From Gemmatimonadota bacterium (GTDB lineage: Bacteria > Gemmatimonadota > Gemmatimonadetes > Gemmatimonadales > GWC2-71-9): a DNA stretch of 64,000 nucleotides. The stretch spans positions 7,754 to 71,753 of the forward strand of contig JANNQX010000145.1 of the NCBI GenBank assembly GCA_031400975.1. Direction: 5' to 3'. How positions within the stretch are numbered: the stretch's first letter is position 1; each line of letters starts with the position of its first letter. Both the position numbers and the translations under genes were made by a program. Below the pieces are notes generated by a model that was not told the origin of the DNA, made no database searches, and saw nothing but the letters and a program-made list of their open reading frames with translations. Below are positions 1 through 64,000 of this stretch, piece after piece.

Positions 1-243
1 GCCGTCTTCGGCATTAGCCCGCATTTCCTTGAGGTCGTGGCCGGCCGAGAATCCCCGACCCTGCGCCCCCAGAACGATGACCCTGGCATCACTCGTTCTA
101 GCCCAGGCCAGTTCCGCCTGGAGGGCCGCGATCATCGCAGATGAGAGCGGGTTGAACCGATCGCCCCGGTTGAGCGTCAGGTGCAAAACCGACCCTCGGA
201 GTTCGCGAAGGACCAAGGGTGTCTCGGTGGCGGTTGCGGTCAT
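1..243 (-). CDS. enoyl-CoA hydratase/isomerase (crotonase) family protein; only the N-terminal 81 codons, gene runs off the left edge
   Basis: Hand translation of the reverse strand from ATG (243..241): MTATATETPLVLRELRGSVLHLTLNRGDRFNPLSSAMIAALQAELAWARTSDARVIVLGAQGRGFSAGHDLKEMRANAEDG. This is a typical crotonase N-terminus including the GxGFSAGxDLKE segment. It is absent from the ORF track because it is truncated. Confidence 0.8.
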   Translation of the reverse strand, partial: MTATATETPLVLRELRGSVLHLTLNRGDRFNPLSSAMIAALQAELAWARTSDARVIVLGAQGRGFSAGHDLKEMRANAEDG

Positions 244-268
244 CGATGACTCCGGTGCTGCGAGGGGG

Positions 269-1909
269 TCATTCAATCGCCGAGGCCGATTTGGCCTGCT
301 GGCGGAGGATGAACTTCTGGATCTTCCCGGTGGACGTCTTGGGCAAGGAGCCGAACACGACGGTCTTTGGAATCTTGTAGTGGGCCAGCCGGTCCCGGCA
401 ATGGGCAATCAACTCGGCCTCAGTGACCGACGCTCCCGGCTTGAGCTCGACGAAGGCACGGGGCGTCTCGCCCCATTTGAGGTCGGGCGCCGCCACCACC
501 GCCGCCGCGAACACGGCCGGATGGTGGTAGAGCGCATCCTCCACTTCGATCGACGAGATGTTCTCGCCACCCGAGATAATGATATCCTTGCCGCGGTCTT
601 TGATCTTGATATACCCGTCTGGATGCTTGACCGCCAGGTCGCCCGAATGGAACCAGCCGCCCTTGAGCGCCTCCGCGGTGGCAGTTGGGTTTTTGAGGTA
701 CCCCTTCATCGTGATGTTACCGCGAAACATGATCTCGCCGATCGTTTCGCCGTCGGGAGGGACCGGTGTCATGGTGTCCGGATCGAGAACGTCCACGGCA
801 TCCTCGAACAAGTACCGGACCCCCTGACGGCCGTTCCTTGCCGCCCGGTCTTTGACGTCGAGCCGATCCCATTCCTCGTGTTTGGCGCATACGGTGGCCG
901 GCCCATACACCTCCGTCAGCCCATAGACATGGGTGAGGTCGACCCCCCGGCGCTCCAACGCCTCGATCGTCGCAATCGGCGGGGCCGCTCCGGCCACGAG
1001 GGCATGGAGCCGCTGCTCGATTCCGTCCCAGCATTCATCGGGCGCGGCCAGCATAGTGCTGTGGACGATCGGAGCTCCGCAGTAGTGGGTGACCCGATGG
1101 GCCTTGATCAGCCGAAACACGGCGCCAACCTCGACCTTCCGCAGACAGATATTGGTGCCCGCCACCGCCGCCAGGGTCCACGGAAAACACCACCCGTTGC
1201 AGTGGTACATCGGCAACGTCCAGAGATACACCGCGTGCCGCGGCATACCCCAGGTCAAGACTTCGTTGATCGCGTTGAGGTGGGCGCCCCGATGATGGTA
1301 GACCACGCCCTTCGGGTTGCCGGTCGTACCCGAGGTGTAGTTGAGCGAGATGGCGTCCCATTCGTCGGCCGGCGCCAGGCCCTCGAAACCCGGGTCACCA
1401 CCCGCGAGAAATGCCTCGTATCCGGTGGCGCCCAAAAGGTCGCCGGGCCCCGAGTACTCGGAGTCGTTCACATCGAGGATCAACGGGCTGACGGCGGATT
1501 GCCCCAACGCCGCCCGAACGGTCGCGCTGAACTCCCGGTCGGTGATCAGCACTTTGGTTTCGCCGTGATCGAGCATAAAGGCAATGCTAGTGGGGTCGAG
1601 CCGGACGTTCAGAGCATTCAGGACCCCGCCCGCCATCGGCACGCCGAAATGACACTCGTACATTTCGGGGGTATTCGTCAACATCACCGCCACCGTGTCG
1701 CCCCGGCCAATCCCGGCTCGGCCAAGGGCCGACGCTAAGCGTCGGCACCGCGCGGCGGTTTCGCGCCAAGTGAATCGTCGAGCGCCATGAACCACAGCGA
1801 TCCGATCCGGATACACCGATGCGCTCCAACCCAAGAACGTGACCGGTGTCAGGGGCGCCGAATTGGCGGGGGTCCTCTCCAGGCCGATGTCGTAGATGTT
1901 CGGCGCCAC
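269..1909 (-). CDS. AMP-forming acyl-CoA synthetase / fatty-acid-CoA ligase
   Basis: 546-aa ORF with the AMP-binding signature LNYTSGTTGNPKGV, the later GWFHSGD motif and a C-terminal PKTSTGKIQK lysine motif. Confidence 0.9.
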   Translation of the reverse strand: MAPNIYDIGLERTPANSAPLTPVTFLGWSASVYPDRIAVVHGARRFTWRETAARCRRLASALGRAGIGRGDTVAVMLTNTPEMYECHFGVPMAGGVLNALNVRLDPTSIAFMLDHGETKVLITDREFSATVRAALGQSAVSPLILDVNDSEYSGPGDLLGATGYEAFLAGGDPGFEGLAPADEWDAISLNYTSGTTGNPKGVVYHHRGAHLNAINEVLTWGMPRHAVYLWTLPMYHCNGWCFPWTLAAVAGTNICLRKVEVGAVFRLIKAHRVTHYCGAPIVHSTMLAAPDECWDGIEQRLHALVAGAAPPIATIEALERRGVDLTHVYGLTEVYGPATVCAKHEEWDRLDVKDRAARNGRQGVRYLFEDAVDVLDPDTMTPVPPDGETIGEIMFRGNITMKGYLKNPTATAEALKGGWFHSGDLAVKHPDGYIKIKDRGKDIIISGGENISSIEVEDALYHHPAVFAAAVVAAPDLKWGETPRAFVELKPGASVTEAELIAHCRDRLAHYKIPKTVVFGSLPKTSTGKIQKFILRQQAKSASAIE

Positions 1910-1915
1910 AGGGGT

Positions 1916-3451
1916 TTACCTCTCTCGCCGAGCCAGTGCCCGCCCGGTCAGCGTTGGCGTAGGCTTACCGCCATCGAGCGCCAGGCGCCCGTTGACGAGA
2001 ACGAACCGCATCCCAGCGGCCAGCAGCTCGGGGGCGTCATAGGTCGACCGGTCTTCGATGGTGGTCGAGTCGAACACCGCGATGTCGGCGTAGTTGCCGG
2101 GCACCAAGGTGCCCCGGTCGGCCAGGCCCAGGATCCGAGCGGTCTGCCCGCTGCTGGCCTCAATGGCCCGGGCCAGCGAGATCACGCCGCGATCGAGGGC
2201 ATATCGCCGGATCTTCCGCGGGAAGGTCCCATATTTTCGGGGATGGCCGCCCGACCCATCGGATCCCGTCACCACGAAGCTCTGGGCCATGAACCGGTCG
2301 ATGTCAGTGTCGTGCATGTTGAACGACGCCACGCCGGCATCACCGGTCTTGATGATCTCGAGGGCCGCCGCGATCGAGTCGACCTTCATCGTCGCCGCGA
2401 TGGCCGCCAGCCGCTGCCCCTTCCAGCGCCCCTCGGTGACCAGGAGGGAGCCCGCACCACCCCGGCGTCGGAGATTTTCCGTCATCTCCTTGATCAGCTT
2501 TTCCTTGACCTTCGGGTCGCCGATCCGCCCGAGCAGTGAATCACGACCGCCGGCCTCGGCCCAGCGGGGCAACAAAGCCGCCCCAAGGCTGGTCCCCGAC
2601 GCCGTGTACGGGTACTGGTCGGCGGTGACTCGAAGCCCAGCGGCCCGGGCGGCGAGAATTCGGGCCCCGACTTCGTCGCTCTTGCCCCAGACGTCGACGC
2701 CTAACGCTTTGATGTGGGCAAAGTGAACCGGAATCGATGCCTCCCGCCCGATCTTGAGCACCTCATCCACCGCCCCCAGGAGTCCGATGGTGTAGCTCGA
2801 CTCGTCCCGGATATGGGAGTCGTAGTACCCGCCGGCCCGGCTCGCCACCTTGGCCAACTCGATCACTTCCTCGGTGGTGGCGTAGCTGCCCGGGGCGTAA
2901 TACAGGCCGGTCGACAACCCGATGGCCCCCTCCTCCATTCCTTTGGCCACCAACCGCCGCATGCTGTCGAGTTCGGCCGCGGTCGGGGCCCGATCCGCCA
3001 TGCCCATGACGTGCCGCCGAATCATCCCATGGCCAACCAGGAAAACGGCGTTGACCCCGAGCCCCGCGCTCAACCGCCGTCGCGCGGCGCCCACCTCGAA
3101 GGAGCCGCCGCCGTCGCTGCCCATCACGACCGTGGTGACACCCTGGGCCAGAAAGGGAGCCAGCTTCCGGCGGAGCGGATTGGCCGCGTCATCCTCCGTA
3201 TGGGTATGGGGATCGATAAACCCCGGCGATACAATCAAGCCCCGAGCGTCAATCACCCGCCCCGGGATCACCCCGACGGGCGCGTCCCCGACAAAAACGA
3301 TCCGGTCGCCCAGAATCCCCACATCCGCGATCCGCGGCGGGCCGCCCTGGCCGTCATACACACTGCCGCCCCGGATCAGGACATCAACCCGCGACTGAGC
3401 CGAGGCCGGCACCGCCAGCGCCAACCCGACGACCCAGAGGCGGGCGATCAT
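1916..3451 (-). CDS. N-acyl-D-amino-acid deacylase (D-aminoacylase) family amidohydrolase, secreted
   Basis: 511 aa with an N-terminal signal-like peptide (LALAVPASAQ) and the metal-binding GFIDPHTHTEDD (HxH) motif of the amidohydrolase superfamily. Its ATG overlaps the upstream stop (ATGA). Confidence 0.8.
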   Translation of the reverse strand: MIARLWVVGLALAVPASAQSRVDVLIRGGSVYDGQGGPPRIADVGILGDRIVFVGDAPVGVIPGRVIDARGLIVSPGFIDPHTHTEDDAANPLRRKLAPFLAQGVTTVVMGSDGGGSFEVGAARRRLSAGLGVNAVFLVGHGMIRRHVMGMADRAPTAAELDSMRRLVAKGMEEGAIGLSTGLYYAPGSYATTEEVIELAKVASRAGGYYDSHIRDESSYTIGLLGAVDEVLKIGREASIPVHFAHIKALGVDVWGKSDEVGARILAARAAGLRVTADQYPYTASGTSLGAALLPRWAEAGGRDSLLGRIGDPKVKEKLIKEMTENLRRRGGAGSLLVTEGRWKGQRLAAIAATMKVDSIAAALEIIKTGDAGVASFNMHDTDIDRFMAQSFVVTGSDGSGGHPRKYGTFPRKIRRYALDRGVISLARAIEASSGQTARILGLADRGTLVPGNYADIAVFDSTTIEDRSTYDAPELLAAGMRFVLVNGRLALDGGKPTPTLTGRALARRER

Positions 3452-5451
3452 GGAACCAGCTCCGCCTTAGCCTTGGGCTCGACGCCTAAGACGTATTTGG
3501 CGAAGAAGTCGTATTCGCGGACGATCTTGTCGAGAGCATGGCGGGGCTCCTGGAGTCCATGGGGCTCCCGGGGAAAGAACACCAACTCGACTGGGACTCC
3601 GTTCTTCTTGAGTCCCATGTAAAGCTCCTGCGCCTGCCCGATCGGAACCCGGGTGTCCTGTTGGCCGTGCAGAATCAACGTGGGGGTTTTGGCCTGCTTG
3701 ATGTAAACCATCGCCGAGGCCTTCCGGTACGCGGCCTCGTCGTTCCACGGCTCGCCGCCGAAGTAATCTTCGAGCACCGTTTGGAGGTCGTTGGTCGAGT
3801 ACATCGAGTACATGTTGGTAAGGCCGGCCCCGACCATGATCGCCTTGAACCGATTGGTCTGGGTCAGGGTCCAAGCGCTCATGTACCCGCCATAGCTCCA
3901 CCCGCCTTGGGCCAGCTTGCTCGAATCGGCAATCCCCCGCTTGATCAGGTAGTCGAGACCGGTCTGAATGTCCTGGTAGTCGCCACCGCCCCAGTCGCGG
4001 AGGTTGGCCGCCAGGTATTTCGGGCCGTACCCGGTCGAGCCGCGGGGGTTGGGGAGAAAGGCCACCCAGCCTTTCGCGGCATACACCTGGGCCGGGTTGT
4101 ACCAATTGGCTGGGAACGACTCATCCCACACGCCGGAGGGGCCGCCGTGAATGATCGCCACGGTCGGGTACCGCTTGCCGGGCTGATAGCCCACGGGGTA
4201 CACCACGACGCCTTCGGCTTCCATCCCGTCTTTGCTTTTCCAGCGGACGACTTCGCCCTTGCCCATGGCAACCGAGGCAAGTTCCGGGTGGAGCTTGGTC
4301 ACGGCCGTCTGAATCCACGGCGACTCGACCCGTGCGACATGAACCTCGTCCGGGGTGTCGGTCGCAGACCGGCCAAACGCGATCATCCGGCCATCGGACG
4401 ACATCGAAGGCGCTCCGCCCCCAAACAAGCCTAACGACCCTTTCAGGTCGGATATTTGCTTGACCGTGCCGCCGGCGGCGGGAATCTGGAACAACTCCGT
4501 CCGGGTCCGCGCCAGCGCCCAGAAAAAGAGCGACTTGCCGTCCGCCGACCAGACGCTCGGGCCCGGCTGATACAGAAATCCGGCCGCGACCAGTTTCGGG
4601 ACCCCGCCAATGGCCGGCACCACCGCGAGTTGGGATTGAGTGAACGTGCTCGACGTGAGGGGCTTGGTGTCGTACGCGATCATCGTCCCGTCCGGCGACC
4701 AGCTCGGGTTGCCGTCGGGGCCCGCATTCTCAACCAGCTTCCGGGTCACCCCCGACGCCAGATCGACGATCATGATGTCGCCAAGTCGGAAATCATCGGC
4801 CCGCGGTGTCGGCACGGTCGCATAGGCGATCTGTTTGCCATCCGGTGCCCAGTCGATGCCGATGATCTGGGTGTCGCCCTTGACCACTTCCGCGGCCTTG
4901 GACGTGCCCAGATCGAAGACCCAGAGGCGGCCTGGCACGAAATTGCGATCGACCTCGATCGCGTCGTCCTTCTCCTTCTGCTTCCGCTCTTCTTCGGCGG
5001 TCGGCTCGCGCGCCGCGACGTAGGCAATCCGCTTGCTGTCCGGAGCCCACTCGAGCGACTGGACCCCCGATTTCGAATCGGTCAATTTCTCGGCTTCGCC
5101 TCCGAACGGCGAGATTCGAAAGATCTGCGGCTTGCCGTCCCGGCCCGAAACGAAGGCGATCCATTTCCCGTCGGGCGACCACCGGGCCTGATCGTCGGCG
5201 GCCTTGCTATTCGTGAGCCGGATCGGTTGGCCCCCTTGCGCCGAGACCAGCCAGAGGTCGGTGTTGGTGCTGCTCTCTTTGAGATCCTGAGCCGAGACGG
5301 TATAGGCGACCCACCGCCCGTCCGGCGAGATCCGCACCCCGCTCAGCTGCCGCATCTGGGCCGCCTGCTCCGCGGTCAAGCCCGTTTGGGCGGCCGCCGG
5401 GGCGGCCACCATGAGGAGGAGGACGGCCGAAAGACTTCCCGTCATGTTCAT
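3448..5451 (-). CDS. S9 family serine peptidase (prolyl oligopeptidase/acylaminoacyl-peptidase type) with N-terminal TolB-like beta-propeller
   Basis: 667 aa with a signal peptide, repeated 'SPDGKWIAF' propeller motifs, the nucleophile elbow GWSYGGYM and C-terminal LHGQQDTRVP...PHGL (Asp/His). Confidence 0.9.
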   Translation of the reverse strand: MNMTGSLSAVLLLMVAAPAAAQTGLTAEQAAQMRQLSGVRISPDGRWVAYTVSAQDLKESSTNTDLWLVSAQGGQPIRLTNSKAADDQARWSPDGKWIAFVSGRDGKPQIFRISPFGGEAEKLTDSKSGVQSLEWAPDSKRIAYVAAREPTAEEERKQKEKDDAIEVDRNFVPGRLWVFDLGTSKAAEVVKGDTQIIGIDWAPDGKQIAYATVPTPRADDFRLGDIMIVDLASGVTRKLVENAGPDGNPSWSPDGTMIAYDTKPLTSSTFTQSQLAVVPAIGGVPKLVAAGFLYQPGPSVWSADGKSLFFWALARTRTELFQIPAAGGTVKQISDLKGSLGLFGGGAPSMSSDGRMIAFGRSATDTPDEVHVARVESPWIQTAVTKLHPELASVAMGKGEVVRWKSKDGMEAEGVVVYPVGYQPGKRYPTVAIIHGGPSGVWDESFPANWYNPAQVYAAKGWVAFLPNPRGSTGYGPKYLAANLRDWGGGDYQDIQTGLDYLIKRGIADSSKLAQGGWSYGGYMSAWTLTQTNRFKAIMVGAGLTNMYSMYSTNDLQTVLEDYFGGEPWNDEAAYRKASAMVYIKQAKTPTLILHGQQDTRVPIGQAQELYMGLKKNGVPVELVFFPREPHGLQEPRHALDKIVREYDFFAKYVLGVEPKAKAELVP

Positions 5452-7448
5452 GGGACTAACTCCGGTTTGTCCTTCGGCTCGATGCCGAGGACCTGTTTGG
5501 CGAAAAACGCATACTCCCGCTTGATCTTGTCGAGCTGGTGGCGAGGCTCGGAGAGGCCGTGACCCTCCCGGGGGAAAAAGACCAGAGCGACCGGAACGTT
5601 GTTCTTTTTGAGCCCCATATAGAGCTCCTGAGCCTGGCCGATCGGCACCCGGGTGTCCTGTTGACCGTGGAGAATCAGGGTCGGGGTTTTGGCCTGCTTG
5701 ATCGACATCATCGCCGAGGCCCGTCGGTAGGCGGCTTCGTCGTTCCAGGGTTCCGCCCCGAAATAGTTCTCGAGCGTGGTCTGGAGATCATTGGTGGAGT
5801 ACATCGAGTACATGTTGGTCAGGCCGGCCCCCACCATCACGCCCTTGAACCGGTTAGTCTGGGTCAGCGTCCAGGCCGTCATGTACCCGCCGTAACTCCA
5901 GCCACTCTGACCCAGTTTGGTGGAATCGGCAATGCCCTGCTTGACGAGATGATCGAGGCCGGCCTGAATGTCCTGGTAGTCGCCGCCGCCCCAGTCCCTG
6001 ACGTTGGCCTTGAGATATTTCTCGCCGTAGCCGCTCGAGCCCCGGATGTTGGGGAAGAAGCTGACCCAGCCCTGCCCCGCCCAGACGTGGGCAAAGTTGC
6101 CCCAACTTCCCGGAAAGGATTCGGTCCACACACCGGCCGGTCCACCGTGAATGAAGGCCATCGTCGGATACCGCCGCGCCGGGTCGTACCCGACCGGATA
6201 GACGAGGACCCCTTCGATCTCCATCCCGTCCCGGCTTTTCCACCGAATCGCGGCGCTCTTGCCTAACGCTACCTGGCCGAGCCCCGGATTGTGGTCGGTC
6301 AGCCGCCGGGGTTCGACCGTTGCCCCGAGCGAGGCCACGTGGACGTCGTTGGGTTGCTGGACCGCACCGAAGGTGAAGGCGACCGCCTGACCGTTGTCGG
6401 CCACCGTGACCGAGCTGATGACGCCGCGAGTCTGGGTCAACTGGCGAGGCTCGCCACCCGCCACCGGGACCGAGAACAGCTGGGTCGTGGTCCGAACACT
6501 CGAAGTGAAGAGCAGGTTTTGCCCATCCGGCGACCAGGTCACCGGACCGGGCTGGTAGAGGAAACCGGGCGCCACCGACCGGGGCCGGCCGCCGTCCGAG
6601 GCCACGATCGTCAGGCGCTGCTGGCCAAACGCGCCCAAGGTATCGCCCCGGCTGAGGTACGCGATCCAGCGACCATCCGGCGACCACCGCGGTGCATTGT
6701 CCGGCCCGGCATTTTCGATCAGTTTCCGCCGCTCGCCGGTCGCCACCGTGACGATGTGGATGTCCGACCGGCTCCCGTCATCCGCTTTGGGCGTCGGGGT
6801 CGCCACCAAGGCGATCCGGCTCCCATCCGGTGACCACCGGGCCTCGCCGATCTGGAACTCCCCCTTGGCGAGTTCGGCGGTCTTCTTGGTCGCCACGTCG
6901 ATGGTCCACAGCCAGCTCATCCGAAAGTCTCGGTCGACGACAATGGCGTCGTCCTTGCCCTTCTCTTTGGCTTCCTCGATCGCGGTGGGTGGACGCACCG
7001 CCACGAACGCAATGCGCTTCCCGTCCGGCGACCATTGGAACGACTGGACCCCGGTTTTCGACTCGGTCAGCCGCTCGGCCTCGCCGCCGTTCGGGCGGAT
7101 CAACCAGATCTGGGGCCGCTCTTCCCGGGCCGACAGGAACCCAATCCACTTCCCGTCCGGAGACCATCGCGGCTGGCCATCGGCCTTGGGGCTCGCGGTC
7201 AGCCGGACCGGGGCACACCCGGGCGGGCCGGCACAGTCGGCGGCCACCAGCCAAACGTCGCTGTTGACCGCATTCTGAGCGAGATCGACGGCAGCGACCA
7301 CATAGGCGACCCACTTGCCATCGGGGGAGATTTGGGCGTCGGTGACCTGTTTGAGCGCCAGAACATCGTCGGCGGTCATGGGGCGCTGGCCCGCCGCGGG
7401 GCTCGGCACAAGGAGGAAGGCAAGGAACCAGGCTGGGTGGATTGGCAT
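5448..7448 (-). CDS. S9 family serine peptidase, tandem paralog of the downstream gene
   Basis: 666 aa, collinear with 3448..5451. The C-terminal ~250 aa are nearly identical (GWSYGGYM, LILHGQQDTRVPIGQAQELYMGLKKN). ATGA overlap with the next gene. Confidence 0.9.
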   Translation of the reverse strand: MPIHPAWFLAFLLVPSPAAGQRPMTADDVLALKQVTDAQISPDGKWVAYVVAAVDLAQNAVNSDVWLVAADCAGPPGCAPVRLTASPKADGQPRWSPDGKWIGFLSAREERPQIWLIRPNGGEAERLTESKTGVQSFQWSPDGKRIAFVAVRPPTAIEEAKEKGKDDAIVVDRDFRMSWLWTIDVATKKTAELAKGEFQIGEARWSPDGSRIALVATPTPKADDGSRSDIHIVTVATGERRKLIENAGPDNAPRWSPDGRWIAYLSRGDTLGAFGQQRLTIVASDGGRPRSVAPGFLYQPGPVTWSPDGQNLLFTSSVRTTTQLFSVPVAGGEPRQLTQTRGVISSVTVADNGQAVAFTFGAVQQPNDVHVASLGATVEPRRLTDHNPGLGQVALGKSAAIRWKSRDGMEIEGVLVYPVGYDPARRYPTMAFIHGGPAGVWTESFPGSWGNFAHVWAGQGWVSFFPNIRGSSGYGEKYLKANVRDWGGGDYQDIQAGLDHLVKQGIADSTKLGQSGWSYGGYMTAWTLTQTNRFKGVMVGAGLTNMYSMYSTNDLQTTLENYFGAEPWNDEAAYRRASAMMSIKQAKTPTLILHGQQDTRVPIGQAQELYMGLKKNNVPVALVFFPREGHGLSEPRHQLDKIKREYAFFAKQVLGIEPKDKPELVP

Positions 7449-7525
7449 TCGGTTCGGATCTCCGGGGACGGGCGTGGGTTCGATTGTATACCAAGGTGTC
7501 GCCTCGAGTCGAATCAGGCAACCGG

Positions 7526-7534
7526 TGTTAGAAT
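7526..7534 (+). promoter_or_regulatory. extended -10 element (TGtTAGAAT) positioned for a leaderless transcript of the aminotransferase gene
   Basis: TGTTAGAAT at 7526-7534, only 5 nt before the ATG at 7540. There is no Shine-Dalgarno sequence in between. Confidence 0.4.
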
Positions 7535-7539
7535 CAGCG

Positions 7540-8688
7540 ATGCCAATTCTCCCATCCCAGCGCCATCATTTCGATATCCCGAACGACGTCGCGTACTTGA
7601 ACTGCGCCTACATGTCGCCCCTGTCTCACTCAGTCATCAGGGCCGGCGCCGCCGGCCTCGAGCGGAAGCGTCGCCCCTGGACCGTGCAGCCGGCCGACTT
7701 TTTCAGCCTGACCCAGCAGGCTCGGGAAACCTTCGCCCGGCTCCTCGGGCCCGCCGCCACCGCCGAGGACATCGCGATCGTGCCGGCGGCAAGTTACGGA
7801 ATGGCGACCGCCGCGGCCAATCTACCGCTCAAACCCGGCGACCGGGTCCTGGTTCTGGAGGGTGAATTCCCTTCGACGATTCTGACCTGGCGGGCCCACA
7901 CGCGGGAATGCGGAGCGGAACTCGTCACCCTGGCCGAACCGGCCGACCACGACTGGACCCGGGTCGTCCTTGGAGCGATCGACGAGCGGACCCGGGTCGC
8001 CGCGCTCCCCGCCCTGCATTGGATTTCCGGGGCCCGGATCGACCTGGCCGCCGTTCGCCGGAGGCTCCGGGAGGTCAAGGCAGCCCTGGTACTCGACCTG
8101 ACCCAATCGTTAGGCGCCATGCCATTCGACGTCGGCGAGGTCGATCCCGATTTCATGGTCGCCGCCTGTTACAAATGGCTCCTCGGCCCCTATACCACCG
8201 GGTTCCTCTATGTCGCGCCCCGCCATCACAACGGGCGGCCGCTCGAACACCACTGGTTCGGACGCAAAGATTCCCAGAACTTCAGCGGCCTGGCCTATCC
8301 GGAGGAGTTTCAGCCCGGGGCCCGGCGGTTCGACATGGGCGAGCCGTCCAACTTCGCCCTGCTCCCGGGCGCGGTGGCGGCCCTCGAGATGATCCTCGGT
8401 TGGGGGGTCGAGAACATCTCGGCCACCGCCGGTGCCTTCGCCGATGATATCGTGGCCCGGGGCGGCGATCTCGGCTTGACGGCCGTCCCGGCCAAGCTCC
8501 GGGCCCCGCACTACGTCGGCCTGACCTCCCGGGCCGGTCTGCCGCCGGGCCTCACCGACCGGCTCGGCATCAGCCGGGTCTTTGTCAGCGTCCGGGGCGG
8601 CCGGTCACTGCGCATCACGCCCCACGTTTACAACGAACCGGCCGATGTCGATCGGTTGTTCCAGGTCCTGGCCCCGGCCCTGGCTTAA
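7540..8688 (+). CDS. class V aminotransferase-fold PLP enzyme (cysteine desulfurase/selenocysteine lyase-like)
   Basis: In-frame ATG inside ORF 7315..8688. N-terminus MPILPSQRHHFDIPNDVAYLNCAYMSPL and PLP-lysine context ACYKWLLGP are typical of the fold. The upstream part of the ORF overlaps the divergent peptidase gene and is unlikely to be coding. Confidence 0.8.
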   Translation: MPILPSQRHHFDIPNDVAYLNCAYMSPLSHSVIRAGAAGLERKRRPWTVQPADFFSLTQQARETFARLLGPAATAEDIAIVPAASYGMATAAANLPLKPGDRVLVLEGEFPSTILTWRAHTRECGAELVTLAEPADHDWTRVVLGAIDERTRVAALPALHWISGARIDLAAVRRRLREVKAALVLDLTQSLGAMPFDVGEVDPDFMVAACYKWLLGPYTTGFLYVAPRHHNGRPLEHHWFGRKDSQNFSGLAYPEEFQPGARRFDMGEPSNFALLPGAVAALEMILGWGVENISATAGAFADDIVARGGDLGLTAVPAKLRAPHYVGLTSRAGLPPGLTDRLGISRVFVSVRGGRSLRITPHVYNEPADVDRLFQVLAPALA

Positions 8689-8825
8689 CCGGGGGTCGTA
8701 ACTTCCCTATTGTTGCCGGATGACGCATCCGATCAACTTGAGTTTTTGGTGGCGACGAGGCCCGCCCATTGCCCAGAGGAGCCCGGGGCCCGAGAATTAC
8801 GGCCATCCTTCTCCCGCAGGTACCC

Positions 8826-9245
8826 GTGCCATCGATTCGATCCGTCCACACACCCGGCACCCGACGGCCAGTCGGCCACTACTCCCAGGCGGTCGTGCAC
8901 GGCGGCTTCGTCTACGTCGCCGGCCAGATCCCCACTGACCTCGAGACCGGAACGCCCCGGATCGGGACGATCGAGGAGCAAACCGAACTGTGCCTCGGCA
9001 ACGTTGCCCGGATTTTAGAGGCCGCGGGCAGCGGGCTTGAACACGCGATCCAAATGTCGATCTACATCACGAGGATGGAGGACTGGAGCGCGATCAACGC
9101 GACCTACGCCCGGATCATGGGTTCGGCCCGTCCGGCCCGGGCGATCGTGCCGGTGGCGCCGCTCCACTTCGGCGCCGGGATCGAGATCGTGTCCGTAGCG
9201 GCCAAACCGGTCGCCAAGCGGGCCCCGAAACGGCGGGCCGCATGA
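8826..9245 (+). CDS. RidA/YjgF/L-PSP family reactive-intermediate deaminase
   Basis: GTG start within ORF 8769..9245. Motifs PVGHYSQAVVHGGFVYVAGQIP ... IEEQTELCLGNVARILEAAG ... PARAIVPVAPLHFGAGIEI match the family. Confidence 0.85.
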   Translation: MPSIRSVHTPGTRRPVGHYSQAVVHGGFVYVAGQIPTDLETGTPRIGTIEEQTELCLGNVARILEAAGSGLEHAIQMSIYITRMEDWSAINATYARIMGSARPARAIVPVAPLHFGAGIEIVSVAAKPVAKRAPKRRAA

Positions 9246-10483
9246 CCCGTCTCGGCCCTCTCGCGGCCGCGTTCATGGTGGGGACGAGCGTCACCGGCGC
9301 GGCCCAATCCCCGACCGATCCCGCTGTCGCCACGGCCCTCGAGTTGCTTCGGAAGGACAACGCCTGGACCATCGAGCAGCAGGTCTCGCTCTGCGAAATC
9401 CCCGCCCCGCCGTTCAAGGAGGCCCCCCGCGGCGCCGAATTTGCCCGCCGGATGGAAGCGTTAGGCTACCGGGCCGCGATCGACCAAGTGGGGAACGTCA
9501 TCAGTGTCAAAGCCGGCACCGGCGGCGGGCGCCGCCTGGTCCTAGCCGCCCATCTCGATACCGTGTTTCCCGAGGGCACCGATGTCAGGGTCACCCGTGA
9601 GAACGGCCGGCTCAAGGGCGCGGGCATCGGCGACGACTGTCGCGGGCTGGCGGTCGTCTTGGCGGTGGCCCGAGCGATGGCCATCGCCAAGGTCGCGCCT
9701 GCTGGGGACGTCGTCTTCGTCGCGAATGTCGGTGAGGAGGGCCCCGGGAATCTCAGGGGCGCCAAGCATTTGTTCGAACAGAAGTCCGCCGGCCCGATCG
9801 ATGCTTTTGTTTCGGTCGACGGCATCGGCCTCGGCATGGTCACCCGGGCGGTCGGAAGCAATCGCTACCGGGTCACCTATCAGGGACCAGGCGGACACAG
9901 CTTCGGCGACTTCGGGATGCCCAATCCAATCCACGCCATGGGCCGGGCTATTGCCGCGATCGCCAACCTCGAGGTCCCCGCCTCACCCCGAACGATCTTC
10001 AACGTCGGCGTGGTCGAGGGAGGTACCTCGGTGAATTCGATCGCCGCCCTGGCCACCATGCAAGTCGACCTCCGGTCGGAGTCGGCCCAGGCCCTCGCCA
10101 CCCTCGACGTCGCCGTTCAACGGGCCCTCCGGTCAGCCGTCACCGCCGAACAAGGCCGGTGGCCGGGCTCTGCCACGCCGCTGGAGGTATCGATCGACGT
10201 GATCGGACGGCGAGCAGCGGGCACCCAGCCCGATACGTTGTGGCTCGCGCGCGCCGCGCAGGCGGCCGCCCAAAAGCTCGGATTTTCGGCCCCCGCGGGA
10301 GTGGCCGGGAGCACCGATGCCAATGTTCCCATTGGGCTCGGCATTCCGGCGTTGGCGATCGACGGGGGCGGTCGCGGCGATGGCGCCCATTCGTTGGGAG
10401 AATGGTATGAGGACGGCGACCGGGGGTTCCTCGGCCCCCAGTGGGCCCTCCTGATCGTCTGGGCCGCCACCACGGCCCGTTGA
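9242..10483 (+). CDS. M20/M25/M40 family metallopeptidase (tripeptidase/PepT-like), secreted
   Basis: 413 aa with a signal peptide and the motifs AHLDTVFP, GIGDDCRGLAV and NVGEEGPGNLRGAK (metal ligands). ATGA overlap with RidA. Confidence 0.85.
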   Translation: MTRLGPLAAAFMVGTSVTGAAQSPTDPAVATALELLRKDNAWTIEQQVSLCEIPAPPFKEAPRGAEFARRMEALGYRAAIDQVGNVISVKAGTGGGRRLVLAAHLDTVFPEGTDVRVTRENGRLKGAGIGDDCRGLAVVLAVARAMAIAKVAPAGDVVFVANVGEEGPGNLRGAKHLFEQKSAGPIDAFVSVDGIGLGMVTRAVGSNRYRVTYQGPGGHSFGDFGMPNPIHAMGRAIAAIANLEVPASPRTIFNVGVVEGGTSVNSIAALATMQVDLRSESAQALATLDVAVQRALRSAVTAEQGRWPGSATPLEVSIDVIGRRAAGTQPDTLWLARAAQAAAQKLGFSAPAGVAGSTDANVPIGLGIPALAIDGGGRGDGAHSLGEWYEDGDRGFLGPQWALLIVWAATTAR

Positions 10484-10948
10484 TCAGCGCATCCAGCCGT
10501 CGGGACGCCCCTCGGTCAGCAGGATGATCGGCGACTTGAGGTCGCCGGCGAAGACGGTCGACTCGAGCGGCATCGTCCGGTCCAAATCGTCGGCGGTCGA
10601 ACCGATGCAGCAGGTCAGCATGATGTGTAAAACAGGCTGGTCCATCAGGGCCGGCGGAGGCGCCGAACGCCGGGGCCCGAACGCCATTCCATCCCGAATG
10701 GTGGCCGGCACCCGACCACTCACGTACACCGGCAATTCCATCAACGACTGCAACAATCTGTAGGTCAAGGTTGTGGATTCGCCCCCACAGGTGACGACTC
10801 CAAACACCGGTGCATCGAACCTCCCGGTGCGGGGGAAGATCGCGACGCCCCACTGAAACCTGGCATTGCCTTCGTTGGCGATCGTCGTGGTCTCCGAGAG
10901 GAGATCATGGACCGCAATAAGGTTCTGGGGAATCGGATCGACGTTCAT
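10484..10948 (-). CDS. hypothetical protein
   Basis: ATG at 10948 preceded by GAGGAG 8 nt upstream. GC3-rich codons. No family recognised. The longer TTG-started ORF (to 11068) is less likely. Confidence 0.5.
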   Translation of the reverse strand: MNVDPIPQNLIAVHDLLSETTTIANEGNARFQWGVAIFPRTGRFDAPVFGVVTCGGESTTLTYRLLQSLMELPVYVSGRVPATIRDGMAFGPRRSAPPPALMDQPVLHIMLTCCIGSTADDLDRTMPLESTVFAGDLKSPIILLTEGRPDGWMR

Positions 10949-11208
10949 TTCGAGCTCCTCGGGCCTGACGGGATAACGATCTCTGGGGTCCGGAGCCGCA
11001 TAAGGTAGGCCGATCCAACCAAACCCCCGGCGAGACCGAGATTTGAGGGGCCCAGTTGACCCGTTCAAGCGGAGGGAGTGGCCCGGGATCGCAAGAAACT
11101 GCAGGCCTGCTCCCGAGTGTCAAAAACGGCGACGTCGATGGTACCCAACCTCAAGTCGGCCTCAGAACGGCCGATACCTTGGCTCGCAAGGAGAAATCCG
11201 GAGAGCTC

Positions 11209-11532
11209 ATGCGCGTCAGTCTCGAAAACCTGCGGACCGACATGGTCCTAGCCGCCGACATCGTTGATGGGGGAGGTCGTCTTCTCCTACCCACCGGTAC
11301 CGCCCTGACCGAGAAACACCTCCGCTATTGCCAGATGTGGGGCGTGGCTGACGCCGACGTGGTGGGGGACGTGGCCGCCGATGCGGCCAGCAGCGCCCCG
11401 CTTGACCCGGCCCTCGTCGCTGAGGTTGAGGCCGCAACGCTGCTCCGTTTCGCGCACGCTGGGCGGGACCATCCAGCCATCGCCGCGCTGTTCGAACACT
11501 GCGTCCAGCTTCAGCTCAAGAAAGGCGGGTGA
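11209..11532 (+). CDS. small hypothetical signalling-associated protein
   Basis: ATG with AAGGAG upstream. MRVSLENLRTDMVLAADIVDGGGRLLLPTGTALTEKHLRYCQMWGV resembles N-terminal modules I associate with HD-GYP/HDOD-type proteins. Its stop overlaps the HDOD gene start (GTGA). Confidence 0.55.
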   Translation: MRVSLENLRTDMVLAADIVDGGGRLLLPTGTALTEKHLRYCQMWGVADADVVGDVAADAASSAPLDPALVAEVEAATLLRFAHAGRDHPAIAALFEHCVQLQLKKGG

Positions 11533-12389
11533 CCATGGTCCGCCGCCCTGAAGATTTGATCCGCGGTTCGATCGAAGTCAGCTCGATTCAAACCATGTAT
11601 CAGCGCCTGGTTCAAGTCATCGACCATCCGCTCAGCTCAGCGTCCGACGTCGGGAAGGTCATTGCCGAAGATCCCGGTTTGACCGCGCGGCTCCTCCGCC
11701 TCGTCAACAGCCCGATTTACGGATTCCCTTCCCGGATCGAGACCGTCAGTCAAGCGATCAGCATCGTCGGGATGACCCAGTTGCGCGACCTGGCGATCGG
11801 GACCTCGTTCATCCGGCTCTTCACCGACGTCCCGTCCCACCTGGTCGACATGGATTCGTTCTGGCGCCACAGCATCGCCTGCGGTCTCGCCGCGCGGCTC
11901 CTGGCAGGTCAGCGGCGGGAAGCCAACGTGGAGCGCTACATGGTCGCCGGGCTACTCCATGACATTGGCCGTCCGATCATCTTCATGCGGGCCCCACTCG
12001 AATCCGCGTCGGCCCTCCTCGAAGCCAGCCAGACCGGCCAGCCGTTGTTCGAAGTCGAGCAGAAACTCCTCAGCTTTCACCACGGGGCCGTTGGAGCGGC
12101 GCTCCTCGAACGGTGGCGGCTCCCCGCCGCCTTGGTCGAGTGCGCCGCGTGGCACCACGCCCCCCGGCTGGCCTCCCGGTTTCCGGGTGAGACCGCCGTC
12201 GTCCATGTCGCGGACATCATTGCCAACGCGCTGCAGCTCGGATCGAGCGGCGAGCATCGGGTGCCGAGGTTCGACCCCGCGGCCTGGGAGACGGTTGGCC
12301 TGTCGCCCTCGGTGCTGCCGGGCCTCCTCAAACAATTGGAGTTTCAGTTCGTCCATGCCGTGGCCGCGATCCTCGGCTCCGAGCACTGA
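11529..12389 (+). CDS. HDOD domain signal-transduction protein
   Basis: 286 aa with hallmark HDOD stretches: VIAEDPGLTARLLRLVNSPIYGFPSRIETVSQAISIVGMTQLRDLA ... GLLHDIGR. Confidence 0.85.
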   Translation: MTMVRRPEDLIRGSIEVSSIQTMYQRLVQVIDHPLSSASDVGKVIAEDPGLTARLLRLVNSPIYGFPSRIETVSQAISIVGMTQLRDLAIGTSFIRLFTDVPSHLVDMDSFWRHSIACGLAARLLAGQRREANVERYMVAGLLHDIGRPIIFMRAPLESASALLEASQTGQPLFEVEQKLLSFHHGAVGAALLERWRLPAALVECAAWHHAPRLASRFPGETAVVHVADIIANALQLGSSGEHRVPRFDPAAWETVGLSPSVLPGLLKQLEFQFVHAVAAILGSEH

Positions 12390-12392
12390 CCC

Positions 12393-14156
12393 GTGAAAAC
12401 GACGATCAGCGAAGCCAGCCGGATCGCAAACGGCCACCCCGCCGATTCGGCCCGGGCGATGAACCGTTGGCTCCTCGACGCCCTCGACCACGTCGCCACT
12501 GTCGGCATCGTTCAACCCGGCGAGCAGGACGGGGACGGGCCTGAAGGCCTGTTTGCTCAAGCCGGCCAGGCCCTGTTTCGGATCGCCCCGTTCGACGGGG
12601 GGGCGTTCTTCCGCCTCGATCAAGAGAGCGCCGACTTCCCGATGACCTGGCATGAGCCGGCTGGCCGGGGCTCCCAGTTCGCCGCCGAGATCGAAGCCCA
12701 GATTACCCGGGGCGTCTTCGCCTGGGCCCTTCAGAACAGCCATCCAGTCCTCGTTCCCGGCGTGACCTTCGACGGCACCGCGGTCCTTCATGCCCTGGCG
12801 ACCCGGAGCGGCCCGATTGGAATGTTCCTTGGCACGATACCCGATCGGGCCACCTTCATCCCCGACGGCTGCCAGAAACTCCTCTCGATCGTCCTGACCG
12901 GTTGCGCCGCCAACCTCCGGTCGGAGGAGCTTCGAACCGAACTCCGCCGGACCAATCGCGGCCTCGAAGCCGCGATTGAAGAGCGAACGGCCGAGCTTCG
13001 CCAGGCCCGCGATGCCGCCTTCCGGGCATCCCAAGTCAAATCGGAATTCCTGGCCAACATGAGTCACGAAATCCGGACCCCGATGAATGCGGTGCTCGGC
13101 ACGGTGGCGATGCTGATGGACACCGGGCTCCCGCCCGAACAACGGTCCCTCGCCGAAACCATCGACCGCTCCGGGCGGGACCTCCTGACGATCATCAACG
13201 ACATCCTCGACTTTTCCAAGCTCGAGGCCGGCAAGCTGCGGATCGACGCCATCCCCTTTGACCTGCCGGATACGGTCAATGGCGTGGTGGCGTTGCTGAC
13301 GGCCAAGGCCGAGGCCAAACAAATCCGCCTCCGAGCCAAGATTGCCGATGGAACCCCAACCCATGTGACCGGCGACCCAGGGCGGTTGCGGCAAGTGCTG
13401 ACCAATCTGATCGACAACGCGATCAAATTCACCGAGCAAGGCTTCGTCATGCTCCACGTGGCGCCGCTGCCGGCACCGGACGGAATCAGCACGGTGTCGT
13501 TCACGATCCGTGACTCCGGCATCGGGATCCCGCGAGACAAACTGGCCAAGATCTTCGAGAAGTTCACCCAGGCCGACACCTCCACCACCCGGAAGTTCGG
13601 CGGGACCGGGCTCGGCCTCACGATCTGTCGCCAATTGGCCGAACTGATGGGTGGGGCGATCACGGCGGCGAGCGAACCAGGCAACGGGAGCACCTTCTCG
13701 CTGACTATTCCGTTCAAGCAACCGGCCACCCCGGCCGCGCCGACCGCCGGCGCCGCCAATACGCCCCGTCAGCTCAGCGGGAAGGTCCTGCTGGCCGAGG
13801 ACTATCCCGCCAACCAGCGGATCGCTCGTTGGATGCTCGAACGCCTCGGCCTCACTGTGACCCTCGCCGAGCACGGCAAGCAGGTTCTCGACCACCTGGC
13901 CCGGGACCGGTTCGACCTGATCTTGATGGATTGCCAGATGCCGGAGATGGACGGCTACGACGCCACCAGCGCCATTCGAACCCGTGCGGCGCCCTTCGCC
14001 AAGATTCCGATCATCGCAATGACGGCGGCGGCGTTAGCGTCCGATCGCGATCGCTGCTTGGCTGCGGGGATGAACGACTATATCAGCAAGCCGGTCCAGC
14101 AAGACGATCTGGCCCGGATCTTGGCCAAATGGCTTCCAGAGCCCCAGAATCGTTAG
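12393..14156 (+). CDS. hybrid sensor histidine kinase/response regulator (GAF-like N-terminus, HisKA, HATPase_c, REC)
   Basis: H-box [22 protein letters not shown] boxes ([27 protein letters not shown]) and a C-terminal receiver ([10 protein letters not shown]...[15 protein letters not shown]...K). Confidence 0.9.
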
Positions 14157-17100
14157 GCGGGCCGGCAAGCGATCGTCACTGAGGTACCGGCCTCGAGCCG
14201 GCTCTCGACCTCGATCGTCGCCCCCCATCCTTCGACCAAACGCTTGACGATCGCCAACCCGAGGCCCGACCCGCTGGTGGTGGTGGAAAATCGGGGTTCA
14301 AAAATCCGCTCCAGCCGATCAGCCGGAATTCCAGGCCCGTTGTCGATCACCGCCACCGTGGTGCCGACCACCCGGACTCGGATCGCGGTCGCTCCGGCAT
14401 TCCGGGCATTCTCGAGCAAGTTGACCAAGGTCTCCTTGAGCTCATCACGATGGGCCAGGACCGGCCGTTCGTCGCCCGATTCGAGGGTGACCGTCCCAGC
14501 GTCCGGCGCCAAACCGTAGAGGGCGACCACCTCTTCGCAGACATCGCCTAGTGACGTCGGCTCTGGCGCCGGCCGCCCGACCGAGGGGGCCGCAAACCGG
14601 CTGAACGCCCGGGCGATGGTGTCCAACCGGTCGATCTCGCCGAGAATCCGCCGGGCGGTCTCGTCGAGGATCGGCCCGATCGGCCGTCCGTCACGGTACA
14701 CCCGTTGAAGGTGCTGAATCCCAAGCCGCATTGGGGTGAGCGGATTCTTGATTTCATGGGCGACTTGGTTGGCCATTTCGCCCCAGGCCAACACCCGGGC
14801 GGCTCGTTCCTCGGCCTCTTGGGTTGCCCGGACGTCGGCGGCCATCTTCTTGAGGGCCGCGAATACCGGTTCGAACTCGGCCGTCGGGGCACCGTGCGGC
14901 TCGGGGAGTGCCTCGCCCCGGCCGAACGCCAACGCCGCGTCTCGGAGGTCAGCCGCCGGCCGCGACAGGGCCCGGGCCGAGCGGTTGGCGGCGGCGACCG
15001 CGGCGACCAGCCCCATCACGACCGCCAAGGCAAGAAAGTACGCCAAGTCGAGCTGCTGAGCCCCGATGGTCGGATCGACCGCCGATTGAGGCGCAGCCAA
15101 CATGGCGGCGTCTCCCGTCGGGAGCCGCACGGCCCGGACCCCGAGGCGCGTCGGGGTGACCGACGACGGGCCATCGGTGACCGCCGTCGGCTCCCCATCG
15201 AGCTGAATCCGGTGGAACACCTCGGGATCGATCAGCGGGTTAACCAAACCAAAATCCTCGAAGACCCCCCCTCCGTTCGAAGCCTTCAAGCGTCCATCCA
15301 CGAACAGGACCAGGTTGGCATCAACCCGTTCGCTCAGGAGTTCAAGGGATTGGTCCAAATCCGCACCGCCGACCAGCGGCATGGTCGAGCCCGGGGAGGC
15401 ATCTCGGAGCGTCTGCCCGATGACCAGGTCACGGCGACTCCGGCCCTCGTTGGCCAGTTCGAGGATGTTGAGGAGCGCAAAGCCGCCGGCCGGGACCAAG
15501 AAGAAAACGCCTAACGCGAAGGCGATCCGGGTCCGGAACGCCCGCCACTCGGGCCACCAGGCCGGCCGATCGATCCGGCCGGTCAGCAACCAGCTGGCCA
15601 GGCCGACCAAGCCGAACAGGACCAACAGGTCGACGACAACCAACAACACGCCGCGGACGACCAGGCCCAGCGGCTGCCCAAGCTCGACCACGCCGTTGAC
15701 GTCCCGTGCCCCATCGCCCATCGCAACCGTTCGAGACCCCCGAGCCGTCCACTGCTCGCGCCGCCACAACGTGACCCCCTCGCGGGGCTCCGCCAGCGAA
15801 CCGGTCGGGGCAATCGCCAGCCGATACAGAGGCCGGGCCGAGGGCACCGGATTGAGAAGCCGGCCCAGGCGGGCCTGGGGCATCAGACTGGTCCGGGGCC
15901 CCAAGGCCACAGTCATAACGACGCCCGGCTCAACCCGGATCAGGGCCAAATAGTGGACCGCCGGAATCCGCTGAACCGGGACAATCGCCCGGCCGAGGGC
16001 CGGGGATAACTCCCGAACGGCCCGGCTCACCAACGAATCCGGGAGGTCGAGTTCGTCGAACTTGAGCAGCGCGCGTGCTTCACCGGTCGCATGCCACAGT
16101 CCGAGTGACGCCGGAAACGCCTGGCGCGAGAGCGACGAAGACCGCCACTGAGCGAACAGCTCGGACGTGTTTCGCGGTACCGCCCCGACACCGACCTGAT
16201 CGAGAAACGACTCAAGCAACGGAACCGCGATGGGGTCTGCCTTGGCGCCTAACGATGCGAGATCGGATCGCCCGGCGTTGACCCGGCCCTCGACTTCCGC
16301 GCCCCACACCATCAGCGACGCCGCCGTGCCCACCGCCACGCCGACCCCTGCCAACGTCAGCCACCGCCGGCCCGGCCACACGATTAAGGCCAGACTGGCG
16401 ATCCAGAGGAGCGGGTACCAATCAGGCCATCCGAACCGGGCGTTCCAGATCGCCAACCCAATCCCGCCGGTGGCCACCGCAATCAGCACGCCCGCGATCG
16501 TCGGCCATCGCCGCGAGACCCCCGGCTGCGGCGCCGGCAACAGCGCCGCGGCGATCAGGACGAGTGCCGTCGCCGTCAGAAAGATCGCCAACTGCCACGT
16601 GACCCACCGGTCCATCCCAACCCCGGCGGCCGGGATTTGAATCCCCCGCCCCAACCGGCTCACCAGGTAAGGCGCCGCGACCAACAAGGCCCCCGCAACC
16701 GGGGCCCCCCACCACCCGCCGATCCGGGACCGCCCCAGCGCCACCGCCGCCAGCAGCACCACCACCATGCTGGCCCCGATCAATGGCCCCGCCGCCGCGG
16801 AGAACGGCCCCAACATCGGATGGAAAAAGGTGGTCGACGAGAACAACACCGGGACGTCCACCGCATCGCCCAGCGGAGCCCAAATGACGATCGCCGCGGG
16901 TAACAGCGCTAACCCAAGCCGCCACCAGCCCGGGGCCGATACGATCAGTGCGACGATCAAAGCGAACGCCGACAATACCGCCAGCCGAACGACCGCCAAA
17001 CGAAAGACCCGTTGATGGGAGGCAGCCTGGGTCGGGGGCCGGAGTTGAACGCTGAACAGCAGCCGCCGGCCACCGTCGGGAGTCGGTTCGAAATAGTCGA

Positions 17101-17815
17101 ACACATCCGAGGTGTCGGGGGCAACGCCCGCCGGGAGAATCTCGACCCCGACCCCCGACCGGGCTCCGAACCGTTGGGCGAGGCTCTTGGCCTGGTCGGG
17201 CACCGTAGAATCGGCCGCCAGCAGCAGCGACGCCACCGCGGTTCGCCCGTTGGGGAGATGGCGCCGAGACTCGATGACCGCGTAGTATGGTGACGAGTCG
17301 AAATTGATGGAATCGCCGTCCGCTTGGGGCAGCAGGCGATAGCGACCGGCCCAAATCACCGGAGTGCCGTCGCTCTCGACGATGAGGGCTCCGATTTCGA
17401 GCTGTTCGCGCCTTATCGCCCGGGCAAGTCGGCCAAATGCTTGCTCCCGGTTCACGGTATCGAGCGTGGCCGCGTAACTTGAGACTCGCTCGACCTGAGA
17501 TCGGGCATACTTGACATCTCGGAGCCAGCGATCGGCGGCCGAGACGATGGCCGCTTCCCGAACCGAACTCCAGTGCCGTTCGATCTGATCGATCTGATAA
17601 TGACTTACTCCGAGGAGAACCGCCTTGGCCACCAAAAGACCGGCCAGCAACCTGGCCCCCAAACGACCCCAGGACTGCAGAAACGCCGCGAGGAGCCACG
17701 CCGCCAGCGCCAGGACCGCGACCAGCGCACCCGGGGCCCGAATCCACTCCGCCAACAACAGATCGCCGATCACCAGGAGGACCAACCACCGGTGACCCCC
17801 GATCCCAGACCCGAC
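14153..17815 (-). CDS. very large membrane sensor histidine kinase, NtrY-like catalytic core
   Basis: C-terminal H-box [20 protein letters not shown] plus an HATPase_c domain. It is preceded by ~900 aa with many predicted TM helices. The start is uncertain: I chose GTG at 17815 ([17 protein letters not shown]) because the first ~165 codons of ORF 14153..18310 are antisense to the divergent gene at 17846. Confidence 0.75.
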
Positions 17816-17845
17816 CCGTCGCGAGGAGCGCTCCGCTTGGCGGAG

Positions 17846-18415
17846 ATGACTGGGCTCCAGGCTCACCGACTCTTCGACTCGAATCCTCGCCTCCTCGTGC
17901 CGGTCGGCACCCTGCTGTTCCGCGCCCCATACCTTCCGCTCGGCGCCGACGCGTTCATCGTCGACCGCCTCGCCGACGACCTCTCGGCACACACCCGGAT
18001 CGTCCGCGCTCCCGTCATCCCATTCGGGGTCCACTCGGCCTCGGATCCCAACCACCCAGGCAGCGCCGGCCTCACCCGCAAGACTCTCCACCGAATCATG
18101 AACGAACTCGTTGCCGCTTGGGAAGACGAGGCACAGGTCCGCGAGGTCCTCATCCTCTCGACCCACATCGGCGAAGGCCACCTCGAAGCCCTCAGCACGA
18201 TTCGCTCGGTCGGGCGGGTTACCCTGATCGACATCTACGGGGCCCCTTTGAAGGACCTGATCGGCGCCGAGGCCCCTGACACGGCGCTGATCGAGTGGCT
18301 GGCACCGCACCTCGTCTCACCGAGCCGCCAGAACCCCGCTCCCGAGCTGGGAGCCACGATCTATCGGCGGCTATTTGAGCACGCGCTCGGAATCATCGAT
18401 TCGGCTTCCGAGTAA
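17846..18415 (+). CDS. creatininase-fold (creatinine amidohydrolase/MftE-like) protein with degenerate metal site
   Basis: ATG at 17846 inside ORF 17573..18415. LLVPVGTLLFRAPYLPLGADAF aligns with the family motif PVGS(T)EQHGPHLPLGTD but lacks E/H. The later ILSTHIGEGH sits where HGGN is expected. Confidence 0.55.
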   Translation: MTGLQAHRLFDSNPRLLVPVGTLLFRAPYLPLGADAFIVDRLADDLSAHTRIVRAPVIPFGVHSASDPNHPGSAGLTRKTLHRIMNELVAAWEDEAQVREVLILSTHIGEGHLEALSTIRSVGRVTLIDIYGAPLKDLIGAEAPDTALIEWLAPHLVSPSRQNPAPELGATIYRRLFEHALGIIDSASE

Positions 18416-18718
18416 GTCGCACTTCCGGGATTCGGGGTCCCACTCTTGGGGCAAATCGGTCCGCCAAACCCCGAAGAACAACATGGTAAGCAATTCCCCG
18501 ACAACGAGTTACATTTGCCGGTATTGACGGCACGAACCGTTCGTTCCACCGGGGGGTTCCCGACAGCGACCGTGTCCCCGTTTCCAGGCCTGACCATGTC
18601 CAATAAGTGTAGATCGTCAATCGACTTACCGCTGCTTCGTCGCATCTTGAAACCATCGGAACTGGGGCCCCGTATGAGCCCCTGTTCCCGTCCCAATTCG
18701 AGAAAAGGAAAGACCGCA

Positions 18719-20248
18719 ATGAGGTTTTGGGCTTCAGCTCTGCTGCTTGGCGTCTCTGCCCCCGCCGGATCGGCGCAGGAAGTGGCTCCGCGGCTATCGC
18801 TCGTCCAGGCCCTTGAACAGGCCCAACGGTCGAGCCCGACCTATCGGCAGTCCCTCAACGACGCCGGCGCGGCCCGTTGGGGGGTTCGCAATGCCTACGC
18901 CAGCGCGTTGGTGCCCCAGTTGTCGGTCGGCAGCAGTCTCTCCTACACCGGCTCCGGATCGAACACCTTCGGCGGATCGCTCTTCAACCAGTCCTCCCCG
19001 ACGTTGTCCTCCAGCTACGGCCTCAATCTCGATTGGCAAATCTCGGGAGCCACGTTGTCGGCCCCGGGGCAGCAGCGCGCCAACCAGAGCGCGGTCGGCG
19101 AAGACATCAACAATGCCCTGGTCGGGCTTCGCTTTGAAGTCACCTTTCAGTACATCGCGGCCCTTCAAGCGGTGGCCCAATCGGGGGTCGCTCGCCAACA
19201 GGTCAGCCGCAACACTGAATTCTTGGGGCTGGCGCAAGCGCGCTATCAGGTCGGCCAGGCCACCATCCTCGACGTCAAGCAAGCCGAGGTCCAGAAGGGC
19301 CAAGCGGACGTCGCGTTGCTTCGAGCCGAGCAGACAGAAAACGACGCCAAGCTCGAGTTGTTTCGTCGGATCGGTATCAATGCGCCCGCCACGGTGGCGG
19401 ACGTGGCGCTGACCGACTCGTTTCCGGTGACCCAACCGACTTGGGAACTGAGCCAGTTGATGTCGGTCGCGATCGAGCAGAACCCAACCATTCGGGCCTC
19501 CCGGGCTCGAGAGTCCTCAGCGGAATACTCGGTCCGGGCCCAGAAGTCCCGCTATCTACCCTCGCTCAATTTGTCCGCGGGGTGGAACGGTTTCACCCAG
19601 CAGTTTACCAACGAAGGCATCCTCCTTGACGGGTCGTTGGGCCAGGCCCAGGGCAATCTCAGGAACTGCCTCTTCCAAAACAGCTTGATCCGGAGCCTGC
19701 CGGGCGGCGGGATTGGGGGCCAATCCGGCAACGGCGTCATCCCGGACTGCAATAGCCGCTTCAATCTTGACGCCACGGGCGACCAGCTCACGCCGGCCAC
19801 CGTCGCGGCGATCAAGAAAGGCAATAGCGTCTTCCCGTTCAGCTTCACCAGCCAGCCGTTCCGGGCGTCGGTCCAGATTTCCCTCCCGATCTTCGACGGC
19901 TTTCAACGGGATCTTTCGGTCTCGCAGGCCCGGGCTCAACGTGACGATCTTCGCGAACTGGTTCGGGCCCGGGAGCTTCAGGTTCGCACCGACGTGCAGT
20001 CCCGGTATCTCGGCATCCAGACCACCTTCCGCGCCATCGCGGTCCAAGCGGCCAACCGCGACGCTTCGCGTGATCAGCTTCGGCTGGCCCAGGACCGTTA
20101 CCGGTTAGGCGCCGGCAGTGCCCTCGACGTCACCGACGCCCAGAACAATGTCCAACGGGCCGAAGGTGACTATGTCAATTCGGTTTACGAGTATCACAAG
20201 GCCATCGCGGCGCTCGAACTCGCGGTCGGCCGTTCACTGCGCCAGTAG
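18719..20248 (+). CDS. TolC-family outer-membrane efflux protein
   Basis: ATG at 18719 gives the signal peptide MRFWASALLLGVSAPAGSAQE. Two repeats of the TolC helical pattern (LSLVQALEQAQRSSPTYRQ; LSQLMSVAIEQNPTIRASR). The 5' extension of the ORF is low-GC non-coding. Confidence 0.85.
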   Translation: MRFWASALLLGVSAPAGSAQEVAPRLSLVQALEQAQRSSPTYRQSLNDAGAARWGVRNAYASALVPQLSVGSSLSYTGSGSNTFGGSLFNQSSPTLSSSYGLNLDWQISGATLSAPGQQRANQSAVGEDINNALVGLRFEVTFQYIAALQAVAQSGVARQQVSRNTEFLGLAQARYQVGQATILDVKQAEVQKGQADVALLRAEQTENDAKLELFRRIGINAPATVADVALTDSFPVTQPTWELSQLMSVAIEQNPTIRASRARESSAEYSVRAQKSRYLPSLNLSAGWNGFTQQFTNEGILLDGSLGQAQGNLRNCLFQNSLIRSLPGGGIGGQSGNGVIPDCNSRFNLDATGDQLTPATVAAIKKGNSVFPFSFTSQPFRASVQISLPIFDGFQRDLSVSQARAQRDDLRELVRARELQVRTDVQSRYLGIQTTFRAIAVQAANRDASRDQLRLAQDRYRLGAGSALDVTDAQNNVQRAEGDYVNSVYEYHKAIAALELAVGRSLRQ

Positions 20249-20263
20249 GCCGGGAACCCTATC

Positions 20264-21529
20264 ATGTCAAAACGCACCAAACTTGGAATCGCCGTCATCG
20301 CCCTCGCCGGGGTCGTCTTCGCCATCAGCTCCCTCACCGCCGCCCGGTCCGACCGGAAGTCGACCGAGGTCCGGATGGAGGCCGTCGGCCAGCGCTCGCT
20401 GGTGGCCGCGGTCACCGCCAGCGGGAAGATCGAGGCCGATGCCCAGGTTGACATCTCCGCCGACATCACCGGCCGGATCGTCCAGCTCGGCGTCAAAGAA
20501 GGCGACGTGGTCAAGAAGGGCCAGTTCTTGGTCCAGATCGACCCGGCCCAGTATCAATCGGCCGTCAAGCGGCTTGAGGGATTGCTGGCGTCGAACCAAG
20601 CCAACCTGGTGCAAGCCCAGACCAACCGCGATCAGCTGAAGCGCCAGCTCGATCGCTGGAATGAAATGCGGAAGATCAACGCGGCCCTCGTGTCGTTGGA
20701 ACAGGTCGAACAGGCCCAGCAGCAATACGACGTCGCGATGGCCTCGTACAACGCCGGGGTTGCCAACGTCGAGCAAGCCCGAGGATCGTTGTCGGAGTCA
20801 CGCGACCAATTGAGCAAGACCCGGATCCTCTCGCCGATCAACGGCCGGGTCGTCCGATTGCCGGTCGAGGTCGGTGAGGTCGCCGTCCCGGGTACCTTCT
20901 CCCGCGAAACCGGCCGCTTGATGACCATTGCCGATCTCGGCACCATCCTCGCCAAGGTCAAGGTCGACGAAACCGATGTGGTCCGGGTCCATCTCGGCGA
21001 CTCGGTGGCGGTCTCCATCGACGCCTTCCAGGACAGCACCTTCTCGGGCAAAGTGACCAAGATCTCCAATGCGGCGTCGGCCGCGGCGGCCGGCGGGTCC
21101 ACCGACCGGGCGGTAGATTTTGACGTCGAGATCACCCTCGACAAGCCGCCCGCCGGGGTTCGCCCGGATCTATCGGCAACCAGCCGGATCATTACCGACA
21201 CTCGCGAAAAGGCCACCGCGATTCCGATCATTGCCTTGACGGTGCGGCAACATGAGGAAGTACCGAATGAGCTGAAGCCGGAGCAAGGAACCCAGAGCTC
21301 CACTTCGAGCCTCAAAGACAAAGACAGAGAGGGCGTCTTCGTCATCCAGAATGGCATCGCCACCTTTCGCGCGGTCAAAGTCGGGATCGCCGGCGATGAG
21401 TATTTCGAGGTCCTCGACGGACTCAAGGTCGGCGACTCGATCGTGGCGGGGCCCTACCAGGCCGTCCGCGACCTGAAGGACTCGACCCGGGTCCGGACCG
21501 CCAAGGTGGAGAAGGGCAAGAAGCCGTGA
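20264..21529 (+). CDS. efflux periplasmic adaptor (HlyD/MacA-type membrane fusion protein)
   Basis: 421 aa with an N-terminal TM, a lipoyl-like [24 protein letters not shown], a coiled-coil hairpin, then [10 protein letters not shown]. Confidence 0.9.
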
Positions 21530-22230
21530 GCGACCTCGTCATCCAGATTGTCGACCTGACTCGCGAGTACCTGATGGGCTCCGAGCGGGTCCAGGCGCTC
21601 CGGGGCGTGTCGCTCGAGATCCGCCGGAACGAGTATCTGGCCATCATGGGCCCCTCGGGCTCCGGGAAGTCCACCATGATGAACATGTTGGGCTGCCTTG
21701 ACACCCCATCGAGCGGCGAATACTGGCTCAACGGGCAGGAAGTGTCCCGGATGCCCGACGACGCCCTGGCCCGGGTTCGAAACCGAGAGATCGGATTCGT
21801 GTTCCAAACCTTTAATTTGTTGCCCCGGGCCACGGCGCTCCAGAACGTCGAACTGCCGCTGGTGTACGCGGGGGTCGGAGCCAAGGAGCGCCGAGAGCGG
21901 TCTCGCCGGGCACTCGAGCGGGTCGGCTTGGCCAACCGGATGGATCACAAGCCCAACGAACTCTCAGGCGGCCAGCGCCAGCGAGTGGCGATTGCCAGGG
22001 CGCTGGTCAACGAGCCTTCCATTCTGCTGGCCGACGAGCCGACCGGCAATCTCGACAGTAACACCAGCGCCGACGTCATGCGGGTCTTCGGCCTGCTCCA
22101 CAGTCAAGGCCAAACGATCATCGTCGTGACCCACGAGGCCGAGATTGCCGTCCACGCCGAGCGGGTGGTTACCCTTCGCGACGGTCGAGTCGCCAGCGAC
22201 GCTCGGCAAGAGCGGATTCAGGCCGCCTAA
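21526..22230 (+). CDS. ABC transporter ATP-binding protein (MacB/LolD/FtsE type)
   Basis: Walker [11 protein letters not shown]-loop, signature [15 protein letters not shown], Walker B ILLADEPT. Confidence 0.95.
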
Positions 22231-22233
22231 CCA

Positions 22234-23475
22234 ATGCCGTTCATCGAAGCGATCCGGATGGCGCTGGCCACCCTGTGGAGCCAGAAGCTCAAGAGCTTCT
22301 TCAGCCTGATCGGGGTCTTGATCGGGGTGACGTTTCTGATCGCGGTGGTCTCGATCGTCCAAGGCATGAACGTGTACATGGAGGACCAGTTCGCCAATCG
22401 CTTGATCGGCTTGAACACGTTCCAGCTCCGCCGAAATCCCGGCATGAACATGGGGAACATCAGCGAAGAAGTGTGGCGAGAATGGATGCGACGCCCGCGG
22501 ATCAGCCACGGCGACGCGGCCTGGGTCCAAGCGAAGCTCGAGGCGCCGGTCCGGTTCGCCCGGTACTGCGACGATCGCGCCCAGGTCATCGCCAACGGCA
22601 AGTCCGCCCGCGAGATCCAGATCGTGGCGACCGATGCCGACTACTTCAAGATCAAGAACTACGACATTACGGCGGGCCGCCCGTTCACCGCCCAGGAAAC
22701 CCGAGCCGGTTCCGCCGTGGCCGTCCTGGGATTTGAGGTGGCGGATCGGATGTTCCCCGCCATCGACCCGGTCGGCAAACGGATCGCGGTCGGCGGGATC
22801 CCCTATCGGATCGTCGGCGTGGTGGCCAAGCAAGGTACCCTGTTCGGGATATCGCTCGACAAGTTCGTCATCGCCCCCTTTAGCTCGCCGATGCAGCGGC
22901 TGGCGTGTCGTCTGGGGTACATGGACGAGCTCCAGGTCCAAGCCCCCGGGGTCGATCAAATGACCGAGGCGGTCAGCCAAACCGAGGGCCTGATGCGGAT
23001 GCGGCGACAACTCCGGCCGGCTCAGACCAGCAACTTCGCGATCCAAACGGCGGAGGGCGCATTGTCCGGGTGGCGAAAGATCTCCACCGTTCTCTTCGCG
23101 GCGCTCCCGGGGCTGGTGGCCATCTCCCTCGTGGTCGGCGGTATCGTGATCATGAACATCATGCTCATGGCCGTCAGCGAGCGGACTCGGGAAATCGGGG
23201 TCCGAAAAGCCCTCGGGGCCAAACGTCGTGACATCATGGCACAGTTCATCATCGAATCAGCCACGATCTCGACCGTCGGAGCCGCCATGGGGATCGTCCT
23301 CGGCATCGGCTTGGCATACCTGATCAAAGCCTTCACGCCGCTTCCGGCGGCGGTCGCCCCGTGGTCAATCGGCGTGGCCGTTTTTCTCGGAGTATTCGTC
23401 GGCATGGCGGCCGGGGTCTATCCAGCCAGTCAAGCGTCCAAGCTCGATCCGATCACCGCGTTGCGGTCTGAATGA
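22234..23475 (+). CDS. FtsX/MacB-type ABC permease (P1)
   Basis: 413 aa: MacB_PCD-like periplasmic domain between TM1 and TM2, and a C-terminal FtsX motif ERTREIGVRKALGAKRRDI. Confidence 0.9.
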   Translation: MPFIEAIRMALATLWSQKLKSFFSLIGVLIGVTFLIAVVSIVQGMNVYMEDQFANRLIGLNTFQLRRNPGMNMGNISEEVWREWMRRPRISHGDAAWVQAKLEAPVRFARYCDDRAQVIANGKSAREIQIVATDADYFKIKNYDITAGRPFTAQETRAGSAVAVLGFEVADRMFPAIDPVGKRIAVGGIPYRIVGVVAKQGTLFGISLDKFVIAPFSSPMQRLACRLGYMDELQVQAPGVDQMTEAVSQTEGLMRMRRQLRPAQTSNFAIQTAEGALSGWRKISTVLFAALPGLVAISLVVGGIVIMNIMLMAVSERTREIGVRKALGAKRRDIMAQFIIESATISTVGAAMGIVLGIGLAYLIKAFTPLPAAVAPWSIGVAVFLGVFVGMAAGVYPASQASKLDPITALRSE

Positions 23476-24785
23476 GCGATGCGTCGTTAGGTGCTTCATC
23501 GCGACCCGCGGCCCCGCCGGTTCGGAGACTCGCCCGAATCAGCCTGCTCGACCCGGCCCGGATCCTCGAAGGTGTCGGGATCGCGTTTGAGTCGATTCGG
23601 GTCAGTAAGGCGCGGGCCGCGCTCACCATTCTCGGCGTGGCGATCGGCGTCATGGTCGTCATCGCGATGGCCTCGATGATCACCGGTATCAACCGGTCGG
23701 TCAGCGGTATGCTCGAGCAAGCCGGCCCGAAGACCTTCATGGTCATGCGATTCTTCCGAGAAGGACTTCGCGTGGACGACGATTCCGAGGACCCCTGGGA
23801 TCGGAATCCCTACGTCACGATTGGCGAAGCCCAGATGCTACGCCGGCTCCCGGGCATCGACCAGGTGGCCTGGAGGGAAGACGCGAACGGCCCCGTCGGC
23901 GCTGGATCGGTCCTGATGAAATCCGTGAATGTCATCGGCGCCACCCCCAACTTGCTGGAGGCGGGCGGCGGCGTGATCACGGCCGGACGTCTCTTCACCG
24001 AGATTGAGAGTGCCTCGGGCGCGTATGTCACCGTCGTCAACGAAGCCGTTACCAAACGACTGTTCCCGAACCTCGACCCGATCGGCCGAATCGTCAAAAT
24101 CTACGGGATCCCCTTTGCTATCATCGGGGTCTACAGCGAGCCGGCCAGCCTCTTCAGCGGCGCCGATTCGAGCCCGATCGTGATCACCCCCCACGCCACG
24201 TTCGCCAAAGTGGCCGAATACGACCGCGGCTGGTTGACCATCATGGTCAAACCTGATGACACCACCAACGTGGCGGTGGCCCAAGATCGGGTCATCACGG
24301 CACTCCGGGTCAAACGGGGTCTTAAGCCGGCCCAGGAGAACAATTTCGGGGTGGTGACCCAGGACAAGATGCTCGAGATCTACAACCAGGTGACCAGCGG
24401 CTTCTTTCTCGTCATGTTGGCGCTGTCGAGTGTCGGCCTCCTGGTCGGCGGAGTCGGGGTCGTTGCCATCATGATGATCTCCGTCACCGAACGGACCCGG
24501 GAAATCGGAGTCCGGAAGGCGCTGGGCGCGACCAAGCGAGAAATCATGTTCCAGTTCCTGATCGAAGCCTCCACCCTCACCGTCCTCGGCGGCACCATCG
24601 GGATGCTCCTCGGCGGCAGCATCGCCTGGGCGGTCGCCCGGTACACGCCAATTCCGGCCACCGTCCCGCTCTGGTCCGTGGTGGCCGCCCTAGTCGCAAG
24701 CGCCGTCACCGGGATCTTCTTCGGCCTCTACCCCGCCAGCAAAGCCGCCAAACTCGACCCGGTCGAGGCCCTCCGCTACGAGTAG
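23472..24785 (+). CDS. FtsX/MacB-type ABC permease (P2)
   Basis: 437 aa with the same architecture (ERTREIGVRKALGATKREI). ATGA overlap with P1. Confidence 0.9.
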   Translation: MSDASLGASSRPAAPPVRRLARISLLDPARILEGVGIAFESIRVSKARAALTILGVAIGVMVVIAMASMITGINRSVSGMLEQAGPKTFMVMRFFREGLRVDDDSEDPWDRNPYVTIGEAQMLRRLPGIDQVAWREDANGPVGAGSVLMKSVNVIGATPNLLEAGGGVITAGRLFTEIESASGAYVTVVNEAVTKRLFPNLDPIGRIVKIYGIPFAIIGVYSEPASLFSGADSSPIVITPHATFAKVAEYDRGWLTIMVKPDDTTNVAVAQDRVITALRVKRGLKPAQENNFGVVTQDKMLEIYNQVTSGFFLVMLALSSVGLLVGGVGVVAIMMISVTERTREIGVRKALGATKREIMFQFLIEASTLTVLGGTIGMLLGGSIAWAVARYTPIPATVPLWSVVAALVASAVTGIFFGLYPASKAAKLDPVEALRYE

Positions 24786-24855
24786 GCTCGGCACTCGGCG
24801 CTCGGCACTCGGCATTCGATCGCGAGTGCCGAGTGCCGAGTGCCGAGCGCCGAGA
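24786..24855. repeat. inverted heptamer-repeat hairpin (4 x RCTCGGC, loop, 4-5 x GCCGAGY) followed by ATTATCTT
   Basis: Hand pairing of 24787-24818 with 24823-24854 gives ~33 bp with 1 mismatch and 2 G:T pairs around a CGATCG-centred loop. It starts 1 nt after the P2 stop and ends 13 nt before the P3 ATG. Confidence 0.9.
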
Positions 24856-24867
24856 TTATCTTCCACA

Positions 24868-26115
24868 ATGCCACTTGTTGAAGCGATTCGGCTGGCGGTC
24901 GAATCGATCCGGACCTCGAAACTCCGCTCGTTCTTTACCCTCCTCGGGATCATCGTCTCGGTGGGGTTCCTGGTGACCGTGGTGGCGATCATCCAGGGGA
25001 TGAATGCCTACGTCAAAGACAACTTGACGGGGGCCATTATCGGCACCAATTCGTTTCAGGTCCGGCGGACGCCGATCTCCACCCAGTTGTTGTCCGACGA
25101 ACAGATTCGCCAAATCGCCAAGCGGCCATTGATTTCGCAGGAAGACGCTGAGGCGGTTCGCGCGGCCCTTCCCGATGCGGAGGCCGTTTCGCTGCAGTCG
25201 GGGTGGCCGACCCCGTCGGTGGATGTCGTCTACCGAAATCGGGAGGTCTCGAGCGCCCTCGTCTTCGGGGTTACCCCGGACTATCAAGCCGTCCAAGACT
25301 ATCGGTTTGCCGCCGGCGAACCGCTGACCGACACCGATATCCGCGAGCGCCGCTACGTCGCGGTCGTTGGCTTCGACATCGCGGACAAGCTCTTCGACGG
25401 GGCCGAGCAGGCGCTCGGCAAGCCGATCCGAGTTGGCGGTCTTCCGCTGACCATCAAAGGTGTGATCGCGTCCAAAGGCCGGGTACTCGGCCAATCCTTC
25501 GACGCCTTCATCCTGGCTCCCCTCCCCACCTTCGAAACGATGTACGGGCGGCGCCTCACGACCACGGTCTCGGTCAAGGTGCGGACCGCCGAGGAAATCC
25601 CGGCCGCCATGGCGGGCGCCGAGGAGGCCATGCGAGTGGCCCACCGGCTCAGGCCCAACGAACCGAATGACTTCGCCATCGACAAGGCTGATGCGCTGCT
25701 GGCGTTTTGGGCCACCTTGACCAACGTGCTTTTCCTCGTGGTGCCGGCGGTGGTCGCCATTGGGATCGTCGTGGGTGGTATCGTAATCATGAACGTGATG
25801 TTGATGTCGGTCACTGAGCGAACCTATGAAATCGGGCTCCGCAAGTCGCTCGGAGCACGGCGTCAGGACATTCTCCGGCAGTTCATGGTGGAGTCGGTGA
25901 TCCTGGCCACGTTGGGTGGGATCCTCGGGGTCCTCGCCGGTGCCACGCTGGCCTGGCTGGTCGCCGCCGCGAGCCCATTGCCGGCCAAGGTCACCGGCTG
26001 GTCGGTCGGGGTGTCGCTGGCCCTCGGCGCCGGTACCGGGATCCTGTTTGGGGTCTACCCCGCGAACCGGGCGGCCCGGCTTGATCCGATCACCGCGCTG
26101 CGGGCCGAGGGCTAG
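24868..26115 (+). CDS. FtsX/MacB-type ABC permease (P3, paralog of P1)
   Basis: ATG at 24868 ([27 protein letters not shown], compare P1 MPFIEAIRMALATLWSQKLKSFFSLIG). The upstream part of ORF 24826.. is translated repeat sequence. Confidence 0.9.
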
Positions 26116-26118
26116 CCG

Positions 26119-27360
26119 GTGCGACTGCACAGCGTTGGTGAAGGCGTCGCCATGGCGATCGACTCGCTCCGGACCAACAAGCTTCGATCATTCCTGACGA
26201 TTCTCGGCGTGGTCATCGGGGTCTCGACCGTGATGACCATGGCCTCCATCGTCCAGGGCATTCGGACCCAGATCTTCGCGGCGCTCAACGCCGCGGTGCC
26301 CAACACGTTCTACGTTTTTCGATTCAACGCCGGGACCCCAGTCAACCCCGACAACCTGCCCCCGGAAGTCCGGCAACGCCCGATTGTGTCCGACGAGGAT
26401 GCCGTGGCGATCGCCCAGTCTCCGGTCATTCGGCACGCCGCCCTCTGGTGCCGGTTCTTCTCCCGGATTTCCCAGGAAGACGCCACGACCCAGCGGACCA
26501 TCGTCTTCGGAGCCGACGAACGGTTCATGGATCTCCAAGGGGGCACCTTGGTCAGTGGTCGGATGTTTGCCCCGTCCGAAGTGCGGGGCGGCGCCCCCGT
26601 CGCGGTGTTGGCCTCCGATGTCGGCAGGACCTTGTTCGGCAACGCCAGCCCAGTGGGAAAGTTCGTCCGGATGGGGACGCGGGCATTCATGGTCATCGGG
26701 GTCTGGCAGCCTCCCGACAACGCGTTTTCACCCCAGGGCGTTTCAACTGGTGCGGTGATTCCCTTCCGGGCCGCCAAGGGTTCGTTCCGCTACAACGAAA
26801 CCACCGATCAGTTCATCGTGGTCCTCGGGATCCCAACCCTCGCGGTTGGCGAAGTCCAGGACGGCGCGGCCATTGCGCTCCGCCGGCACCGGGGTCTCCG
26901 ACCCGGGCAGCTCGACAATTTCGATATGCTGACCCAGGACCAGATCCTCGAAATCATCAGCAAGTTGACGGGAGCCTTCTTTCTGGTCATGGTGGCGCTT
27001 TCCGGGGTGGCGCTCTTAGTCGGGGGCATCGGCGTCATGGCCATCATGATGGTCTCGGTCACCAGCCGGACCCGGGAAATCGGCACCAGAAAAGCGTTGG
27101 GCGCCACCCGCGGCGAGATTCTCTGGCAGTTCCTGGTCGAGGCCGCCAGTCTCACGGCCCTGGGCGGAGTTCTCGGTATCGCTGCCGGGCTCCTGTTCGG
27201 GGAGGTCATCAAGCTCGCCCTCAAGATCGAAGCCAATGCCCCGCTGTGGAGCGCCGTGGTCGCGGTCGCGGCGTCGGTCGCCATCGGCCTTGGATTCGGT
27301 CTCTATCCCGCCAACCGGGCCGCCCGAATGGACCCGGTTGAAGCCCTTCGCCATGAATAA
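26119..27360 (+). CDS. FtsX/MacB-type ABC permease (P4, paralog of P2)
   Basis: 413 aa with [19 protein letters not shown]. The start is either GTG 26119 or ATG 26152. Confidence 0.9.
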
Positions 27361-27362
27361 CC

Positions 27363-28091
27363 GTGACGAGCCCTATGCCCGTTGATTTGCTTGCCATCGC
27401 GGCCCACCGCGACGACGTCGAACTGACCTGCGCGGGGACCCTGCTCAAGGCCGTCGACCAAGGACACCGGACGGCCATCCTCGATCTGACCGCCGGAGAA
27501 GCAGGCTCGCGCGGGTCGGCCGACCTCCGGGGCCAGGAAGCCGACCGGGCCGCCGCGATTTTGGGAGTCGCCGAGCGACGAAACGCCGGGTTGCCCGATG
27601 CCCATCTCCACAACACGGAGGAGTCCCGCCGGATCGTGGTGGAGGCGATCCGTCACTTCGCCCCCCGCGTCGTGATTTTGCCGTTCCCGGTCGGCCGCCA
27701 TCCCGACCACCGCGTCGCATCCGAGTTGGCCCGCGATGCCTGCTTCTTGGCCGGCCTCGCCAAGTATCCGGCGGGCGGAGAACCGCACCGGCCGTTCAAG
27801 ATTCTCTATGCACTCGCCTATCGGGAGGACCCGATCAAGCCCAGTTTCGTCGTCGATATCAGTGGCCAGTTCGAACGGAAGCTGGCGGCCATTCGTTGCT
27901 ACGCCAGCCAGTTCGACGGTGCCCAGGCCGCCGGTGAGATCTTCCCGACCGGTCAGGACCTCTACGGGCTGGTCGAGACCCAAAACGCCCACTATGGTTC
28001 TTTGATTCGGGCCCGGTTTGGGGAGCCGTTCTTTACCCACGAAACCGTACTCGTCGACGATGTTGTCGGGCTGGGCGTTCGCAGCATCTAA
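27363..28091 (+). CDS. PIG-L/LmbE family N-acetylglucosaminyl deacetylase (BshB1-like)
   Basis: LLAIAAHRDDVELTCAGTLLK ... DLTAGEAGSRGS ... R.EADRAAAILGV is the LmbE/BshB1 pattern. Confidence 0.8.
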   Translation: MTSPMPVDLLAIAAHRDDVELTCAGTLLKAVDQGHRTAILDLTAGEAGSRGSADLRGQEADRAAAILGVAERRNAGLPDAHLHNTEESRRIVVEAIRHFAPRVVILPFPVGRHPDHRVASELARDACFLAGLAKYPAGGEPHRPFKILYALAYREDPIKPSFVVDISGQFERKLAAIRCYASQFDGAQAAGEIFPTGQDLYGLVETQNAHYGSLIRARFGEPFFTHETVLVDDVVGLGVRSI

Positions 28092-28118
28092 GGTCTAACC
28101 CTTTTGCTCACAACGCGT

Positions 28119-28124
28119 TATAAT
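28119..28124 (+). promoter_or_regulatory. -10 box TATAAT positioned for a leaderless cysteine-desulfurase transcript
   Basis: TATAAT at 28119-28124, 6 nt before the ATG at 28131, with no SD. The -35 is weak (TAACCC at 17-nt spacing). Confidence 0.4.
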
Positions 28125-28130
28125 CACACC

Positions 28131-29306
28131 ATGAGGACTGACGTCTACCTCGACCACGCGGCTACGACCCCGGTTCGCCCCGAGGTTCTCGAAGCGATGC
28201 TACCCTACTTCGGGGCCGCTTCGTTCGGCAATCCTTCGAGCAGTCACCGGGTCGGCCGCACCGCTCGGGCCGGCCTCGAACAGGCCCGTCGCGAGGTGGC
28301 CGACGCCGTTGGCGCCGAGCCGGGCCAGGTGGTCTTTACGTCGGGCGGCACCGAGGCCGACAACCTGGCCATCATCGGTACCGCCCTGGCCGCCCGCGAG
28401 CGCGGCGACCCGATGCACATCGTCACCACCGCCACCGAGCATAAGGCCGTTCTCGCGGCCGCCCACCAAGTCGTGCGGCTCGGAGGAACCGAGGAAATCC
28501 TTTCGGTCGGACCCAGCGGATTGGTCGACCTGGCGGTGTTCGAACAGGCCCTCCGCCACCGGCCGGCCGTGGTCTCGGTGATGTGGGTGAACAACGAGAC
28601 CGGCGTTCGCCAGCCGGTCGAAGCCATCGCGGCCCGCTGTGCTGACGCCCAGGTCCCGTTTCATTCCGACGCGGTTCAGGCATTCGGCAAGATTGCACTT
28701 TCACTCCGCGAGACCGATTGCGCGTTCCTCACGTTGTCGGGGCACAAAATCGGAGCGCCGAAGGGCGTCGGGGCGCTCGTCATCAGGGACCGGAAAATCG
28801 TCGAGGCCATCATTCACGGCGGCGGTCAACAATTCGGGATCCGCCCCGGGACCGAGAACGTCGCCGGCGCGGTGGCGTTAGGCCGGGCGGCGAAGCTGGC
28901 CGCCGGAGAGCTAGCGACCGAGGCCCCGCGACTCGCGAACCTCCGGGACGGCCTGGCGGCCTCGCTCCAGGCCGCCGTGCCTGACCTCGTCGTCAACGGG
29001 CTCGACGCACCCCGGGCGCCCCATGTCCTCAACGTGGCCGTCCCCGGTGGGGACAGCGAGGCGATCCTGATGCACCTCGACCTCGCCGGGATCGCGGCGT
29101 CCGGCGGGTCAGCCTGCTCCACCGGGGCGACCGAGCCGTCGCACGTGCTTGTGGCGATGGGTTTGCAGAGGAGTCTCGCCTTGGGGTCGGTTCGGTTCAG
29201 CTTGGGCCATGAGACGGCGCCGCAAGATCTTGCCCGTTTGGTGGCCGTGTTCCCCGGAGTCGTCGAGAAAGTGCGAAGACTTGCAGCGACGCTTGGCCGT
29301 GCCTGA
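28131..29306 (+). CDS. cysteine desulfurase (NifS/IscS family, class V aminotransferase)
   Basis: [23 protein letters not shown]..., PLP lysine [15 protein letters not shown] and active-site loop GSACSTG. Confidence 0.9.
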
Positions 29307-30357
29307 GAAGATCCTGGTAGCCATGTCCGGCGGCGTCGACAGTTCGGTCGCGGCCGCTCTGCTCGTCGAGCAGGGGCATCAGGTCGTGGGGGCTACGATG
29401 AAGCTCTTTTGCTATGGCGACAACGTCCCCGACCGGCCCTGCTGCTCCCTCGACTCGATCAACGACGCCAAGGACGTGGCGCACCGGCTCGGCATTCCGC
29501 ATTATGTCTTGAATTTCGAAGACCGATTCAGCCAGCACGTGATCCGGAATTTTGTCGACGAGTACAGCCGGGGCCGAACTCCGATCCCCTGCGTCCGCTG
29601 CAACTCGTTCACCAAGTTTCGCGATCTCCTGGCCCATGCCGACGCCCTGGGATGCGATACCATGGCCACCGGTCACTACGCCGTCGCCCGGGACGGCGGT
29701 CTGTTCCGCGGCGCCGACCGGACCAAGGACCAGAGTTACTTCCTCTGGGGCATTGCCCCGAACGTGGTGGCGCGGATGCGGACGCCGGTTGGCGAACTCA
29801 CCAAAGTCGAGACCCGACGGATCGCCCGCCGGCTCGGCTTGGCCACAGCCGACAAGGAAGAGTCGGTCGACATCTGCTTCGTTCCCGACAACGACTATGT
29901 CGGGGTGTTGGAGCGGCATCTACCGGCCGACGCACCCGCCCTGACACCTGGTCCCCTGGTCACCACCTCGGGCGTGAGGCTCGGCGAGCACCAAGGATTT
30001 GCCCGCTATACGGTGGGTCAGCGGCGCCGGCTACCGGGTGGGTCGGCGCTACCCCTATATGTAGTGGCCATCCGACCGGACGATCGGGCCGTGGTCGTCG
30101 GAACGGCCGCCGACCTCGAGGGACGCTTCGTTCGACTTGCCGAGATGAACTGGCTGACCGAACCCCTGGCCCCCGGCGCCCGGTGCGAGGTCCAGATTCG
30201 CTACCGCAGCCCGGCCGTGCCGGCCACCGTTCGGTCGCGGAATGCCGACGGCCTCACCCTTGATCTCGAAGTCCCAGCCCGGGCCATTACGCCCGGACAA
30301 TCGGGGGTCCTCTATACCGAAGCCGGCCAAGTCTTGGGCGGCGGAGTCATCGAATGA
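29299..30357 (+). CDS. mnmA: tRNA 2-thiouridine(34) synthase MnmA
   Basis: PP-loop [18 protein letters not shown], catalytic-cysteine context ([10 protein letters not shown]; IPCVRCN) and [10 protein letters not shown] start at 29299 overlapping the desulfurase stop. The start is approximate. Confidence 0.9.
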
Positions 30358-32387
30358 ACATCATCGCGCGGACCAGTCTCTGCCTCGGGCTCGCCACCGG
30401 GTTGTCGGCCCAAGACAAACGCCCGCTTGGGATCGACGACTTTCTCCGGCTCGGGATCGTCGGCGACCCTCAGGTTTCGCCGAACGGAGCGTTGGTGGCG
30501 TACACGGTTACCACCCCCTCGCTCCCTGACAACCGCAACGTCAGTCGGTTACGGGTCCTCGACCTGGTCGCGGGGACGAGTCGAGAGTTGACCAGCGGGC
30601 CGGGGTCCGATCGGGCCCCTCGGTGGGCCAAAGACGGCCAGACCATCGCGTTTCTATCGAACCGGAATGGTGCTTCCCAAGTCTGGCGGATTCGGATCGA
30701 CGGCGGCGAGCCGACCTCGATCACCTCGATCCCATCCGGGGTAAACGACTTTTGGTGGTCACCCGACACCACGACGATCTTCGTGAGTTCCGACGTGAAG
30801 TGGCCGGCCTCGAGCGAGCTCGACGTTCGGACCAAGGAGTTCCCGACCAGCGCTCGGCTGTTTTCCCAGCTGTTCTATCGCCACTGGAACGAATGGCGGG
30901 CCGGAATCCGGCAGCACCTGTTTCGGATCGACCTCGCCACCGGCGCGGCCACCGACCTGACCCCCATCGACCGCGACGTGCCGACCCTTGCGCTGGGCGG
31001 GCAAGATGTCGCAATCTCCCCGTTAGGCACCGAACTCGCGATTGTCTACAACCCCGACTCGGTCGTCGCGACCAGCACCAACAACGATCTCTTCGTCATT
31101 GGACCTGACGGCGCGGGCATGGTCCCCATGACCGAGGCTCGCGGGAACGACCACAGCCCGGTCTACTCGCCGAACGCACGGTGGATCGCCTATCTGTCCA
31201 TGGCAACCCCGGGATTCGAAGCCGACCGGCAACAGATCGTCCTCTACGACCGGGCCACCGGCGAGCGAAAGGCCGTGGCACCCGAGTGGGATCGCAGCGT
31301 CCAGAGCCTGGTTTGGGCCCCCGACTCACGATCGATGGTGGCCGTCGTCGAGGAGCGGGGCGGCCAGAATCTCTACCGGATCGGCGTTCCAACCGGGCAG
31401 CGAACCCTCCTGGTATCAGGCGGCACCAACGGCAATCCCCAGTTCACGCCCACCGGTGACGGGCTGGTGTTCCTTCGCCAGACCGCCATCCAGCCTCCGG
31501 AAATCTTCTTGATTCGGTGGGACGCGAAGCCGATGCGGCAGCTGACCCAGACCAATGCCGCGGCCCTCGCGGCCATCGATCAGCGGCCGCCCGTCCCGTT
31601 CGGCTTCGTCGGAGCTAAGAATGACAGCGTCTTCGGATTCCTGATCAAGCCCCCGGCGTTCGATTCCACCAAGCGATACCCGGTCGTCTACTTGATCCAT
31701 GGAGGCCCGCAGGGTGCCTGGCTCGATTCCTGGAGCCTGCGTTGGAACTACAGCCTCTTCGCGGCTCGCGGCTACGTCGTGGCGGCCGTGAATTTCCACG
31801 GCTCCACCGGATACGGGCAGGCCTTCACCAACAGCATCTCCCGGCACTGGGGCGACCTGCCCTACCAAGACTTGATGAAGGGACTCGACTATCTCGCCAC
31901 CCTTCCGTACGTCGACGCCAGTCGGATCGGCGCCGCAGGGGCCTCGTTCGGCGGCTATATGGTCTATTGGTTGGCGGGTCACACCGACAAGTTCAAAACC
32001 CTCGTCGCCCACGCCGGGATCTACAATACCGAGAGCATGGCGGGCACCACCGAGGAACAGTGGTTTCCCGCCTGGGAATTCGGGGGGTCGCTGGTGTCGC
32101 CCGAAACCCGGACGTTGCTCGCCCAATGGTCGCCCGCCAACTTTGTCTCTCAGTGGAAGACCCCGCTGTTGGTCATCCACAACCAGGAAGACTATCGGGT
32201 CGACATCTCGGAAGGCTATCAGGCGTTCACGGCCCTCCAGCTGAAGGGCGTCCCGTCGAAGTTCCTCTCCTTCCCCGACGAGGGCCATTTCGTCCTCAAA
32301 CCCCGTAACCGGCGGCTCTGGTGGGGAGTCGTGCTCGATTGGCTCGGCGACAGCCTGAAACCGGGCGCCGCTAAGACCAGTCCGTGA
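30354..32387 (+). CDS. S9 family serine peptidase with beta-propeller (third paralog type)
   Basis: 677 aa with a signal peptide, nucleophile GASFGGYM, and QEDYRVD / DEGHFV. ATGA overlap with mnmA. Confidence 0.85.
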
Positions 32388-32434
32388 CCGGTTCGTTACC
32401 CGCCGATCATCGTTCGCACCGACATTTCGGCTCC

Positions 32435-34528
32435 ATGACGGCAATCGATCCCGGGACTATCACCGACCTACGGCACCCCGCGCTGTACATCAATCGCGAG
32501 CTGTCGTGGCTCGAATTCAATCGCCGAGTGCTGAACGAGGCCCTCGACTCCCGAACACCACTGCTCGAACGGGTCAAGTTCCTGGCGATCTTCTCGTCGA
32601 ATCTCGACGAGTTTTTTCAAGTGCGGGTGGCCGGGCTCCGGAAACAGGTCGTGGCGCGATACCACGAACCGACCTCCGATGGTCTGACGGCCGAGGAACA
32701 GTTAGCCGCCATCTCCACGGCCGTTCGCGAACTCCAACGAGTTCAAGACAACTGCTTGGCCCGCGAGGTGTTGCCGGCGCTCGCGGCCGCCGGACCGGAA
32801 CTCGTCACCGACTGGCACCATCTCACCGCGGGCGAACGCGCCTCCCTCGAGCGGTACTTCACCGATCAAGTCTTTCCGGTGCTGACCCCGCTGGCCGTGG
32901 ATCCGGCTCATCCGTTTCCGTACATCTCGAACTTGAGCCTGTCCCTGGCGGTGATCCTTCGGGGCCCCGGCGGCGACGAACGATTCGCTCGCGTCAAAGT
33001 CCCCAAGATCCTACCACGGTGGGTTCCTGTGGCCGGCGTGAACCGATTCGTGCCGCTCGAGCTGGTGATCGCCAGCCACCTCGAATCGCTCTTCCCCGGC
33101 ATCGAGATCTTGGGCGCGTACCCGTTCCGGATCAGCCGCAACACTGATCTCGAAATCGACCCCGATGAAGCCGACGACCTCCTCTCCTTGATTCAGGAGG
33201 AGGTCCGGAACCGGCGGTTTGCCGAGGTCGTCCGAATCGAGGTCCACTCCTCGACGCCGGAAACCCTCCGCAACCTATTGCTAGCCGAAATCAACGCAGA
33301 CCAAGACGGGTTGGCGTTAGGTAATGACGACGTCTACGAAGTCGCCGGGCTGCTCGACGCCGGCGACCTGTTGTCGCTCGCCGGCCTCGAGGTCCCCGAG
33401 CTCCGGGATCCTCCCTTCACCCCGGCCATCCCCGCCCGGCTCGCCTCCGGCCGGAACCTGTTCGACGAAATCCGGGAAGGCGACATCTTCCTTCACCACC
33501 CGTACGAGAGTTTCTCGGCGTCGGTCGAGCGGTTTCTTCAAGTCGCCACCGAAGATCCCGACGTGTTGGCCATCAAGATGACCCTCTACCGAACCGGCGG
33601 CGAGTCGCACATCGCCCGGATGTTGGCCACGGCAGCCGAACGGGGGAAACAGGTGGCCGTTCTCATCGAACTCCAAGCCCGATTCGACGAGGAGAACAAC
33701 ATTCGGTGGGCCCAGCGTTTCGAAGACGTCGGCGTCCACGTCAGCTACGGAGTAAGCGGACTCAAGACCCACGCCAAGGTCCTCTTGGTCGTTCGCCGCG
33801 AGGGCGACATGATCCGTCGGTATGTCCACATCGGAACCGGTAACTACCAGCCCAAGACGGCGCGGCTCTACACGGATTTCGGGCTGTTTACCTGCGATCC
33901 GGATCTTGGCGCCGATCTGTCCGACCTGTTCAACGTCTTGACCGGCTTCGCCGCGCCGGCCGGGTACCGCAAGCTGCTCGTGGCCCCGTCCGGGATGCTC
34001 CCCGAGCTACTCCGGCTGATCCGCCGGGAAGCCGACCATGCCAGGGCCGGACGCCAAGCGCGGGTTCTGGCCAAGATGAATGCGATTACCCATCCGGAGG
34101 TCATGCTGGCCCTCTACGAGGCGTCACGCGCCGGGGTGGCCATCGACTTGATCGTACGGGGTATCTGTTGCCTCAGGCCCCAGGTCCCAGGGGTCAGCGA
34201 CCACATCAGAGTCATCAGCATCGTCGGACGATTCTTGGAGCACTCCCGAGCTTGGTACTTCGGCAATGCCGGCGCGCCGGATGTGTTCATCACCTCGGCC
34301 GACTGGATGCCCCGAAACCTCGACCGACGAATCGAGTCCGCCGTCCCCCTCGGCACCGCGGCCCATCGAGAGATGGTTCGCGACATCCTCGACCAAATGT
34401 GGCTCGACAACCGCCAGGCATGGCAGCTGGCGGCCGATGGGTCGTGGTCTCAGCGAACCGCCGGGGCGATGCCCGAGGTCGCCACCCACCGGGCGTCGAT
34501 CGAACGATACCGGCCCGAACACCGCTGA
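32435..34528 (+). CDS. ppk: polyphosphate kinase 1
   Basis: YINRELSWLEFNRRVLNEA N-terminus, and HAKVLLVVRRE / HSRAWYF PLD-like HKD motifs. A GTG at 32384 (GTGA overlap with the peptidase stop) is an alternative start. Confidence 0.9.
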   Translation: MTAIDPGTITDLRHPALYINRELSWLEFNRRVLNEALDSRTPLLERVKFLAIFSSNLDEFFQVRVAGLRKQVVARYHEPTSDGLTAEEQLAAISTAVRELQRVQDNCLAREVLPALAAAGPELVTDWHHLTAGERASLERYFTDQVFPVLTPLAVDPAHPFPYISNLSLSLAVILRGPGGDERFARVKVPKILPRWVPVAGVNRFVPLELVIASHLESLFPGIEILGAYPFRISRNTDLEIDPDEADDLLSLIQEEVRNRRFAEVVRIEVHSSTPETLRNLLLAEINADQDGLALGNDDVYEVAGLLDAGDLLSLAGLEVPELRDPPFTPAIPARLASGRNLFDEIREGDIFLHHPYESFSASVERFLQVATEDPDVLAIKMTLYRTGGESHIARMLATAAERGKQVAVLIELQARFDEENNIRWAQRFEDVGVHVSYGVSGLKTHAKVLLVVRREGDMIRRYVHIGTGNYQPKTARLYTDFGLFTCDPDLGADLSDLFNVLTGFAAPAGYRKLLVAPSGMLPELLRLIRREADHARAGRQARVLAKMNAITHPEVMLALYEASRAGVAIDLIVRGICCLRPQVPGVSDHIRVISIVGRFLEHSRAWYFGNAGAPDVFITSADWMPRNLDRRIESAVPLGTAAHREMVRDILDQMWLDNRQAWQLAADGSWSQRTAGAMPEVATHRASIERYRPEHR

Positions 34529-34536
34529 GACTTAAG

Positions 34537-35658
34537 CTAGTAGGCGAGCCCGGCCTGATCGGCAAACTGCTTGAAGAGCTCCTGTTGTTCGGGCGTGAGA
34601 TGTTCGGGCATGGTCACCGCGATCTCGACGAGCTGGTCGCCCGCCCGTTCCCCCTTGACGACCCCCATGCCCTTGACCCGAAACTTCTTACCCGCCGAGG
34701 TGCCCGGCGGGATCGTCAACACGACTTTCTTCCCGTCCACGGTCCGGACTTTGATCTTGGTGCCTAACACAGCCTGCGCCAACGTGATCGGGACTTCGCA
34801 CTCGAGATCGAGCCCCGCACGGGTAAAGAACCGGTCTGGCTGGACATTGAACGTTACCAAGAGATCACCGGCCGGCCCTCCGCCCGAGGCCGATTCGCCC
34901 TGCCCCTTGATTCGGATTTTCGTGCCACTGTCCACACCCGAAGGCACGGTGACCATCACGGTCTTCTCCGATCGGACCTCGCCTCCGCCGCCACACGTCC
35001 CGCATTTCTGCGACGGAATCTTCCCCCGCCCCCGGCATTGAGGGCAGGGCCGATTCACCGCGAACCCGCCCTGTCCGAACGAAATCGTGCCCCGGCCTTT
35101 GCACTCGGGACACGTCGAGACCGTGGCGCCCGGCGCCGCGCCGCTTCCGACACAGGCTGGACAGGCCCCGTTGATCGCCAGGGCGACCGGGATCTTCCCG
35201 CCAAGGACCGCCGTCCGAAAGGGAATCTCGAGCGTCACCTCGACCGGCTCGCCCCGAGGCGGCTGATCTTTCCGGCCGCCCCCCTTCCCAAAGATCGAGG
35301 AAAAGATGTCGCCGAGGCCCATCGATCCAAAATCGCCAAAGTCGAAGACCTCTGACGGCCCTCCCTGCTGCGGGCTGCCGGCGCCCCCAGGACGGGACCC
35401 CGCCCCCGGACGACCGCCCCGACCCCCCAGGTCGAAGGCACCGAGCCGCCGCATTTGGTCGTACTTCTTCCGGCGGTCTGGGTCCGAGAGGACGCCGTGC
35501 GCCTCGGCGATCTGCTTGAACTGATCGGCCGCCTTCGGATTGTTGGGGTTGGCGTCGGGGTGGAATTGCTTGGCGAGCTTCCGATACGCCTTCTTGATCT
35601 CGTCGGGGGTGGCACTATCCGGCACCCCCAGCAACTGGTAGAAGTCCTTGGTCGCCAC
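34537..35658 (-). CDS. dnaJ: molecular chaperone DnaJ
   Basis: J-domain DFYQLLGVPDSATPDEIKKAYRKLAKQFHPD, a G-rich linker and four CxxCxGxG zinc motifs. Confidence 0.95.
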   Translation of the reverse strand: MATKDFYQLLGVPDSATPDEIKKAYRKLAKQFHPDANPNNPKAADQFKQIAEAHGVLSDPDRRKKYDQMRRLGAFDLGGRGGRPGAGSRPGGAGSPQQGGPSEVFDFGDFGSMGLGDIFSSIFGKGGGRKDQPPRGEPVEVTLEIPFRTAVLGGKIPVALAINGACPACVGSGAAPGATVSTCPECKGRGTISFGQGGFAVNRPCPQCRGRGKIPSQKCGTCGGGGEVRSEKTVMVTVPSGVDSGTKIRIKGQGESASGGGPAGDLLVTFNVQPDRFFTRAGLDLECEVPITLAQAVLGTKIKVRTVDGKKVVLTIPPGTSAGKKFRVKGMGVVKGERAGDQLVEIAVTMPEHLTPEQQELFKQFADQAGLAY

Positions 35659-35659
35659 G

Positions 35660-36205
35660 TTAGGCGTGACCTTCGGCGGAGTACACTTGGACCCTCGCCG
35701 GCCGGACCAGAGCGCCCTTGAAGCGATAACCGACCTGAAATGTGGCCGCGACCAAATGATCCTGCTCCGGAGACGGGGGTGGCAGCGCCGCCACCGCCTC
35801 GGCCACAGCCGGATCGAACTTGAGCCCCACCGGGTCGACCCGCTCTAAGCCGGCGCCTTCGAGCTCCTTTCGGAGCTTCTTGTCGACCATTTCGACGCCC
35901 TGGCGAATGATCGGGGCCGGCCCCGTCAAGTCCGATGCCACCAGCCGATCGAGATCATCGAGCACGTCGAGCAACTTGATGACGAAGCCCGCTTGGGCCC
36001 GATCGGCGAGCTCGATCCGTTCCCGGGCAACCCGCTTCCGGAAATTATCGAAATCGGCCGCCAGCCGAAGGTACCGATCGTTCGATTCGGCTAGCTGATC
36101 TGCCAGCCGGTGGATCGCTCCTTCGGGCAGCTCGGCCGGCAGCGGGGTACCGGTCTCCTCGACCACAGGAGAGTCTTCTTCAAATCGATGGGCGTCAGTC
36201 ACTTG
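35660..36205 (-). CDS. grpE: nucleotide exchange factor GrpE
   Basis: YLRLAADFDNFRKRVARE and C-terminal GYRFKGALVRPARV. GTG start at 36205 chosen; the start is approximate. Confidence 0.85.
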   Translation of the reverse strand, partial: QVTDAHRFEEDSPVVEETGTPLPAELPEGAIHRLADQLAESNDRYLRLAADFDNFRKRVARERIELADRAQAGFVIKLLDVLDDLDRLVASDLTGPAPIIRQGVEMVDKKLRKELEGAGLERVDPVGLKFDPAVAEAVAALPPPSPEQDHLVAATFQVGYRFKGALVRPARVQVYSAEGHA

Positions 36206-36266
36206 GCCTTTACGTTGGTTTCCAGCAGTGGGTCGTCGGTCCGGGTGGTTCCTGAGAATAGCGCCC

Positions 36267-37547
36267 CTACGGCAAAGGACAGTCGCGGTTTCCCAAGACC
36301 GGAAAGGTCTCAAGAACGGCCGCTCGCCGCCAGAGGCCGTGGAGGGCAAACTGGGTCGCCCGGCCCCGGATATCGGCCCGGGTTCCCGGAAAGCCTACCC
36401 GCTGAGTATCGACCTGGCCCCGGATCGAAAACCCGAACCAGACCGTCCCAACCGGCTTTGCATCGGAGCCGCCCCCCGGGCCGGCCACCCCGGTCACCGC
36501 CACAGCCAGGTCGGCCCCGGTCCGCTCCGCCACCCCAGCGGCCATGGCCCCGGCGACCGCCGCACTCACGGCCCCCTCCCGCTCCAAAATCGCTCGATCG
36601 ACCCCGAGAAGATCCAGCTTCAGGCCGTTGGCGTAGCTGATGACGCCCCCCAAGAACCCGTCCGAGCTCCCCGGAATGCTGGTGAGCCGCTCACCGATCA
36701 TCCCGCCGGTGCAGGACTCCGCCACAGCCATCGTTACCCGTTTTTCGCGGAGCCGGTCAAGCAACACGGCGGCCAGGTCATCCTGACCGGTCCCGTAGCC
36801 GTGATCCTGGACGACGGCCTGAATCGCGGCCCCGGTCCGGTCGAGCAGCGGCCTCGCCTCGGCTGGGGTCATATCCCAGGCGGTCAATCGGAGGTCGACT
36901 CCCTCAAGGCCGGGCAAATAGGCCAAGGTGAGCGGCGCCACACCATCTTCAACCGCCGCGAGGCGCTCAGCCAATGTCGATTCTGGAATCCCGGTGGTCC
37001 GGATCACCAACGAGGTAATCGCCCGCCCACCCGATCGTTCGGCCAGCCGCGGGATCACTTCTTCAACCAGCAAGCCCTTCATTTCCGAGGGGACTCCCGG
37101 CAACATCACGACCTCACCAGGCCCGCCAGCGAGCCAGAGGCCCGGCGCGGTGCCTCGCCGATTCTTGAGGACGGTAGCGCCCCGCGGGACCTCCGCCTGA
37201 CACCGGTTGGTCTCGGAGATCGTTCGGCCGAACGTGGCCCATTTCGCGACCAGCTGATCCCAGATCCAATCCTGGAATTCGAGCGGTGCCCCAAATAGCT
37301 CCGCGACGACCTTCTTGGTCATGTCGTCCCGGGTCGGGCCAAGCCCGCCGGTCGTGATGACGAATCGGGACCGGGCGAGGGCTTCTCGGACCGCGTCGCG
37401 AATCTCCGCCGGCGTATCACGGACGGAGGTCCGCCGGGCGATCCGAATCCCGGCCTCGCCTAACGTTCGTCCGATGAACGCGCTGTTGGTGTCGACGGTG
37501 AAGCCAAGGAGCAACTCCGTCCCGATCGTGACCAGTTCAATATCCAT
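36267..37547 (-). CDS. cinA: CinA family protein (MoCF-biosynthesis-like N-domain + nicotinamide-nucleotide amidohydrolase PncC C-domain)
   Basis: MDIELVTIGTELLLGFTVDTNSAFIGRTL ... AVAESCTGGMIGERLT. Confidence 0.85.
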   Translation of the reverse strand: MDIELVTIGTELLLGFTVDTNSAFIGRTLGEAGIRIARRTSVRDTPAEIRDAVREALARSRFVITTGGLGPTRDDMTKKVVAELFGAPLEFQDWIWDQLVAKWATFGRTISETNRCQAEVPRGATVLKNRRGTAPGLWLAGGPGEVVMLPGVPSEMKGLLVEEVIPRLAERSGGRAITSLVIRTTGIPESTLAERLAAVEDGVAPLTLAYLPGLEGVDLRLTAWDMTPAEARPLLDRTGAAIQAVVQDHGYGTGQDDLAAVLLDRLREKRVTMAVAESCTGGMIGERLTSIPGSSDGFLGGVISYANGLKLDLLGVDRAILEREGAVSAAVAGAMAAGVAERTGADLAVAVTGVAGPGGGSDAKPVGTVWFGFSIRGQVDTQRVGFPGTRADIRGRATQFALHGLWRRAAVLETFPVLGNRDCPLP

Positions 37548-37573
37548 TCGGGGTCGAGTGGGCCGAGGCCCGG

Positions 37574-38199
37574 CTATCTGAGAAGTTGCCGATACCGATA
37601 GAGGTAGATCACGAAGGAATACACCGTCAATACCGTGGCGATCGCGAGGCTGACCGACACGAAGGCGCCGTGGAAGCCCTTCCAGAATTGCCAGAACGCA
37701 CTCTTGTGCAGCCCGAGCGGGTGCCACGCGTCGCGAAAGGCAAACCAGAGGATCGTGCCGCCGACGAAGATGTTCTGCATGGCGGCCTTGAGCTTGCCCG
37801 GGCCGTGCGCCGCGATCACGACGCCTCGCCGGGCCGCCCACCATCGGAAGACCGTCATCAGTAGTTGCGGCCTAGCATGACCACGCAGACCCAGAGCGGA
37901 ATACTCCTCCAGACCGGAATGTCGTAGAGGTCGTTGCGGGTTTGGGCGATGACATAGATCGGGACGATGGTGGCGAGCAGCAGCAACTTGTCCGCCAGGG
38001 GATCAAGGGTCTTCCCCAAATCCGTGATCTCGTTTCGGGACCGGGCCAGGCGGCCGTCGATCACGTCGGTGACCGCGGCCGTTACGAAGACCACAAACAG
38101 CAACAATTTCGGCCAATACCCCGCCATGAAGGGCAGATAGGCGATCACCGGCGTGATCGCGATCCGGCCCATCGTGATCATATTCGGCAGGTTCCACAT
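37574..38199 (-). pseudogene. pgsA: CDP-diacylglycerol--glycerol-3-phosphate 3-phosphatidyltransferase (PgsA) interrupted by a 1-nt frameshift at 37858-37860
   Basis: ORF 37858..38199 carries D-G-x2-A-R-x8-G-x3-D-x3-D (DVIDGRLARSRNEITDLGKTLDPLAD) and ends ...VVMLGRNY*. ORF 37574..37858 (MTVFRWWAARRGVVIAAHGPGKLKAAMQ...) is the collinear C-terminal half in the -1 frame. The junction reads AAC TAC TGA TGA. Confidence 0.75.
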
Positions 38200-38215
38200 G
38201 GCGATAGACCAGAAC

Positions 38216-38890
38216 CTAGCCGAGGGTCTTGAGAACAAGTTTACTGATCGAGCGAAGAGTATCGAATACCCCGTCGCCCTTGACCGCCATCGCCTCAAAA
38301 TAGGGTGCCCGTTCCACCCAGGCCCCGTCCACCTGCTCGACCAGCAGGTCCCCGGGTCGGTCCGGGTTGGCCAGGGGTTTCTGTTTCACGGGATCCTCGA
38401 CCGGCCACCCCGGGTTCAGATTTTCCTGGAGTTCGTCGAGCGGGGCGGCGTTCGGGAGGTCCCGCTTGTTGTACTGGATCGCGAATGGAATCTTGGTCAG
38501 GTCGTAACCATGCTGGAGCAAGTTGTCGTACAGATTCTGCATCGATTCGACGTTCGCTTCCATCCGCTCGACTTGACTGTCGGCGACGAACACCACGCCG
38601 TCAACTCCCTTGAGAATCAGCTTCCTCGAGGCGTTGTAGTACACCTGACCGGGAACCGTGTAGAGATGAAATCGCGTCTTGAAACCGCGAATGGTCCCGA
38701 GGTCGACCGGAAGGAAGTCGAAGAAAAGCGTTCGCTCGGTTTCGGTCGCGAGGGAAATCATCTTTCCCTTCGACGACGGCGAGACTTTTTCGTAGATGTA
38801 TTCCAAGTTGGTCGTCTTGCCCCCAAGACCAGGCCCATAGAAGACCAACTTGCAGTTGATTTCTCGCGACGCGTAGTTAATGAGAGACAT
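38216..38890 (-). CDS. mglA: Ras-like small GTPase MglA
   Basis: [33 protein letters not shown]...[11 protein letters not shown]...[42 protein letters not shown]...NKRDLP is near-identical in its motifs to Myxococcus MglA (recalled from memory). Confidence 0.9.
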
Positions 38891-38898
38891 CGGCTGCC

Positions 38899-39426
38899 TT
38901 ACGACCCGAAGAGTTTGTCGATCTCGTCTTCCGCCTCGCCGAGGAATGCAGCCTCGACTTTGGGCGGAGCTTGATCTTGCCGCGCGAACATGTCGGTGAA
39001 CAACGCCGTCAGTCGGTCGACGACGGACCGCACCCGCAACTTCACCAGCCCCAGCGTCGTCCGATTGTCGAACAGCACCACCAAAATGACCCGGCGCGCC
39101 ACATCCGCTAGATAGAGCGACTCTTTCTCGCCCTGATGAAACAAGGCCCCGAACTCCGGCTCACCCAGCATTTTGGCCAGTTGATCGTTGGCGCTGAAGT
39201 CAGCCGCCGTCAGCGACGCGAATGCCACCGGGTCGAAGGTCGGGGTCTCGCCTGCGGTGGCCAACATCTGGCCGGTCCGATCGACGAGCAGCGCCGTCCG
39301 GGCATTGGCTTCCGCCAACAAGTGCTCAAGCACGGCGTGAATTTTCGCCGCGTCCTCCTCCCGAAACGACCAACTCGAAGCTCGCGTCACCAGCCAGGCA
39401 GTCCCCTCTTCGTCATCCGAGTTCAA
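38899..39426 (-). CDS. mglB: Roadblock/LC7 domain protein, MglB-like GTPase-activating partner
   Basis: 175 aa immediately upstream of mglA. Roadblock-like core ([15 protein letters not shown]...[18 protein letters not shown]) and an acidic C-terminal tail. Confidence 0.8.
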
Positions 39427-39685
39427 GCTCCAACCGGCGGACTAACCGCACCGCCCGCCGCCGAAGCGGGGCCACTGCCTCCCACAAGATGTAATCCCGC
39501 AACAACCAAACCGTTTCCGGCCGAGCCCGGCCGGCCAGGTAGCTCAATGCCGCGAGCCGGTGGAAGGGGTTCGGGCTAAAGAGCGCGGTCTTCTGCCCCT
39601 CCACATGGCGCAGGGCCAACTGCCAGCCGGCCAGGGCCCCGGCCACCGCGGCCACCGAAACGAGGAGGACCCGGTTAGCCTTCAC
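39413..39685 (-). CDS. small hypothetical membrane protein
   Basis: 90 aa with an N-terminal TM (LLVSVAAVAGALAGW). Its GTG overlaps the recR stop (GTGA) and its own 3' end overlaps the mglB start, i.e. it is translationally chained. Confidence 0.45.
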   Translation of the reverse strand: MKANRVLLVSVAAVAGALAGWQLALRHVEGQKTALFSPNPFHRLAALSYLAGRARPETVWLLRDYILWEAVAPLRRRAVRLVRRLELELG

Positions 39686-40272
39686 GACACCTCCTGCCGC
39701 GCGTCCATCGCATGGCTCAGAGTCATGCCGTCGATGTATTCGAGGTCTCCACCCATCGGCAAACCGCGGGCCAGCCGACTGACCCGGACCCCACTGCCAG
39801 CCAGAAGCTGTTGGATAAATGTAGCGGTGGCTTCACCTTCGAGCGACGGGTTGGTCGCCATGATCACCTCCCGGATTTCCCCGCCCGCCATTCGCCGCTT
39901 CAGGAGGCCAATCCGGAGCTGATCTGGACCGACGCCCTCGAGCGGGGACAGGTGCCCGCCAAGGACCAGATAACGCCCCCGATAGCCGGTCGACCGCTCC
40001 ACTAACGCCACCGTCGATGGCTCCTCCACCACGCAGAGCATCCCGGTGTCCCGCCGGGAATCGGCGCAGATCGGACACCGATCACCCTCGCAGTAATTGC
40101 CGCAGTCAGGGCAGGCGGCCACCCGCTCGGCCACGCCGTGCAACGCCGCCGCCAGCCGGCTGATTCGTTCCCGGGGCTGGTGAAGGAGATGGTAGGTCAA
40201 CCGCTCAGCCGTCTTCCGCCCGATTCCGGGGAGTTTGGCGAGTTCGGCCACCAGGTCGTCGATCGCCGCCAC
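39682..40272 (-). CDS. recR: recombination protein RecR
   Basis: HhH LAKLPGIGRKTAERL, a C4 zinc finger (CPDCGNYCEGDRCPIC) and a Toprim domain. Confidence 0.95.
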   Translation of the reverse strand: MAAIDDLVAELAKLPGIGRKTAERLTYHLLHQPRERISRLAAALHGVAERVAACPDCGNYCEGDRCPICADSRRDTGMLCVVEEPSTVALVERSTGYRGRYLVLGGHLSPLEGVGPDQLRIGLLKRRMAGGEIREVIMATNPSLEGEATATFIQQLLAGSGVRVSRLARGLPMGGDLEYIDGMTLSHAMDARQEVS

Positions 40273-40276
40273 CGCG

Positions 40277-40585
40277 CTACAATCCCGGCAACGGCGGGAG
40301 CCCCGGCAGCGACTTCATCTCCGTCCGGGCCAGCTCGGCGGCGCGGCGCTGGACCTCGGCCACGGCCGAGAGAACCAGGTCCGAAAGGAACTCAGCGTCG
40401 CGGCCCTCGAACACCGCCGGATCGATCGTCACGCCTCGCACTAGGCCGCGGCCGTCGGAGCGGACCCTGACCAGACCCCCTCCGGCACTCGCTTCCACCA
40501 TTCGATCGGCCAGGTCCGCCTGGAGTTGCTGGAGGCGGCCCTGCATCTGTTGGCTCAGCTGAAGGAGCTGCTGAAGGTCGGCCAT
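40277..40585 (-). CDS. ybaB: YbaB/EbfC family nucleoid-associated protein
   Basis: 102 aa in the conserved position between dnaX and recR, with family pattern QQMQGRLQQLQADL...EASAGGGLVRV...G.V..V.IDP. Confidence 0.9.
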   Translation of the reverse strand: MADLQQLLQLSQQMQGRLQQLQADLADRMVEASAGGGLVRVRSDGRGLVRGVTIDPAVFEGRDAEFLSDLVLSAVAEVQRRAAELARTEMKSLPGLPPLPGL

Positions 40586-40589
40586 TGGC

Positions 40590-42278
40590 TCAGTCCACGA
40601 TTTCTAGATCTAGGGCGTCCACTGCCACGTCAAGCACCGCGTCTTTAGCTCTGAACTCACGTAACTTATCAGCTTTCAAGTCCTTATTCGACAGTCGCTT
40701 AGATTTTTCGACCCTGGGTGTTGCGGCTCCGGGATCAAGAACCGAAATCACCACGGAATGCCCGAGGACAGAACTCACCAGCTCCTCCAGCGCACCCAGT
40801 TGCCGCTTCGCGCCCTCAGCCATGTGAATTGCGCTCTCGTCCGGGGCCACGGAAAGCTGGTTGCCGCTCAAGCCGACCGGCCTGAGGTGCTCCATAACGG
40901 TAGCCAACAACGGGCTGGTGTCCTTCGCCTGGGCCACCACATCGAGCCAGGCCCCGGCGATCGATTCGAGAGTGAGGGCCCTCGCCCCAATCGGCCGAGC
41001 CGGGGCCGAATGGGCTGCTTGGACAAGCGGCAGAGCCGGACCACTCGGGGCAGCTGGGGCTTTGTCCGCAGCCGGGAGCGGCGCCTCGAGCCTAGGCGCC
41101 CGAACCGCTCCGACTGCCACGGCCGCCCGAGGAACCGACCGTCCGACTCCGCCGAGCACGGCCTCCAGGTCAACCGTTCGGTCCATTAGGGCCCACCGAA
41201 GCAACAAGGTCTCCACCACCAGCCGGGGGTTGGAACTGCGCCGAATCGACGTCTCCACCTGGCTCAGCAACCCTAACATCCGGAGCACGTCGCCGGCGGC
41301 CAGCTGCTCGGCGGCGAGGTTCACGGCCTCCCGCTGAACCCCGGTCAGCCCCTCAGGTACCGCACCGGTGGCGACCATCAGGACCGAGCGCAGCAACTCC
41401 GCCATTCCGTTGGCGAACTCCACCAGGTCAGTCCCGCCGGCTAGCAACCGATCGACGACGGGAAAGATCGCCGCGGCGTCCTTCCGAGCCACCGCCCCGA
41501 GGACCTCGGCATAGACATCGTCGCCAGTCAGACCGAGGGCCTGGCGAACCCGATCGGCCGTGAGCGTCCCATCTGACAAGCTGAGAGCCTGGTCTAACAC
41601 CGACAATGCGTCCCGCATTCCCCCATCGGCGTACCGGGCAATAACCGCGATCGCGTCGTCATCCGCCAAAAGGCCCTCCGCCGCCAGCACCTGTTTCAGT
41701 CGGTCGCGAATCGCGGCCGCACCAATCCGTTTGAAATCGAATCGCTGGAGCCGGGACAGCACCGGGGCGGCGTTGTTGGCGATTTTTTGGGGTTCCGTCG
41801 TCGCGAAAACGAAGACCACCCGCGGGGGCGGCTCCTCCAGGATCTTGAGGAGCGCGTTCCAAGCCTCCCGGGTGAGCATATGGGCTTCGTCAACGATGTA
41901 GACCTTATAGCGATCTTCCTGGGACGCCGCATACATCGCCCGCTCGCGAAGGTCGCGGGCGTCGTCGACCCCGCGGTTGCTGGCCGCGTCAAGCTCGATG
42001 ACATCGAGATTGGCCGACCCGCTCCAAACCCGCTGGCAGGTGTCACACTCACCGCACGGCTCACCGGTCCTGGCCTTCTGATCCTGGCGCTCGCAATTGA
42101 GGGCCATCGCCAGGATCCGGGCGGCCGTGGTCTTGCCGACCCCCCGGGGTCCGGTTAGGAGGTAGCCGTGCCCCACTCGCCCCTTCGAGATCGCCCCCCG
42201 CAAAGCGGCCGCCACGTGATCCTGCACGAGAAGGTCGGCAAAACGGCGGGGTCGGTACTTCCGGGCGAGGGCAATCAC
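40590..42278 (-). CDS. dnaX: DNA polymerase III subunit gamma/tau
   Basis: GTG at 42278 gives (M)IALARKYRPRRFADLLVQDHV, followed by Walker A GPRGVGKTT, a zinc module CGECDTCQ and DEAHMLT. The ORF track's extra 38 N-terminal codons are translated repeat sequence. Confidence 0.9.
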   Translation of the reverse strand: MIALARKYRPRRFADLLVQDHVAAALRGAISKGRVGHGYLLTGPRGVGKTTAARILAMALNCERQDQKARTGEPCGECDTCQRVWSGSANLDVIELDAASNRGVDDARDLRERAMYAASQEDRYKVYIVDEAHMLTREAWNALLKILEEPPPRVVFVFATTEPQKIANNAAPVLSRLQRFDFKRIGAAAIRDRLKQVLAAEGLLADDDAIAVIARYADGGMRDALSVLDQALSLSDGTLTADRVRQALGLTGDDVYAEVLGAVARKDAAAIFPVVDRLLAGGTDLVEFANGMAELLRSVLMVATGAVPEGLTGVQREAVNLAAEQLAAGDVLRMLGLLSQVETSIRRSSNPRLVVETLLLRWALMDRTVDLEAVLGGVGRSVPRAAVAVGAVRAPRLEAPLPAADKAPAAPSGPALPLVQAAHSAPARPIGARALTLESIAGAWLDVVAQAKDTSPLLATVMEHLRPVGLSGNQLSVAPDESAIHMAEGAKRQLGALEELVSSVLGHSVVISVLDPGAATPRVEKSKRLSNKDLKADKLREFRAKDAVLDVAVDALDLEIVD

Positions 42279-42291
42279 GGCAACAAGATAA

Positions 42292-42326
42292 TCTCGGCGC
42301 TCGGCGCTCGGCACTCGGCACTCGGG
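42292..42326. repeat. heptamer array, 5 x RCTCGGC (left arm of an inverted pair)
   Basis: tctcggc gctcggc gctcggc actcggc actcggg, read directly. On the minus strand it is followed by ATTATCTT and then the dnaX GTG. Confidence 0.9.
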
Positions 42327-42385
42327 TTGATGTTCGGTTGACGGTGGGGTGGTAGGGTGGATCGTCTCGGCGCAGGAGCCGGCTT

Positions 42386-42742
42386 GTGGCAATTCGGAGT
42401 TATCGGGACTTGATGGTTTGGCAGCTGAGTATGGAGCTCGCTCGGGCGGTGCATTCGACGACGGGGCGGTGGGCGCTGACGGAGGTGCTGGGAAGGGAAC
42501 TGCGCCGAACCTCGATCTCGATCCCCTCGAATATCGCCGAGGGCTACGGCCGGGGCAGCACCCGGGAATATCTCCAATACCTCAGAATCGCGATGGGCTC
42601 AGTGGCCGAACTCGACACCCAGCTCCGCCTGGCCGCCATGATGAACCTGCTCTCGGCCACCGAATCGACCACCCTCCTCGAATCGATCGACCACATCGGC
42701 CGCAAACTCAACCGCCTCCGCCAAGCCCTCCACCCCCGCTAA
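42386..42742 (+). CDS. four-helix-bundle protein (23S rRNA intervening-sequence protein / Avd family)
   Basis: 118 aa. (M)AIRSYRDLMVWQLSMELARAV ... SIPSNIAEGYGRGSTREYLQYLRIAMGSVAELDTQL is the family signature. AGGAG lies 7 nt upstream of the GTG. Confidence 0.85.
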   Translation: MAIRSYRDLMVWQLSMELARAVHSTTGRWALTEVLGRELRRTSISIPSNIAEGYGRGSTREYLQYLRIAMGSVAELDTQLRLAAMMNLLSATESTTLLESIDHIGRKLNRLRQALHPR

Positions 42743-42743
42743 C

Positions 42744-42800
42744 GCCGAGCACCGAGCCGCCGAGTGCCGAGCGCCGAGTGCCGAGTGCCGAGTGCCGAGA
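42744..42800. repeat. heptamer array, ~8 x GCCGAGY (right arm of an inverted pair)
   Basis: gccgagc accgagc (c) gccgagt gccgagc gccgagt gccgagt gccgagt gccgaga. It begins 1 nt after the four-helix-bundle gene stop. Confidence 0.9.
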
Positions 42801-42904
42801 AACGCCCCAGGCACCCCGAAGCAATACTGGACATCGCTTAGCGCTGCTACCGGCAAGGTCCTGACGCGGTTCGCGCGCCAGCATCCTTCGGACCTGGGGC
42901 CCCC
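42801..42904 (-). ncRNA. ffs: signal recognition particle RNA (small/4.5S type), hand-predicted
   Basis: The reverse strand reads GGGGGCCCCAGGUCCGAAGGAUGCUGG...GUCAGGACCUUGCCGGUAGCAGCGCUAAG...CCAGUAUUGCUUCGGGGUGCCUGGGGCG. Long terminal helix (GCCCCAGG/CCUGGGGC, CCGAAG/CUUCGG, GAUGCUGG/CCAGUAUU). Domain IV core GUCAGG-ACC-loop-GGU-AGCAGC-..UAAG matches the GUCAGGUCCGGAAGGAAGCAGC.UUAAG core of known SRP RNAs (from memory). The position upstream of dnaX is the classic synteny. The ends are approximate. Confidence 0.65.
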
Positions 42905-42908
42905 CAAA

Positions 42909-43883
42909 CTACCCCACCCCGCCCCCCGGAGCCACCCCCCCACCCCCGCCGAGTGCCGAGCGCCGAGCCCCGAGCGCCGAGTACTGCATCTCCCGAAGCT
43001 CCCAGGTTTCCGCCACCACGCCGCCCAGCAGGAAGACCAAGGACGAGTAATACATCCAGAGCACGAAGAGAATCGCCGACCCCGCATCGACGTCGACCGA
43101 AACGCTCTGGTAGATCCGGTTGCGGATGTAGAGACCGAACAACCGCTTGGCCGCCTCAAACAGGACGGCTGAAAACAGCGACGCCACCAAGGCGGCTCGC
43201 CACGGAATTCGGCGCATGGCCGCGAAATGATAGACCGAAAAGAACAGACTCACCAGAAACCCAAACGCCACGACCTGGCCCACCAGTTGCCCCGCGGTGG
43301 ACAGCAGAAACCCGAATTGGGGAGCCAGCGCAAGGCCACGAGCCTCGAGAAGGGCAAGGCCGGTCGTCAGTCCCGTGTTGGCCAGAAACAAGAGGAGAGT
43401 CAGCCCGACCATCCGGAGGTCGCGAAGCTTGCCGAGGAGGTATCCAACCACGAAGTGCCGGCGGACCGGCCGGACGTGGACGTCGTAGATCTCGTTGAGG
43501 GAGGTGCGGGCCGAGGCAAACAGCCGGGTACTGAACCAGAGGAAGGCCGGCACCACTACCACCGACAGCTCTCGGGCCGCGAGCACCAACCGGCCGAGGA
43601 ACTCTTCGACCGCCGCAAAGGGGTCCTGGCCGGCGGTCGTATCATGCGGAGGGAAGAACCGCTCCACGAAGTCGGCCGCACTCACCGGCGTCGCGCCCGC
43701 CCAGTCGACCAGCAGGGAGACCCCTGCGAGCACCAGAAGGAACAACGGGATCGCGGCGAGCAACGCATCGAACGTGAGCGCACTCGCTAGAAACGGGATC
43801 CGATTTTCATCGGCGGCTTGGAGAGTCCGCCGGACAAACCCGCCAAACGAGCGGTACCACCCGCCGAGGCGAGCCTCGATCAG
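42909..43883 (-). CDS. YihY/BrkB (virulence factor BrkB / 'RNase BN-like') family inner-membrane protein
   Basis: Multi-TM protein. The conserved N-terminal region ...RIPFLASALTFDALLAAIPLFLLVL lies upstream of the ORF track's TTG (43763), and the only in-frame start-like codon after the upstream stop is CTG 43883. The C-terminal ~25 aa are encoded by heptamer array D plus a G-rich run. Confidence 0.7.
   Translation of the reverse strand: MIEARLGGWYRSFGGFVRRTLQAADENRIPFLASALTFDALLAAIPLFLLVLAGVSLLVDWAGATPVSAADFVERFFPPHDTTAGQDPFAAVEEFLGRLVLAARELSVVVVPAFLWFSTRLFASARTSLNEIYDVHVRPVRRHFVVGYLLGKLRDLRMVGLTLLLFLANTGLTTGLALLEARGLALAPQFGFLLSTAGQLVGQVVAFGFLVSLFFSVYHFAAMRRIPWRAALVASLFSAVLFEAAKRLFGLYIRNRIYQSVSVDVDAGSAILFVLWMYYSSLVFLLGGVVAETWELREMQYSALGARRSALGGGGGVAPGGGVG
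42948..42982. repeat. heptamer array, 5 x GCCGAGY
   Basis: gccgagt gccgagc gccgagc cccgagc gccgagt, lying inside the 3' end of the yihY-like ORF (antisense orientation). Confidence 0.9.
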
Positions 43884-44257
43884 GCGACCGGCTCCTCATC
43901 TTGCTCGACGGGGCCGCGGCGGCGAGCCCGGGCCGCTTCCAGGCGCCGTTCCAATTCCTCTCGGGCCCCCACCATGCTGGGCCGCGGCGGAGGCGGCGGC
44001 GCGGCCCGGTCGGCCGCCTGGTCGGAGACCCCGCCGTCATCGCGACCGAATTCGAGCTTGAGTTCGTCCAAGGTTTCGTCGGCCAGCTCCCGAACCCCGC
44101 GGATCCCACGCCCCAGTTCACGGCGCAGCTCCTTCCCCGTCTTCGGGGCGAAGAGAAGCGCCAGTCCGGCGCCTAACGCCGCCCCAAGGACCAACCACTT
44201 CATCCCCCCGCCGCCATCTCGCTCCACCACGATCACGTCCCGCTGGTCTCGTCCCAT
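43880..44257 (-). CDS. YtxH domain protein
   Basis: MKWLVLGAALGAGLALLFAPKTGKELRRELGRG is the YtxH signature. The start is either ATG 44257 or ATG 44203. Confidence 0.7.
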   Translation of the reverse strand: MGRDQRDVIVVERDGGGGMKWLVLGAALGAGLALLFAPKTGKELRRELGRGIRGVRELADETLDELKLEFGRDDGGVSDQAADRAAPPPPPRPSMVGAREELERRLEAARARRRGPVEQDEEPVA

Positions 44258-44258
44258 G

Positions 44259-45677
44259 CTATTCTCCCGCCTCGGCGTCATCAATGGCCCGCACCGCCGG
44301 TTTCGCCAGATCGGCGTGACGGAGCGGAACCGCCTTCACATGCCGGCGTACCAGGTCGGCCGTGCCGTTGACGCCGAGCTGAGTGAACAGAAAACTGAAC
44401 ATCTTCTCCAGATCAGCCGCGATCGCCCCCCGGACCGGCTCCGGCAAGTCCCAGCATTCCTTCTTGAAAGGCCCGATCGCTTTCTTGCGGGCCCGGTAAT
44501 AGAACTGCTCCGGCGTATCGTTCGGCTTCTTTTCGCTCGTGGCCTGCTGGTCGAGCCACGCGTACGCCCGTTGCCGGAGGTCGGCCGGCAACGCCGGATG
44601 ATCAAACACCATACTCTGAAAGTTGGTCGCGAGGTGGATCTCGGCCGTTTCGATCCGAGGAAAGTTCCCGAAGGCGTCCTGTGGCAGCGTGCTGGCACCG
44701 TGCTGAACCGCCCCGGCCATTCCGTAGGGCCGGGCCGCCCGCGACAACGCCTCGAGCGCGGCCAAGTCGAGGTTCACGTCCGCCATCGAGCCGTCCGGTA
44801 ACACCACCCCCCCATGCGAGGTACCCGTCTGCACCGAAATCTTGCTGATGCCCGTCATCGATTTCCCGAGACCGGCCAGGGTCCGAATGTAGCCCTGCAT
44901 GAACGCGTGAAGTTCCTCGACCGTGCTGTTCTTGTGCCCGACTTCGCCGATTTCCGCGCCGACCGACACCGTGACCCCTTTGGGCTCGAGCGCTCGAATG
45001 AACCCGGTGATTTCGGCCGCGCGGACGTAGTTGGCCCGCTGTTGCTCGTCGAGGGTGGGTTGGGAAAGATCCACCAGCGTCGACGTGTCGACGTCGATAT
45101 TGAAGAACCCGGCCCCGACCTCCTCGGCGATCAATTTCTTGACCTCGCCGACCTCGCCCTCGGGATCGGTTTGGTACTTCTTGACGTTGACCTGACAGTG
45201 ATCGCCCTGAATGAACAACGGCAACCGATAGCCTTCGCGGAGGGCGGCCCCAATCATCACCGCGACATATTCGGCCGGCCGCTGCTCCGTATAGGCAATT
45301 TCCGACCGAGCAATCTCCAAGAGGATCGCCCCGCCATCGGCCTTGATCGCGGCTCGAAACACGGCCCGGGCGGTGTCATACGCAATCATCCGCACGTTGA
45401 TGGCCGGTACCGTGAAGCCACCGCACTCACCCCGGCCGCGGGCGGTGTACAGGTCGTGGATTGAGGCCGGCATCACCCCGACCGCCTGCCCTACTTCCCA
45501 CAGGAGCCAACGCGCCGCTTCTTGCTCGACAGGCGTCCCAAAGACCGCTTGCCGGACCACCAAGTCGGTCGCCGCGGACGCCAGTCTGGCCGGATTGGCC
45601 ACCGTCACTCCGGCATCCGAAACCGTGACCGCCGCCCCGTAGGGGCTCGCTGCCTTTTGCCGCTGCTCGAGAGTCAT
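44259..45677 (-). CDS. fba: class II fructose/ketose-bisphosphate aldolase (long form)
   Basis: 472 aa with FTVPAINV, LFIQGDHCQV, GAEIGEVGHKNST and QTGTSHGG, typical of class II aldolases. Confidence 0.75.
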   Translation of the reverse strand: MTLEQRQKAASPYGAAVTVSDAGVTVANPARLASAATDLVVRQAVFGTPVEQEAARWLLWEVGQAVGVMPASIHDLYTARGRGECGGFTVPAINVRMIAYDTARAVFRAAIKADGGAILLEIARSEIAYTEQRPAEYVAVMIGAALREGYRLPLFIQGDHCQVNVKKYQTDPEGEVGEVKKLIAEEVGAGFFNIDVDTSTLVDLSQPTLDEQQRANYVRAAEITGFIRALEPKGVTVSVGAEIGEVGHKNSTVEELHAFMQGYIRTLAGLGKSMTGISKISVQTGTSHGGVVLPDGSMADVNLDLAALEALSRAARPYGMAGAVQHGASTLPQDAFGNFPRIETAEIHLATNFQSMVFDHPALPADLRQRAYAWLDQQATSEKKPNDTPEQFYYRARKKAIGPFKKECWDLPEPVRGAIAADLEKMFSFLFTQLGVNGTADLVRRHVKAVPLRHADLAKPAVRAIDDAEAGE

Positions 45678-45806
45678 CGTGTGAGTCCGTAAGTGGTATT
45701 CTATTCAACAATTTACCCTTGCACCCGATGGCAGGTAAGCCCGGGCGCCGTTTGCCACGATCTCGGATCTTTTCAGCCGAGCCAAAAAGTCAAGAGACTC
45801 GTCGTT

Positions 45807-45831
45807 GTCCACATAACGTCGTTATGTGCAC
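45807..45831. promoter_or_regulatory. palindromic operator-like site GtcCACATAACG-T-CGTTATGTGcaC in the fba/pyk divergent region
   Basis: Perfect 9+9 bp inverted repeat (45810-45828) with two more pairs after one mismatch. The half-site CCACATAAC recurs at 45967-45975 and ATCCACATGG at 46107-46116. Confidence 0.5.
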
Positions 45832-46039
45832 GGTTTGTGGAGCGAGGATGAAAAGAAGGCCGGTTCTGTGGATTCGGCCGACGGGGCCGATCCCATTACA
45901 CTCGAACGGTTTGAACGACGCGAGCCCGGGCCGCTATGGGGGCCCAATGTGGAGAAAGCCGCCAATCCACATAACTGTATAGGGAATTTCTCCCTCTAAA
46001 TCTGGCCGAAAAATCCCAACTCAGTTTGTGGACAGCCGG

Positions 46040-46068
46040 TTGGCATCGATTGCATATGTCATTATGAT
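46040..46068 (+). promoter_or_regulatory. candidate sigma70-type promoter for pyk (TTGGCA-N17-TATGAT)
   Basis: Read directly in the AT-richest patch of the 547-bp intergenic region, ~155 nt upstream of the pyk GTG. Confidence 0.4.
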
Positions 46069-46224
46069 ATAAGCTCTTACAATCAACAGTTGTGTCGATT
46101 GCGAGTATCCACATGGCAGCCAATCCGCCGACCCATTGGGACGGTAAAATTTGAGCCGATAATTGGGATGCCCGCGCCCACCAGCTCCGGGGGCCAGGCC
46201 TGACCATTCGACTAGAGGTTTCGA

Positions 46225-47661
46225 GTGCCGAGAGAGAACCGCCGCACCAAAATCGTAGCCACCCTGGGACCCGCCTGGGAACATCCCGAACAGATGCGGG
46301 CAATGCTGGATGCCGGCGTTGACGTCGTCCGGGTGAATTCGTCCCACGGCACTCCGGAAATTCGGTCGCGCTGGATCACCGATCTCAAAGTGGTTCAAGC
46401 CAAGCGCGACAAGGCCTCCGCGATCCTCGTCGACCTTCAGGGGCCTCGGATCCGGATCGGCGATCTTGCCGAGCCGGTCCAGCTGACCCAGGGCCAAACG
46501 GTCGTCTTTGCCCCCGAGGAGCTGGCGTCTGACCAAGAGATTCCGACCACTTATCGCGAGCTGGCCCACGACGTCCGGCCCGGGACCCGCATTCTCCTCG
46601 ATGACGGGCTGCTCGCGCTCGACGTGACCAGCGTCATCGGCGACAAGGTCCACGCGTCGGTTCGCTACGGCGGCATCCTCAAATCGAATAAAGGCATGAA
46701 CCTGCCTGGGGTCGAAGTGTCCGCACCGGCCTTGACCGAGAAGGACCGCGAGGATGCCCTCCGCGCCGCCGAACTCGGCGCCGACTATCTCGGGATGAGC
46801 TTCGTTCGCCGGCCCCAGGATATCGAAGGGCTTCGCCGGCTGGTGCCGAAACACGTCAAACTCATTGCGAAGATCGAGAAAGACACCGCCATCGAACACC
46901 TCGCCGGCATCCTCGATGCGGCCGACGGCATTATGGTCGCCCGCGGCGATCTCGGGGTGGAGCTCCCCTTCGAACAAGTGCCTCTGGTCCAAAAGAAGTT
47001 GATTCGGGAGGCCAACCGTCACGGGAAGCCGGTCATCACCGCCACCCAGATGCTTGAGTCGATGATCAAGGCCCCCCGCCCGACCCGGGCCGAGGTCTCG
47101 GACGTGGCCAATGCCATTCTCGACGGCACCGATGCGGTGATGCTCTCGGCGGAAACCGCGGTCGGCGGGTATTCCCTGGAGGCCGTCTTGGCGATGGACC
47201 AGATTGCCCGCGAGGTCGAGAGCCACCGGCACGACGGCGACGACCATGCCTCCGTCTGGCGAGCCTCGGTGGCCCAGCTGAACCAGCCCCACGTCACCGC
47301 CCGGACCGAGGACGCCATCGCCGTGGCGGTTTGCGCGGCGGCCGAGTTGCTCAAGGTGCCCTTGATCGTCTGCCTAACGAGCAGTGGGTTCACCGCCCGG
47401 ACCATTGCGTCATACCGGCCGGCCACCCCCATTTTGGCGGTCACGCCCGAGCTCGACACCTACCGGCGGCTCGCCTTGATCTGGGGCGTCGTACCAGCCG
47501 TCGTCGAGCGCCGTCCGGACTACGAAGCTATGCTCACGGTGACCCGCGAGATCATCATCAAGAAAGGCCTGGCCTGGCCCGGCGACCGCTTTGTGGTGAC
47601 AGCCGGAGTCCCGTTCGATCTGGCCGGGACGACGAACCTGCTCCGTATCGAGATGGTGTAG
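46225..47661 (+). CDS. pyk: pyruvate kinase
   Basis: RRTKIVATLGPA ... VDVVRVNSSHG ... MVARGDLGVELP ... TATQMLESM. Confidence 0.95.
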   Translation: MPRENRRTKIVATLGPAWEHPEQMRAMLDAGVDVVRVNSSHGTPEIRSRWITDLKVVQAKRDKASAILVDLQGPRIRIGDLAEPVQLTQGQTVVFAPEELASDQEIPTTYRELAHDVRPGTRILLDDGLLALDVTSVIGDKVHASVRYGGILKSNKGMNLPGVEVSAPALTEKDREDALRAAELGADYLGMSFVRRPQDIEGLRRLVPKHVKLIAKIEKDTAIEHLAGILDAADGIMVARGDLGVELPFEQVPLVQKKLIREANRHGKPVITATQMLESMIKAPRPTRAEVSDVANAILDGTDAVMLSAETAVGGYSLEAVLAMDQIAREVESHRHDGDDHASVWRASVAQLNQPHVTARTEDAIAVAVCAAAELLKVPLIVCLTSSGFTARTIASYRPATPILAVTPELDTYRRLALIWGVVPAVVERRPDYEAMLTVTREIIIKKGLAWPGDRFVVTAGVPFDLAGTTNLLRIEMV

Positions 47662-47672
47662 CCCAGGCATCG

Positions 47673-48452
47673 ATGCGGCTGACGCTGCTTGGGACCGGCA
47701 CCTCCTTTGGAGTCCCCCAGATCGGGTGCGACTGCGCCGTCTGTCGCTCAGCGGATCCGCGCGACCGGCGGTACCGAACCGCCGGTTTGATCGAAACCGC
47801 CGGCGGAAACATCCTGATCGATACCCCCCCGGAAATTCGGGTCGAGCTGCTCGCCGCCCAAGTCCCCGACCTCGCGGCCGTGCTCTTCACGCACGAGCAC
47901 GCCGACCACGTGGCTGGGATCGACGATCTCCGGATCTTCTCCCTCAAGCGTCGGGCCCCACTTCCCGTCTACGCCAACCGGGCCACCGGCGACTTCCTCA
48001 AGGCCTCGTACCGCTACATCTTCGACGACGGGATGGTCCCGGTTCCCGGCACGTCCAAACCACGACTCGCGCTCGAAACGATCACGCCGCAAAAGCCGTT
48101 TATCGCGGCCGGGGCTGAAATCTTGCCCCTCGCATTTGCCCATGGGAATACCGAGGTCCTCGGATTCCGGATCGGCAGGCTGGCCTATCTCACCGACGTG
48201 AAAACAGTTCCCCCCGAAGCTCGGGCGTTCCTGGCCGGTCTCGACGTGTTGGTACTCAACGCGTTGTGGTGGCGAGAGCACCCGACCCATCAGAGTATAC
48301 CCGAGGCCGTTCGGGCCGCCGAAGCCATCGGCGCCAAACGGACCTACCTCACCCACTTGACTCACGAAACCGGACACGCCGAGCTCGCCGCGTCACTCCC
48401 GAGCGGCATCGAGCCGGGCTATGACGGACTCACGCTGGAGATCGCCCCATGA
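47673..48452 (+). CDS. MBL-fold metallo-hydrolase (PhnP/YycJ-like)
   Basis: ATG at 47673 inside ORF 47331... MRLTLLGTGTSFGVPQIGCDCAVC and THEHADHVAGIDDL (HxHxDH). Confidence 0.8.
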   Translation: MRLTLLGTGTSFGVPQIGCDCAVCRSADPRDRRYRTAGLIETAGGNILIDTPPEIRVELLAAQVPDLAAVLFTHEHADHVAGIDDLRIFSLKRRAPLPVYANRATGDFLKASYRYIFDDGMVPVPGTSKPRLALETITPQKPFIAAGAEILPLAFAHGNTEVLGFRIGRLAYLTDVKTVPPEARAFLAGLDVLVLNALWWREHPTHQSIPEAVRAAEAIGAKRTYLTHLTHETGHAELAASLPSGIEPGYDGLTLEIAP

Positions 48453-49840
48453 AACTGCACTATGGTCGGATGATGAGCGACAAGCTCGATGGCCAACACG
48501 GCCTCGCCCGCAACCGAGTGGCGGAGCTGGTGCAGCGGTTCGGCGCGGTGTTCGCCGAAGTCGAGACCCGCAAGAGCCAAGGTGAGTACGGCTTCTACGG
48601 CTTGGGCCAACAGGCCGACATCGTGTCCGGAATCCGGCGGTTCGCCGACGGAGTCGGGCAGGCCTATGATCATGTCTTGGTGCTCGGCATTGGGGGCTCG
48701 GCACTCGGCACTCGGGCCTTGGTCAATGCCCTTCGGCCCCCGGCGTGGAATGAGTTGGATGATGAGGCGCGGGAGTATTTTCCCCGGATTACGGTGCTTG
48801 AGAACGTCGACCCCACCTCGATGGCGGCGGCGCTCCGGCGGATCGATCCCCGGCGCGTGTTTGTGAACGTCATTAGTAAGTCGGGGGGAACCCCGGAGAC
48901 CTTGGCGCAGTACTTGGTCGTCCGGGGGTGGCTCGATCAGGCCCTCGGACCCGATGCGGCGGTTCGGCATTTGGCGTTCACGACCGACCCGTCGAAGGGC
49001 CCGCTACGCGAGCTGGCCGCCAGGGAGGGGATTGCCGCCTTGGAAGTCCCGCCTGACGTTGGGGGCCGGTTCAGTGTGCTGACGGCGGTCGGGCTCCTCC
49101 CCGCCGCCCTCGTTGGGATCGACATCGAGGGCTTGATCCGGGGCGCGAACCGGGCCCTCGAACACGCGGCCCGCCCGGACCTGTTGAACAACCCCGCCGC
49201 CCTCTATGCCGGCCTGCTCTGGGCCGCCGACGCTTGGCTCGGGGCCAAGATTCACGTTCTGATGCCCTACAGTGACCGACTCCGCGACTTCGCGCCATGG
49301 TTCGTCCAGCTCTGGGCCGAGAGTCTCGGGAAACGGGTCGACCGCCGCGGGCAGCCGATCTGGGGCGGGCCGACACCGTTAGGCGCCGTCGGCGCCTCCG
49401 ACCAGCACAGCCAAGTCCAACTCTTCATGGAGGGCCCGTTCGACAAAGTCGTCTCCTTCGTCCGAGTCGAGGCCCCGGGCGAGGATCTTCGGATTCCCCA
49501 TCGACCCGACTTGCCCGAGGAGATGGCCTACCTCCAGGGTCACTCCCTCGGGGAGCTGCTGCTCGCCGAGCAGGAAGCCACCTCGGCCGCGCTCGCCCGG
49601 ATGGGCCGGATGAACGCCACCCTCGTGGTGCCCCGGCTCGACGCCGAGGTACTCGGGGAACTGATCATGTTCATGCAAGTGGCTACTGGATTCGCCGGCG
49701 TCTGGTACGGGGTCAACCCGTTCGACCAGCCCGGCGTCGAACTCGGCAAACGTCTGACCTTCGCCGCCCTGGGCCGCCCAGGTTTCGCGAAGGAAGGCTC
49801 CGCCACAGCCGATTCCGGTCTGCCCACCGACGTTGCCTGA
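48449..49840 (+). CDS. pgi: glucose-6-phosphate isomerase
   Basis: LVLGIGGSALGTRAL (SIS/PGI motif), GGRFSVLTAVGL and DQHSQVQLFMEGP. ATGA overlap with the MBL gene. Confidence 0.9.
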   Translation: MKLHYGRMMSDKLDGQHGLARNRVAELVQRFGAVFAEVETRKSQGEYGFYGLGQQADIVSGIRRFADGVGQAYDHVLVLGIGGSALGTRALVNALRPPAWNELDDEAREYFPRITVLENVDPTSMAAALRRIDPRRVFVNVISKSGGTPETLAQYLVVRGWLDQALGPDAAVRHLAFTTDPSKGPLRELAAREGIAALEVPPDVGGRFSVLTAVGLLPAALVGIDIEGLIRGANRALEHAARPDLLNNPAALYAGLLWAADAWLGAKIHVLMPYSDRLRDFAPWFVQLWAESLGKRVDRRGQPIWGGPTPLGAVGASDQHSQVQLFMEGPFDKVVSFVRVEAPGEDLRIPHRPDLPEEMAYLQGHSLGELLLAEQEATSAALARMGRMNATLVVPRLDAEVLGELIMFMQVATGFAGVWYGVNPFDQPGVELGKRLTFAALGRPGFAKEGSATADSGLPTDVA

Positions 49841-49962
49841 GGTTGACGGATCTCGGTGGCGCCGGCGGTGGTCTCCCACTTGCACCTCCCTCCCCCAGTG
49901 CCTCGGTCACCTGACCAGGCCGGTCGCCAACCAATTCTTATAAGTCGTTGGGAGAGAATAAG

Positions 49963-50862
49963 ATGGACGTCATTAGAACGCTCAGAGCGATCCTGGCACC
50001 TTCTGCCGGGCCGGTAAACCACGACCGTCCCCCCGTTGGCCGACCGGCAACTCCGTCAGGTCCCCAGAGCTTCGCGACAGCCCTCAAAGAGGCGGCCAAC
50101 CTCGAGGATCCCGACATCGGCACCTTCGGCGTCATTGAACGGCTCCAGCGGCCCGCTGAGCGTCAGGAGAGGCCATCGGTGGACCCCGGCCGACCCACCA
50201 TCGGGCCGGACCTGCCGGATGCGCCAGGGACGGACCTCCCACTCGAGCCCCCGCCGATCGAGATCCGGGATACCATCGAGTCGATGACGGTCCTAATTCT
50301 CAAGCCCGAAGTGCTCTCCAAGCCGGAACCGATCCAACCGCCGGTGGGCCAAACCAAGCCCCAAACGCCGGTCTCCGAGCCCAAAGCCCCGCTGATAATG
50401 AGCCTGCCACCGGTCGGCGTGCTCTGGGCTCCAGAGTCGCTCCGGGCGAGCGGCGCCTCCGGTCCCGGCATTGCGGGGACCGACGCCGCCACCCAGACCG
50501 ACCTCGCGAACAAGTTCGAGTACTACACCAACCCAGAGAAGTACGGCCTGACCCTCAATCAAGAGGCCAGGCTTTTCCTCGACGCCGTCGACAAAGGCTA
50601 CATCTCAAAATCCCCAGAGGGCCTAGGCACCCTCCTCTCAACCCTCGGCCGCGGCGCCATCGGCCCCACCGCCCGCCCCCCAGAAATGACCGAGTACTTC
50701 CGCCAGTTCTTCGCCCCCCGCCCCGAGCTCGAGCCCGAGTGCCGAGTGTCGAGCGCCGAGCGCCGAGCGCCGAGCGCCGAGCGCCGAGCGCCGAGCGCCG
50801 AGCGCCGAGAAAAGCAAAGAGCCCCGCCTTTCGGCGGGGCTCCTTGTTTCTCGACTAACTAG
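49963..50862 (+). CDS. hypothetical proline-rich protein; 3' end reads through a heptamer array and a terminator stem
   Basis: GGGAGAG lies 7 nt upstream of the ATG. GC3-rich codons throughout. No family recognised. The last ~40 codons (…PECRVSSAERRAPSAERRAPSAERREKQRAPPFGGAPCFSTN) are repeat/terminator-encoded. Confidence 0.5.
   Translation: MDVIRTLRAILAPSAGPVNHDRPPVGRPATPSGPQSFATALKEAANLEDPDIGTFGVIERLQRPAERQERPSVDPGRPTIGPDLPDAPGTDLPLEPPPIEIRDTIESMTVLILKPEVLSKPEPIQPPVGQTKPQTPVSEPKAPLIMSLPPVGVLWAPESLRASGASGPGIAGTDAATQTDLANKFEYYTNPEKYGLTLNQEARLFLDAVDKGYISKSPEGLGTLLSTLGRGAIGPTARPPEMTEYFRQFFAPRPELEPECRVSSAERRAPSAERRAPSAERREKQRAPPFGGAPCFSTN
50734..50810. repeat. heptamer array, 11 units (8 consecutive perfect CGCCGAG)
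   Basis: gcccgag tgccgag tgtcgag then 8 x cgccgag, read directly. One orientation only, with no nearby inverted arm. Confidence 0.95.
50821..50842. terminator. bidirectional intrinsic terminator
   Basis: AGCCCCGCC-TTTC-GGCGGGGCT stem-loop, flanked by AAAAGCAAAG (left) and CCTTGTTTCT (right), between two convergent genes. Confidence 0.7.
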
Positions 50863-50867
50863 CTGGT

Positions 50868-53800
50868 CTAGATAACCCCGCCGAACAAGCCGGCGCCAGC
50901 CTTGGTACCCATGATCCGCCACGTGGTGCCCACCAGACAGGCGCCGGTGGTCGGAATCAAAACCGTGTACTTCCAGAACCGATGCTGACCGTTGTCGGTC
51001 CGAACCGGCGCCGGGAAGGCCGCGCAGTACGTCCACTCGGTCCCGTTGAGGCGCCAGAGGCTCGCCCCTTCGAAATACGGGTTCACGATCGAAGTGCTGG
51101 CGACGTGCGTACCAACCACGCTAGCGGCGACTTCAGTCGTGCTACCGGACCAGCTGATCAAGTCAGCTGCCGACCACTGTTCGCTGATACCGGTGCTCGG
51201 GTTGAACTGCGACGAGAGCATCGGAGCCGCGATGGGAGCGGCAGCCGTCTGGCTCGCGACGTCGTTCACGTTCGCCGAGACCACCGTCGGCAACTTGCCG
51301 CCGTTGACGGCCCCTGGCGCCCCAACGTTATACAACCCGTCGGTGATCACCTGACTCGTGGTGAACGGGATCTTGGAGCTGTTGATGTACGGGAAAACCA
51401 ACGGCGCCGGGCAGGCCGGGTATGGCGTGGCCGCAGCGGTACACATTTCGTCGACGCGGAACAGGAAGTAGCCGATTGAAGCGAGCGCCCCGTTGACGAC
51501 GTTGGTGATGGTCGCATCCCACCGAGTTCCGAGCGGGCTCAAGCTCCCGAACGGATAGCGGAGTGCGGTGCCGGCCAGAGTCGGAATGTGCATCGAAACC
51601 GCCGCCGTGGCGTCGATGATTTCAAGGTCGTCGTTCGCGGAGAAGCCGAACGGAGCCGCAGCGCCCGGGGTGTAGAAGCCGGTGTTGAAGCCAAGACCCG
51701 TGATGTTCGGCGGCAACAGATGATCGGCCGCGAAATTCCGAGCAATGGTGCTGCTGGTGTTACCGGCACGGTCGGTGACGTTCCCGCTCCAGTTGTAGTA
51801 CCCAACGCCGCCGAGGCCGGTCACCGGCGCGGTAGCGCCAAGGATCGGAAGCTCGATGCTGCGGACGTAGGTGTCGTTGAGCGGCGTTGGGAGACCGTAG
51901 CTCGCGATGATCGCGTTCGCGGTCCCAGTGGCCGTCAGACGGGTGAAGGTGTAGCTGGCCGGGTAGCAGCCGGCTCCGGTGCCGCAGGTGCTGAGCGCGA
52001 CGCCTTGGTGGAAGCCGGATCGGCCGTCAATCGCTTCGAGCCCAAACGCCTGGGCCGGCGGCGGGGCAGCGATCGAGTAGATCGAGGTCGGATCATTGGC
52101 AACGGCCACGAGGGTCGAGGCCGGCAATACCGGCAGCGGGGTCGCAGCCGGCGGGGTGGCGCCGAGGAACCGAACGGTCGGGGCCCCGAAATCAACGCCG
52201 AAGTAGTTCGACGCGCCGGTCCAGTTGGCGTTGCCGAGCAGGTCTTCCGCGTAGGTGCAGATCCGCTGGCCGTCGATGTTGTTGCTGGTCGAGGTTTCGG
52301 CAAAGTCAGCGCCGGTCTGAGTCGGGAGGTTCGGAGCCGGGCAATCGACGGCGTAAGAACGCGCCTTCGGGAAGCCGGCAGCCACCCCGGAACCGATCAG
52401 ATCACCGCCATCGCTGGCGGTCATGTCCTGGCCGAACGCGTAGCCCGCGTTGACCCAGGGTTGGTCGAAGCTGTCGTTGAAGGCCACAGTGCCGATGGTG
52501 ACGGCCGGACCCTTGTTGTCAACGAACGACTCGCCCGGGGCCGAACCAACCGGCGGGCAGATCATGTTCCAACGGTTCTCGCCGCCGACCAGGAAGGCCG
52601 TGCCAACGGTGCTGATCCCGCTCGAAGAGGCGATCGCCGCGCCAGCCACAGACAAGGAGCCGCAGGACACGCTCTCCGGCCGAGTCAGCGGGGTCCCATC
52701 GGGGCCCACGGCACCAACCGCGTAGGCGGTGCTGGAGACCTCGACCACGTCATTGCCACCTTCAACGCCGCCGCAGTCATACAAGCCGCCAACGACGATG
52801 CCGGTCGTTGCCGCGCCACCGCTGATCAGATTGTCGGAGCCGCCGCACACGTCTGAGTCGAGAGCGACCGACTGCGGAACGGCCCGACCGAAGGCGATGT
52901 AGTCATATCCTTCGACCGTCTGGGTGCCCTTGTAGTAGGTCTCGCCATCGTTCAACGACGTGACAACCGGAGTCGTCGCGGTCGGAGCCAATGATGCGGG
53001 ACGGGTCCCGGAAGGACGCCGAATGATGGCGTCGGGGTTGTTCATGACCACCGGGATGGCGTTGGAGGCCAGCGGGGTGCTCGACCCGGAGACGTACAGG
53101 TTCGCCGTGATGGCCGAGTTCCCGTTGAAGATCACCGGAACGAAGACGGAACCGTTCTGCCGAACCTGCGCCGTGTTGGTGCTCAGGATGATCAAGGTGG
53201 CAGCGGCTTCAGGCGCCGCAGCGGCGGAGGCCGACGCGAAGGTCTGGGTCGCCACAACCTGCCCACCGACCAAGGCGTCAACGCGGGTGATGTTCCGCGA
53301 GCCGGCTTCGACGTTGAGGGCGATTTCGATCTGAGCCTTAACGTTGGTCAGGTTGACCGGGACGTTATTGGTACCGTTGTTGAAGGTCACGGCCTGGATC
53401 TGAACGGAGGCCGGGGCCGGAATGACAACGGTCAAGGACATGGTGCCGCAGACCGCAGGATTGGCGGTCGAACAAGCCTTGATCACGACCGGACCACCGA
53501 GGCTTTGGGCATTGGCGGTGATGAGGCCGGTAGCCGACACCGACGCCAAGGTCCCGTCAAGCGACGACCAAACGACCGTCTGGGCCGGGCTGTTGGTGCC
53601 GGCAACAGTGGCCGACGCCTGCAACGTCCCAGGAGCGGAGAGCGAGGTGCCGGCGTTGATCTGCGCCGAAGGCGGCGTGATCGTAACCGCGGTCACCGTG
53701 GTGCCAACAACATTCAGCGTGGCCACACCGTTGCCGGTGGCGCCGCCGGTAGCGCAGGTGGCCGTTGCCCGGATCGCAATCGAGCCCGAGGGCGCCGCGG

Positions 53801-54089
53801 GCAAGACGCTGACCAGACCGGATGCACTGACCGTGGCGCGGGTGATATCGCTGCTGCTCCACGTGGTGGCGGCGTTACAACCAGCATCCGCCGTCACAGC
53901 GGCAGACATCTGCAGGGTCTGGCCGGGGCTGACGGTCACACCGTCGGGAGCCACGGAGACCTGCCGGACAGCCGGCGGCGGCGGCGGCGGCGGGGCTGGC
54001 GGATCGACAATCGTGAGATCGTCTCCGCAACCAGCCAAGGCCGCGGCGAGGCCGCTGGTCAACAGCAAGGAACGGTAAAGCTTGTTCAT
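50868..54089 (-). CDS. large surface lipoprotein with N-terminal bacterial Ig-like (Big_2-type) repeats
   Basis: 1073 aa. Lipobox LAAALAGC, a poly-Pro linker, then three repeats of the '...W.SSD...A.VS..GL......G...I.A' pattern. T/S/A/G/N-rich and low in charge. GGGGGAG RBS. Confidence 0.8.
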   Translation of the reverse strand: MNKLYRSLLLTSGLAAALAGCGDDLTIVDPPAPPPPPPPAVRQVSVAPDGVTVSPGQTLQMSAAVTADAGCNAATTWSSSDITRATVSASGLVSVLPAAPSGSIAIRATATCATGGATGNGVATLNVVGTTVTAVTITPPSAQINAGTSLSAPGTLQASATVAGTNSPAQTVVWSSLDGTLASVSATGLITANAQSLGGPVVIKACSTANPAVCGTMSLTVVIPAPASVQIQAVTFNNGTNNVPVNLTNVKAQIEIALNVEAGSRNITRVDALVGGQVVATQTFASASAAAAPEAAATLIILSTNTAQVRQNGSVFVPVIFNGNSAITANLYVSGSSTPLASNAIPVVMNNPDAIIRRPSGTRPASLAPTATTPVVTSLNDGETYYKGTQTVEGYDYIAFGRAVPQSVALDSDVCGGSDNLISGGAATTGIVVGGLYDCGGVEGGNDVVEVSSTAYAVGAVGPDGTPLTRPESVSCGSLSVAGAAIASSSGISTVGTAFLVGGENRWNMICPPVGSAPGESFVDNKGPAVTIGTVAFNDSFDQPWVNAGYAFGQDMTASDGGDLIGSGVAAGFPKARSYAVDCPAPNLPTQTGADFAETSTSNNIDGQRICTYAEDLLGNANWTGASNYFGVDFGAPTVRFLGATPPAATPLPVLPASTLVAVANDPTSIYSIAAPPPAQAFGLEAIDGRSGFHQGVALSTCGTGAGCYPASYTFTRLTATGTANAIIASYGLPTPLNDTYVRSIELPILGATAPVTGLGGVGYYNWSGNVTDRAGNTSSTIARNFAADHLLPPNITGLGFNTGFYTPGAAAPFGFSANDDLEIIDATAAVSMHIPTLAGTALRYPFGSLSPLGTRWDATITNVVNGALASIGYFLFRVDEMCTAAATPYPACPAPLVFPYINSSKIPFTTSQVITDGLYNVGAPGAVNGGKLPTVVSANVNDVASQTAAAPIAAPMLSSQFNPSTGISEQWSAADLISWSGSTTEVAASVVGTHVASTSIVNPYFEGASLWRLNGTEWTYCAAFPAPVRTDNGQHRFWKYTVLIPTTGACLVGTTWRIMGTKAGAGLFGGVI

Positions 54090-54609
54090 TAACTCCCCCT
54101 ATGATTCGTTAGCCTGCGAAGGACAGAAACGCTTTGCCTGCAACAATCTGCAACCAACCTATTGCCACTGCTTCGACACTACTCTAGCGGCAAGACCCAC
54201 CGGCCGCTGTGAGCTAGCGCACAATTCCGCCGCCCTCGCGCCGCCGATCTGCTTTCAACTCCTGAGCCCCCGACCAGCGGAATGGCTTGACCAGAATTCA
54301 ACGCGCCAAGTTAGCAACCAGCGGCGCAACGGTCAAGACCTAACCTCTATTGGCTCCTTAGGTTGGCCCATCCCGGACCGACATCCAAGGCCAGTGACCC
54401 AAAAAGCTGCACCCCGCCGGACTGTCCCGTACCAGCTTCGATCAGCCAGCGAGCAACCCCCGTGCCGGAACCCCTTCAAACCTCGCAAGTTGCTGATTCT
54501 TGCAGTCTTGCGGCGCCTGTCCGGGAATCGACCGGCCCCAGAAATCGACCGACCCCTGGCCTCGATGCGAGTACCCCCTGGGGTTCGCAAGCCCGATCAT
54601 AACCCGAAG

Positions 54610-55191
54610 CTACCGACCCACGGCAGTGAACCCCCGTCGAATCGCCTCGGCCAACAACGGCCACCACTCGCCGTCCGCGAGAGTACTGACTCGTTCCCGG
54701 GCCACCAGGGTTCCATCGTCCGCAACAACGAAAAACGTCCAATCTCGGTCTCGGTCGCCCACCCCGAACTGGCGGTGAATCCGGCCCCCGCTGTCCGCCA
54801 GAACCCGGAGCGAACCGCCCAGCGAGGAGCTAAGGACCCGAGCCTCAGCCGAACCCGCCCGCACCACCCCAACCAGGGCTATTCGAGGGCTCCCCAGGGA
54901 GTCCGCTCGCCTGGCCAGCGCGGCCCAGTCGATCCGAACCGCCGGATCAGGGCGTCCCCCGAAGGCCACGACCACGACTCGGCCGAGTTCTCCGGCCAGA
55001 CGGAACTCGATTGCTCGGCACTCGGGGCTCGGCGCTCGGCACTCGGAGGAGGAGTAGGACGGGAGGACGATTGGGGGGACGGGGCGGCCGGGCCGGAGGC
55101 TTCCCAACAACTGGGCGCGGACGGGTTCTTGGGCCCGGCCCGGGGTCGGACTGACGGCCAGGATCGCCGCCAACAGGGGGCTCCACCTCAC
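54610..55191 (-). CDS. thioredoxin-fold-like secreted protein lacking a CxxC motif
   Basis: GTG at 55191 overlaps the tlpA stop (GTGA). Signal-like VRWSPLLAAILAVSPTPGRAQ. Array G encodes SSSECRAPSPECRA between the signal and the domain. The TlpA-like layout has AFGGRPD where WC..C is expected. Weak call. Confidence 0.5.
   Translation of the reverse strand: MRWSPLLAAILAVSPTPGRAQEPVRAQLLGSLRPGRPVPPIVLPSYSSSECRAPSPECRAIEFRLAGELGRVVVVAFGGRPDPAVRIDWAALARRADSLGSPRIALVGVVRAGSAEARVLSSSLGGSLRVLADSGGRIHRQFGVGDRDRDWTFFVVADDGTLVARERVSTLADGEWWPLLAEAIRRGFTAVGR
55013..55047. repeat. heptamer array, 5 x RCTCGGN
   Basis: gctcggc actcggg gctcggc gctcggc actcgga, internal to CDS 54610..55191. Confidence 0.9.
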
Positions 55192-55691
55192 CGCGGGAGG
55201 GCCTTGGCTACCGCTGCCATGAGGTTTTGGTCGGCGCCTGAGCCGGTGTATGCGATGACCCCCTTGGCGTCGATCACGACAATATAGGAGGTGGTTGGGA
55301 CGTCGAAGGCTCGGGTTCCGGCCCCGAGGTTGTCGTAGAGGGTCAAAAATGGGGGGGAATGGGCGACCAGATACCGGCGAACCCGGTCGGGGGAATCGTT
55401 GACCGTAATGTTGACGCCGATCAGGGTCACCCGGTCGCCGTAGGTTTGGTTGACAAGGTTGAGCTGCGGCAGGAGCGACTTGCAGACCGCACACCAGGTT
55501 GCCCAGAACTCGATCAGCACCACCTTCTTGCCGATGTAGCTCCCAAGATCGACCGGCTTGCCGTCAAGGTCGTTGATGGCGACCATCGGGGCCTTGGTAC
55601 CGACCGGAATGCCGGCGTCGAACTGGGCTGCCGCCGGTCCGGCGCCGAGTCCCAGGAAACCCACCACGATCGCTGCAGCTCTCAGATCCAT
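55188..55691 (-). CDS. TlpA/ResA family thiol:disulfide oxidoreductase
   Basis: ATG at 55691 (overlaps the ccdA stop), a signal peptide and FWATWCAVCKSLLP (CxxC). Confidence 0.85.
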   Translation of the reverse strand: MDLRAAAIVVGFLGLGAGPAAAQFDAGIPVGTKAPMVAINDLDGKPVDLGSYIGKKVVLIEFWATWCAVCKSLLPQLNLVNQTYGDRVTLIGVNITVNDSPDRVRRYLVAHSPPFLTLYDNLGAGTRAFDVPTTSYIVVIDAKGVIAYTGSGADQNLMAAVAKALPR

Positions 55692-56371
55692 ACCTGCCCC
55701 ATCTTGACGAAGTAGTACTCTGCCATCGCGAGCATCAGGACGCCGGCCGCCCGTTTGATCCACACAGTCCAGCGGCCTGGCTTGGGCAGGGCCGCCAAGG
55801 TCCCGGAGAATATCCCGATCACGATCAGTAGGGCCGTCATGCCGAGACTGAAAACAAATAGATAGAGGAACCCGAGGCCCGCACTCTGGGTCGCCCCGAC
55901 AAACGTGAGGACGGCGGCGAATGCCGGCGCACCACACGGCGCGGCCACCAACCCCGAGGTCGCGCCCATCACGAAGACCGCCCCGAGCGATTGGCTCCCA
56001 AACTTGCCCGCCCAGGCCAGGAGCCGTTCGGGGACGAGAACCGGAATCGCGTCAAGCATGGCCAGACCGGACAGGAGCAGCAGATTGCCCATGGCGAAGA
56101 AGGCCCAGGGATTGGCGCTGATCGACCCAAACAGGGTCCCGGTCAGCCCGGCAATCAGCCCGAGGGTCGCGTAGACGGTGGCCAAACCAAGCGCGTAGAC
56201 CAAGCTCATGACCACGGTCCGCCCACGGGAACGCCCCACGGCCCCCGCGCCGCCGAGCACGCCGGCGGTGATCGGAATCATCGGGTAGACGCACGGCGTT
56301 AGGCTCGTGACCAGGCCGGCTCCGAAGAGCACCGGAATGGCCGCCAGCGGACTACTGAGCAGCTCGCTCAT
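55682..56371 (-). CDS. ccdA: cytochrome c biogenesis thiol-reductant transporter CcdA (DsbD family)
   Basis: ATG at 56371 ([34 protein letters not shown]...). Second conserved Cys context [10 protein letters not shown]. The 17 codons upstream in the ORF track are repeat-encoded. Confidence 0.85.
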
Positions 56372-57635
56372 GCTCGGCACTCGGCATTCGGGGCTCGGCA
56401 CTCGGCATTCGGGGCTCGGCACTCGGCGGGAAGCGGGAGGCGACGTAGTCTTCGAGGATGGCGAGGAATTCGGGGACGATGGCGTCGCCTTTGAGGGTTT
56501 TGAGGAGGCGGCCGTCGACGAACACGGGGGCCTTGGGGTCCTCGAAGGTGCCGGGGAGGGAAATGCCGATGTGGGCGTGTTTGGATTCGCCGGGGCCGTT
56601 CACGACGCAGCCCATCACGGCGACGTTCATCGTTTCGACCCCGGGGCGGGTGGTCTTCCACTCCGGCATTTGATCGCGAAGATAGTTTTGAATGTCCTGC
56701 GCCATGGACTGGAAGAACGTGCTGGTGGTCCGGCCACACCCGGGGCAGCTGGTGACCTGCGGGATGAAGCTCCGGAGACCGATCGACTGAAGGATCTGCT
56801 GCGCCACCCGGACCTCTTCCGCCCGGTCGCCGCCGGGAGCGGGGGTCAGGGAAACCCGAATCGTGTCACCGATGCCCTCTTGGAGGAGGACGCCGAGGCC
56901 CACGCTGCTGGCGACGATGCCCTTGATCCCCAGGCCGGCTTCCGTCAGCCCCAGGTGGAGGGGATAGTCGCATCGGGCGGCGAGCATCCGATAGACGTCA
57001 ATCAGGTCTTGGACGCCCGACACTTTGGCCGAGAGGATGATCCGATCGTGGGCCAGGCCGATCTCCTCAGCTTGGGCCGCCGACCGAACCGCGCTCTCGA
57101 CCATGGCATCCATCGTCACATCGCGGGCTCCGCGGGGAGCAGGGCTCGCGGCATTCTGGTCCATCAGCTGGGTTAGCAGCTGCTGATCGAGCGAGCCCCA
57201 ATTGACCCCGATCCGGACCGGTTTGGCGTGGGCCAGCGCGACCTCGATAATGGCCCGAAAGTGCTCATCATGCCGCTTACCGCCGACGTTGCCGGGATTG
57301 ATCCGGTATTTGGCGAGGGCCCGGGCACACGCCGGGTGCCGGGTCAAGAGCAGATGGCCGTTGTAGTGAAAATCGCCGACGATCGGGACGGTGAGGCCGA
57401 GCCGGTCAAGCCCGTCGACAATCGTGGGGACGGCCGCCGCGGCCTCGTCGGTATTGACGGTGACCCGGACCAGCTCGCTGCCGGCCCGGAACAGCTCGGC
57501 CGCTTGCCGGACCGTGGCCGGCACATCGGCGGTGTCGGTGTTGGTCATCGACTGCACCACAACCGGACGACTGGACCCGACCGCGACCCCGCCGACCGTG
57601 ACGGTCGGCGTGACGCGGCGTGGAGCTATTGCCAT
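56352..57635 (-). CDS. ispG: 4-hydroxy-3-methylbut-2-en-1-yl diphosphate synthase (flavodoxin)
   Basis: [28 protein letters not shown] and [13 protein letters not shown]. The last ~25 codons ([25 protein letters not shown]) are encoded by array H. Confidence 0.95.
56372..56427. repeat. heptamer array with 21-nt super-period (gctcggc actcggc attcggg) x 2.7
   Basis: Read directly. It spans the ispG 3' end and abuts the ccdA ATG. Confidence 0.95.
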
Positions 57636-57676
57636 GACTCAAGTATAAAGCAGTGGCCCGTCGAAACGGGCATCGA

Positions 57677-57955
57677 CTAAGACAAGCCGAGCTGTTTGAC
57701 CAATCTCATCCAGTCGGCGTCGCTGACGGTGCCGTCCACTTTGAGGGGGGTCAGCGCCGCCATGATCTCCGCCCGGGTCCCGGAAATCCGGCGGTCCCGG
57801 AGTTCCGAGATCATCCGGGAAAACCGGTGCTCGTACTCGTTGACGTCGAACTTGCCGGCCTTCCGGCCGTCGGATAGGGCCTTGAGCTCTTTGGCCACAC
57901 GGGCCGGCGCAATCGAGGTTTCTTTTTCGTCAGCCATCGGGTTGGTCGACTCCAT
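57677..57955 (-). CDS. small hypothetical protein
   Basis: 92 aa (MESTNPMADEKETSIAPARVAKELKAL...), GC3-rich, located between the HD-GYP gene and ispG. No family recognised. Confidence 0.45.
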   Translation of the reverse strand: MESTNPMADEKETSIAPARVAKELKALSDGRKAGKFDVNEYEHRFSRMISELRDRRISGTRAEIMAALTPLKVDGTVSDADWMRLVKQLGLS

Positions 57956-58007
57956 CACTCGTGAAGGGTGGCGGGCGTTCGGACGCCGGAATGACTCCGG
58001 CGCGCTA

Positions 58008-59267
58008 CTACGCTCGCGCCATCGGGGACGTTGCACAAGTGGTCGCCGGCAGCTCGGGTTCCGGCGGCGCTTCAGTCCGAGGGGCGGTCACGTCGAGGCG
58101 CTGGACCAGCGCCTCGGTGACCATCTCGGAAAAGGCCCGGACAATCTCAGGGTCGAGCTCCCGACCGGACTGCTCGATTAAGTACGCCAACGCCTGGTCG
58201 GGCTCCCAGGCTTGCCGGTAGGGGCGATCGGTACAGAGCGCATCGTAAATATCGCAGACGTGGACGATCCGGCTGGCATAGTGGCACGCCCGGGGGAAGC
58301 GCATTGCCGGGTAGCCCTCGCCGTTCAGAAAGACGTGGTGCTCGTAGGCAACAACGGCGGCGAGCCCGAGCCCCCGTTCCCGCTCGAGAATAAGGCGAGC
58401 CCCGTCAATGGGATGGCGTTGGACGATTTTTCGTTCCTCGTCGGTGAACCGGCCCGGCTTGACCAGCAACTCGTGCGGGATGGCCACCTTGCCGATGTCA
58501 TGCAGCAGTCCCGCGACGCCCACCGCCCGAGTTTCCGCCGGCGAGAAGCCCAGCCGCTCGCTCAACCCCATCGCGAGCACCGAGACGTTGCAAGCATGGG
58601 TGGTGGTGTATTGATCGTATTGCTTCAAGGCCAAGAGCGGCACCAGCATTTGCTCGCCTTGGTGCATCGCCGAAGCGAGGGCGTGGACGACGGCCTCGAC
58701 CTCAGCCATCGGAATTTGACCGCCATCTTGGACTTCGCTGTGGATCCACCGAACCGCGGCGACCTCTTCCGTGAGGTCCACCGCGATGCCTGACACCCCA
58801 GCCTCCCCGCGACCGTCGTCCGTCAAATCGGTGAGCCGGGGGCCGACGGCCCCGCCCGTGGCAGGGTCCTTGACCTTGAGCTGGCCGAACCGAATCGGGG
58901 GCCGAACCAGTTGGCGGGTCTCGGCCGTGTCGAAGCAACGGCCGGTCACCTGCCGGAACAGCTCGTCGACGAATTCGAAGTAAGCCTCCCGGGTAACGTC
59001 CGCGTCAATTTCGATCCGCTCGACCCGAGCCGCCGACAGCTTGGAGGCCCAGTCCCAGGTTGAGAGCTCCGCCATGACCCGCGTTCCAACCACCGACTCG
59101 CCGCCCAGAAAGGAGTACTCGACGCACGGGTTGCCGTCCGTCATGGCCAGCAGTTGTTCGAACGAGGTGTCGAGGGCGCGCTCGCGGGCCGGGTGACCCT
59201 CGTTGTAGAGACTCATCGTCGCGAGCGCCTGCCCGAGCGAGATCAGAAAGCTGGATTCAGGGGTCAT
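58008..59267 (-). CDS. HD-GYP domain cyclic-di-GMP phosphodiesterase
   Basis: ATG at 59267 (ATGA overlap with the upstream gene). HD motif GLLHDIGKVAIP and the HD-GYP signature AYEHHVFLNGEGYP. Confidence 0.85.
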   Translation of the reverse strand: MTPESSFLISLGQALATMSLYNEGHPARERALDTSFEQLLAMTDGNPCVEYSFLGGESVVGTRVMAELSTWDWASKLSAARVERIEIDADVTREAYFEFVDELFRQVTGRCFDTAETRQLVRPPIRFGQLKVKDPATGGAVGPRLTDLTDDGRGEAGVSGIAVDLTEEVAAVRWIHSEVQDGGQIPMAEVEAVVHALASAMHQGEQMLVPLLALKQYDQYTTTHACNVSVLAMGLSERLGFSPAETRAVGVAGLLHDIGKVAIPHELLVKPGRFTDEERKIVQRHPIDGARLILERERGLGLAAVVAYEHHVFLNGEGYPAMRFPRACHYASRIVHVCDIYDALCTDRPYRQAWEPDQALAYLIEQSGRELDPEIVRAFSEMVTEALVQRLDVTAPRTEAPPEPELPATTCATSPMARA

Positions 59268-61273
59268 TGCGCAAACGCTCCATTGCAGGCAGCTATCAGG
59301 TCGGCATCGCCGGAACGGAGCGCCAGGCGGAGGACCGCATCGGCACCTGGAGTTCCAGCCCACCGGGTTGCGAGCACCCGAAGCTTCGCGATCACGATCG
59401 GCGATTTTGACACCAGGCGCTGGCGCCGATACCACGAAGGCCGGGTCGTCATGTTCGCCAACAACCAGTCCCGAACGGTCGGGGTGTCGAACTGGCTCAA
59501 GATTCCGATCGCTCGGGACCGGAGGTCCTCAGTCCGTTTCCGGTTGCTCAACAAGATCAGCAGCCGAGTCAACGACTGGCGGGGCAACCGCTCGGCCCCG
59601 GCCGCGATCGCGACCTCAACGACCCGCTCATCGTCATCGACCAGGGCCGCATGCAAGGCATCGTCGCGGTGGGCCGGGTCGCGAAGCACCAACCGGTAGG
59701 CTTCGACCCGCACGACCGGATCGTCTGCGCTGAGATACCCGCGGACGTCGAAGCCGACGGGAAGAGTCGGGAGTTCCGCCAAAATCCCGAGCAGCCGACA
59801 CCGTTCGGCGGTGCCGCCTCGATCGAGTTGGGCAATCACCCCATTGAAAATGGCCGGACCCATCGCCACCAGGCGGGCCACCACCAGCCGCCGAACCGGC
59901 CCCGATTCGAGCGCCACCACCCGATCGGTCAACACCGGGACCTCCGGCTCACCGGCCCGGGCGAGCACGAGGCCGATCGTCGCCGGATCGAGCTCCCGAT
60001 CGTGAAGCATTCGCCGGAGCTGCTGGGGCGCCAGCAACGGTTTCCAGATGACCGCAGCCGCCGGGTCGTCGCCGACCGACTGAAGCAACTCGACCAACGC
60101 CGCCGTTTCGCCTTCGCCAACACACTGTTCGACCGCCTCCAACACGTGATCGCCCACGCCATTCGTTTCGATCGTGATCTGAATGACTCGGAGCCATTCC
60201 TCGCTCGGGGCGCCTTCCGACGTCGTAGCCTGCTCATAGCGAGCCAAGGTCTCCAGCAGCCGAGCGTGGCTCTTGGAATTCGGGTCGGACAGCGTCCAGT
60301 CTTCGAGGAGGCCTTTGACGATCTGCCGGACATCCCGATCGGCCACCGCGCGTGAGCCACTCCCTCCCCTACCCTGCCGACTCATTTTCTGGAGCAACCG
60401 AAGCAACACCGTCGACATGGCCTTCCGGTTGGCCCGGGCGGCCGATTCGACCAGCTCGATCAAAGCGGCCGCCGGCAGCCAATCGACCGCGGGGCGGATC
60501 CCGACCAGGCCGTCGCGACCGACGTCGATATCCAGCAGCAGATTGAGCGCGTCCGGCGGGAGTGTTGCCAGGAGATCCCGAAGTCGAAGGTCCGCTTCGA
60601 CCCGGGCTTCGCCCTCCAAGGTGAGATTGAGCCGCCCCATTCGCTCGATGGCCGCGGCGACGGCACCCCGAGTCTCCGTTGCGCTCAGCCGCTCGAGCAT
60701 CATCGCGACGAAGGCGGGCGACGCAAACTCGCCGACCGAGATGCCCTGGTCATCCCCCGAAACGAGTTGAGCCAGGTCCTGCCAGAGATGGTCGACCTGG
60801 ACCCCGACTTCATCGCCGTCGCGAAGGGTGAGGGCGTCGAACGCGATCGGGACGACCTCGGCGTGTTCCGCCTCAAATCCGGGGGTCGATCCGAGTCGGT
60901 CGCTCCGGCTACCCTCGGTGACCAAGTACTCGGTGACCGTGGTGAACTCCGCCAGCGTTAGGCCGGATCGAAACACCAAGGCGCCAACCTGAATCCGGTG
61001 GAGTCGAGCGGCGAAGTCGCGAATCACGAAATGGGCGGGGTCGGTCACGCCTTCTTCCACCAGCAGCTGACTGCGGGCCACCCCCACTTTGAGCGCCGGA
61101 CACCCCTCCAGGATGGCCGTCAGCGACCGATACGCCGTGGTCAGGGCCGAGTGGCGCATCGGGTGGCTCGGTGGATAGGCCCGTTGCTTGTGAAGAGCCA
61201 CCGCAAGGCTGGTCAAGAAACCGACCACCTCGGGCGAAACAGGCGCCGCGGTAGGCAGCAGCACCCCGGTCAT
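59264..61273 (-). CDS. hypothetical alpha-helical (HEAT-like repeat) protein; N-terminal domain homologous to that of the adjacent HD-GYP protein
   Basis: 669 aa. FLTSLAVALHKQRAYPPSHPMRHSALTTAYRSL aligns with the HD-GYP protein's FLISLGQALATMSLYNEGHPARERALDTSFEQL. Confidence 0.6.
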   Translation of the reverse strand: MTGVLLPTAAPVSPEVVGFLTSLAVALHKQRAYPPSHPMRHSALTTAYRSLTAILEGCPALKVGVARSQLLVEEGVTDPAHFVIRDFAARLHRIQVGALVFRSGLTLAEFTTVTEYLVTEGSRSDRLGSTPGFEAEHAEVVPIAFDALTLRDGDEVGVQVDHLWQDLAQLVSGDDQGISVGEFASPAFVAMMLERLSATETRGAVAAAIERMGRLNLTLEGEARVEADLRLRDLLATLPPDALNLLLDIDVGRDGLVGIRPAVDWLPAAALIELVESAARANRKAMSTVLLRLLQKMSRQGRGGSGSRAVADRDVRQIVKGLLEDWTLSDPNSKSHARLLETLARYEQATTSEGAPSEEWLRVIQITIETNGVGDHVLEAVEQCVGEGETAALVELLQSVGDDPAAAVIWKPLLAPQQLRRMLHDRELDPATIGLVLARAGEPEVPVLTDRVVALESGPVRRLVVARLVAMGPAIFNGVIAQLDRGGTAERCRLLGILAELPTLPVGFDVRGYLSADDPVVRVEAYRLVLRDPAHRDDALHAALVDDDERVVEVAIAAGAERLPRQSLTRLLILLSNRKRTEDLRSRAIGILSQFDTPTVRDWLLANMTTRPSWYRRQRLVSKSPIVIAKLRVLATRWAGTPGADAVLRLALRSGDADLIAACNGAFAQ

Positions 61274-61502
61274 GGGGGGCCTTCAGGTGGGATGAAATCG
61301 GGCTCTGGCGGAGGCATAGCGTCAAGATTAGAGGCAGAAAACGCGCCAGCTCATTTTCAGCCAAGCACAAACCCGTAATTCATTTGAAATCAACAGCTTA
61401 CAAAATCATCGCCCGGGAGAAATCAGACCCAGTTCGGTAGTCCGCCATCGGCTCCGGCAATGCTCGGCACTGGTGTTCGGCCCTCGAGACTCGGCTCCGT
61501 GT

Positions 61503-62090
61503 TCAAATCGGGGGGCGGGGGCGGGGCGGGGCCGCCCGGTTCACATTGGGGTTCGCCGGCGCCGCGGGAGGGGCCGGTGGGGCGGGGCGGACGTACCGGC
61601 GGGGGCGGTCGTGGTAGTAGTCGGCATTCGTCCCGGGAGCGAGATACTGTGTGGAGGGTGACACAGCATATTCCCAGACCCGCCACCGCCCTCCTTCTTG
61701 GGCCACAATCACCGTTTCGCCTCCGAAGGTCCCGCCCCGAAACTCAACCCGAGTATCGAAGATTACCGCCTCCGGGTACCGATTGGGTTCGATTGGGACG
61801 TAGCGCAACGAAGTGACTTTGCGGTTAACGACGGGCTGGAGTCCGTCGGCAGCGCCGGACCAGACATGCTCCCAGGTTTCCGGCAACACAGACCCTTGGA
61901 AATGAGGGCTGCCTCGCTCCCAGGCGGCGCGGGGGCTCCCATCCCGGACCAGATTGAACCAAATCACAAGCTCTCGCTCCGCGGCTTCGACGCTGGTGCT
62001 CATCGCACCCACCGTGGCTCGGTCGATCAGTTGAGCTTCAAGCGGTCCGCCACACAGGGTGGCGGCGATCAAGGCGATCAAGCGGCGCAT
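61503..62090 (-). CDS. secreted hypothetical protein with Pro-rich C-terminal tail
   Basis: ATG at 62090 with a GGGAGGG RBS. Signal peptide MRRLIALIAATLCGGPLEAQ. Tail PAPPAPPAAPANP...PPRPRPPI. Confidence 0.55.
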   Translation of the reverse strand: MRRLIALIAATLCGGPLEAQLIDRATVGAMSTSVEAAERELVIWFNLVRDGSPRAAWERGSPHFQGSVLPETWEHVWSGAADGLQPVVNRKVTSLRYVPIEPNRYPEAVIFDTRVEFRGGTFGGETVIVAQEGGRWRVWEYAVSPSTQYLAPGTNADYYHDRPRRYVRPAPPAPPAAPANPNVNRAAPPRPRPPI

Positions 62091-62176
62091 CGAACCCTCC
62101 CGGTTCAGACCCCGGAAGTTTGGCCTGAACCGAGGCAATGCGCCAGGCGGCCCCTAGGACGCTTGGCCGATGGCGT

Positions 62177-64000
62177 TCAGCCGCATTCGCTGAAGCCGCA
62201 GACGTGGCATTTCACGCAGCCTTCGGCGAACTCGAGTTGGGAGCCGCAATCGGGACAGGACCCGGCCAGGGTCTGCTGCATGCCGCCCAGGGTCATCTGC
62301 TCGTTGCCAACGACGACGGCCTGGCTCACGGGCTCGGCCAAGGAGCCCGAGACCGCGGGGCCAGGAAGGAGTTCCTGCTGGATTCCCTGCTTCTCGATCA
62401 TCCAGCGCTCGAGCGCAATGCCAACAGCGTCCGGCACGGACATGACCTTGTTGGCGCCAAGGCCCATGGTGCGATCCGAACTGATCCCGCGGAGCTGGCG
62501 ATGAATTTCCTTGATCGGAATGCCGGAACGGAGGGCCAAGGAAATGAGGCGGCCGAGGGCTTCGACGTCGGCCATCAAAGCACCGCCGGCTTTGCCGAGG
62601 CTCATGAATACTTCGAATGGCTGACCCTTGTCGTCCTCGGTGATCGTGACATAAAGGGTCCCGAGCGGGGTCTCAATTCGGCGAACGGAGCCCCGGAGCA
62701 ACTCGGGGCGCGACCGCTTTTGTCGGCGCTGGAGGTTTTCCGACTCAAGCTCGTGGACTGACTTACGCAGTCGATCGTTCTCGGACCGGACTTCCGCCAA
62801 CTCACCATGGAGATCGGCGCTGTCGTTCCTGGGAGCCGCAACCGAGGCAGCCAAGTTGAGTACGGCCGTGGCCGCGGGTTGCTCGGCGGTGACCATCATC
62901 CCGGCGAGATCGCTCCGGGCTTCCGCCGTGCCGGATTTGGTGGCGTCCGCTTGGACCTTCTTGGCCGTCGATCCGGACGACAGGACCTGCATGTCGCGAC
63001 TACCGTCGCGATAGACGGTGACACCTTTGCAACCGAGTTCGAAGGCCATTCGATAGATCTTCTCGACCTCGATCTCGGTGGCGTGATTCGCGAAGTTCAC
63101 GGTCTTCGAGATGGCACTGTCGTTCGCTTCTTGGAAGGCGCTCTGCATCCGAACATGCCATTCGGCGCCGATGTCATTGGCGGTCACGAACACCCGTTGC
63201 CACTTCTCAGGCACCTCGGGATGACGGGCATGGCCGGTTTCGGCCACCCGCTTCAAGAGCGCGTCAGAATGCCAGCCCTCCCGCTTCGCGATTGCCACGA
63301 AGTCCTCGTTGACATCGGGCATCAAGACACCGGCCTGATTGCGCATGAAGGCCACCGCGAAAAGCGGCTCAATCCCCGAGCTGCAGCCCGCGATGATTGA
63401 GATCGTGCCGGTCGGGGCCACCGTAGTGACGTTGCAGTTCCGGAGCCGTCGCATCGGCCGAACCCGTTTGCCATCCAGATCGCGGGCACAGGTGGCATCC
63501 GGTCCCCAAATGCTCCGTTCCCACTCCGGGAACGCCCCCCGCATCCCAGCGAGACGTTCGGACTCAACCTTGGCCTCGTTGTCAATGAACCGCTGGATCT
63601 TCCGACCGAGTTCGACGGCTTCGGCGGAGTCATAGGCCATGCCGAGGCGAACAAATACGTCGGCGAGGCCCATGACGCCAAGCCCGATCCGGCGAATCTT
63701 CTGGGCGAGGGCCGTGATTTCCGGCAACGGATAGTTGTTGGCGTCGATGACGTTTTCGAGGAAATGAGTGCAGAGGTGCACGACCCGCCGGAGCTGGGCC
63801 CAATCGAGATCGCCGTCGGCGACGAATTCGGCCAGATTGACCGAGCCGAGGTTGCAGACGTCGTAGGGCAAGAGCGGTTGCTCGCCGCACGGGTTCGTCG
63901 CTTCGTAGGAACCGAGGTGAGGGACCGGATTGTAGTGATTGGCCCGGTCGATAAAGAAGACGCCCGGTTCGCCGGTTTTCCACGCGCCGTGAATGATCCG
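62177..64000 (-). CDS. nrdJ: class II (adenosylcobalamin-dependent) ribonucleotide reductase, C-terminal ~600 codons; 5' end beyond the window
   Basis: The frame is open to position 64000: ...GEPGVFFIDRANHYNPVPHLGSYEATNPCGEQPLLPYDVCNLGSVNL (active-site NPCGEQ). C-terminal Zn ribbon CPDCGSQLEFAEGCVKCHVCGFSEC. Confidence 0.9.
   Translation of the reverse strand, partial: RIIHGAWKTGEPGVFFIDRANHYNPVPHLGSYEATNPCGEQPLLPYDVCNLGSVNLAEFVADGDLDWAQLRRVVHLCTHFLENVIDANNYPLPEITALAQKIRRIGLGVMGLADVFVRLGMAYDSAEAVELGRKIQRFIDNEAKVESERLAGMRGAFPEWERSIWGPDATCARDLDGKRVRPMRRLRNCNVTTVAPTGTISIIAGCSSGIEPLFAVAFMRNQAGVLMPDVNEDFVAIAKREGWHSDALLKRVAETGHARHPEVPEKWQRVFVTANDIGAEWHVRMQSAFQEANDSAISKTVNFANHATEIEVEKIYRMAFELGCKGVTVYRDGSRDMQVLSSGSTAKKVQADATKSGTAEARSDLAGMMVTAEQPAATAVLNLAASVAAPRNDSADLHGELAEVRSENDRLRKSVHELESENLQRRQKRSRPELLRGSVRRIETPLGTLYVTITEDDKGQPFEVFMSLGKAGGALMADVEALGRLISLALRSGIPIKEIHRQLRGISSDRTMGLGANKVMSVPDAVGIALERWMIEKQGIQQELLPGPAVSGSLAEPVSQAVVVGNEQMTLGGMQQTLAGSCPDCGSQLEFAEGCVKCHVCGFSECG

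Follow-up and report, generated by a model that had tools for sequence, protein, structure and literature searches.

What are the short tandem arrays of the heptamer GCCGAGY that punctuate this 64-kb stretch of Gemmatimonadota DNA (hereafter the window), and what allows them to lie where they do? Tandem Repeats Finder (TRF) detected arrays of 4-11 units at seven loci, the same seven that an earlier note on this DNA had listed, and period 7 was found at each of them by both TRF and a search for two consecutive units. The two-unit pattern matched 39 times in the window against 0.37 expected from shuffles, a count reached in 0 of 100 shuffles. The arrays form a real dispersed family, restricted to gene boundaries, ORF tails and linkers. 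Four relatives, assembled independently (L033, L001, L077 and L195), carry arrays at the orthologous sites, which rules out the assembly artefact that the note had considered. As the unit is free of stop codons in all six frames, ORFs read through the arrays and yield the 7-aa periodic peptides that the earlier note had described. Besides the seven loci, one run of about 3 units (48696-48716, minus strand) lies inside the pgi gene (Pfam PGI), where the GIGGSALG motif is encoded; rather than an element, this is probably a coincidence of coding, or possibly a seed. Outside the arrays, the hexamer GCCGAG ranks 21 of 2040, i.e. in the top 1%. The previously remarked absence of arrays from positions 1-24785 was confirmed but is not informative, since a Poisson estimate with 8 arrays in 64 kb gives it a chance probability of ~0.05.

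The most compact arrangement is a tight inverted pair between two MacB-type permease genes (Pfam). Its left arm, (CTCGGCR) x4.6, spans 24786-24818 (plus strand; TRF, sequence and RNA fold) and begins immediately past the stop codon of the upstream permease gene (23472-24785), while its right arm, (GCCGAGY) x4.6, spans 24823-24855 (plus strand; TRF and RNA fold). The resulting stem (24787-24854, with a 4-nt loop) folds at -69.9 kcal/mol on the plus strand and -64.4 on the minus strand (z = -11) and contains no ORF. The ATG of the downstream permease gene (24868) lies 13 nt past the array end, with a TTATCTT box (24856-24862, plus strand) between the two. Counting left and right units, this spacer holds 4+4 in the window (about 4.6 each), 3+4 in L033 and about 1+8 in L001.

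The second paired site encloses a gene. Its dnaX-side arm (42292-42326, minus strand, 5 units; TRF, pattern search, inverted-repeat search and fold) precedes two start codons: the dnaX GTG (42278), at 13 nt, and, at 60 nt, the GTG of a gene on the opposite strand to dnaX. This gene (42386-42742, plus strand) encodes an S23p / 23S rRNA intervening-sequence protein (IVP; Pfam PF05635, E = 2.6e-27; TIGR02436), a member of a four-helix-bundle family with a pI of 10.4, whose closest solved homologue is XCC0516 (PDB 2GSC, E = 2e-17). The other arm (42744-42800, plus strand, 8 units; TRF and inverted-repeat search) occupies the interval from the IVP stop codon to the SRP RNA 3' end but for 1 nt on either side. 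With 91-96% complementarity between them and a 33-bp stem closing the MFE and centroid folds alike, these arrays are the two arms of one element enclosing the PF05635 gene, an arrangement that appears to be new. A second TTATCTT box (42285-42291, minus strand) separates the 42292 array from the dnaX start codon; the pattern TTATCTTS (S = G or C) has only two exact matches in the window, each immediately after an array, and the box is kept in L033, L001, L077 and L214.

The SRP RNA gene (ffs, 42802-42899, minus strand; Rfam RF00169, 47.1 bits) is bracketed by arrays and is itself outside the repeat family. On its other side, 48 nt before the SRP RNA 5' end, brkB (42909-43763, minus strand) bears in its 3' tail a solo array of 5 units (42948-42982, plus strand; TRF), which shows 94% complementarity to the 42292 arm at a distance of 623 nt. 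Neither the pairing of two arms around a gene nor the SRP RNA between two arrays had been seen in the earlier note. The order brkB - ffs - dnaX is kept in relatives, the SRP RNA being found at 19 of 19 related loci by Rfam and at 71 of 82 by blastn. All three arrays around the IVP and SRP RNA genes have counterparts in L077, L115 and L214: the 42292 arm has 5, about 4 and 4 units, respectively, the 42744 arm has 9 units in L077 and 7.7 in L115, and the 42948 array recurs at the same site in L077 and L214.

Three other solo arrays lie at ORF ends or in linkers. Eleven units at 50734-50810 (plus strand; TRF) form the last ~25 codons of ORF 49948-50862, which has no Pfam match, and are immediately followed by a canonical hairpin terminator (50809-50852); the inverted-repeat search found no complementary partner of this array within 900 nt. 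A weakly AhpC/TSA-like ORF (54610 to about 55200, minus strand) carries five units in its N-terminal linker (55013-55047, minus strand), and the same site in L195 holds a degenerate relic of 35-40 nt, equal in length and with residual 7-nt periodicity. The 8 units at 56372-56427 (minus strand; TRF), with a perfect 21-nt superperiod, encode the last 24 residues of IspG and abut the ccdA ATG (56371). L195 has 2 units in this tail; 17 close homologues (at least 85% IspG identity) have 1-3 heptads and those at 83% identity or below have none. For five of the eight array positions, namely the four solo arrays and the pgi run, no partner was found within 900 nt, and a mechanism based on hairpins and RNase III hence cannot apply directly there. 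The observation that three arrays precede start codons devoid of a Shine-Dalgarno sequence (permease gene, dnaX and ccdA) holds, at distances of 0-13 nt.

A comparison of unit numbers, of the kind suggested in the earlier note, revealed that orthologous arrays differ in length among the four independent related assemblies; unit number changes over time. A wider survey covered 80 DnaX loci and the window (615 kb). Arrays of at least 4 copies mostly had period 7 (n = 73), followed by period 8 (n = 28) and period 6 (n = 20), and inverted pairs held 75 of the 121 period-7 arrays. The SRP-to-dnaX spacer measures 13-48 nt in its basal state, whereas other lineages have there a hairpin built of 7- or 8-mer repeats (-35 to -79 kcal/mol), whose unit differs among clades and whose presence varies within clades, some spacers keeping 2-unit remnants or seeds. 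Many relatives have no hairpin in this spacer, where it is thus dispensable. The dnaX coding region, too, has hairpins at a single conserved position, with stems of -70 to -140 kcal/mol, and in several relatives hairpins come immediately past the dnaX stop codon. Many loci of one genome use one unit while related genomes use another, and several surveyed loci mix arrays of different heptamers side by side. That repeat hairpins are kept at the same sites in related lineages with different 7- or 8-nt units appears to be new. A test for selection at the RNA level (sense versus antisense folding energy, sensitive to G-U pairs) gave no consistent signal, hairpins upstream of dnaX splitting 8 versus 6 between sense and antisense and intragenic hairpins favouring the antisense strand in 16 of 19 cases.

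The link with PF05635 extends well beyond the window. Under a uniform criterion, 17 of the 21 PF05635 genes in the sample, which come from Cyanobacteriota, Gemmatimonadota, Pseudomonadota, Bacteroidota and Chloroflexota, lie between inverted arrays of 7-8-nt units, compared with 1 of 1500 random pseudo-genes; the occurrence of such arrays around these genes in at least five phyla also appears to be a new observation. The architecture is shared across phyla, with one arm abutting the PF05635 stop codon and its partner placed 10-90 nt before the start. One of the 21 cases, from Azospirillum, is a genuine 23S rRNA intervening sequence (IVS), as the ORF and both arrays lie within the LSU rRNA gene. 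IVP-flanking arrays share their unit with nearby arrays on the same replicon in the window, L072, L084 and pANA02. Most sampled IVP proteins are basic, and Nostoc, Anabaena and Calothrix dominate the plasmid matches of the IVP protein. The window has a single IVP gene, only one of the 80 DnaX loci has one, and an IVP gene is absent from the vicinity of most hairpins; its place beside arrays is in itself no sign that the protein acts on them.

The earlier note took this kind of repeat to be undescribed, which is not the case: GCCGAGY arrays belong to the known, unexplained class of bacterial 7-base tandem repeats, represented in Xanthomonas and Nostoc (PMC4692102), in Beggiatoaceae (PMC4679880) and by the cyanobacterial STRR. 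The GGGAATC repeats of Xanthomonas and the GGGGAYT repeats of Nostoc are dispersed tandem heptamers whose arrays count 2-26 units, mostly ~4, and usually lie between co-oriented ORFs, no more than 50 bp from a start or stop codon, with 7-11% overlapping ORFs; Xanthomonas has 70-75 convergent inverted pairs per genome, and array length differs among related species (Rehm et al. 2015, PMC4692102). GCCGAGY arrays resemble them in dispersal, proximity to start and stop codons, inverted pairs and variable length, but have a different unit that cannot form G-quadruplexes. Rehm et al. (PMC4692102) do not mention any link to S23p genes or IVS; in the catalogue of Xanthomonas repeats, a GGGAATC array is entered beside the S23p homologue XCC0516. 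TAACTGA repeats of Beggiatoaceae, cyanobacteria and Bacteroidetes are short tandem heptamers of patchy distribution, mostly intergenic and directly upstream of starts, almost all direct with a single indirect set (MacGregor 2015, PMC4679880). Like several of our surveyed loci, they mix different heptamers side by side (PMC4679880); unlike GCCGAGY, they are AT-rich with stop codons in forward orientation. REP/BIME/REPIN elements are likewise lineage-specific, dispersed, extragenic and often arranged as inverted doublets forming hairpins between cistrons, but REP units are imperfect palindromes of 20-40 nt tied to RAYT transposases, whereas the arrays repeat a non-palindromic 7-mer and the protein involved is a four-helix bundle. 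The STRR of cyanobacteria, also lineage-specific tandem heptamers, are dispersed in non-coding regions and differ from GCCGAGY arrays in phylum and unit; a 1997 title by Vioque reportedly places them inside RNase P RNA genes, where they are said to lengthen a helix of that RNA. Our literature search found no published connection between STRR and S23p. The enclosed IVP protein shares its four-helix-bundle superfamily with the accessory protein Avd of DGRs (PF22296 / PF05635 relatives), and many IVP homologues carry bAvd among their precomputed Pfam hits; unlike in a DGR, no reverse transcriptase, template repeat or variable repeat was found beside the window's IVP gene.

The closest parallel is the S23p IVS of Coxiella burnetii and Leptospira (PMC4990558), likewise a PF05635 ORF within terminal inverted repeats (stem ~28-33 bp), accompanied by strain-variable tandem heptamers and placed within a transcription unit, beside or inside a stable RNA. 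In Coxiella, the 28-bp terminal stem is cut by RNase III in vitro and the heptamer number varies between strains (PMC4990558). The Azospirillum 23S IVS has arms that are heptamer arrays, exactly as in the window's element. The latter differs from S23p IVS in lying outside rRNA, between the SRP RNA and dnaX, in having stems made wholly of tandem heptamers (5 + 8) and in sharing its unit with an ORF-less hairpin and solo arrays elsewhere. On this basis, we lean towards the reading that IVS-type hairpin elements form a family whose transcripts are cut by RNase III and to which the GCCGAGY arrays contribute the repeat part, specific to the lineage. It builds on the anatomy, the orthologous positions, the turnover of unit number and sequence and the PF05635 association described above. 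Arrays of 7-nt units would grow and shrink via slipped-strand mispairing, and two inverted arrays form a perfect stem of about 30 bp. With the GCCGAGY unit, the window holds one ORF-less hairpin, one ORF-bearing IVP element, which has the architecture of S23p-containing 23S rRNA intervening sequences, and four solo arrays, which are most likely half-elements (relics or seeds). By analogy with the Coxiella work, a transcribed pair would provide a long duplex for RNase III, whose cut would remove or isolate the insert and leave the flanking RNAs usable, thereby allowing elements to sit in operons, in protein linkers and next to stable RNA genes. Solo arrays would persist only where harmless, that is, as a stop-free unit in ORF tails, linkers and spacers. 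Among the roles offered earlier, that of RNA structure or RNase III site fits the paired arrays best (-69.9 kcal/mol and z = -11; 33-bp stem around IVP), as the IVP element matches the architecture of the RNase III-excised Coxiella IVS (PMC4990558).

A possible but unlikely alternative is that the arrays are functionless mutational by-products, i.e. neutral or slightly deleterious slippage repeats preferring 7-nt units. Template switching at quasi-palindromes would make the inverted pairs, arrays would survive only where harmless, and IVP would be a selfish gene inserted in hairpin loops as safe places. Unit numbers varying freely among relatives, the patchy presence of hairpins within clades, with 2-unit traces (remnants or seeds), the relic at the 55013 site in L195, the plentiful GCCGAG seeds and the lack of strand bias in folding energy all agree with it, and heptamer over-representation and a slippage hypothesis have already been published (Mrazek 2007, as presented in citing papers). 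However, independent slippage leaves unexplained why a genome shares one unit and its relatives another, as well as the constant layout that surrounds PF05635 genes in different phyla, and the very stable stems at one conserved dnaX-coding position are hard to call neutral. We consider it improbable that the arrays are protein-binding sites accommodating one protomer per unit, at which a single-strand binder of the cold-shock type, or the IVP pentamer itself, would modulate how adjacent genes are transcribed or translated, e.g. from the starts of the permease gene, dnaX and ccdA, which may be leaderless. The three arrays close to these starts, the conserved TTATCTT box after two of them, the typical length of 4-5 units, the homopentameric state of the closest solved IVP homologue (2GSC, 5 chains; so described in PMC4990558), the basic character of the majority of sampled IVP proteins and the arrays starting immediately past perfect sigma-70 promoters in other phyla would suit such a role. 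Array orientation and position are inconsistent, however (5' or 3' of genes, within tails, sense or antisense), the adjacent genes have no common function, and the search for sigma-70 consensus promoters was negative at the arrays of the window.

Ordinary intrinsic terminators or attenuators, with solo arrays as decayed versions, are a very unlikely reading of the paired arrays: the strong hairpin does stand between cistrons and, in several relatives, hairpins come right after the dnaX stop codon, but the stem lacks a T tract and the terminator scan was negative at both paired sites, the 50734 array has a separate canonical terminator right behind it, and hairpins also lie within coding sequence and 23S rRNA, where termination would be lethal. 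Slightly less credible still are contingency loci, in which a change in unit number would switch adjacent genes on or off or shift the frame. Heptanucleotide phase variation is known from the 7-bp repeats of Haemophilus influenzae hmw promoters, unit number differs among relatives, and a one-unit change shifts the frame as 7 is not a multiple of 3. Such on/off switching, one of the roles offered earlier, is nevertheless unsupported: the arrays lie at 3' ends, in linkers and in spacers between genes, leaving 5' coding regions free, frame shifts in the tails of IspG, BrkB and ORF 49948 would change only a few terminal residues, and the neighbours are housekeeping genes (dnaX, ispG, ccdA, SRP RNA) with no surface or host-interaction genes among them.

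The association of the arrays with IVP genes joins two long-standing puzzles, the heptamer repeats of bacteria and the 23S rRNA intervening-sequence protein.

Tandem Repeats Finder recovered period-7 arrays at every place where the earlier note had described GCCGAGY repeats, in the form of head-to-tail copies of one 7-nt unit (4.6-11.6 copies, 75-96% matches). Two consecutive units, with 1 mismatch allowed, occur 39 times in the window versus 0.37 times expected from dinucleotide-preserving shuffles, and GCCGAG is among the top-1% hexamers of this genome. The unit occupies seven loci and one short run within 32 kb and, as the earlier note had stated, every array lies in a spacer, an ORF tail or a linker according to the Pfam and Rfam context. 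A tight inverted pair (24786-24855) separates two MacB/FtsX permease cistrons (Pfam). Five units in minus orientation (42292-42326) are found 13 nt upstream of the dnaX GTG (42278), and eight units (42744-42800) start 1 nt past the stop codon of an ORF encoding a four-helix-bundle 23S rRNA intervening-sequence protein (23S_rRNA_IVP in Pfam, TIGR02436, hereafter IVP or S23p; 42386-42742) and end 1 nt short of the 3′ end of the SRP RNA gene (42802-42899, minus strand; Rfam). The other arrays comprise five units in the brkB 3′ tail (42948-42982), eleven units in the tail of the unassigned ORF 49948-50862 (50734-50810), five units in minus orientation in the linker of a weak AhpC/TSA-like ORF (55013-55047) and eight units with a perfect 21-nt superperiod, which encode the last 24 IspG residues and adjoin the ccdA ATG (56372-56427). 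A 3-unit run inside the PGI gene, at its GIGGSALG motif (48696-48716), is probably a coding coincidence and was treated as such. As the unit contains no stop codon in any frame, ORFs read through the arrays. The 11-unit array is directly followed by a canonical hairpin terminator (50809-50852). It has an A/T tract on either side, is apparently bidirectional and lies where ORF 49948-50862 converges with the gene of a 1073-aa Big_2 protein. The first 24.8 kb of the window are indeed devoid of arrays, but this absence carries no statistical meaning, a Poisson estimate giving it a chance of ~0.05.

Paired arrays form the arms of long perfect stems that enclose either nothing or an S23p gene. The arrays on both sides of the window IVP gene provide arms of 33-34 nt that are 91-96% complementary; the MFE and centroid folds alike show them pairing into a 33-bp closing stem with the gene inside. 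The solo arrays have no degenerate complementary partner within 900 nt. All other IVP homologues encountered in our loci (Dehalococcoidia, Halomonas, Chromatiaceae) are likewise flanked by inverted 7- or 8-mer arrays, the units of which are unrelated in sequence. To counter ascertainment bias, we added homologues that had not been selected for repeats, namely twelve from plasmids (Nostoc, Anabaena, Calothrix, Pseudanabaena, Stanieria, Geminocystis, Picosynechococcus, Gemmatirosa, Azospirillum and Riemerella) and five from chromosomal contigs (Luteimonas, a Bacteroidales MAG and three mutually orthologous contigs of unassigned phylum). A uniform criterion, requiring a complementary segment score ≥14 between the flanks and an arm periodicity ≥0.6, was passed by 17 of 21 IVP genes versus 1 of 1500 pseudo-genes of 360 nt sampled at random from these same array-rich loci, and visible arrays are still present in three of the four IVP genes that failed.

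The layout of these units is constant, with one array 10-90 nt upstream of the IVP start codon and a complementary array that adjoins the stop codon or is read through at the stop. Several IVP genes (L196, L197, L200, L204, L209 and L211-L213, L numbers denoting comparison loci retrieved from other genomes) are wedged between cistrons of functional operons: carA|carB, adaptor|ABC ATPase, cas6|cas4 (twice), cmr2|cmr3 and nrdB|nrdA. The adaptor|ABC ATPase pair belongs to a MacAB-type pump, the same operon type as that hosting the ORF-less hairpin of the window. The arm unit recurs at other nearby sites in the window, in L072, in L084 and in the Anabaena plasmid pANA02, and IVP genes are far rarer than hairpins in the loci examined. 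The only solved IVP homologue is XCC0516 of Xanthomonas campestris, and the Xanthomonas repeat catalogue lists a GGGAATC array overlapping its start (PMC4692102). Many contigs carrying IVP homologues are only 0.5-3 kb long (proteins P0121-P0240 of our table), consistent with short-read assemblies breaking at the flanking arrays.

The window element shares with S23p-type intervening sequences (IVSs) of rRNA both a PF05635/TIGR02436 ORF in its interior and a long terminal inverted-repeat stem (~28 bp in Coxiella versus 33-34 nt arms in the window), but differs in location, lying between SRP RNA and dnaX instead of in 23S helix 25 or 45; Rfam detected no rRNA in the window. Such rRNA intervening sequences were first described by Burgin et al. 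1990 (cited in PMC4990558). In Coxiella, the S23p ORF resides in a helix-45 IVS, the 28-bp terminal stem of which RNase III cuts in vitro, and two or three tandem GACAGAT heptamers, the number being strain-dependent, precede the ORF (PMC4990558). Among our homologues, the Azospirillum copy has arms (GAGGACG)x3.9 and (GTCTTCT)x4.1 and sits within an LSU rRNA gene; it is thus a genuine 23S intervening sequence of the same construction. Within the incomplete literature coverage of our search, we found no paper generalising this link of heptamers to S23p, four-helix-bundle proteins or IVSs.

STRR sequences, a class of dispersed heptanucleotide repeats, have long been known in cyanobacteria, and the earliest paper that we can cite on them is Vioque 1997. 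The earlier note had not recognised the window arrays as a described family, a view that has to be corrected in light of the dispersed tandem heptamers reported in Xanthomonas, Nostoc and Beggiatoaceae and of the STRRs, although a literature search with the unit sequence itself hit nothing but primers. By its anatomy alone, the GCCGAGY family belongs to these known repeats, and the window arrays display all five features of the STRR, GGGAATC and TAACTGA types: tandem 7-nt units, many loci, an intergenic position or one within ~50 bp of a start or stop codon, a unit number that varies between relatives, and frequent convergent inverted pairs, as in Xanthomonas. There, 186 GGGAATC arrays, mostly of ~4 units and including 70-75 convergent inverted pairs, are for the most part no more than 50 bp away from a start or stop codon, and their lengths differ between species (PMC4692102). 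Dispersed tandem heptamers also occur in Nostoc (PMC4692102), and TAACTGA heptamers in Beggiatoaceae, cyanobacteria and Bacteroidetes (PMC4679880); a general excess of heptamers and its explanation by polymerase slippage are attributed to Mrazek 2007 (PMC4692102, PMC4679880).

Other element classes account less well for the arrays. The exclusion of REP-type elements by the earlier note was sound, since the unit is a non-palindromic 7-mer in tandem and not the imperfect palindrome of 20-40 nt of REP and REPIN; T-type arrays taken alone fold no better than shuffles (z = -2.2 to +1.0), and no RAYT (IS200/IS605-like) transposase gene was noticed among the ORFs examined. A diversity-generating retroelement (DGR) was rejected, the neighbours of the IVP gene being dnaX, SRP RNA and brkB, not a reverse transcriptase with template and variable repeats. 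The S23p/IVP four-helix-bundle proteins are relatives of the DGR protein Avd. In Anabaena sp. 90 pANA02 (L216), a 9-mer x4.4 tandem array (4100-4139) lies right past the stop of an annotated DGR avd gene (4149-4502, minus), in the spacer between avd and the reverse transcriptase gene, whereas upstream of avd no complementary array was visible. Two roles proposed in the earlier note were abandoned. The arrays lie outside 5′ coding regions and promoter spacers, in 3′ tails, a linker and spacers, where frame changes touch terminal residues only, which does not fit phase-variable contingency tracts. As for intrinsic terminators, the repeat stem is followed by ATTATCTTCC without any T tract, and a terminator scan was negative at 24650-24950 and 42150-43050, which cover the tight-pair and IVP/SRP sites. 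Nor did Rfam reveal a catalogued family, a possibility the earlier note had allowed for: SRP RNA was the sole window match at gathering score, with none over the arrays, and 18 array-bearing loci from other phyla gave no match.

The arrays are neither confined to the window nor assembly artefacts, two doubts expressed in the earlier note. A scan for four consecutive units, with one genome per species, matched at least 114 loci in other genomes; those listed span many high-GC lineages and include several Gemmatimonadota MAGs with many loci each, and three of them share synteny and 80-87% nucleotide identity with the window, which places the window in Gemmatimonadota. Named IspG homologues likewise point to Gemmatimonadales. 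Arrays at orthologous sites of related assemblies clear the second doubt, and the proposed comparison of unit numbers showed that they differ between related genomes at the same loci. The orthologous permease spacer carries 4+4 units in the window, 3+4 in L033, and a left-arm vestige plus 8 right units in L001; L077, L115 and L214 also have all three arrays around IVP and SRP, but in other unit numbers. The C-terminal end of IspG homologues with ≥85% identity consists of 1-3 heptads of the ispG-tail array, which is missing from those with ≤83%. In L195, the closest contig found, 2 units stand at the ispG|ccdA junction where the window has 8, and the 55013 site is a degenerate relic of unchanged length. 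Together, these comparisons indicate that arrays are inherited at fixed sites, vary in unit number and can decay. By reading, C/T variants are not mirrored between the arms of the tight pair, either in the window or in L033; arms as mirror copies of each other (fold-back synthesis) were therefore rejected, and at least some of the change in the two arms is independent.

A metagenome scan with DnaX yielded 80 loci (50-79% identity), amounting to 615 kb with the window. In this set, arrays of ≥4 copies numbered 73 for period 7, 28 for period 8 and 20 for period 6, and inverted pairs involved 75 of 121 period-7 arrays and 24 of 62 period-8 arrays. On plasmid 1 of the cultured strain Gemmatirosa kalamazoonensis (L208), the common hairpin has 9-nt units with 3 copies per arm (repeat hairpins at 3403-3475, 11600-11675, 12186-12261, 19974-20042 and 21526-21617), the unit (CGCAGAGGA / TCCTCTGCG) occurring at three loci within 9 kb, and the arms around its IVP gene are 8-mers; the unit length is therefore 7-9 nt and not strictly 7. 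Different heptamers stand side by side in many of the loci L001-L114 (e.g. L059, L070, L072, L073, L094 and L105), where GCCGAGY neighbours GCCCAGG, GGTCATC, GCGAGTA, AATTCGA, AGCTGAT or GATCAGT/GATGGCA, in mixed arrays resembling those reported for Microcystis.

The brkB - SRP RNA - dnaX order is conserved in relatives, and the SRP-to-dnaX spacer exists in three forms: 13-48 nt without hairpin; 77-161 nt with a hairpin (-35 to -79 kcal/mol) that has 7- or 8-mer arrays as its arms; and ~500 nt in the clade of the window. The unit of the spacer hairpin is clade-specific (e.g. GGTGAGC, GAATGCG, GGCTATG, CGAATGT or AGCGGGGC); within clades, some members have the full hairpin and others just two units of one arm, and many relatives lack it altogether. 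The site is thus conserved, its sequence turns over and the element is dispensable. In all of these Gemmatimonadota (window 42802-42899 (-) and 42278; L115-L194), dnaX has the SRP RNA gene immediately upstream on its own strand, and the basal spacer, TTTTCTTTTCCCTCCGCCC-ATG, measures just 13-48 nt, a shortness suggesting that dnaX may be expressed by read-through of the SRP RNA terminator.

The dnaX coding region of many Gemmatimonadota relatives (L117, L119, L122, L126, L142, L152, L154, L159, L166, L168, L169, L182, L183, L185, L190, L191 and L193) itself contains an inverted 7- or 8-mer array pair of -39 to -141 kcal/mol. Its start is always at codon ~372-385, just behind the domain III helix, and its end just ahead of a conserved 'PEKGPLTLDRLRALWP' segment; with the exception of L183 (3023-3235), the listed pairs have a first arm rich in purines in the sense strand. 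The position is that of the gamma/tau frameshift signal in other bacteria; a role in frameshifting was rejected, as no slippery A-run was seen upstream of the dnaX-internal hairpins of the relatives. The dnaX linker of the window (40850-41220) contains no arrays.

Near start codons, a conserved TTATCTT box (window 24856-24862 (+) and 42285-42291 (-); also L033, L001, L077 and L214), with TAGATT as its counterpart in another clade (GAATGCG-clade loci such as L157, L168 and L169), lies right past a repeat arm and 5-10 nt upstream of start codons without Shine-Dalgarno sequence. A TTATCTTS search of the window returned two exact matches, both past arrays, and one-mismatch matches at chance level, and TTATCTT was rejected as a general motif; neither a sigma-70 consensus promoter nor a -35 consensus was found at the window arrays. 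Given these results, it is speculative to regard the box as a -10-like element of leaderless or near-leaderless mRNAs. In other phyla, GCCGAGY arrays of 18-43 units start immediately past perfect sigma-70 promoters (TTGACA-N17-TATAAT/CATAAT), as in L051 (2838-3138 (-)), L023 (677-907 (-)), L085, L071, L093, L089 and L086. L051 (Vicinamibacterales) and L023 (Palauibacter) have in common a conserved ~90-nt segment past the array that ends in a terminator hairpin, has no Rfam match and may be a small RNA with a repeat leader. In the Halomonas loci L013, L041, L075, L080, L084 and L092, GCCGAGY arrays run into a conserved AGGATGATG... sequence and then a terminator, pointing to a single recurring context in the genus.

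The sites thus outlast changes in both the number and the sequence of their units. RNase III cleaves long perfect RNA duplexes. From this, and by analogy with the Coxiella S23p IVS, paired arrays would be cut by RNase III when transcribed; the cut would set the insert apart, with the flanking RNAs still functional, which would explain why the elements are tolerated inside operons, beside SRP RNA, in rRNA and in protein linkers. Differences in unit number and the frame-preserving 21-nt superperiod inside the IspG ORF suggest that arrays grow and shrink by slipped-strand mispairing, and solo arrays would represent half-elements or seeds. Sense and antisense folding energies, compared as a test for selection at the RNA level, showed no consistent bias and gave no sign that one transcript strand is under selection.

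Any action of the IVP protein on the repeats is hypothetical. A serious rival is that the arrays are a neutral by-product, the IVP gene being a passenger that survives in hairpin loops; this accounts poorly for the many loci of one genome that share one unit and for the constant arm-gene-arm layout across phyla. Telomerase-like addition at breaks and arrays of Chi sites are not favoured. A bolder interpretation, which we put forward tentatively and consider less likely than not, is that S23p/IVP four-helix-bundle proteins are trans-acting partners that bind, maintain or mobilise tandem-repeat hairpins. There would then be a widespread element, autonomous as the arm-gene-arm unit, whose insertions into transcribed DNA (rRNA, operon spacers and protein linkers among others) are taken out of the RNA by RNase III. 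The STRR, GGGAATC, TAACTGA and GCCGAGY families, together with ORF-less hairpins and short ORF-less rRNA IVSs, would be its non-autonomous derivatives, and protein and repeat unit would co-evolve lineage by lineage.

Both the occurrence of an array-enclosed S23p gene outside rRNA and the association, seen across phyla, between S23p genes and inverted arrays of short tandem repeats appear to be new. The arrays also have practical consequences: they extend called ORFs with spurious low-complexity tails (IspG, BrkB), probably break short-read assemblies, in view of the short IVP contigs, and can introduce stems of -70 to -140 kcal/mol into operons and even into dnaX itself. The S23p or 'four helix bundle protein' family is very large, and its association with arrays makes two old questions experimentally approachable. 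Three long-standing puzzles, namely the dispersed heptamer repeats, the origin and spread of rRNA IVSs, and the function of the S23p family outside DGRs, are placed by this evidence in one physical unit across at least five phyla.

Follow-up and report, generated by a model that had tools for sequence, protein, structure and literature searches.

The 64-kb window, the whole stretch of DNA analyzed here, carries dnaX and the small SRP RNA gene ffs on its minus strand and, between them, a cassette gene that is antisense to both and encodes a four-helix-bundle protein (Table 1). The gene is enclosed by two heptamer arrays in inverted orientation, RCTCGGC on the left and GCCGAGY on the right. The initial annotation had described these arrays, the insert between them with its leader and gene, and a right array beginning 1 nt past the stop codon; the inverted arrays were borne out, and all coordinates of the insert hold. 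The right arm ends 2 nt short of the 3′ end of ffs. On the minus strand, the left array reads GCCGAGY and serves as the 3′ arm just upstream of dnaX, and the proposed order of ffs 3′ end, 5′ arm, antisense cargo, 3′ arm, ATTATCTT, and dnaX GTG was confirmed. When the RNA spanning 42276 to 42812 on the minus strand is folded to its minimum free energy (z = -3.75), the left arm pairs with the right arm in a stem of ~31 to 33 bp. At ≤1 mismatch, GCCGAGYGCCGAG occurs 39 times in the window (0.9 expected; shuffle maximum, 4), and three open reading frames (ORFs) of the window extend into heptamer arrays.

Table 1. Coordinates of the cassette, its neighbors, and the other heptamer arrays in the window
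Feature	Position	Strand	Description
dnaX	40590-42278	-	True start GTG at 42278-42276
ATTATCTT tail	42285-42292	-	Includes TATCTT, 6 nt ahead of the dnaX GTG
Left (5′) arm	42293-42326		Four CTCGGCR heptamers, final CTCGGG
Insert between arrays	42327-42743		417 nt: 59-nt leader plus 118-aa ORF
Cassette leader	42327-42385	+	59 nt
Four-helix-bundle gene	42386-42742	+	GTG start, TAA stop, 118 aa, PF05635/TIGR02436
Right (3′) arm	42744-42799		Eight GCCGAGY-type units, one 8 nt long
ffs (bacterial small SRP RNA)	42802-42899	-	Rfam RF00169, 47.1 bits
Third array	42948-42981		Five GCCGAGY-type units; direct to right arm, inverted to left arm
Cargo-free hairpin	Arms 24787-24813 and 24823-24854; ATTATCTT tail 24855-24862		Same arms as cassette, tetraloop
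Solo array	50723-50809		~11 GCCGAGC units at a gene's 3′ end; ordinary terminator-like hairpin next
Solo array	55014-55047		Five units, within a minus-strand open reading frame
Solo array	56373-56427		Between ispG and a CcdA-like gene

The encoded protein matches PF05635 (E = 2.6e-27; 95.6 bits, curated cutoff 33.8) and TIGR02436 (90.4 bits, cutoff 24), and phmmer matches it to PDB entry 2GSC (E = 2e-17). Its AlphaFold monomer model consists of four helices (pLDDT, 93.7), with Foldseek TM scores of 0.86 to 2GSC (Xcc0516), 0.84 to 2RLD (BT_0352), and 0.77 to 0.83 to Avd. Residues P47, S48, N49, I50, A51, E52, and G53 are invariant in a 44-sequence alignment that includes the window protein, and an S-x-x-x-N-x-x-E core (PSNIAEG) has been noted for Xcc0516 homologues (PMC3936711). 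An exact-sequence lookup returned no match, and relatives were reached through homologues. A PADLOC search for defense systems gave no match. Because the protein is basic (pI 10.4; family median, 9.3) and structurally Avd-like, our guess is that it may bind nucleic acid, with the repeat arms or their transcript as candidate targets.

The leader contains TTGATG (42327 to 42332) and TTGACG (42338 to 42343) as a direct repeat with an 11-nt period, a G-rich tract, a -10-like TAGGGT (42353 to 42358), and a Shine-Dalgarno-like AGGAG (42374 to 42378) 7 nt before the GTG. The motif GTTGAY..GTTGAYGG..GG..TAGGRT is kept in all orthologous loci, and the leader of a Gemmatirosa cassette resembles it. A sigma-70 consensus promoter scan of positions 42000 to 43200 gave zero matches, and statements about the promoter therefore draw on conservation only; the leader carries a promoter-like motif of its own, from which we infer promoter function. 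Upstream of the dnaX GTG the sequence reads GCCGAG-ATTATCTT-GTTGCC. Across the order, the TATCTT found in the ATTATCTT tail ranks among the most frequent -10 hexamers at 7 nt upstream of ffs, which makes the tail likelier to be a promoter element than part of the repeat; the tail probably provides the -10 element for a dnaX mRNA that has no leader. A TAnnWT hexamer lies 5 to 8 nt before ffs in 72 of 79 species and 5 to 10 nt before the dnaX start in 23 of 81 loci. The hairpin had been taken for a terminator-like structure behind ffs, which did not hold up: the T-run of ffs (ACTTTT..) stands before the 5′ arm, the 3′ arm is followed by AUUAUCUU, and the hairpin is not terminator-like, since no U-tract follows the stem. 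A terminator scan of positions 42276 to 42812 found no site, and an Rfam scan of the window found no rRNA.

Seven non-coding GCCGAGY arrays lie in the window, four of them solo or unpaired. A hairpin without cargo that shares the arms, the ATTATCTT tail, and a tetraloop had been reported at a second site, and this was verified; it occupies the whole spacer between two MacB/FtsX permease genes and folds into a ~31-bp stem plus tetraloop (-70.2 kcal/mol, z = -9.1). A third array beyond ffs had been overlooked; located within the 3′ tail of a BrkB-family ORF and upstream of the ffs promoter region, it is conserved in relatives and falls outside what the cassette model explains. The three solo arrays listed in Table 1 had likewise been missed, and the last of them enters the tail of the ispG ORF and stops at the ATG of the following gene. 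An apparent array at 48683 to 48716 was rejected as the GIGGSALG coding motif of pgi. All arrays within the window share the repeat unit of the cassette, which fits either direction of descent. We take the cargo-free hairpin and the solo arrays to be, most plausibly, relatives of the cassette that lack an ORF or have decayed.

The gene ffs lies directly upstream of dnaX in 80/80 Gemmatimonadales species. The cassette is confined to one shallow clade of the order (nine loci, L001 to L004 and L169 to L173) and absent from 79 other species, and the gene was found only in loci with a dnaX of at least 91% identity. Comparison of the ffs-dnaX spacer in relatives agreed with the inverted geometry first described: in all nine loci the gene is kept at the same place with inverted, not direct, arrays. 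Array copy number is variable, also among assemblies encoding an identical protein. The protein is under purifying selection in the orthologous loci (dN/dS 0.16 to 0.28 at dS 0.39 to 0.68). L001 to L003 carry a 40-nt frameshifting deletion in the cassette gene, a decaying copy in one lineage that is losing the gene. No further family gene emerged when all six-frame ORFs from the window and from 83 loci were searched by HMM. Other candidate cassettes were rejected: the 376-nt inverted pair of L068 has an ordinary small gene inside it, YbjQ-like by eye, with arrays from different hairpins; another pair, in L034 (378 nt), is without a convincing ORF; and the 1,022-nt ffs-dnaX spacer of L078, considered as hairpin cargo, holds one 243-aa ORF resembling an ordinary gene.

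Beyond the order, 69 unrelated metagenomic family loci were picked by protein motif only. The inverted flank match was above all shuffles in 48 of these 69; by a stricter test, arrays bracket the gene in 39 of 66 loci, with period 7 in 38 of those, and control genes from the same loci were bracketed in 2 of 55 cases. The position of the 3′ arm is fixed at the stop codon, loop sizes peak at 356 to 536 nt, and the upstream neighbor is co-directional in ~78% of loci. An upstream array is present in 17 of 24 copies on viral contigs, and ~30 to 40% of family members are without clear arms. In all array-bracketed cassettes (39/39), G outnumbers C in the 5′ arm; the window cassette is atypical, with about equal G and C in its 5′ arm (CTCGGCR), whereas the other 39 are C-poor. 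Telomerase-like end addition for the G-rich 5′ arms was considered and then dropped. An Rfam scan of 40 loci found no rRNA around family cassettes and no other Rfam match. As a rule across the family, PF05635 genes are flanked by inverted heptamer arrays. In literature lying largely outside subscription journals, we found no report of a general link between the family and heptamer arms beyond a remark on Coxiella.

These counts bear on whether the arrangement is a coincidence, in which common intergenic heptamer microsatellites happen to stand one on each side of an ordinary small gene. Heptamer repeats are abundant in some bacteria, and the solo or unpaired arrays of the window are of the kind that such a coincidence would use. 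The bracketing of unrelated family members at a rate far above that of controls, its conservation in all orthologous loci, and the fixed geometry, in which the stop codon marks the place of the 3′ arm, all count against it and leave it with next to no probability; the family-wide and control-gene counts effectively refute it.

Filled and empty sites could be compared cleanly in five cases, and the empty site was without arms in every one. Where Nostoc edaphicum has a cassette between nrdB and nrdA, the Calothrix spacer has neither arms nor gene. In a four-gene Nostoc plasmid operon, cassettes occur at the B-C or C-D junction, different cassette genes carry different arms, and an ORF-less version with the same arms occurs at the A-B junction; empty junctions are 2- to 3-nt spacers ('TAG gtt ATG', 'TAA aa ATG'). 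Presence/absence polymorphism, sharply bounded at the inverted termini, is seen at the window locus and, in other family members, in the Nostoc/Calothrix pair and at three junctions of the plasmid operon. Because empty sites have no arms, arms and gene appear to arrive together in the Nostoc cases. No transposase or recombinase was found in the cassette and no target-site duplication was clear, the junctions 'TAG gtt ATG' and 'TAA[..]att ATG' resolving none, and the argument for mobility therefore comes from presence/absence patterns only. Two plasmid copies in PCC 7120 were set aside as a guide to element ends; they lie inside a larger duplicated segment beside an insertion sequence.

The initial annotation had proposed another order of events, in which a heptamer hairpin stood behind ffs first and the gene was later placed in its loop. 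Double recombination or gene conversion between arrays of the same unit, with resident empty hairpins as landing pads, could have brought this about. In agreement with this, more than 20 outgroup species have ORF-less hairpins of inverted 7/8-mer arrays in the ffs-dnaX spacer (loops, 15 to 70 nt), the window holds an empty hairpin with identical arms, and Nostoc elements with the same arms have different loops (ORF-less and 125 nt long in L207, with the ORF in L208 and L209); arms of 30 to 60 bp would offer enough homology for recombination. The outgroup repeat units, however, are unrelated to the GCCGAGY of the cassette, the outgroups contain no empty GCCGAGY hairpin at the ffs-dnaX site, and the spacer of L052 is bare (ACTTTTCTTTGGTATCTTCCCGCCATG). 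Repeat hairpins are also gained or lost whole between close species, as in L017 versus L033 and L049, and arms differ between cassettes of one operon and track the protein at ≥65% identity. Together with the armless empty sites, these observations leave insertion into the loop of an older hairpin, in our judgment, unlikely; loop targeting as a mechanism gained no direct support, and of the two orders of events, the one in which the gene dropped into a preexisting terminator hairpin is the less likely.

The arrays might instead be operator-like sites for the four-helix-bundle protein or for a global regulator of the host, with the gene placed within its own site and autoregulated. The protein is basic, like the nucleic acid- and reverse transcriptase-binding Avd; arrays lie directly upstream of the starts or promoters of dnaX, a permease gene, the CcdA-like gene, and ffs; and paired NTYCTGA arrays in Geobacter metallireducens were taken for regulator sites. 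Among close homologues the repeat unit tracks the protein, but only at ≥65% protein identity, with no relation below that level; the correlation above 65% means that co-inheritance and recognition are inseparable by this comparison. Such sites would also leave unexplained why the arrays are strictly inverted around the ORF, why the stop codon lies within the 3′ arm, and why arms and gene appear jointly in 2- to 3-nt spacers. Across ~816 kb of Gemmatimonadales loci there are dozens of repeat hairpins, often of several different units per locus, and no further family gene. We consider an operator function quite improbable.

In the account we favor, and regard as probable, the region represents a single copy of a foldback-type gene cassette with hairpin ends, made up of tandem heptamers at its 5′ end, a short leader that includes a ribosome-binding site, one PF05635/TIGR02436 gene, and an inverted 3′ heptamer array directly next to the stop codon. 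To judge from its distribution, the cassette would have come into the short ffs-dnaX spacer a single time, in the common ancestor of its shallow carrier clade within Gemmatimonadales, landing between the terminal T-run of ffs and the -10 box of a probably leaderless dnaX, most probably as a complete unit including its arms. Vertical inheritance would have followed, with purifying selection on the protein, slippage of arm copy number, and gene loss in one lineage. Transcripts across both arms would fold into the ~31- to 33-bp duplex, which RNase III may cut, so that the loop RNA is freed and the RNAs on either side come apart; the cassette could therefore be tolerated in operons, beside ffs, or in rRNA with little harm. 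Most family copies probably live on read-through transcription, because the gene is co-directional with the upstream gene, the leader is too short for a promoter, and the purine-rich 5′ arm is Shine-Dalgarno-like. The window copy would differ in this respect, being antisense to its neighbors, with a longer leader and its own conserved promoter-like motif.

A broader proposal is offered tentatively, as a possibility that we would not yet call probable. PF05635/TIGR02436 genes with inverted heptamer arms may be widespread, unrecognized foldback-type mobile cassettes of bacteria and of bacterial viruses, with intervening sequences (IVSs) of 23S rRNA as their rRNA-resident members; the cyanobacterial STRR repeats, the Geobacter sites, and the Gemmatimonadales hairpins (including those inside dnaX) would be ORF-less or decayed derivatives, and the Avd-like protein would be the cassettes' own factor acting on the arms or their transcript. 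If true, this would give one testable explanation for the origin of IVS/S23p ORFs, the scatter of the gene family, and the heptamer repeats; it would clarify the nature of rRNA IVSs and of S23p ORFs and account for the heptamer repeats that abound, with genome-specific units, in cyanobacteria, Geobacter, and others. Genes annotated as "four helix bundle protein" number in the thousands and turn up at unusual intergenic sites, some of them within cas, nrd, and conjugation operons; one such case has reportedly been interpreted as a cas-associated function. The arms are a simple sequence signature for annotating such cassettes, may mark likely RNA processing sites inside operons, and are likely to break short-read assemblies and extend neighboring ORF calls. 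Cultured carriers (Nostoc punctiforme, Nostoc sp. PCC 7120, and Gemmatirosa kalamazoonensis) make experiments feasible.

Several known systems resemble the cassette in part. Integron gene cassettes share a single, usually promoter-less ORF, a hairpin-forming site, and serial insertion into transcribed DNA; the window cassette differs in having no attC/attI, integrase, or platform and in having repeat arrays on both sides of the ORF. Foldback transposons and MITEs (eukaryotic FB, bacterial REP/BIME) share long inverted termini of short tandem repeats, copies with and without an internal ORF, and presence/absence polymorphism with sharp boundaries, whereas the single ORF here encodes a 118-aa helical bundle with no recognized catalytic motif. 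We know of no transposase for heptamer-armed cassettes.

Dispersed heptanucleotide repeats of bacteria, such as the cyanobacterial STRR and the TAACTGA repeats of Beggiatoaceae, are likewise intergenic tandem 7-mers, sometimes within genes, with genome-specific units and 7-nt indel steps. They differ in having been published as regulatory sites or microsatellites, and we found no link to PF05635 or IVSs there. In G. metallireducens, paired NTYCTGA arrays on opposite strands ~100 bp apart were proposed as 'global regulator sites'; these are empty hairpins, and their unit is of the same family as the arms of Nostoc cassettes.

The Avd proteins of diversity-generating retroelements (DGRs), which Pfam places with the four-helix-bundle family under PF05635/PF22296, are also small and basic and share the fold, the TM scores above being to 4DWL and 8UB7. 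They differ in sequence, with 12 to 13% identity to the window protein, which scores 17.2 bits against the Avd equivalog model NF033474, below its cutoff of 80. The neighbors called in orthologous loci are dnaX, ybaB, recR, ffs, brkB, ytxH, and fba, and no reverse transcriptase domain or template/variable repeats were found among them. To our knowledge, Avd genes have not been described with heptamer arms.

ORF-bearing 23S rRNA IVSs, with an S23p ORF, occur in Leptospira, Coxiella burnetii, Brucella, and Xanthomonas. Like the window cassette, they encode a PF05635 protein from an ORF in the loop of a terminal-inverted-repeat stem. The Coxiella IVS has tandem GACAGAT heptamers of strain-variable copy number before its S23p ORF and a 28-bp terminal stem cut by RNase III at the first repeat, and its ORF has decayed in strain AuQ01 (PMC4990558). 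The variable heptamer array beside the ORF is thus shared, as is ORF decay, seen here in L001 to L003. The sporadic distribution of IVSs has long been taken as a sign of mobility (PMC4990558). Unlike 23S IVSs, which sit in helix 25 or 45 of the 23S rRNA gene, the window cassette lies outside rRNA, is antisense to its neighbors, and has its own promoter-like leader; its arms, CTCGGCR/GCCGAGY, do not show the C-poor/G-poor pattern of the Coxiella repeat GACAGAT and of the 39 other cassettes. The suggestion that this is an IVS-type cassette outside rRNA is supported by the family-wide inverted heptamer arrays and by the Coxiella heptamers in an RNase III-cut stem, and an IVS-like reading that is general across the family is supported as well. 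ORF-bearing 23S IVSs appear to be copies of the same cassette type that happen to sit in rRNA.

The four-helix-bundle gene between ffs and dnaX in the window (G+C content, 65%) sits in a cassette of the 23S rRNA intervening sequence (IVS) type located outside rRNA. The initial annotation's sequence observations were confirmed as a whole: coordinates, profile matches, and repeat counts agree with inverted arrays enclosing a family gene, and the second hairpin with the same arms folds as a near-perfect hairpin with only a tetraloop (-70.2 kcal/mol; z = -9.1). Matches to GCCGAGYGCCGAG number 39 in the window, far above the 0.9 expected by chance. In the minus-strand RNA from the ffs end to the dnaX start, both arrays pair in the minimum-free-energy fold. 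One candidate array (48683-48716; 2.7 copies) was rejected because it encodes the GIGGSALG motif of glucose-6-phosphate isomerase (pgi); any census of repeats in this genome would count it falsely.

Features of the window and of comparison loci (L prefix); asterisks mark arrays missing from the initial annotation
Feature	Position	Strand	Remarks
dnaX start codon GTG	42278-42276	minus	reading frame checked
GGCAAC, then AAGATAAT	between dnaX start and left array		read on plus strand
Left array	42293-42326		four CTCGGCR heptamers, last unit CTCGGG; read on plus strand
Cassette leader	between left array and ORF	plus	59 nt
G-rich stretch and -10-like box in leader	42344-42358	plus	GGTGGGGTGGTAGGGT
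Cassette ORF	42386-42742	plus	GTG start, 118 codons
Right array	42744-42799		eight GCCGAGY-type units; one base past ORF end
ffs	42802-42899	minus	RF00169, 47.1 bits; two bases beyond right array
ffs upstream region	42905-42924	minus	GGGGCGGGGTGGGGTAGTTT
BrkB/YihY-family gene	42909-43763	minus	by ffs
Third array*	42948-42981		sense as right arm; far side of ffs
Solo arrays*	50723-50809, 55014-55047, 56373-56427
Hairpin without ORF	24787-24854		arms as in cassette; between two MacB/FtsX permease genes
ORF segments entering arrays	42909-42985, 56352-56430, 55014-55047	minus
ORF segment entering array	50720-50862	plus
BrkB/YihY remnant ORF	L001:10482-10586		34 aa; beside third array
Hairpins inside dnaX	L033:7128-7257, L017:7128-7255, L005:7146-7294, L074:7126-7257, L083:7128-7248
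Family gene, Anabaena sp. 90 plasmid	L166:1137-1420		between cas6 and cas4
Family gene, Pseudanabaena galeata plasmid	L203:1201-1560		between cas6 and cas4

The ORF product matches PF05635 (E = 2.6e-27), TIGR02436 (90.4 bits; cutoff, 24), and PDB 2GSC (E = 2e-17) and does not match the DGR Avd equivalog model (17.2; cutoff, 80). Its predicted structure is a four-helix bundle (pLDDT, 93.7), with the top structural matches being Xcc0516 (TM, 0.86) and BT_0352 (0.84), followed by Avd (0.77 to 0.83). The protein is basic (pI 10.4) and may have a nucleic-acid-binding role.

Homologues with 69 to 83% identity all lie between dnaX and ffs and retain the same inverted arrays (nine Gemmatimonadales loci, L001 to L004 and L169 to L173). 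Array copy number varies among L169, L170, and L172, though the encoded protein is identical. The dN/dS ratio is 0.16 to 0.28 at dS values of 0.39 to 0.68 (five lineages); the cassette protein is therefore under purifying selection. The gene copy in L001 to L003 is decaying, with a 40-nt deletion that shifts the frame and loses the stop; the BrkB/YihY-family gene by ffs is also deleted there. A scan for the dnaX N-terminal domain in one genome per species gave 80 Gemmatimonadales loci, all with ffs directly upstream of dnaX. The family gene is present in L004 only and absent from the other 79, where dnaX identity is at most 76%, and the simplest reading is a single gain in a shallow clade. In nine of the 80 species (L043, L044, L045, L053, L055, L056, L063, L064, and L077), ffs has the opposite orientation to dnaX, often with repeat arrays to either side of it; inverted arrays might recombine and thereby flip ffs.

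The pairing of gene and arrays extends across the family. Forty-four diverse members were aligned, and 80 metagenomic loci were fetched by protein motifs only (36 to 49% identity to the window protein; G+C contents of 30 to 68%). The 200-nt upstream and downstream flanks were compared for their best ungapped inverted match, which exceeded all shuffles in 48 of the 69 loci whose flanks were long enough (z > 4, often > 10), versus 2 of 55 when the same test was applied to the longest other ORF per locus. Nearly all of the 48 matches consist of tandem heptamers, the unit being specific to the locus. A stricter array caller found 39 of 66 loci bracketed (38 with period 7 and one with period 8), with arms typically ~30 nt long and reaching 134 nt. 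In these loci, the median distance from the end of the upstream arm to the start codon is ~20 nt, and the downstream arm starts at -18 to +62 nt relative to the ORF end, one locus excepted, overlapping that end in 16 of the 39; G exceeds C in every 5′ arm (G, 43%; C, 8%). Loop sizes peak at 356 to 536 nt, and the window insert (417 nt) falls within this mode. No rRNA or other Rfam families were found in 40 cassette loci scanned. Among viral-contig copies, 17 of 24 have the upstream array.

By crude gene calls, the upstream neighbor is co-directional in ~78% of loci, and 2 of 47 copies are antisense to both neighbors, as in the window. The window copy is also atypical in that its arms are not C-poor/G-poor and its long leader has its own conserved promoter-like motif. 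In typical copies, expression may depend on read-through and the purine-rich 5′ arm may serve as a ribosome-binding region; the window copy may be expressed from its own putative promoter. By analogy with IVSs, RNase III would cut the arm duplex in read-through transcripts, which would explain how the cassette is tolerated in operons, by ffs, and in rRNA. A G-rich 5′ arm could conceivably avoid an unpaired C-rich Rho loading site during loop transcription; we offer this as an idea only. The leader stretch GGTGGGGTGGTAGGGT resembles the ffs upstream region GGGGCGGGGTGGGGTAGTTT, and each lies immediately 3′ of a CTCGGCR array.

The initial annotation interpreted the cassette as a gene placed in the loop of an older, terminator-like hairpin behind ffs. 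The IVS-like character stands. The terminator reading is unsupported, because the hairpin lacks a trailing U-tract and comes after the T-run of ffs. The shared ATTATCTT tail probably serves as -10 box for a downstream gene whose mRNA is leaderless: a TAnnWT hexamer ends 5 to 8 nt before the ffs 5′ end in 72 of 79 species (TATATT in most, TATCTT second), a like hexamer ends 5 to 10 nt ahead of the dnaX start in 23 of 81 loci, including the window (TATCTT, 6 nt, GTG), and TATCTT also lies 5 nt before the ATG downstream of the ORF-less hairpin.

Insertion into an older loop is possible at the ffs-dnaX locus, where outgroup hairpins are many: inverted arrays of 7- or 8-mers make the spacer itself a hairpin in over 20 species, with 15- to 70-nt loops and species-specific units (GACGCAAG, GTGAACG, GGTGAGC, GGTGACC, GCGGAAT, and others). 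Over all species outside the window clade, spacers span 15 to 226 nt, except one of 1022 nt that contains an apparently unrelated ordinary gene. Some are bare; that of L052, ACTTTTCTTTGGTATCTTCCCGCCATG, equals the window-clade flanks (CTTTT before the cassette and ATTATCTTCCCGCCATG after it) without any arms. Hairpin presence differs between close species (L017 versus L033 and L049). Within 816 kb of Gemmatimonadales loci, inverted 7/8-mer array pairs without an ORF number several dozen, with gaps of mostly 4 to 170 nt and a G-rich 5′ arm in most. Many Gemmatimonadales, the window excluded, have such a hairpin inside the dnaX ORF, in the linker past the N-terminal 360-aa region (~aa 375 to 430), leaving the frame open. 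A disordered linker may simply tolerate such an insertion, or the hairpin may act as a recoding signal of the tau/gamma type.

Plasmid copies point the other way on the order of arms and gene. By tblastn, such copies are present in Nostoc, Calothrix, Anabaena, Pseudanabaena, and the cultured Gemmatimonadales species Gemmatirosa kalamazoonensis. The nrdB-nrdA spacer of Nostoc edaphicum pNe_5 contains (AGTAGGG)n, 44 nt, the ORF, and TAA(TCCCTAC)n, antisense to both genes; the orthologous Calothrix spacer is 13 nt long and armless. In a conserved four-gene Nostoc plasmid operon, the cassette occupies junction B-C in two plasmids and, with unlike arms, C-D in another, and two further plasmids lack it at these junctions. 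Empty junctions read TAG gtt ATG and TAA aa ATG, and the filled B-C junction reads TAA[(TCAGGAG/TCAGAAT)n AA ATG .. ORF .. stop inside (CTCCTGA)n]att ATG. Junction A-B has a solo 3′ arm and, in one plasmid, also a hairpin in which the same arms enclose a 125-nt loop and no ORF. Since arms and gene arrived together in spacers previously without a hairpin, and ORF-less versions coexist, these sequence comparisons favor arms that the cassette itself carries or generates, rather than a gene inserted into an older loop.

One 5′ arm with two 3′-type arms and a gene between the latter recurs in the window, L028, L050, L164, and L207 (a cyanobacterial plasmid locus), a layout beyond what a simple hairpin model explains; the enclosed gene is ffs in the window, L028, and L050 and the four-helix-bundle gene in Gemmatirosa. 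Because arrays contain no stop codons, four window ORFs run into or through them, giving repeat-encoded C-terminal tails on BrkB, ispG (including a 14-residue repeat-encoded stretch), and ORF 49948-50862 and an internal crossing in an uncharacterised minus-strand ORF (55014-55047). Gene callers will over-extend genes adjoining arrays.

PF05635 genes have been reported between cas genes (PMC3936711) and in rRNA insertions of CPR bacteria. That both cyanobacterial plasmids have the gene between cas6 and cas4 could mean that it was inserted there long ago or that it is functionally linked to them; the Anabaena sp. 90 copy has a ~280-nt 5′ array (GGTGACA/GGGAACA) and no clear 3′ arm at the locus. 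The cassette shares its architecture with the Coxiella burnetii 23S IVS, whose terminal stem spans 28 bp and whose GACAGAT heptamers, three or four in tandem depending on the strain, stand immediately before the S23p start; RNase III cuts it at the first repeat, and its S23p ORF undergoes decay (PMC4990558). The authors of that study did not generalise this architecture (PMC4990558), and our literature search found no report extending heptamer arms to the PF05635 family; the loci compared here point to a broader and, as far as that search went, apparently undescribed element class. Heptamer repeats are known from Beggiatoaceae and cyanobacteria. In Geobacter metallireducens, paired NTYCTGA arrays ~100 bp apart on opposite strands were read as class 3 global regulator sites (PMC2700814 supplement; Gmet_I301A/B, I302A/B); their unit family is that of the Nostoc plasmid arms (TCAGGAG/TCAGAAT; L207 to L209), which hints at cross-phylum transfer of repeat hairpins.
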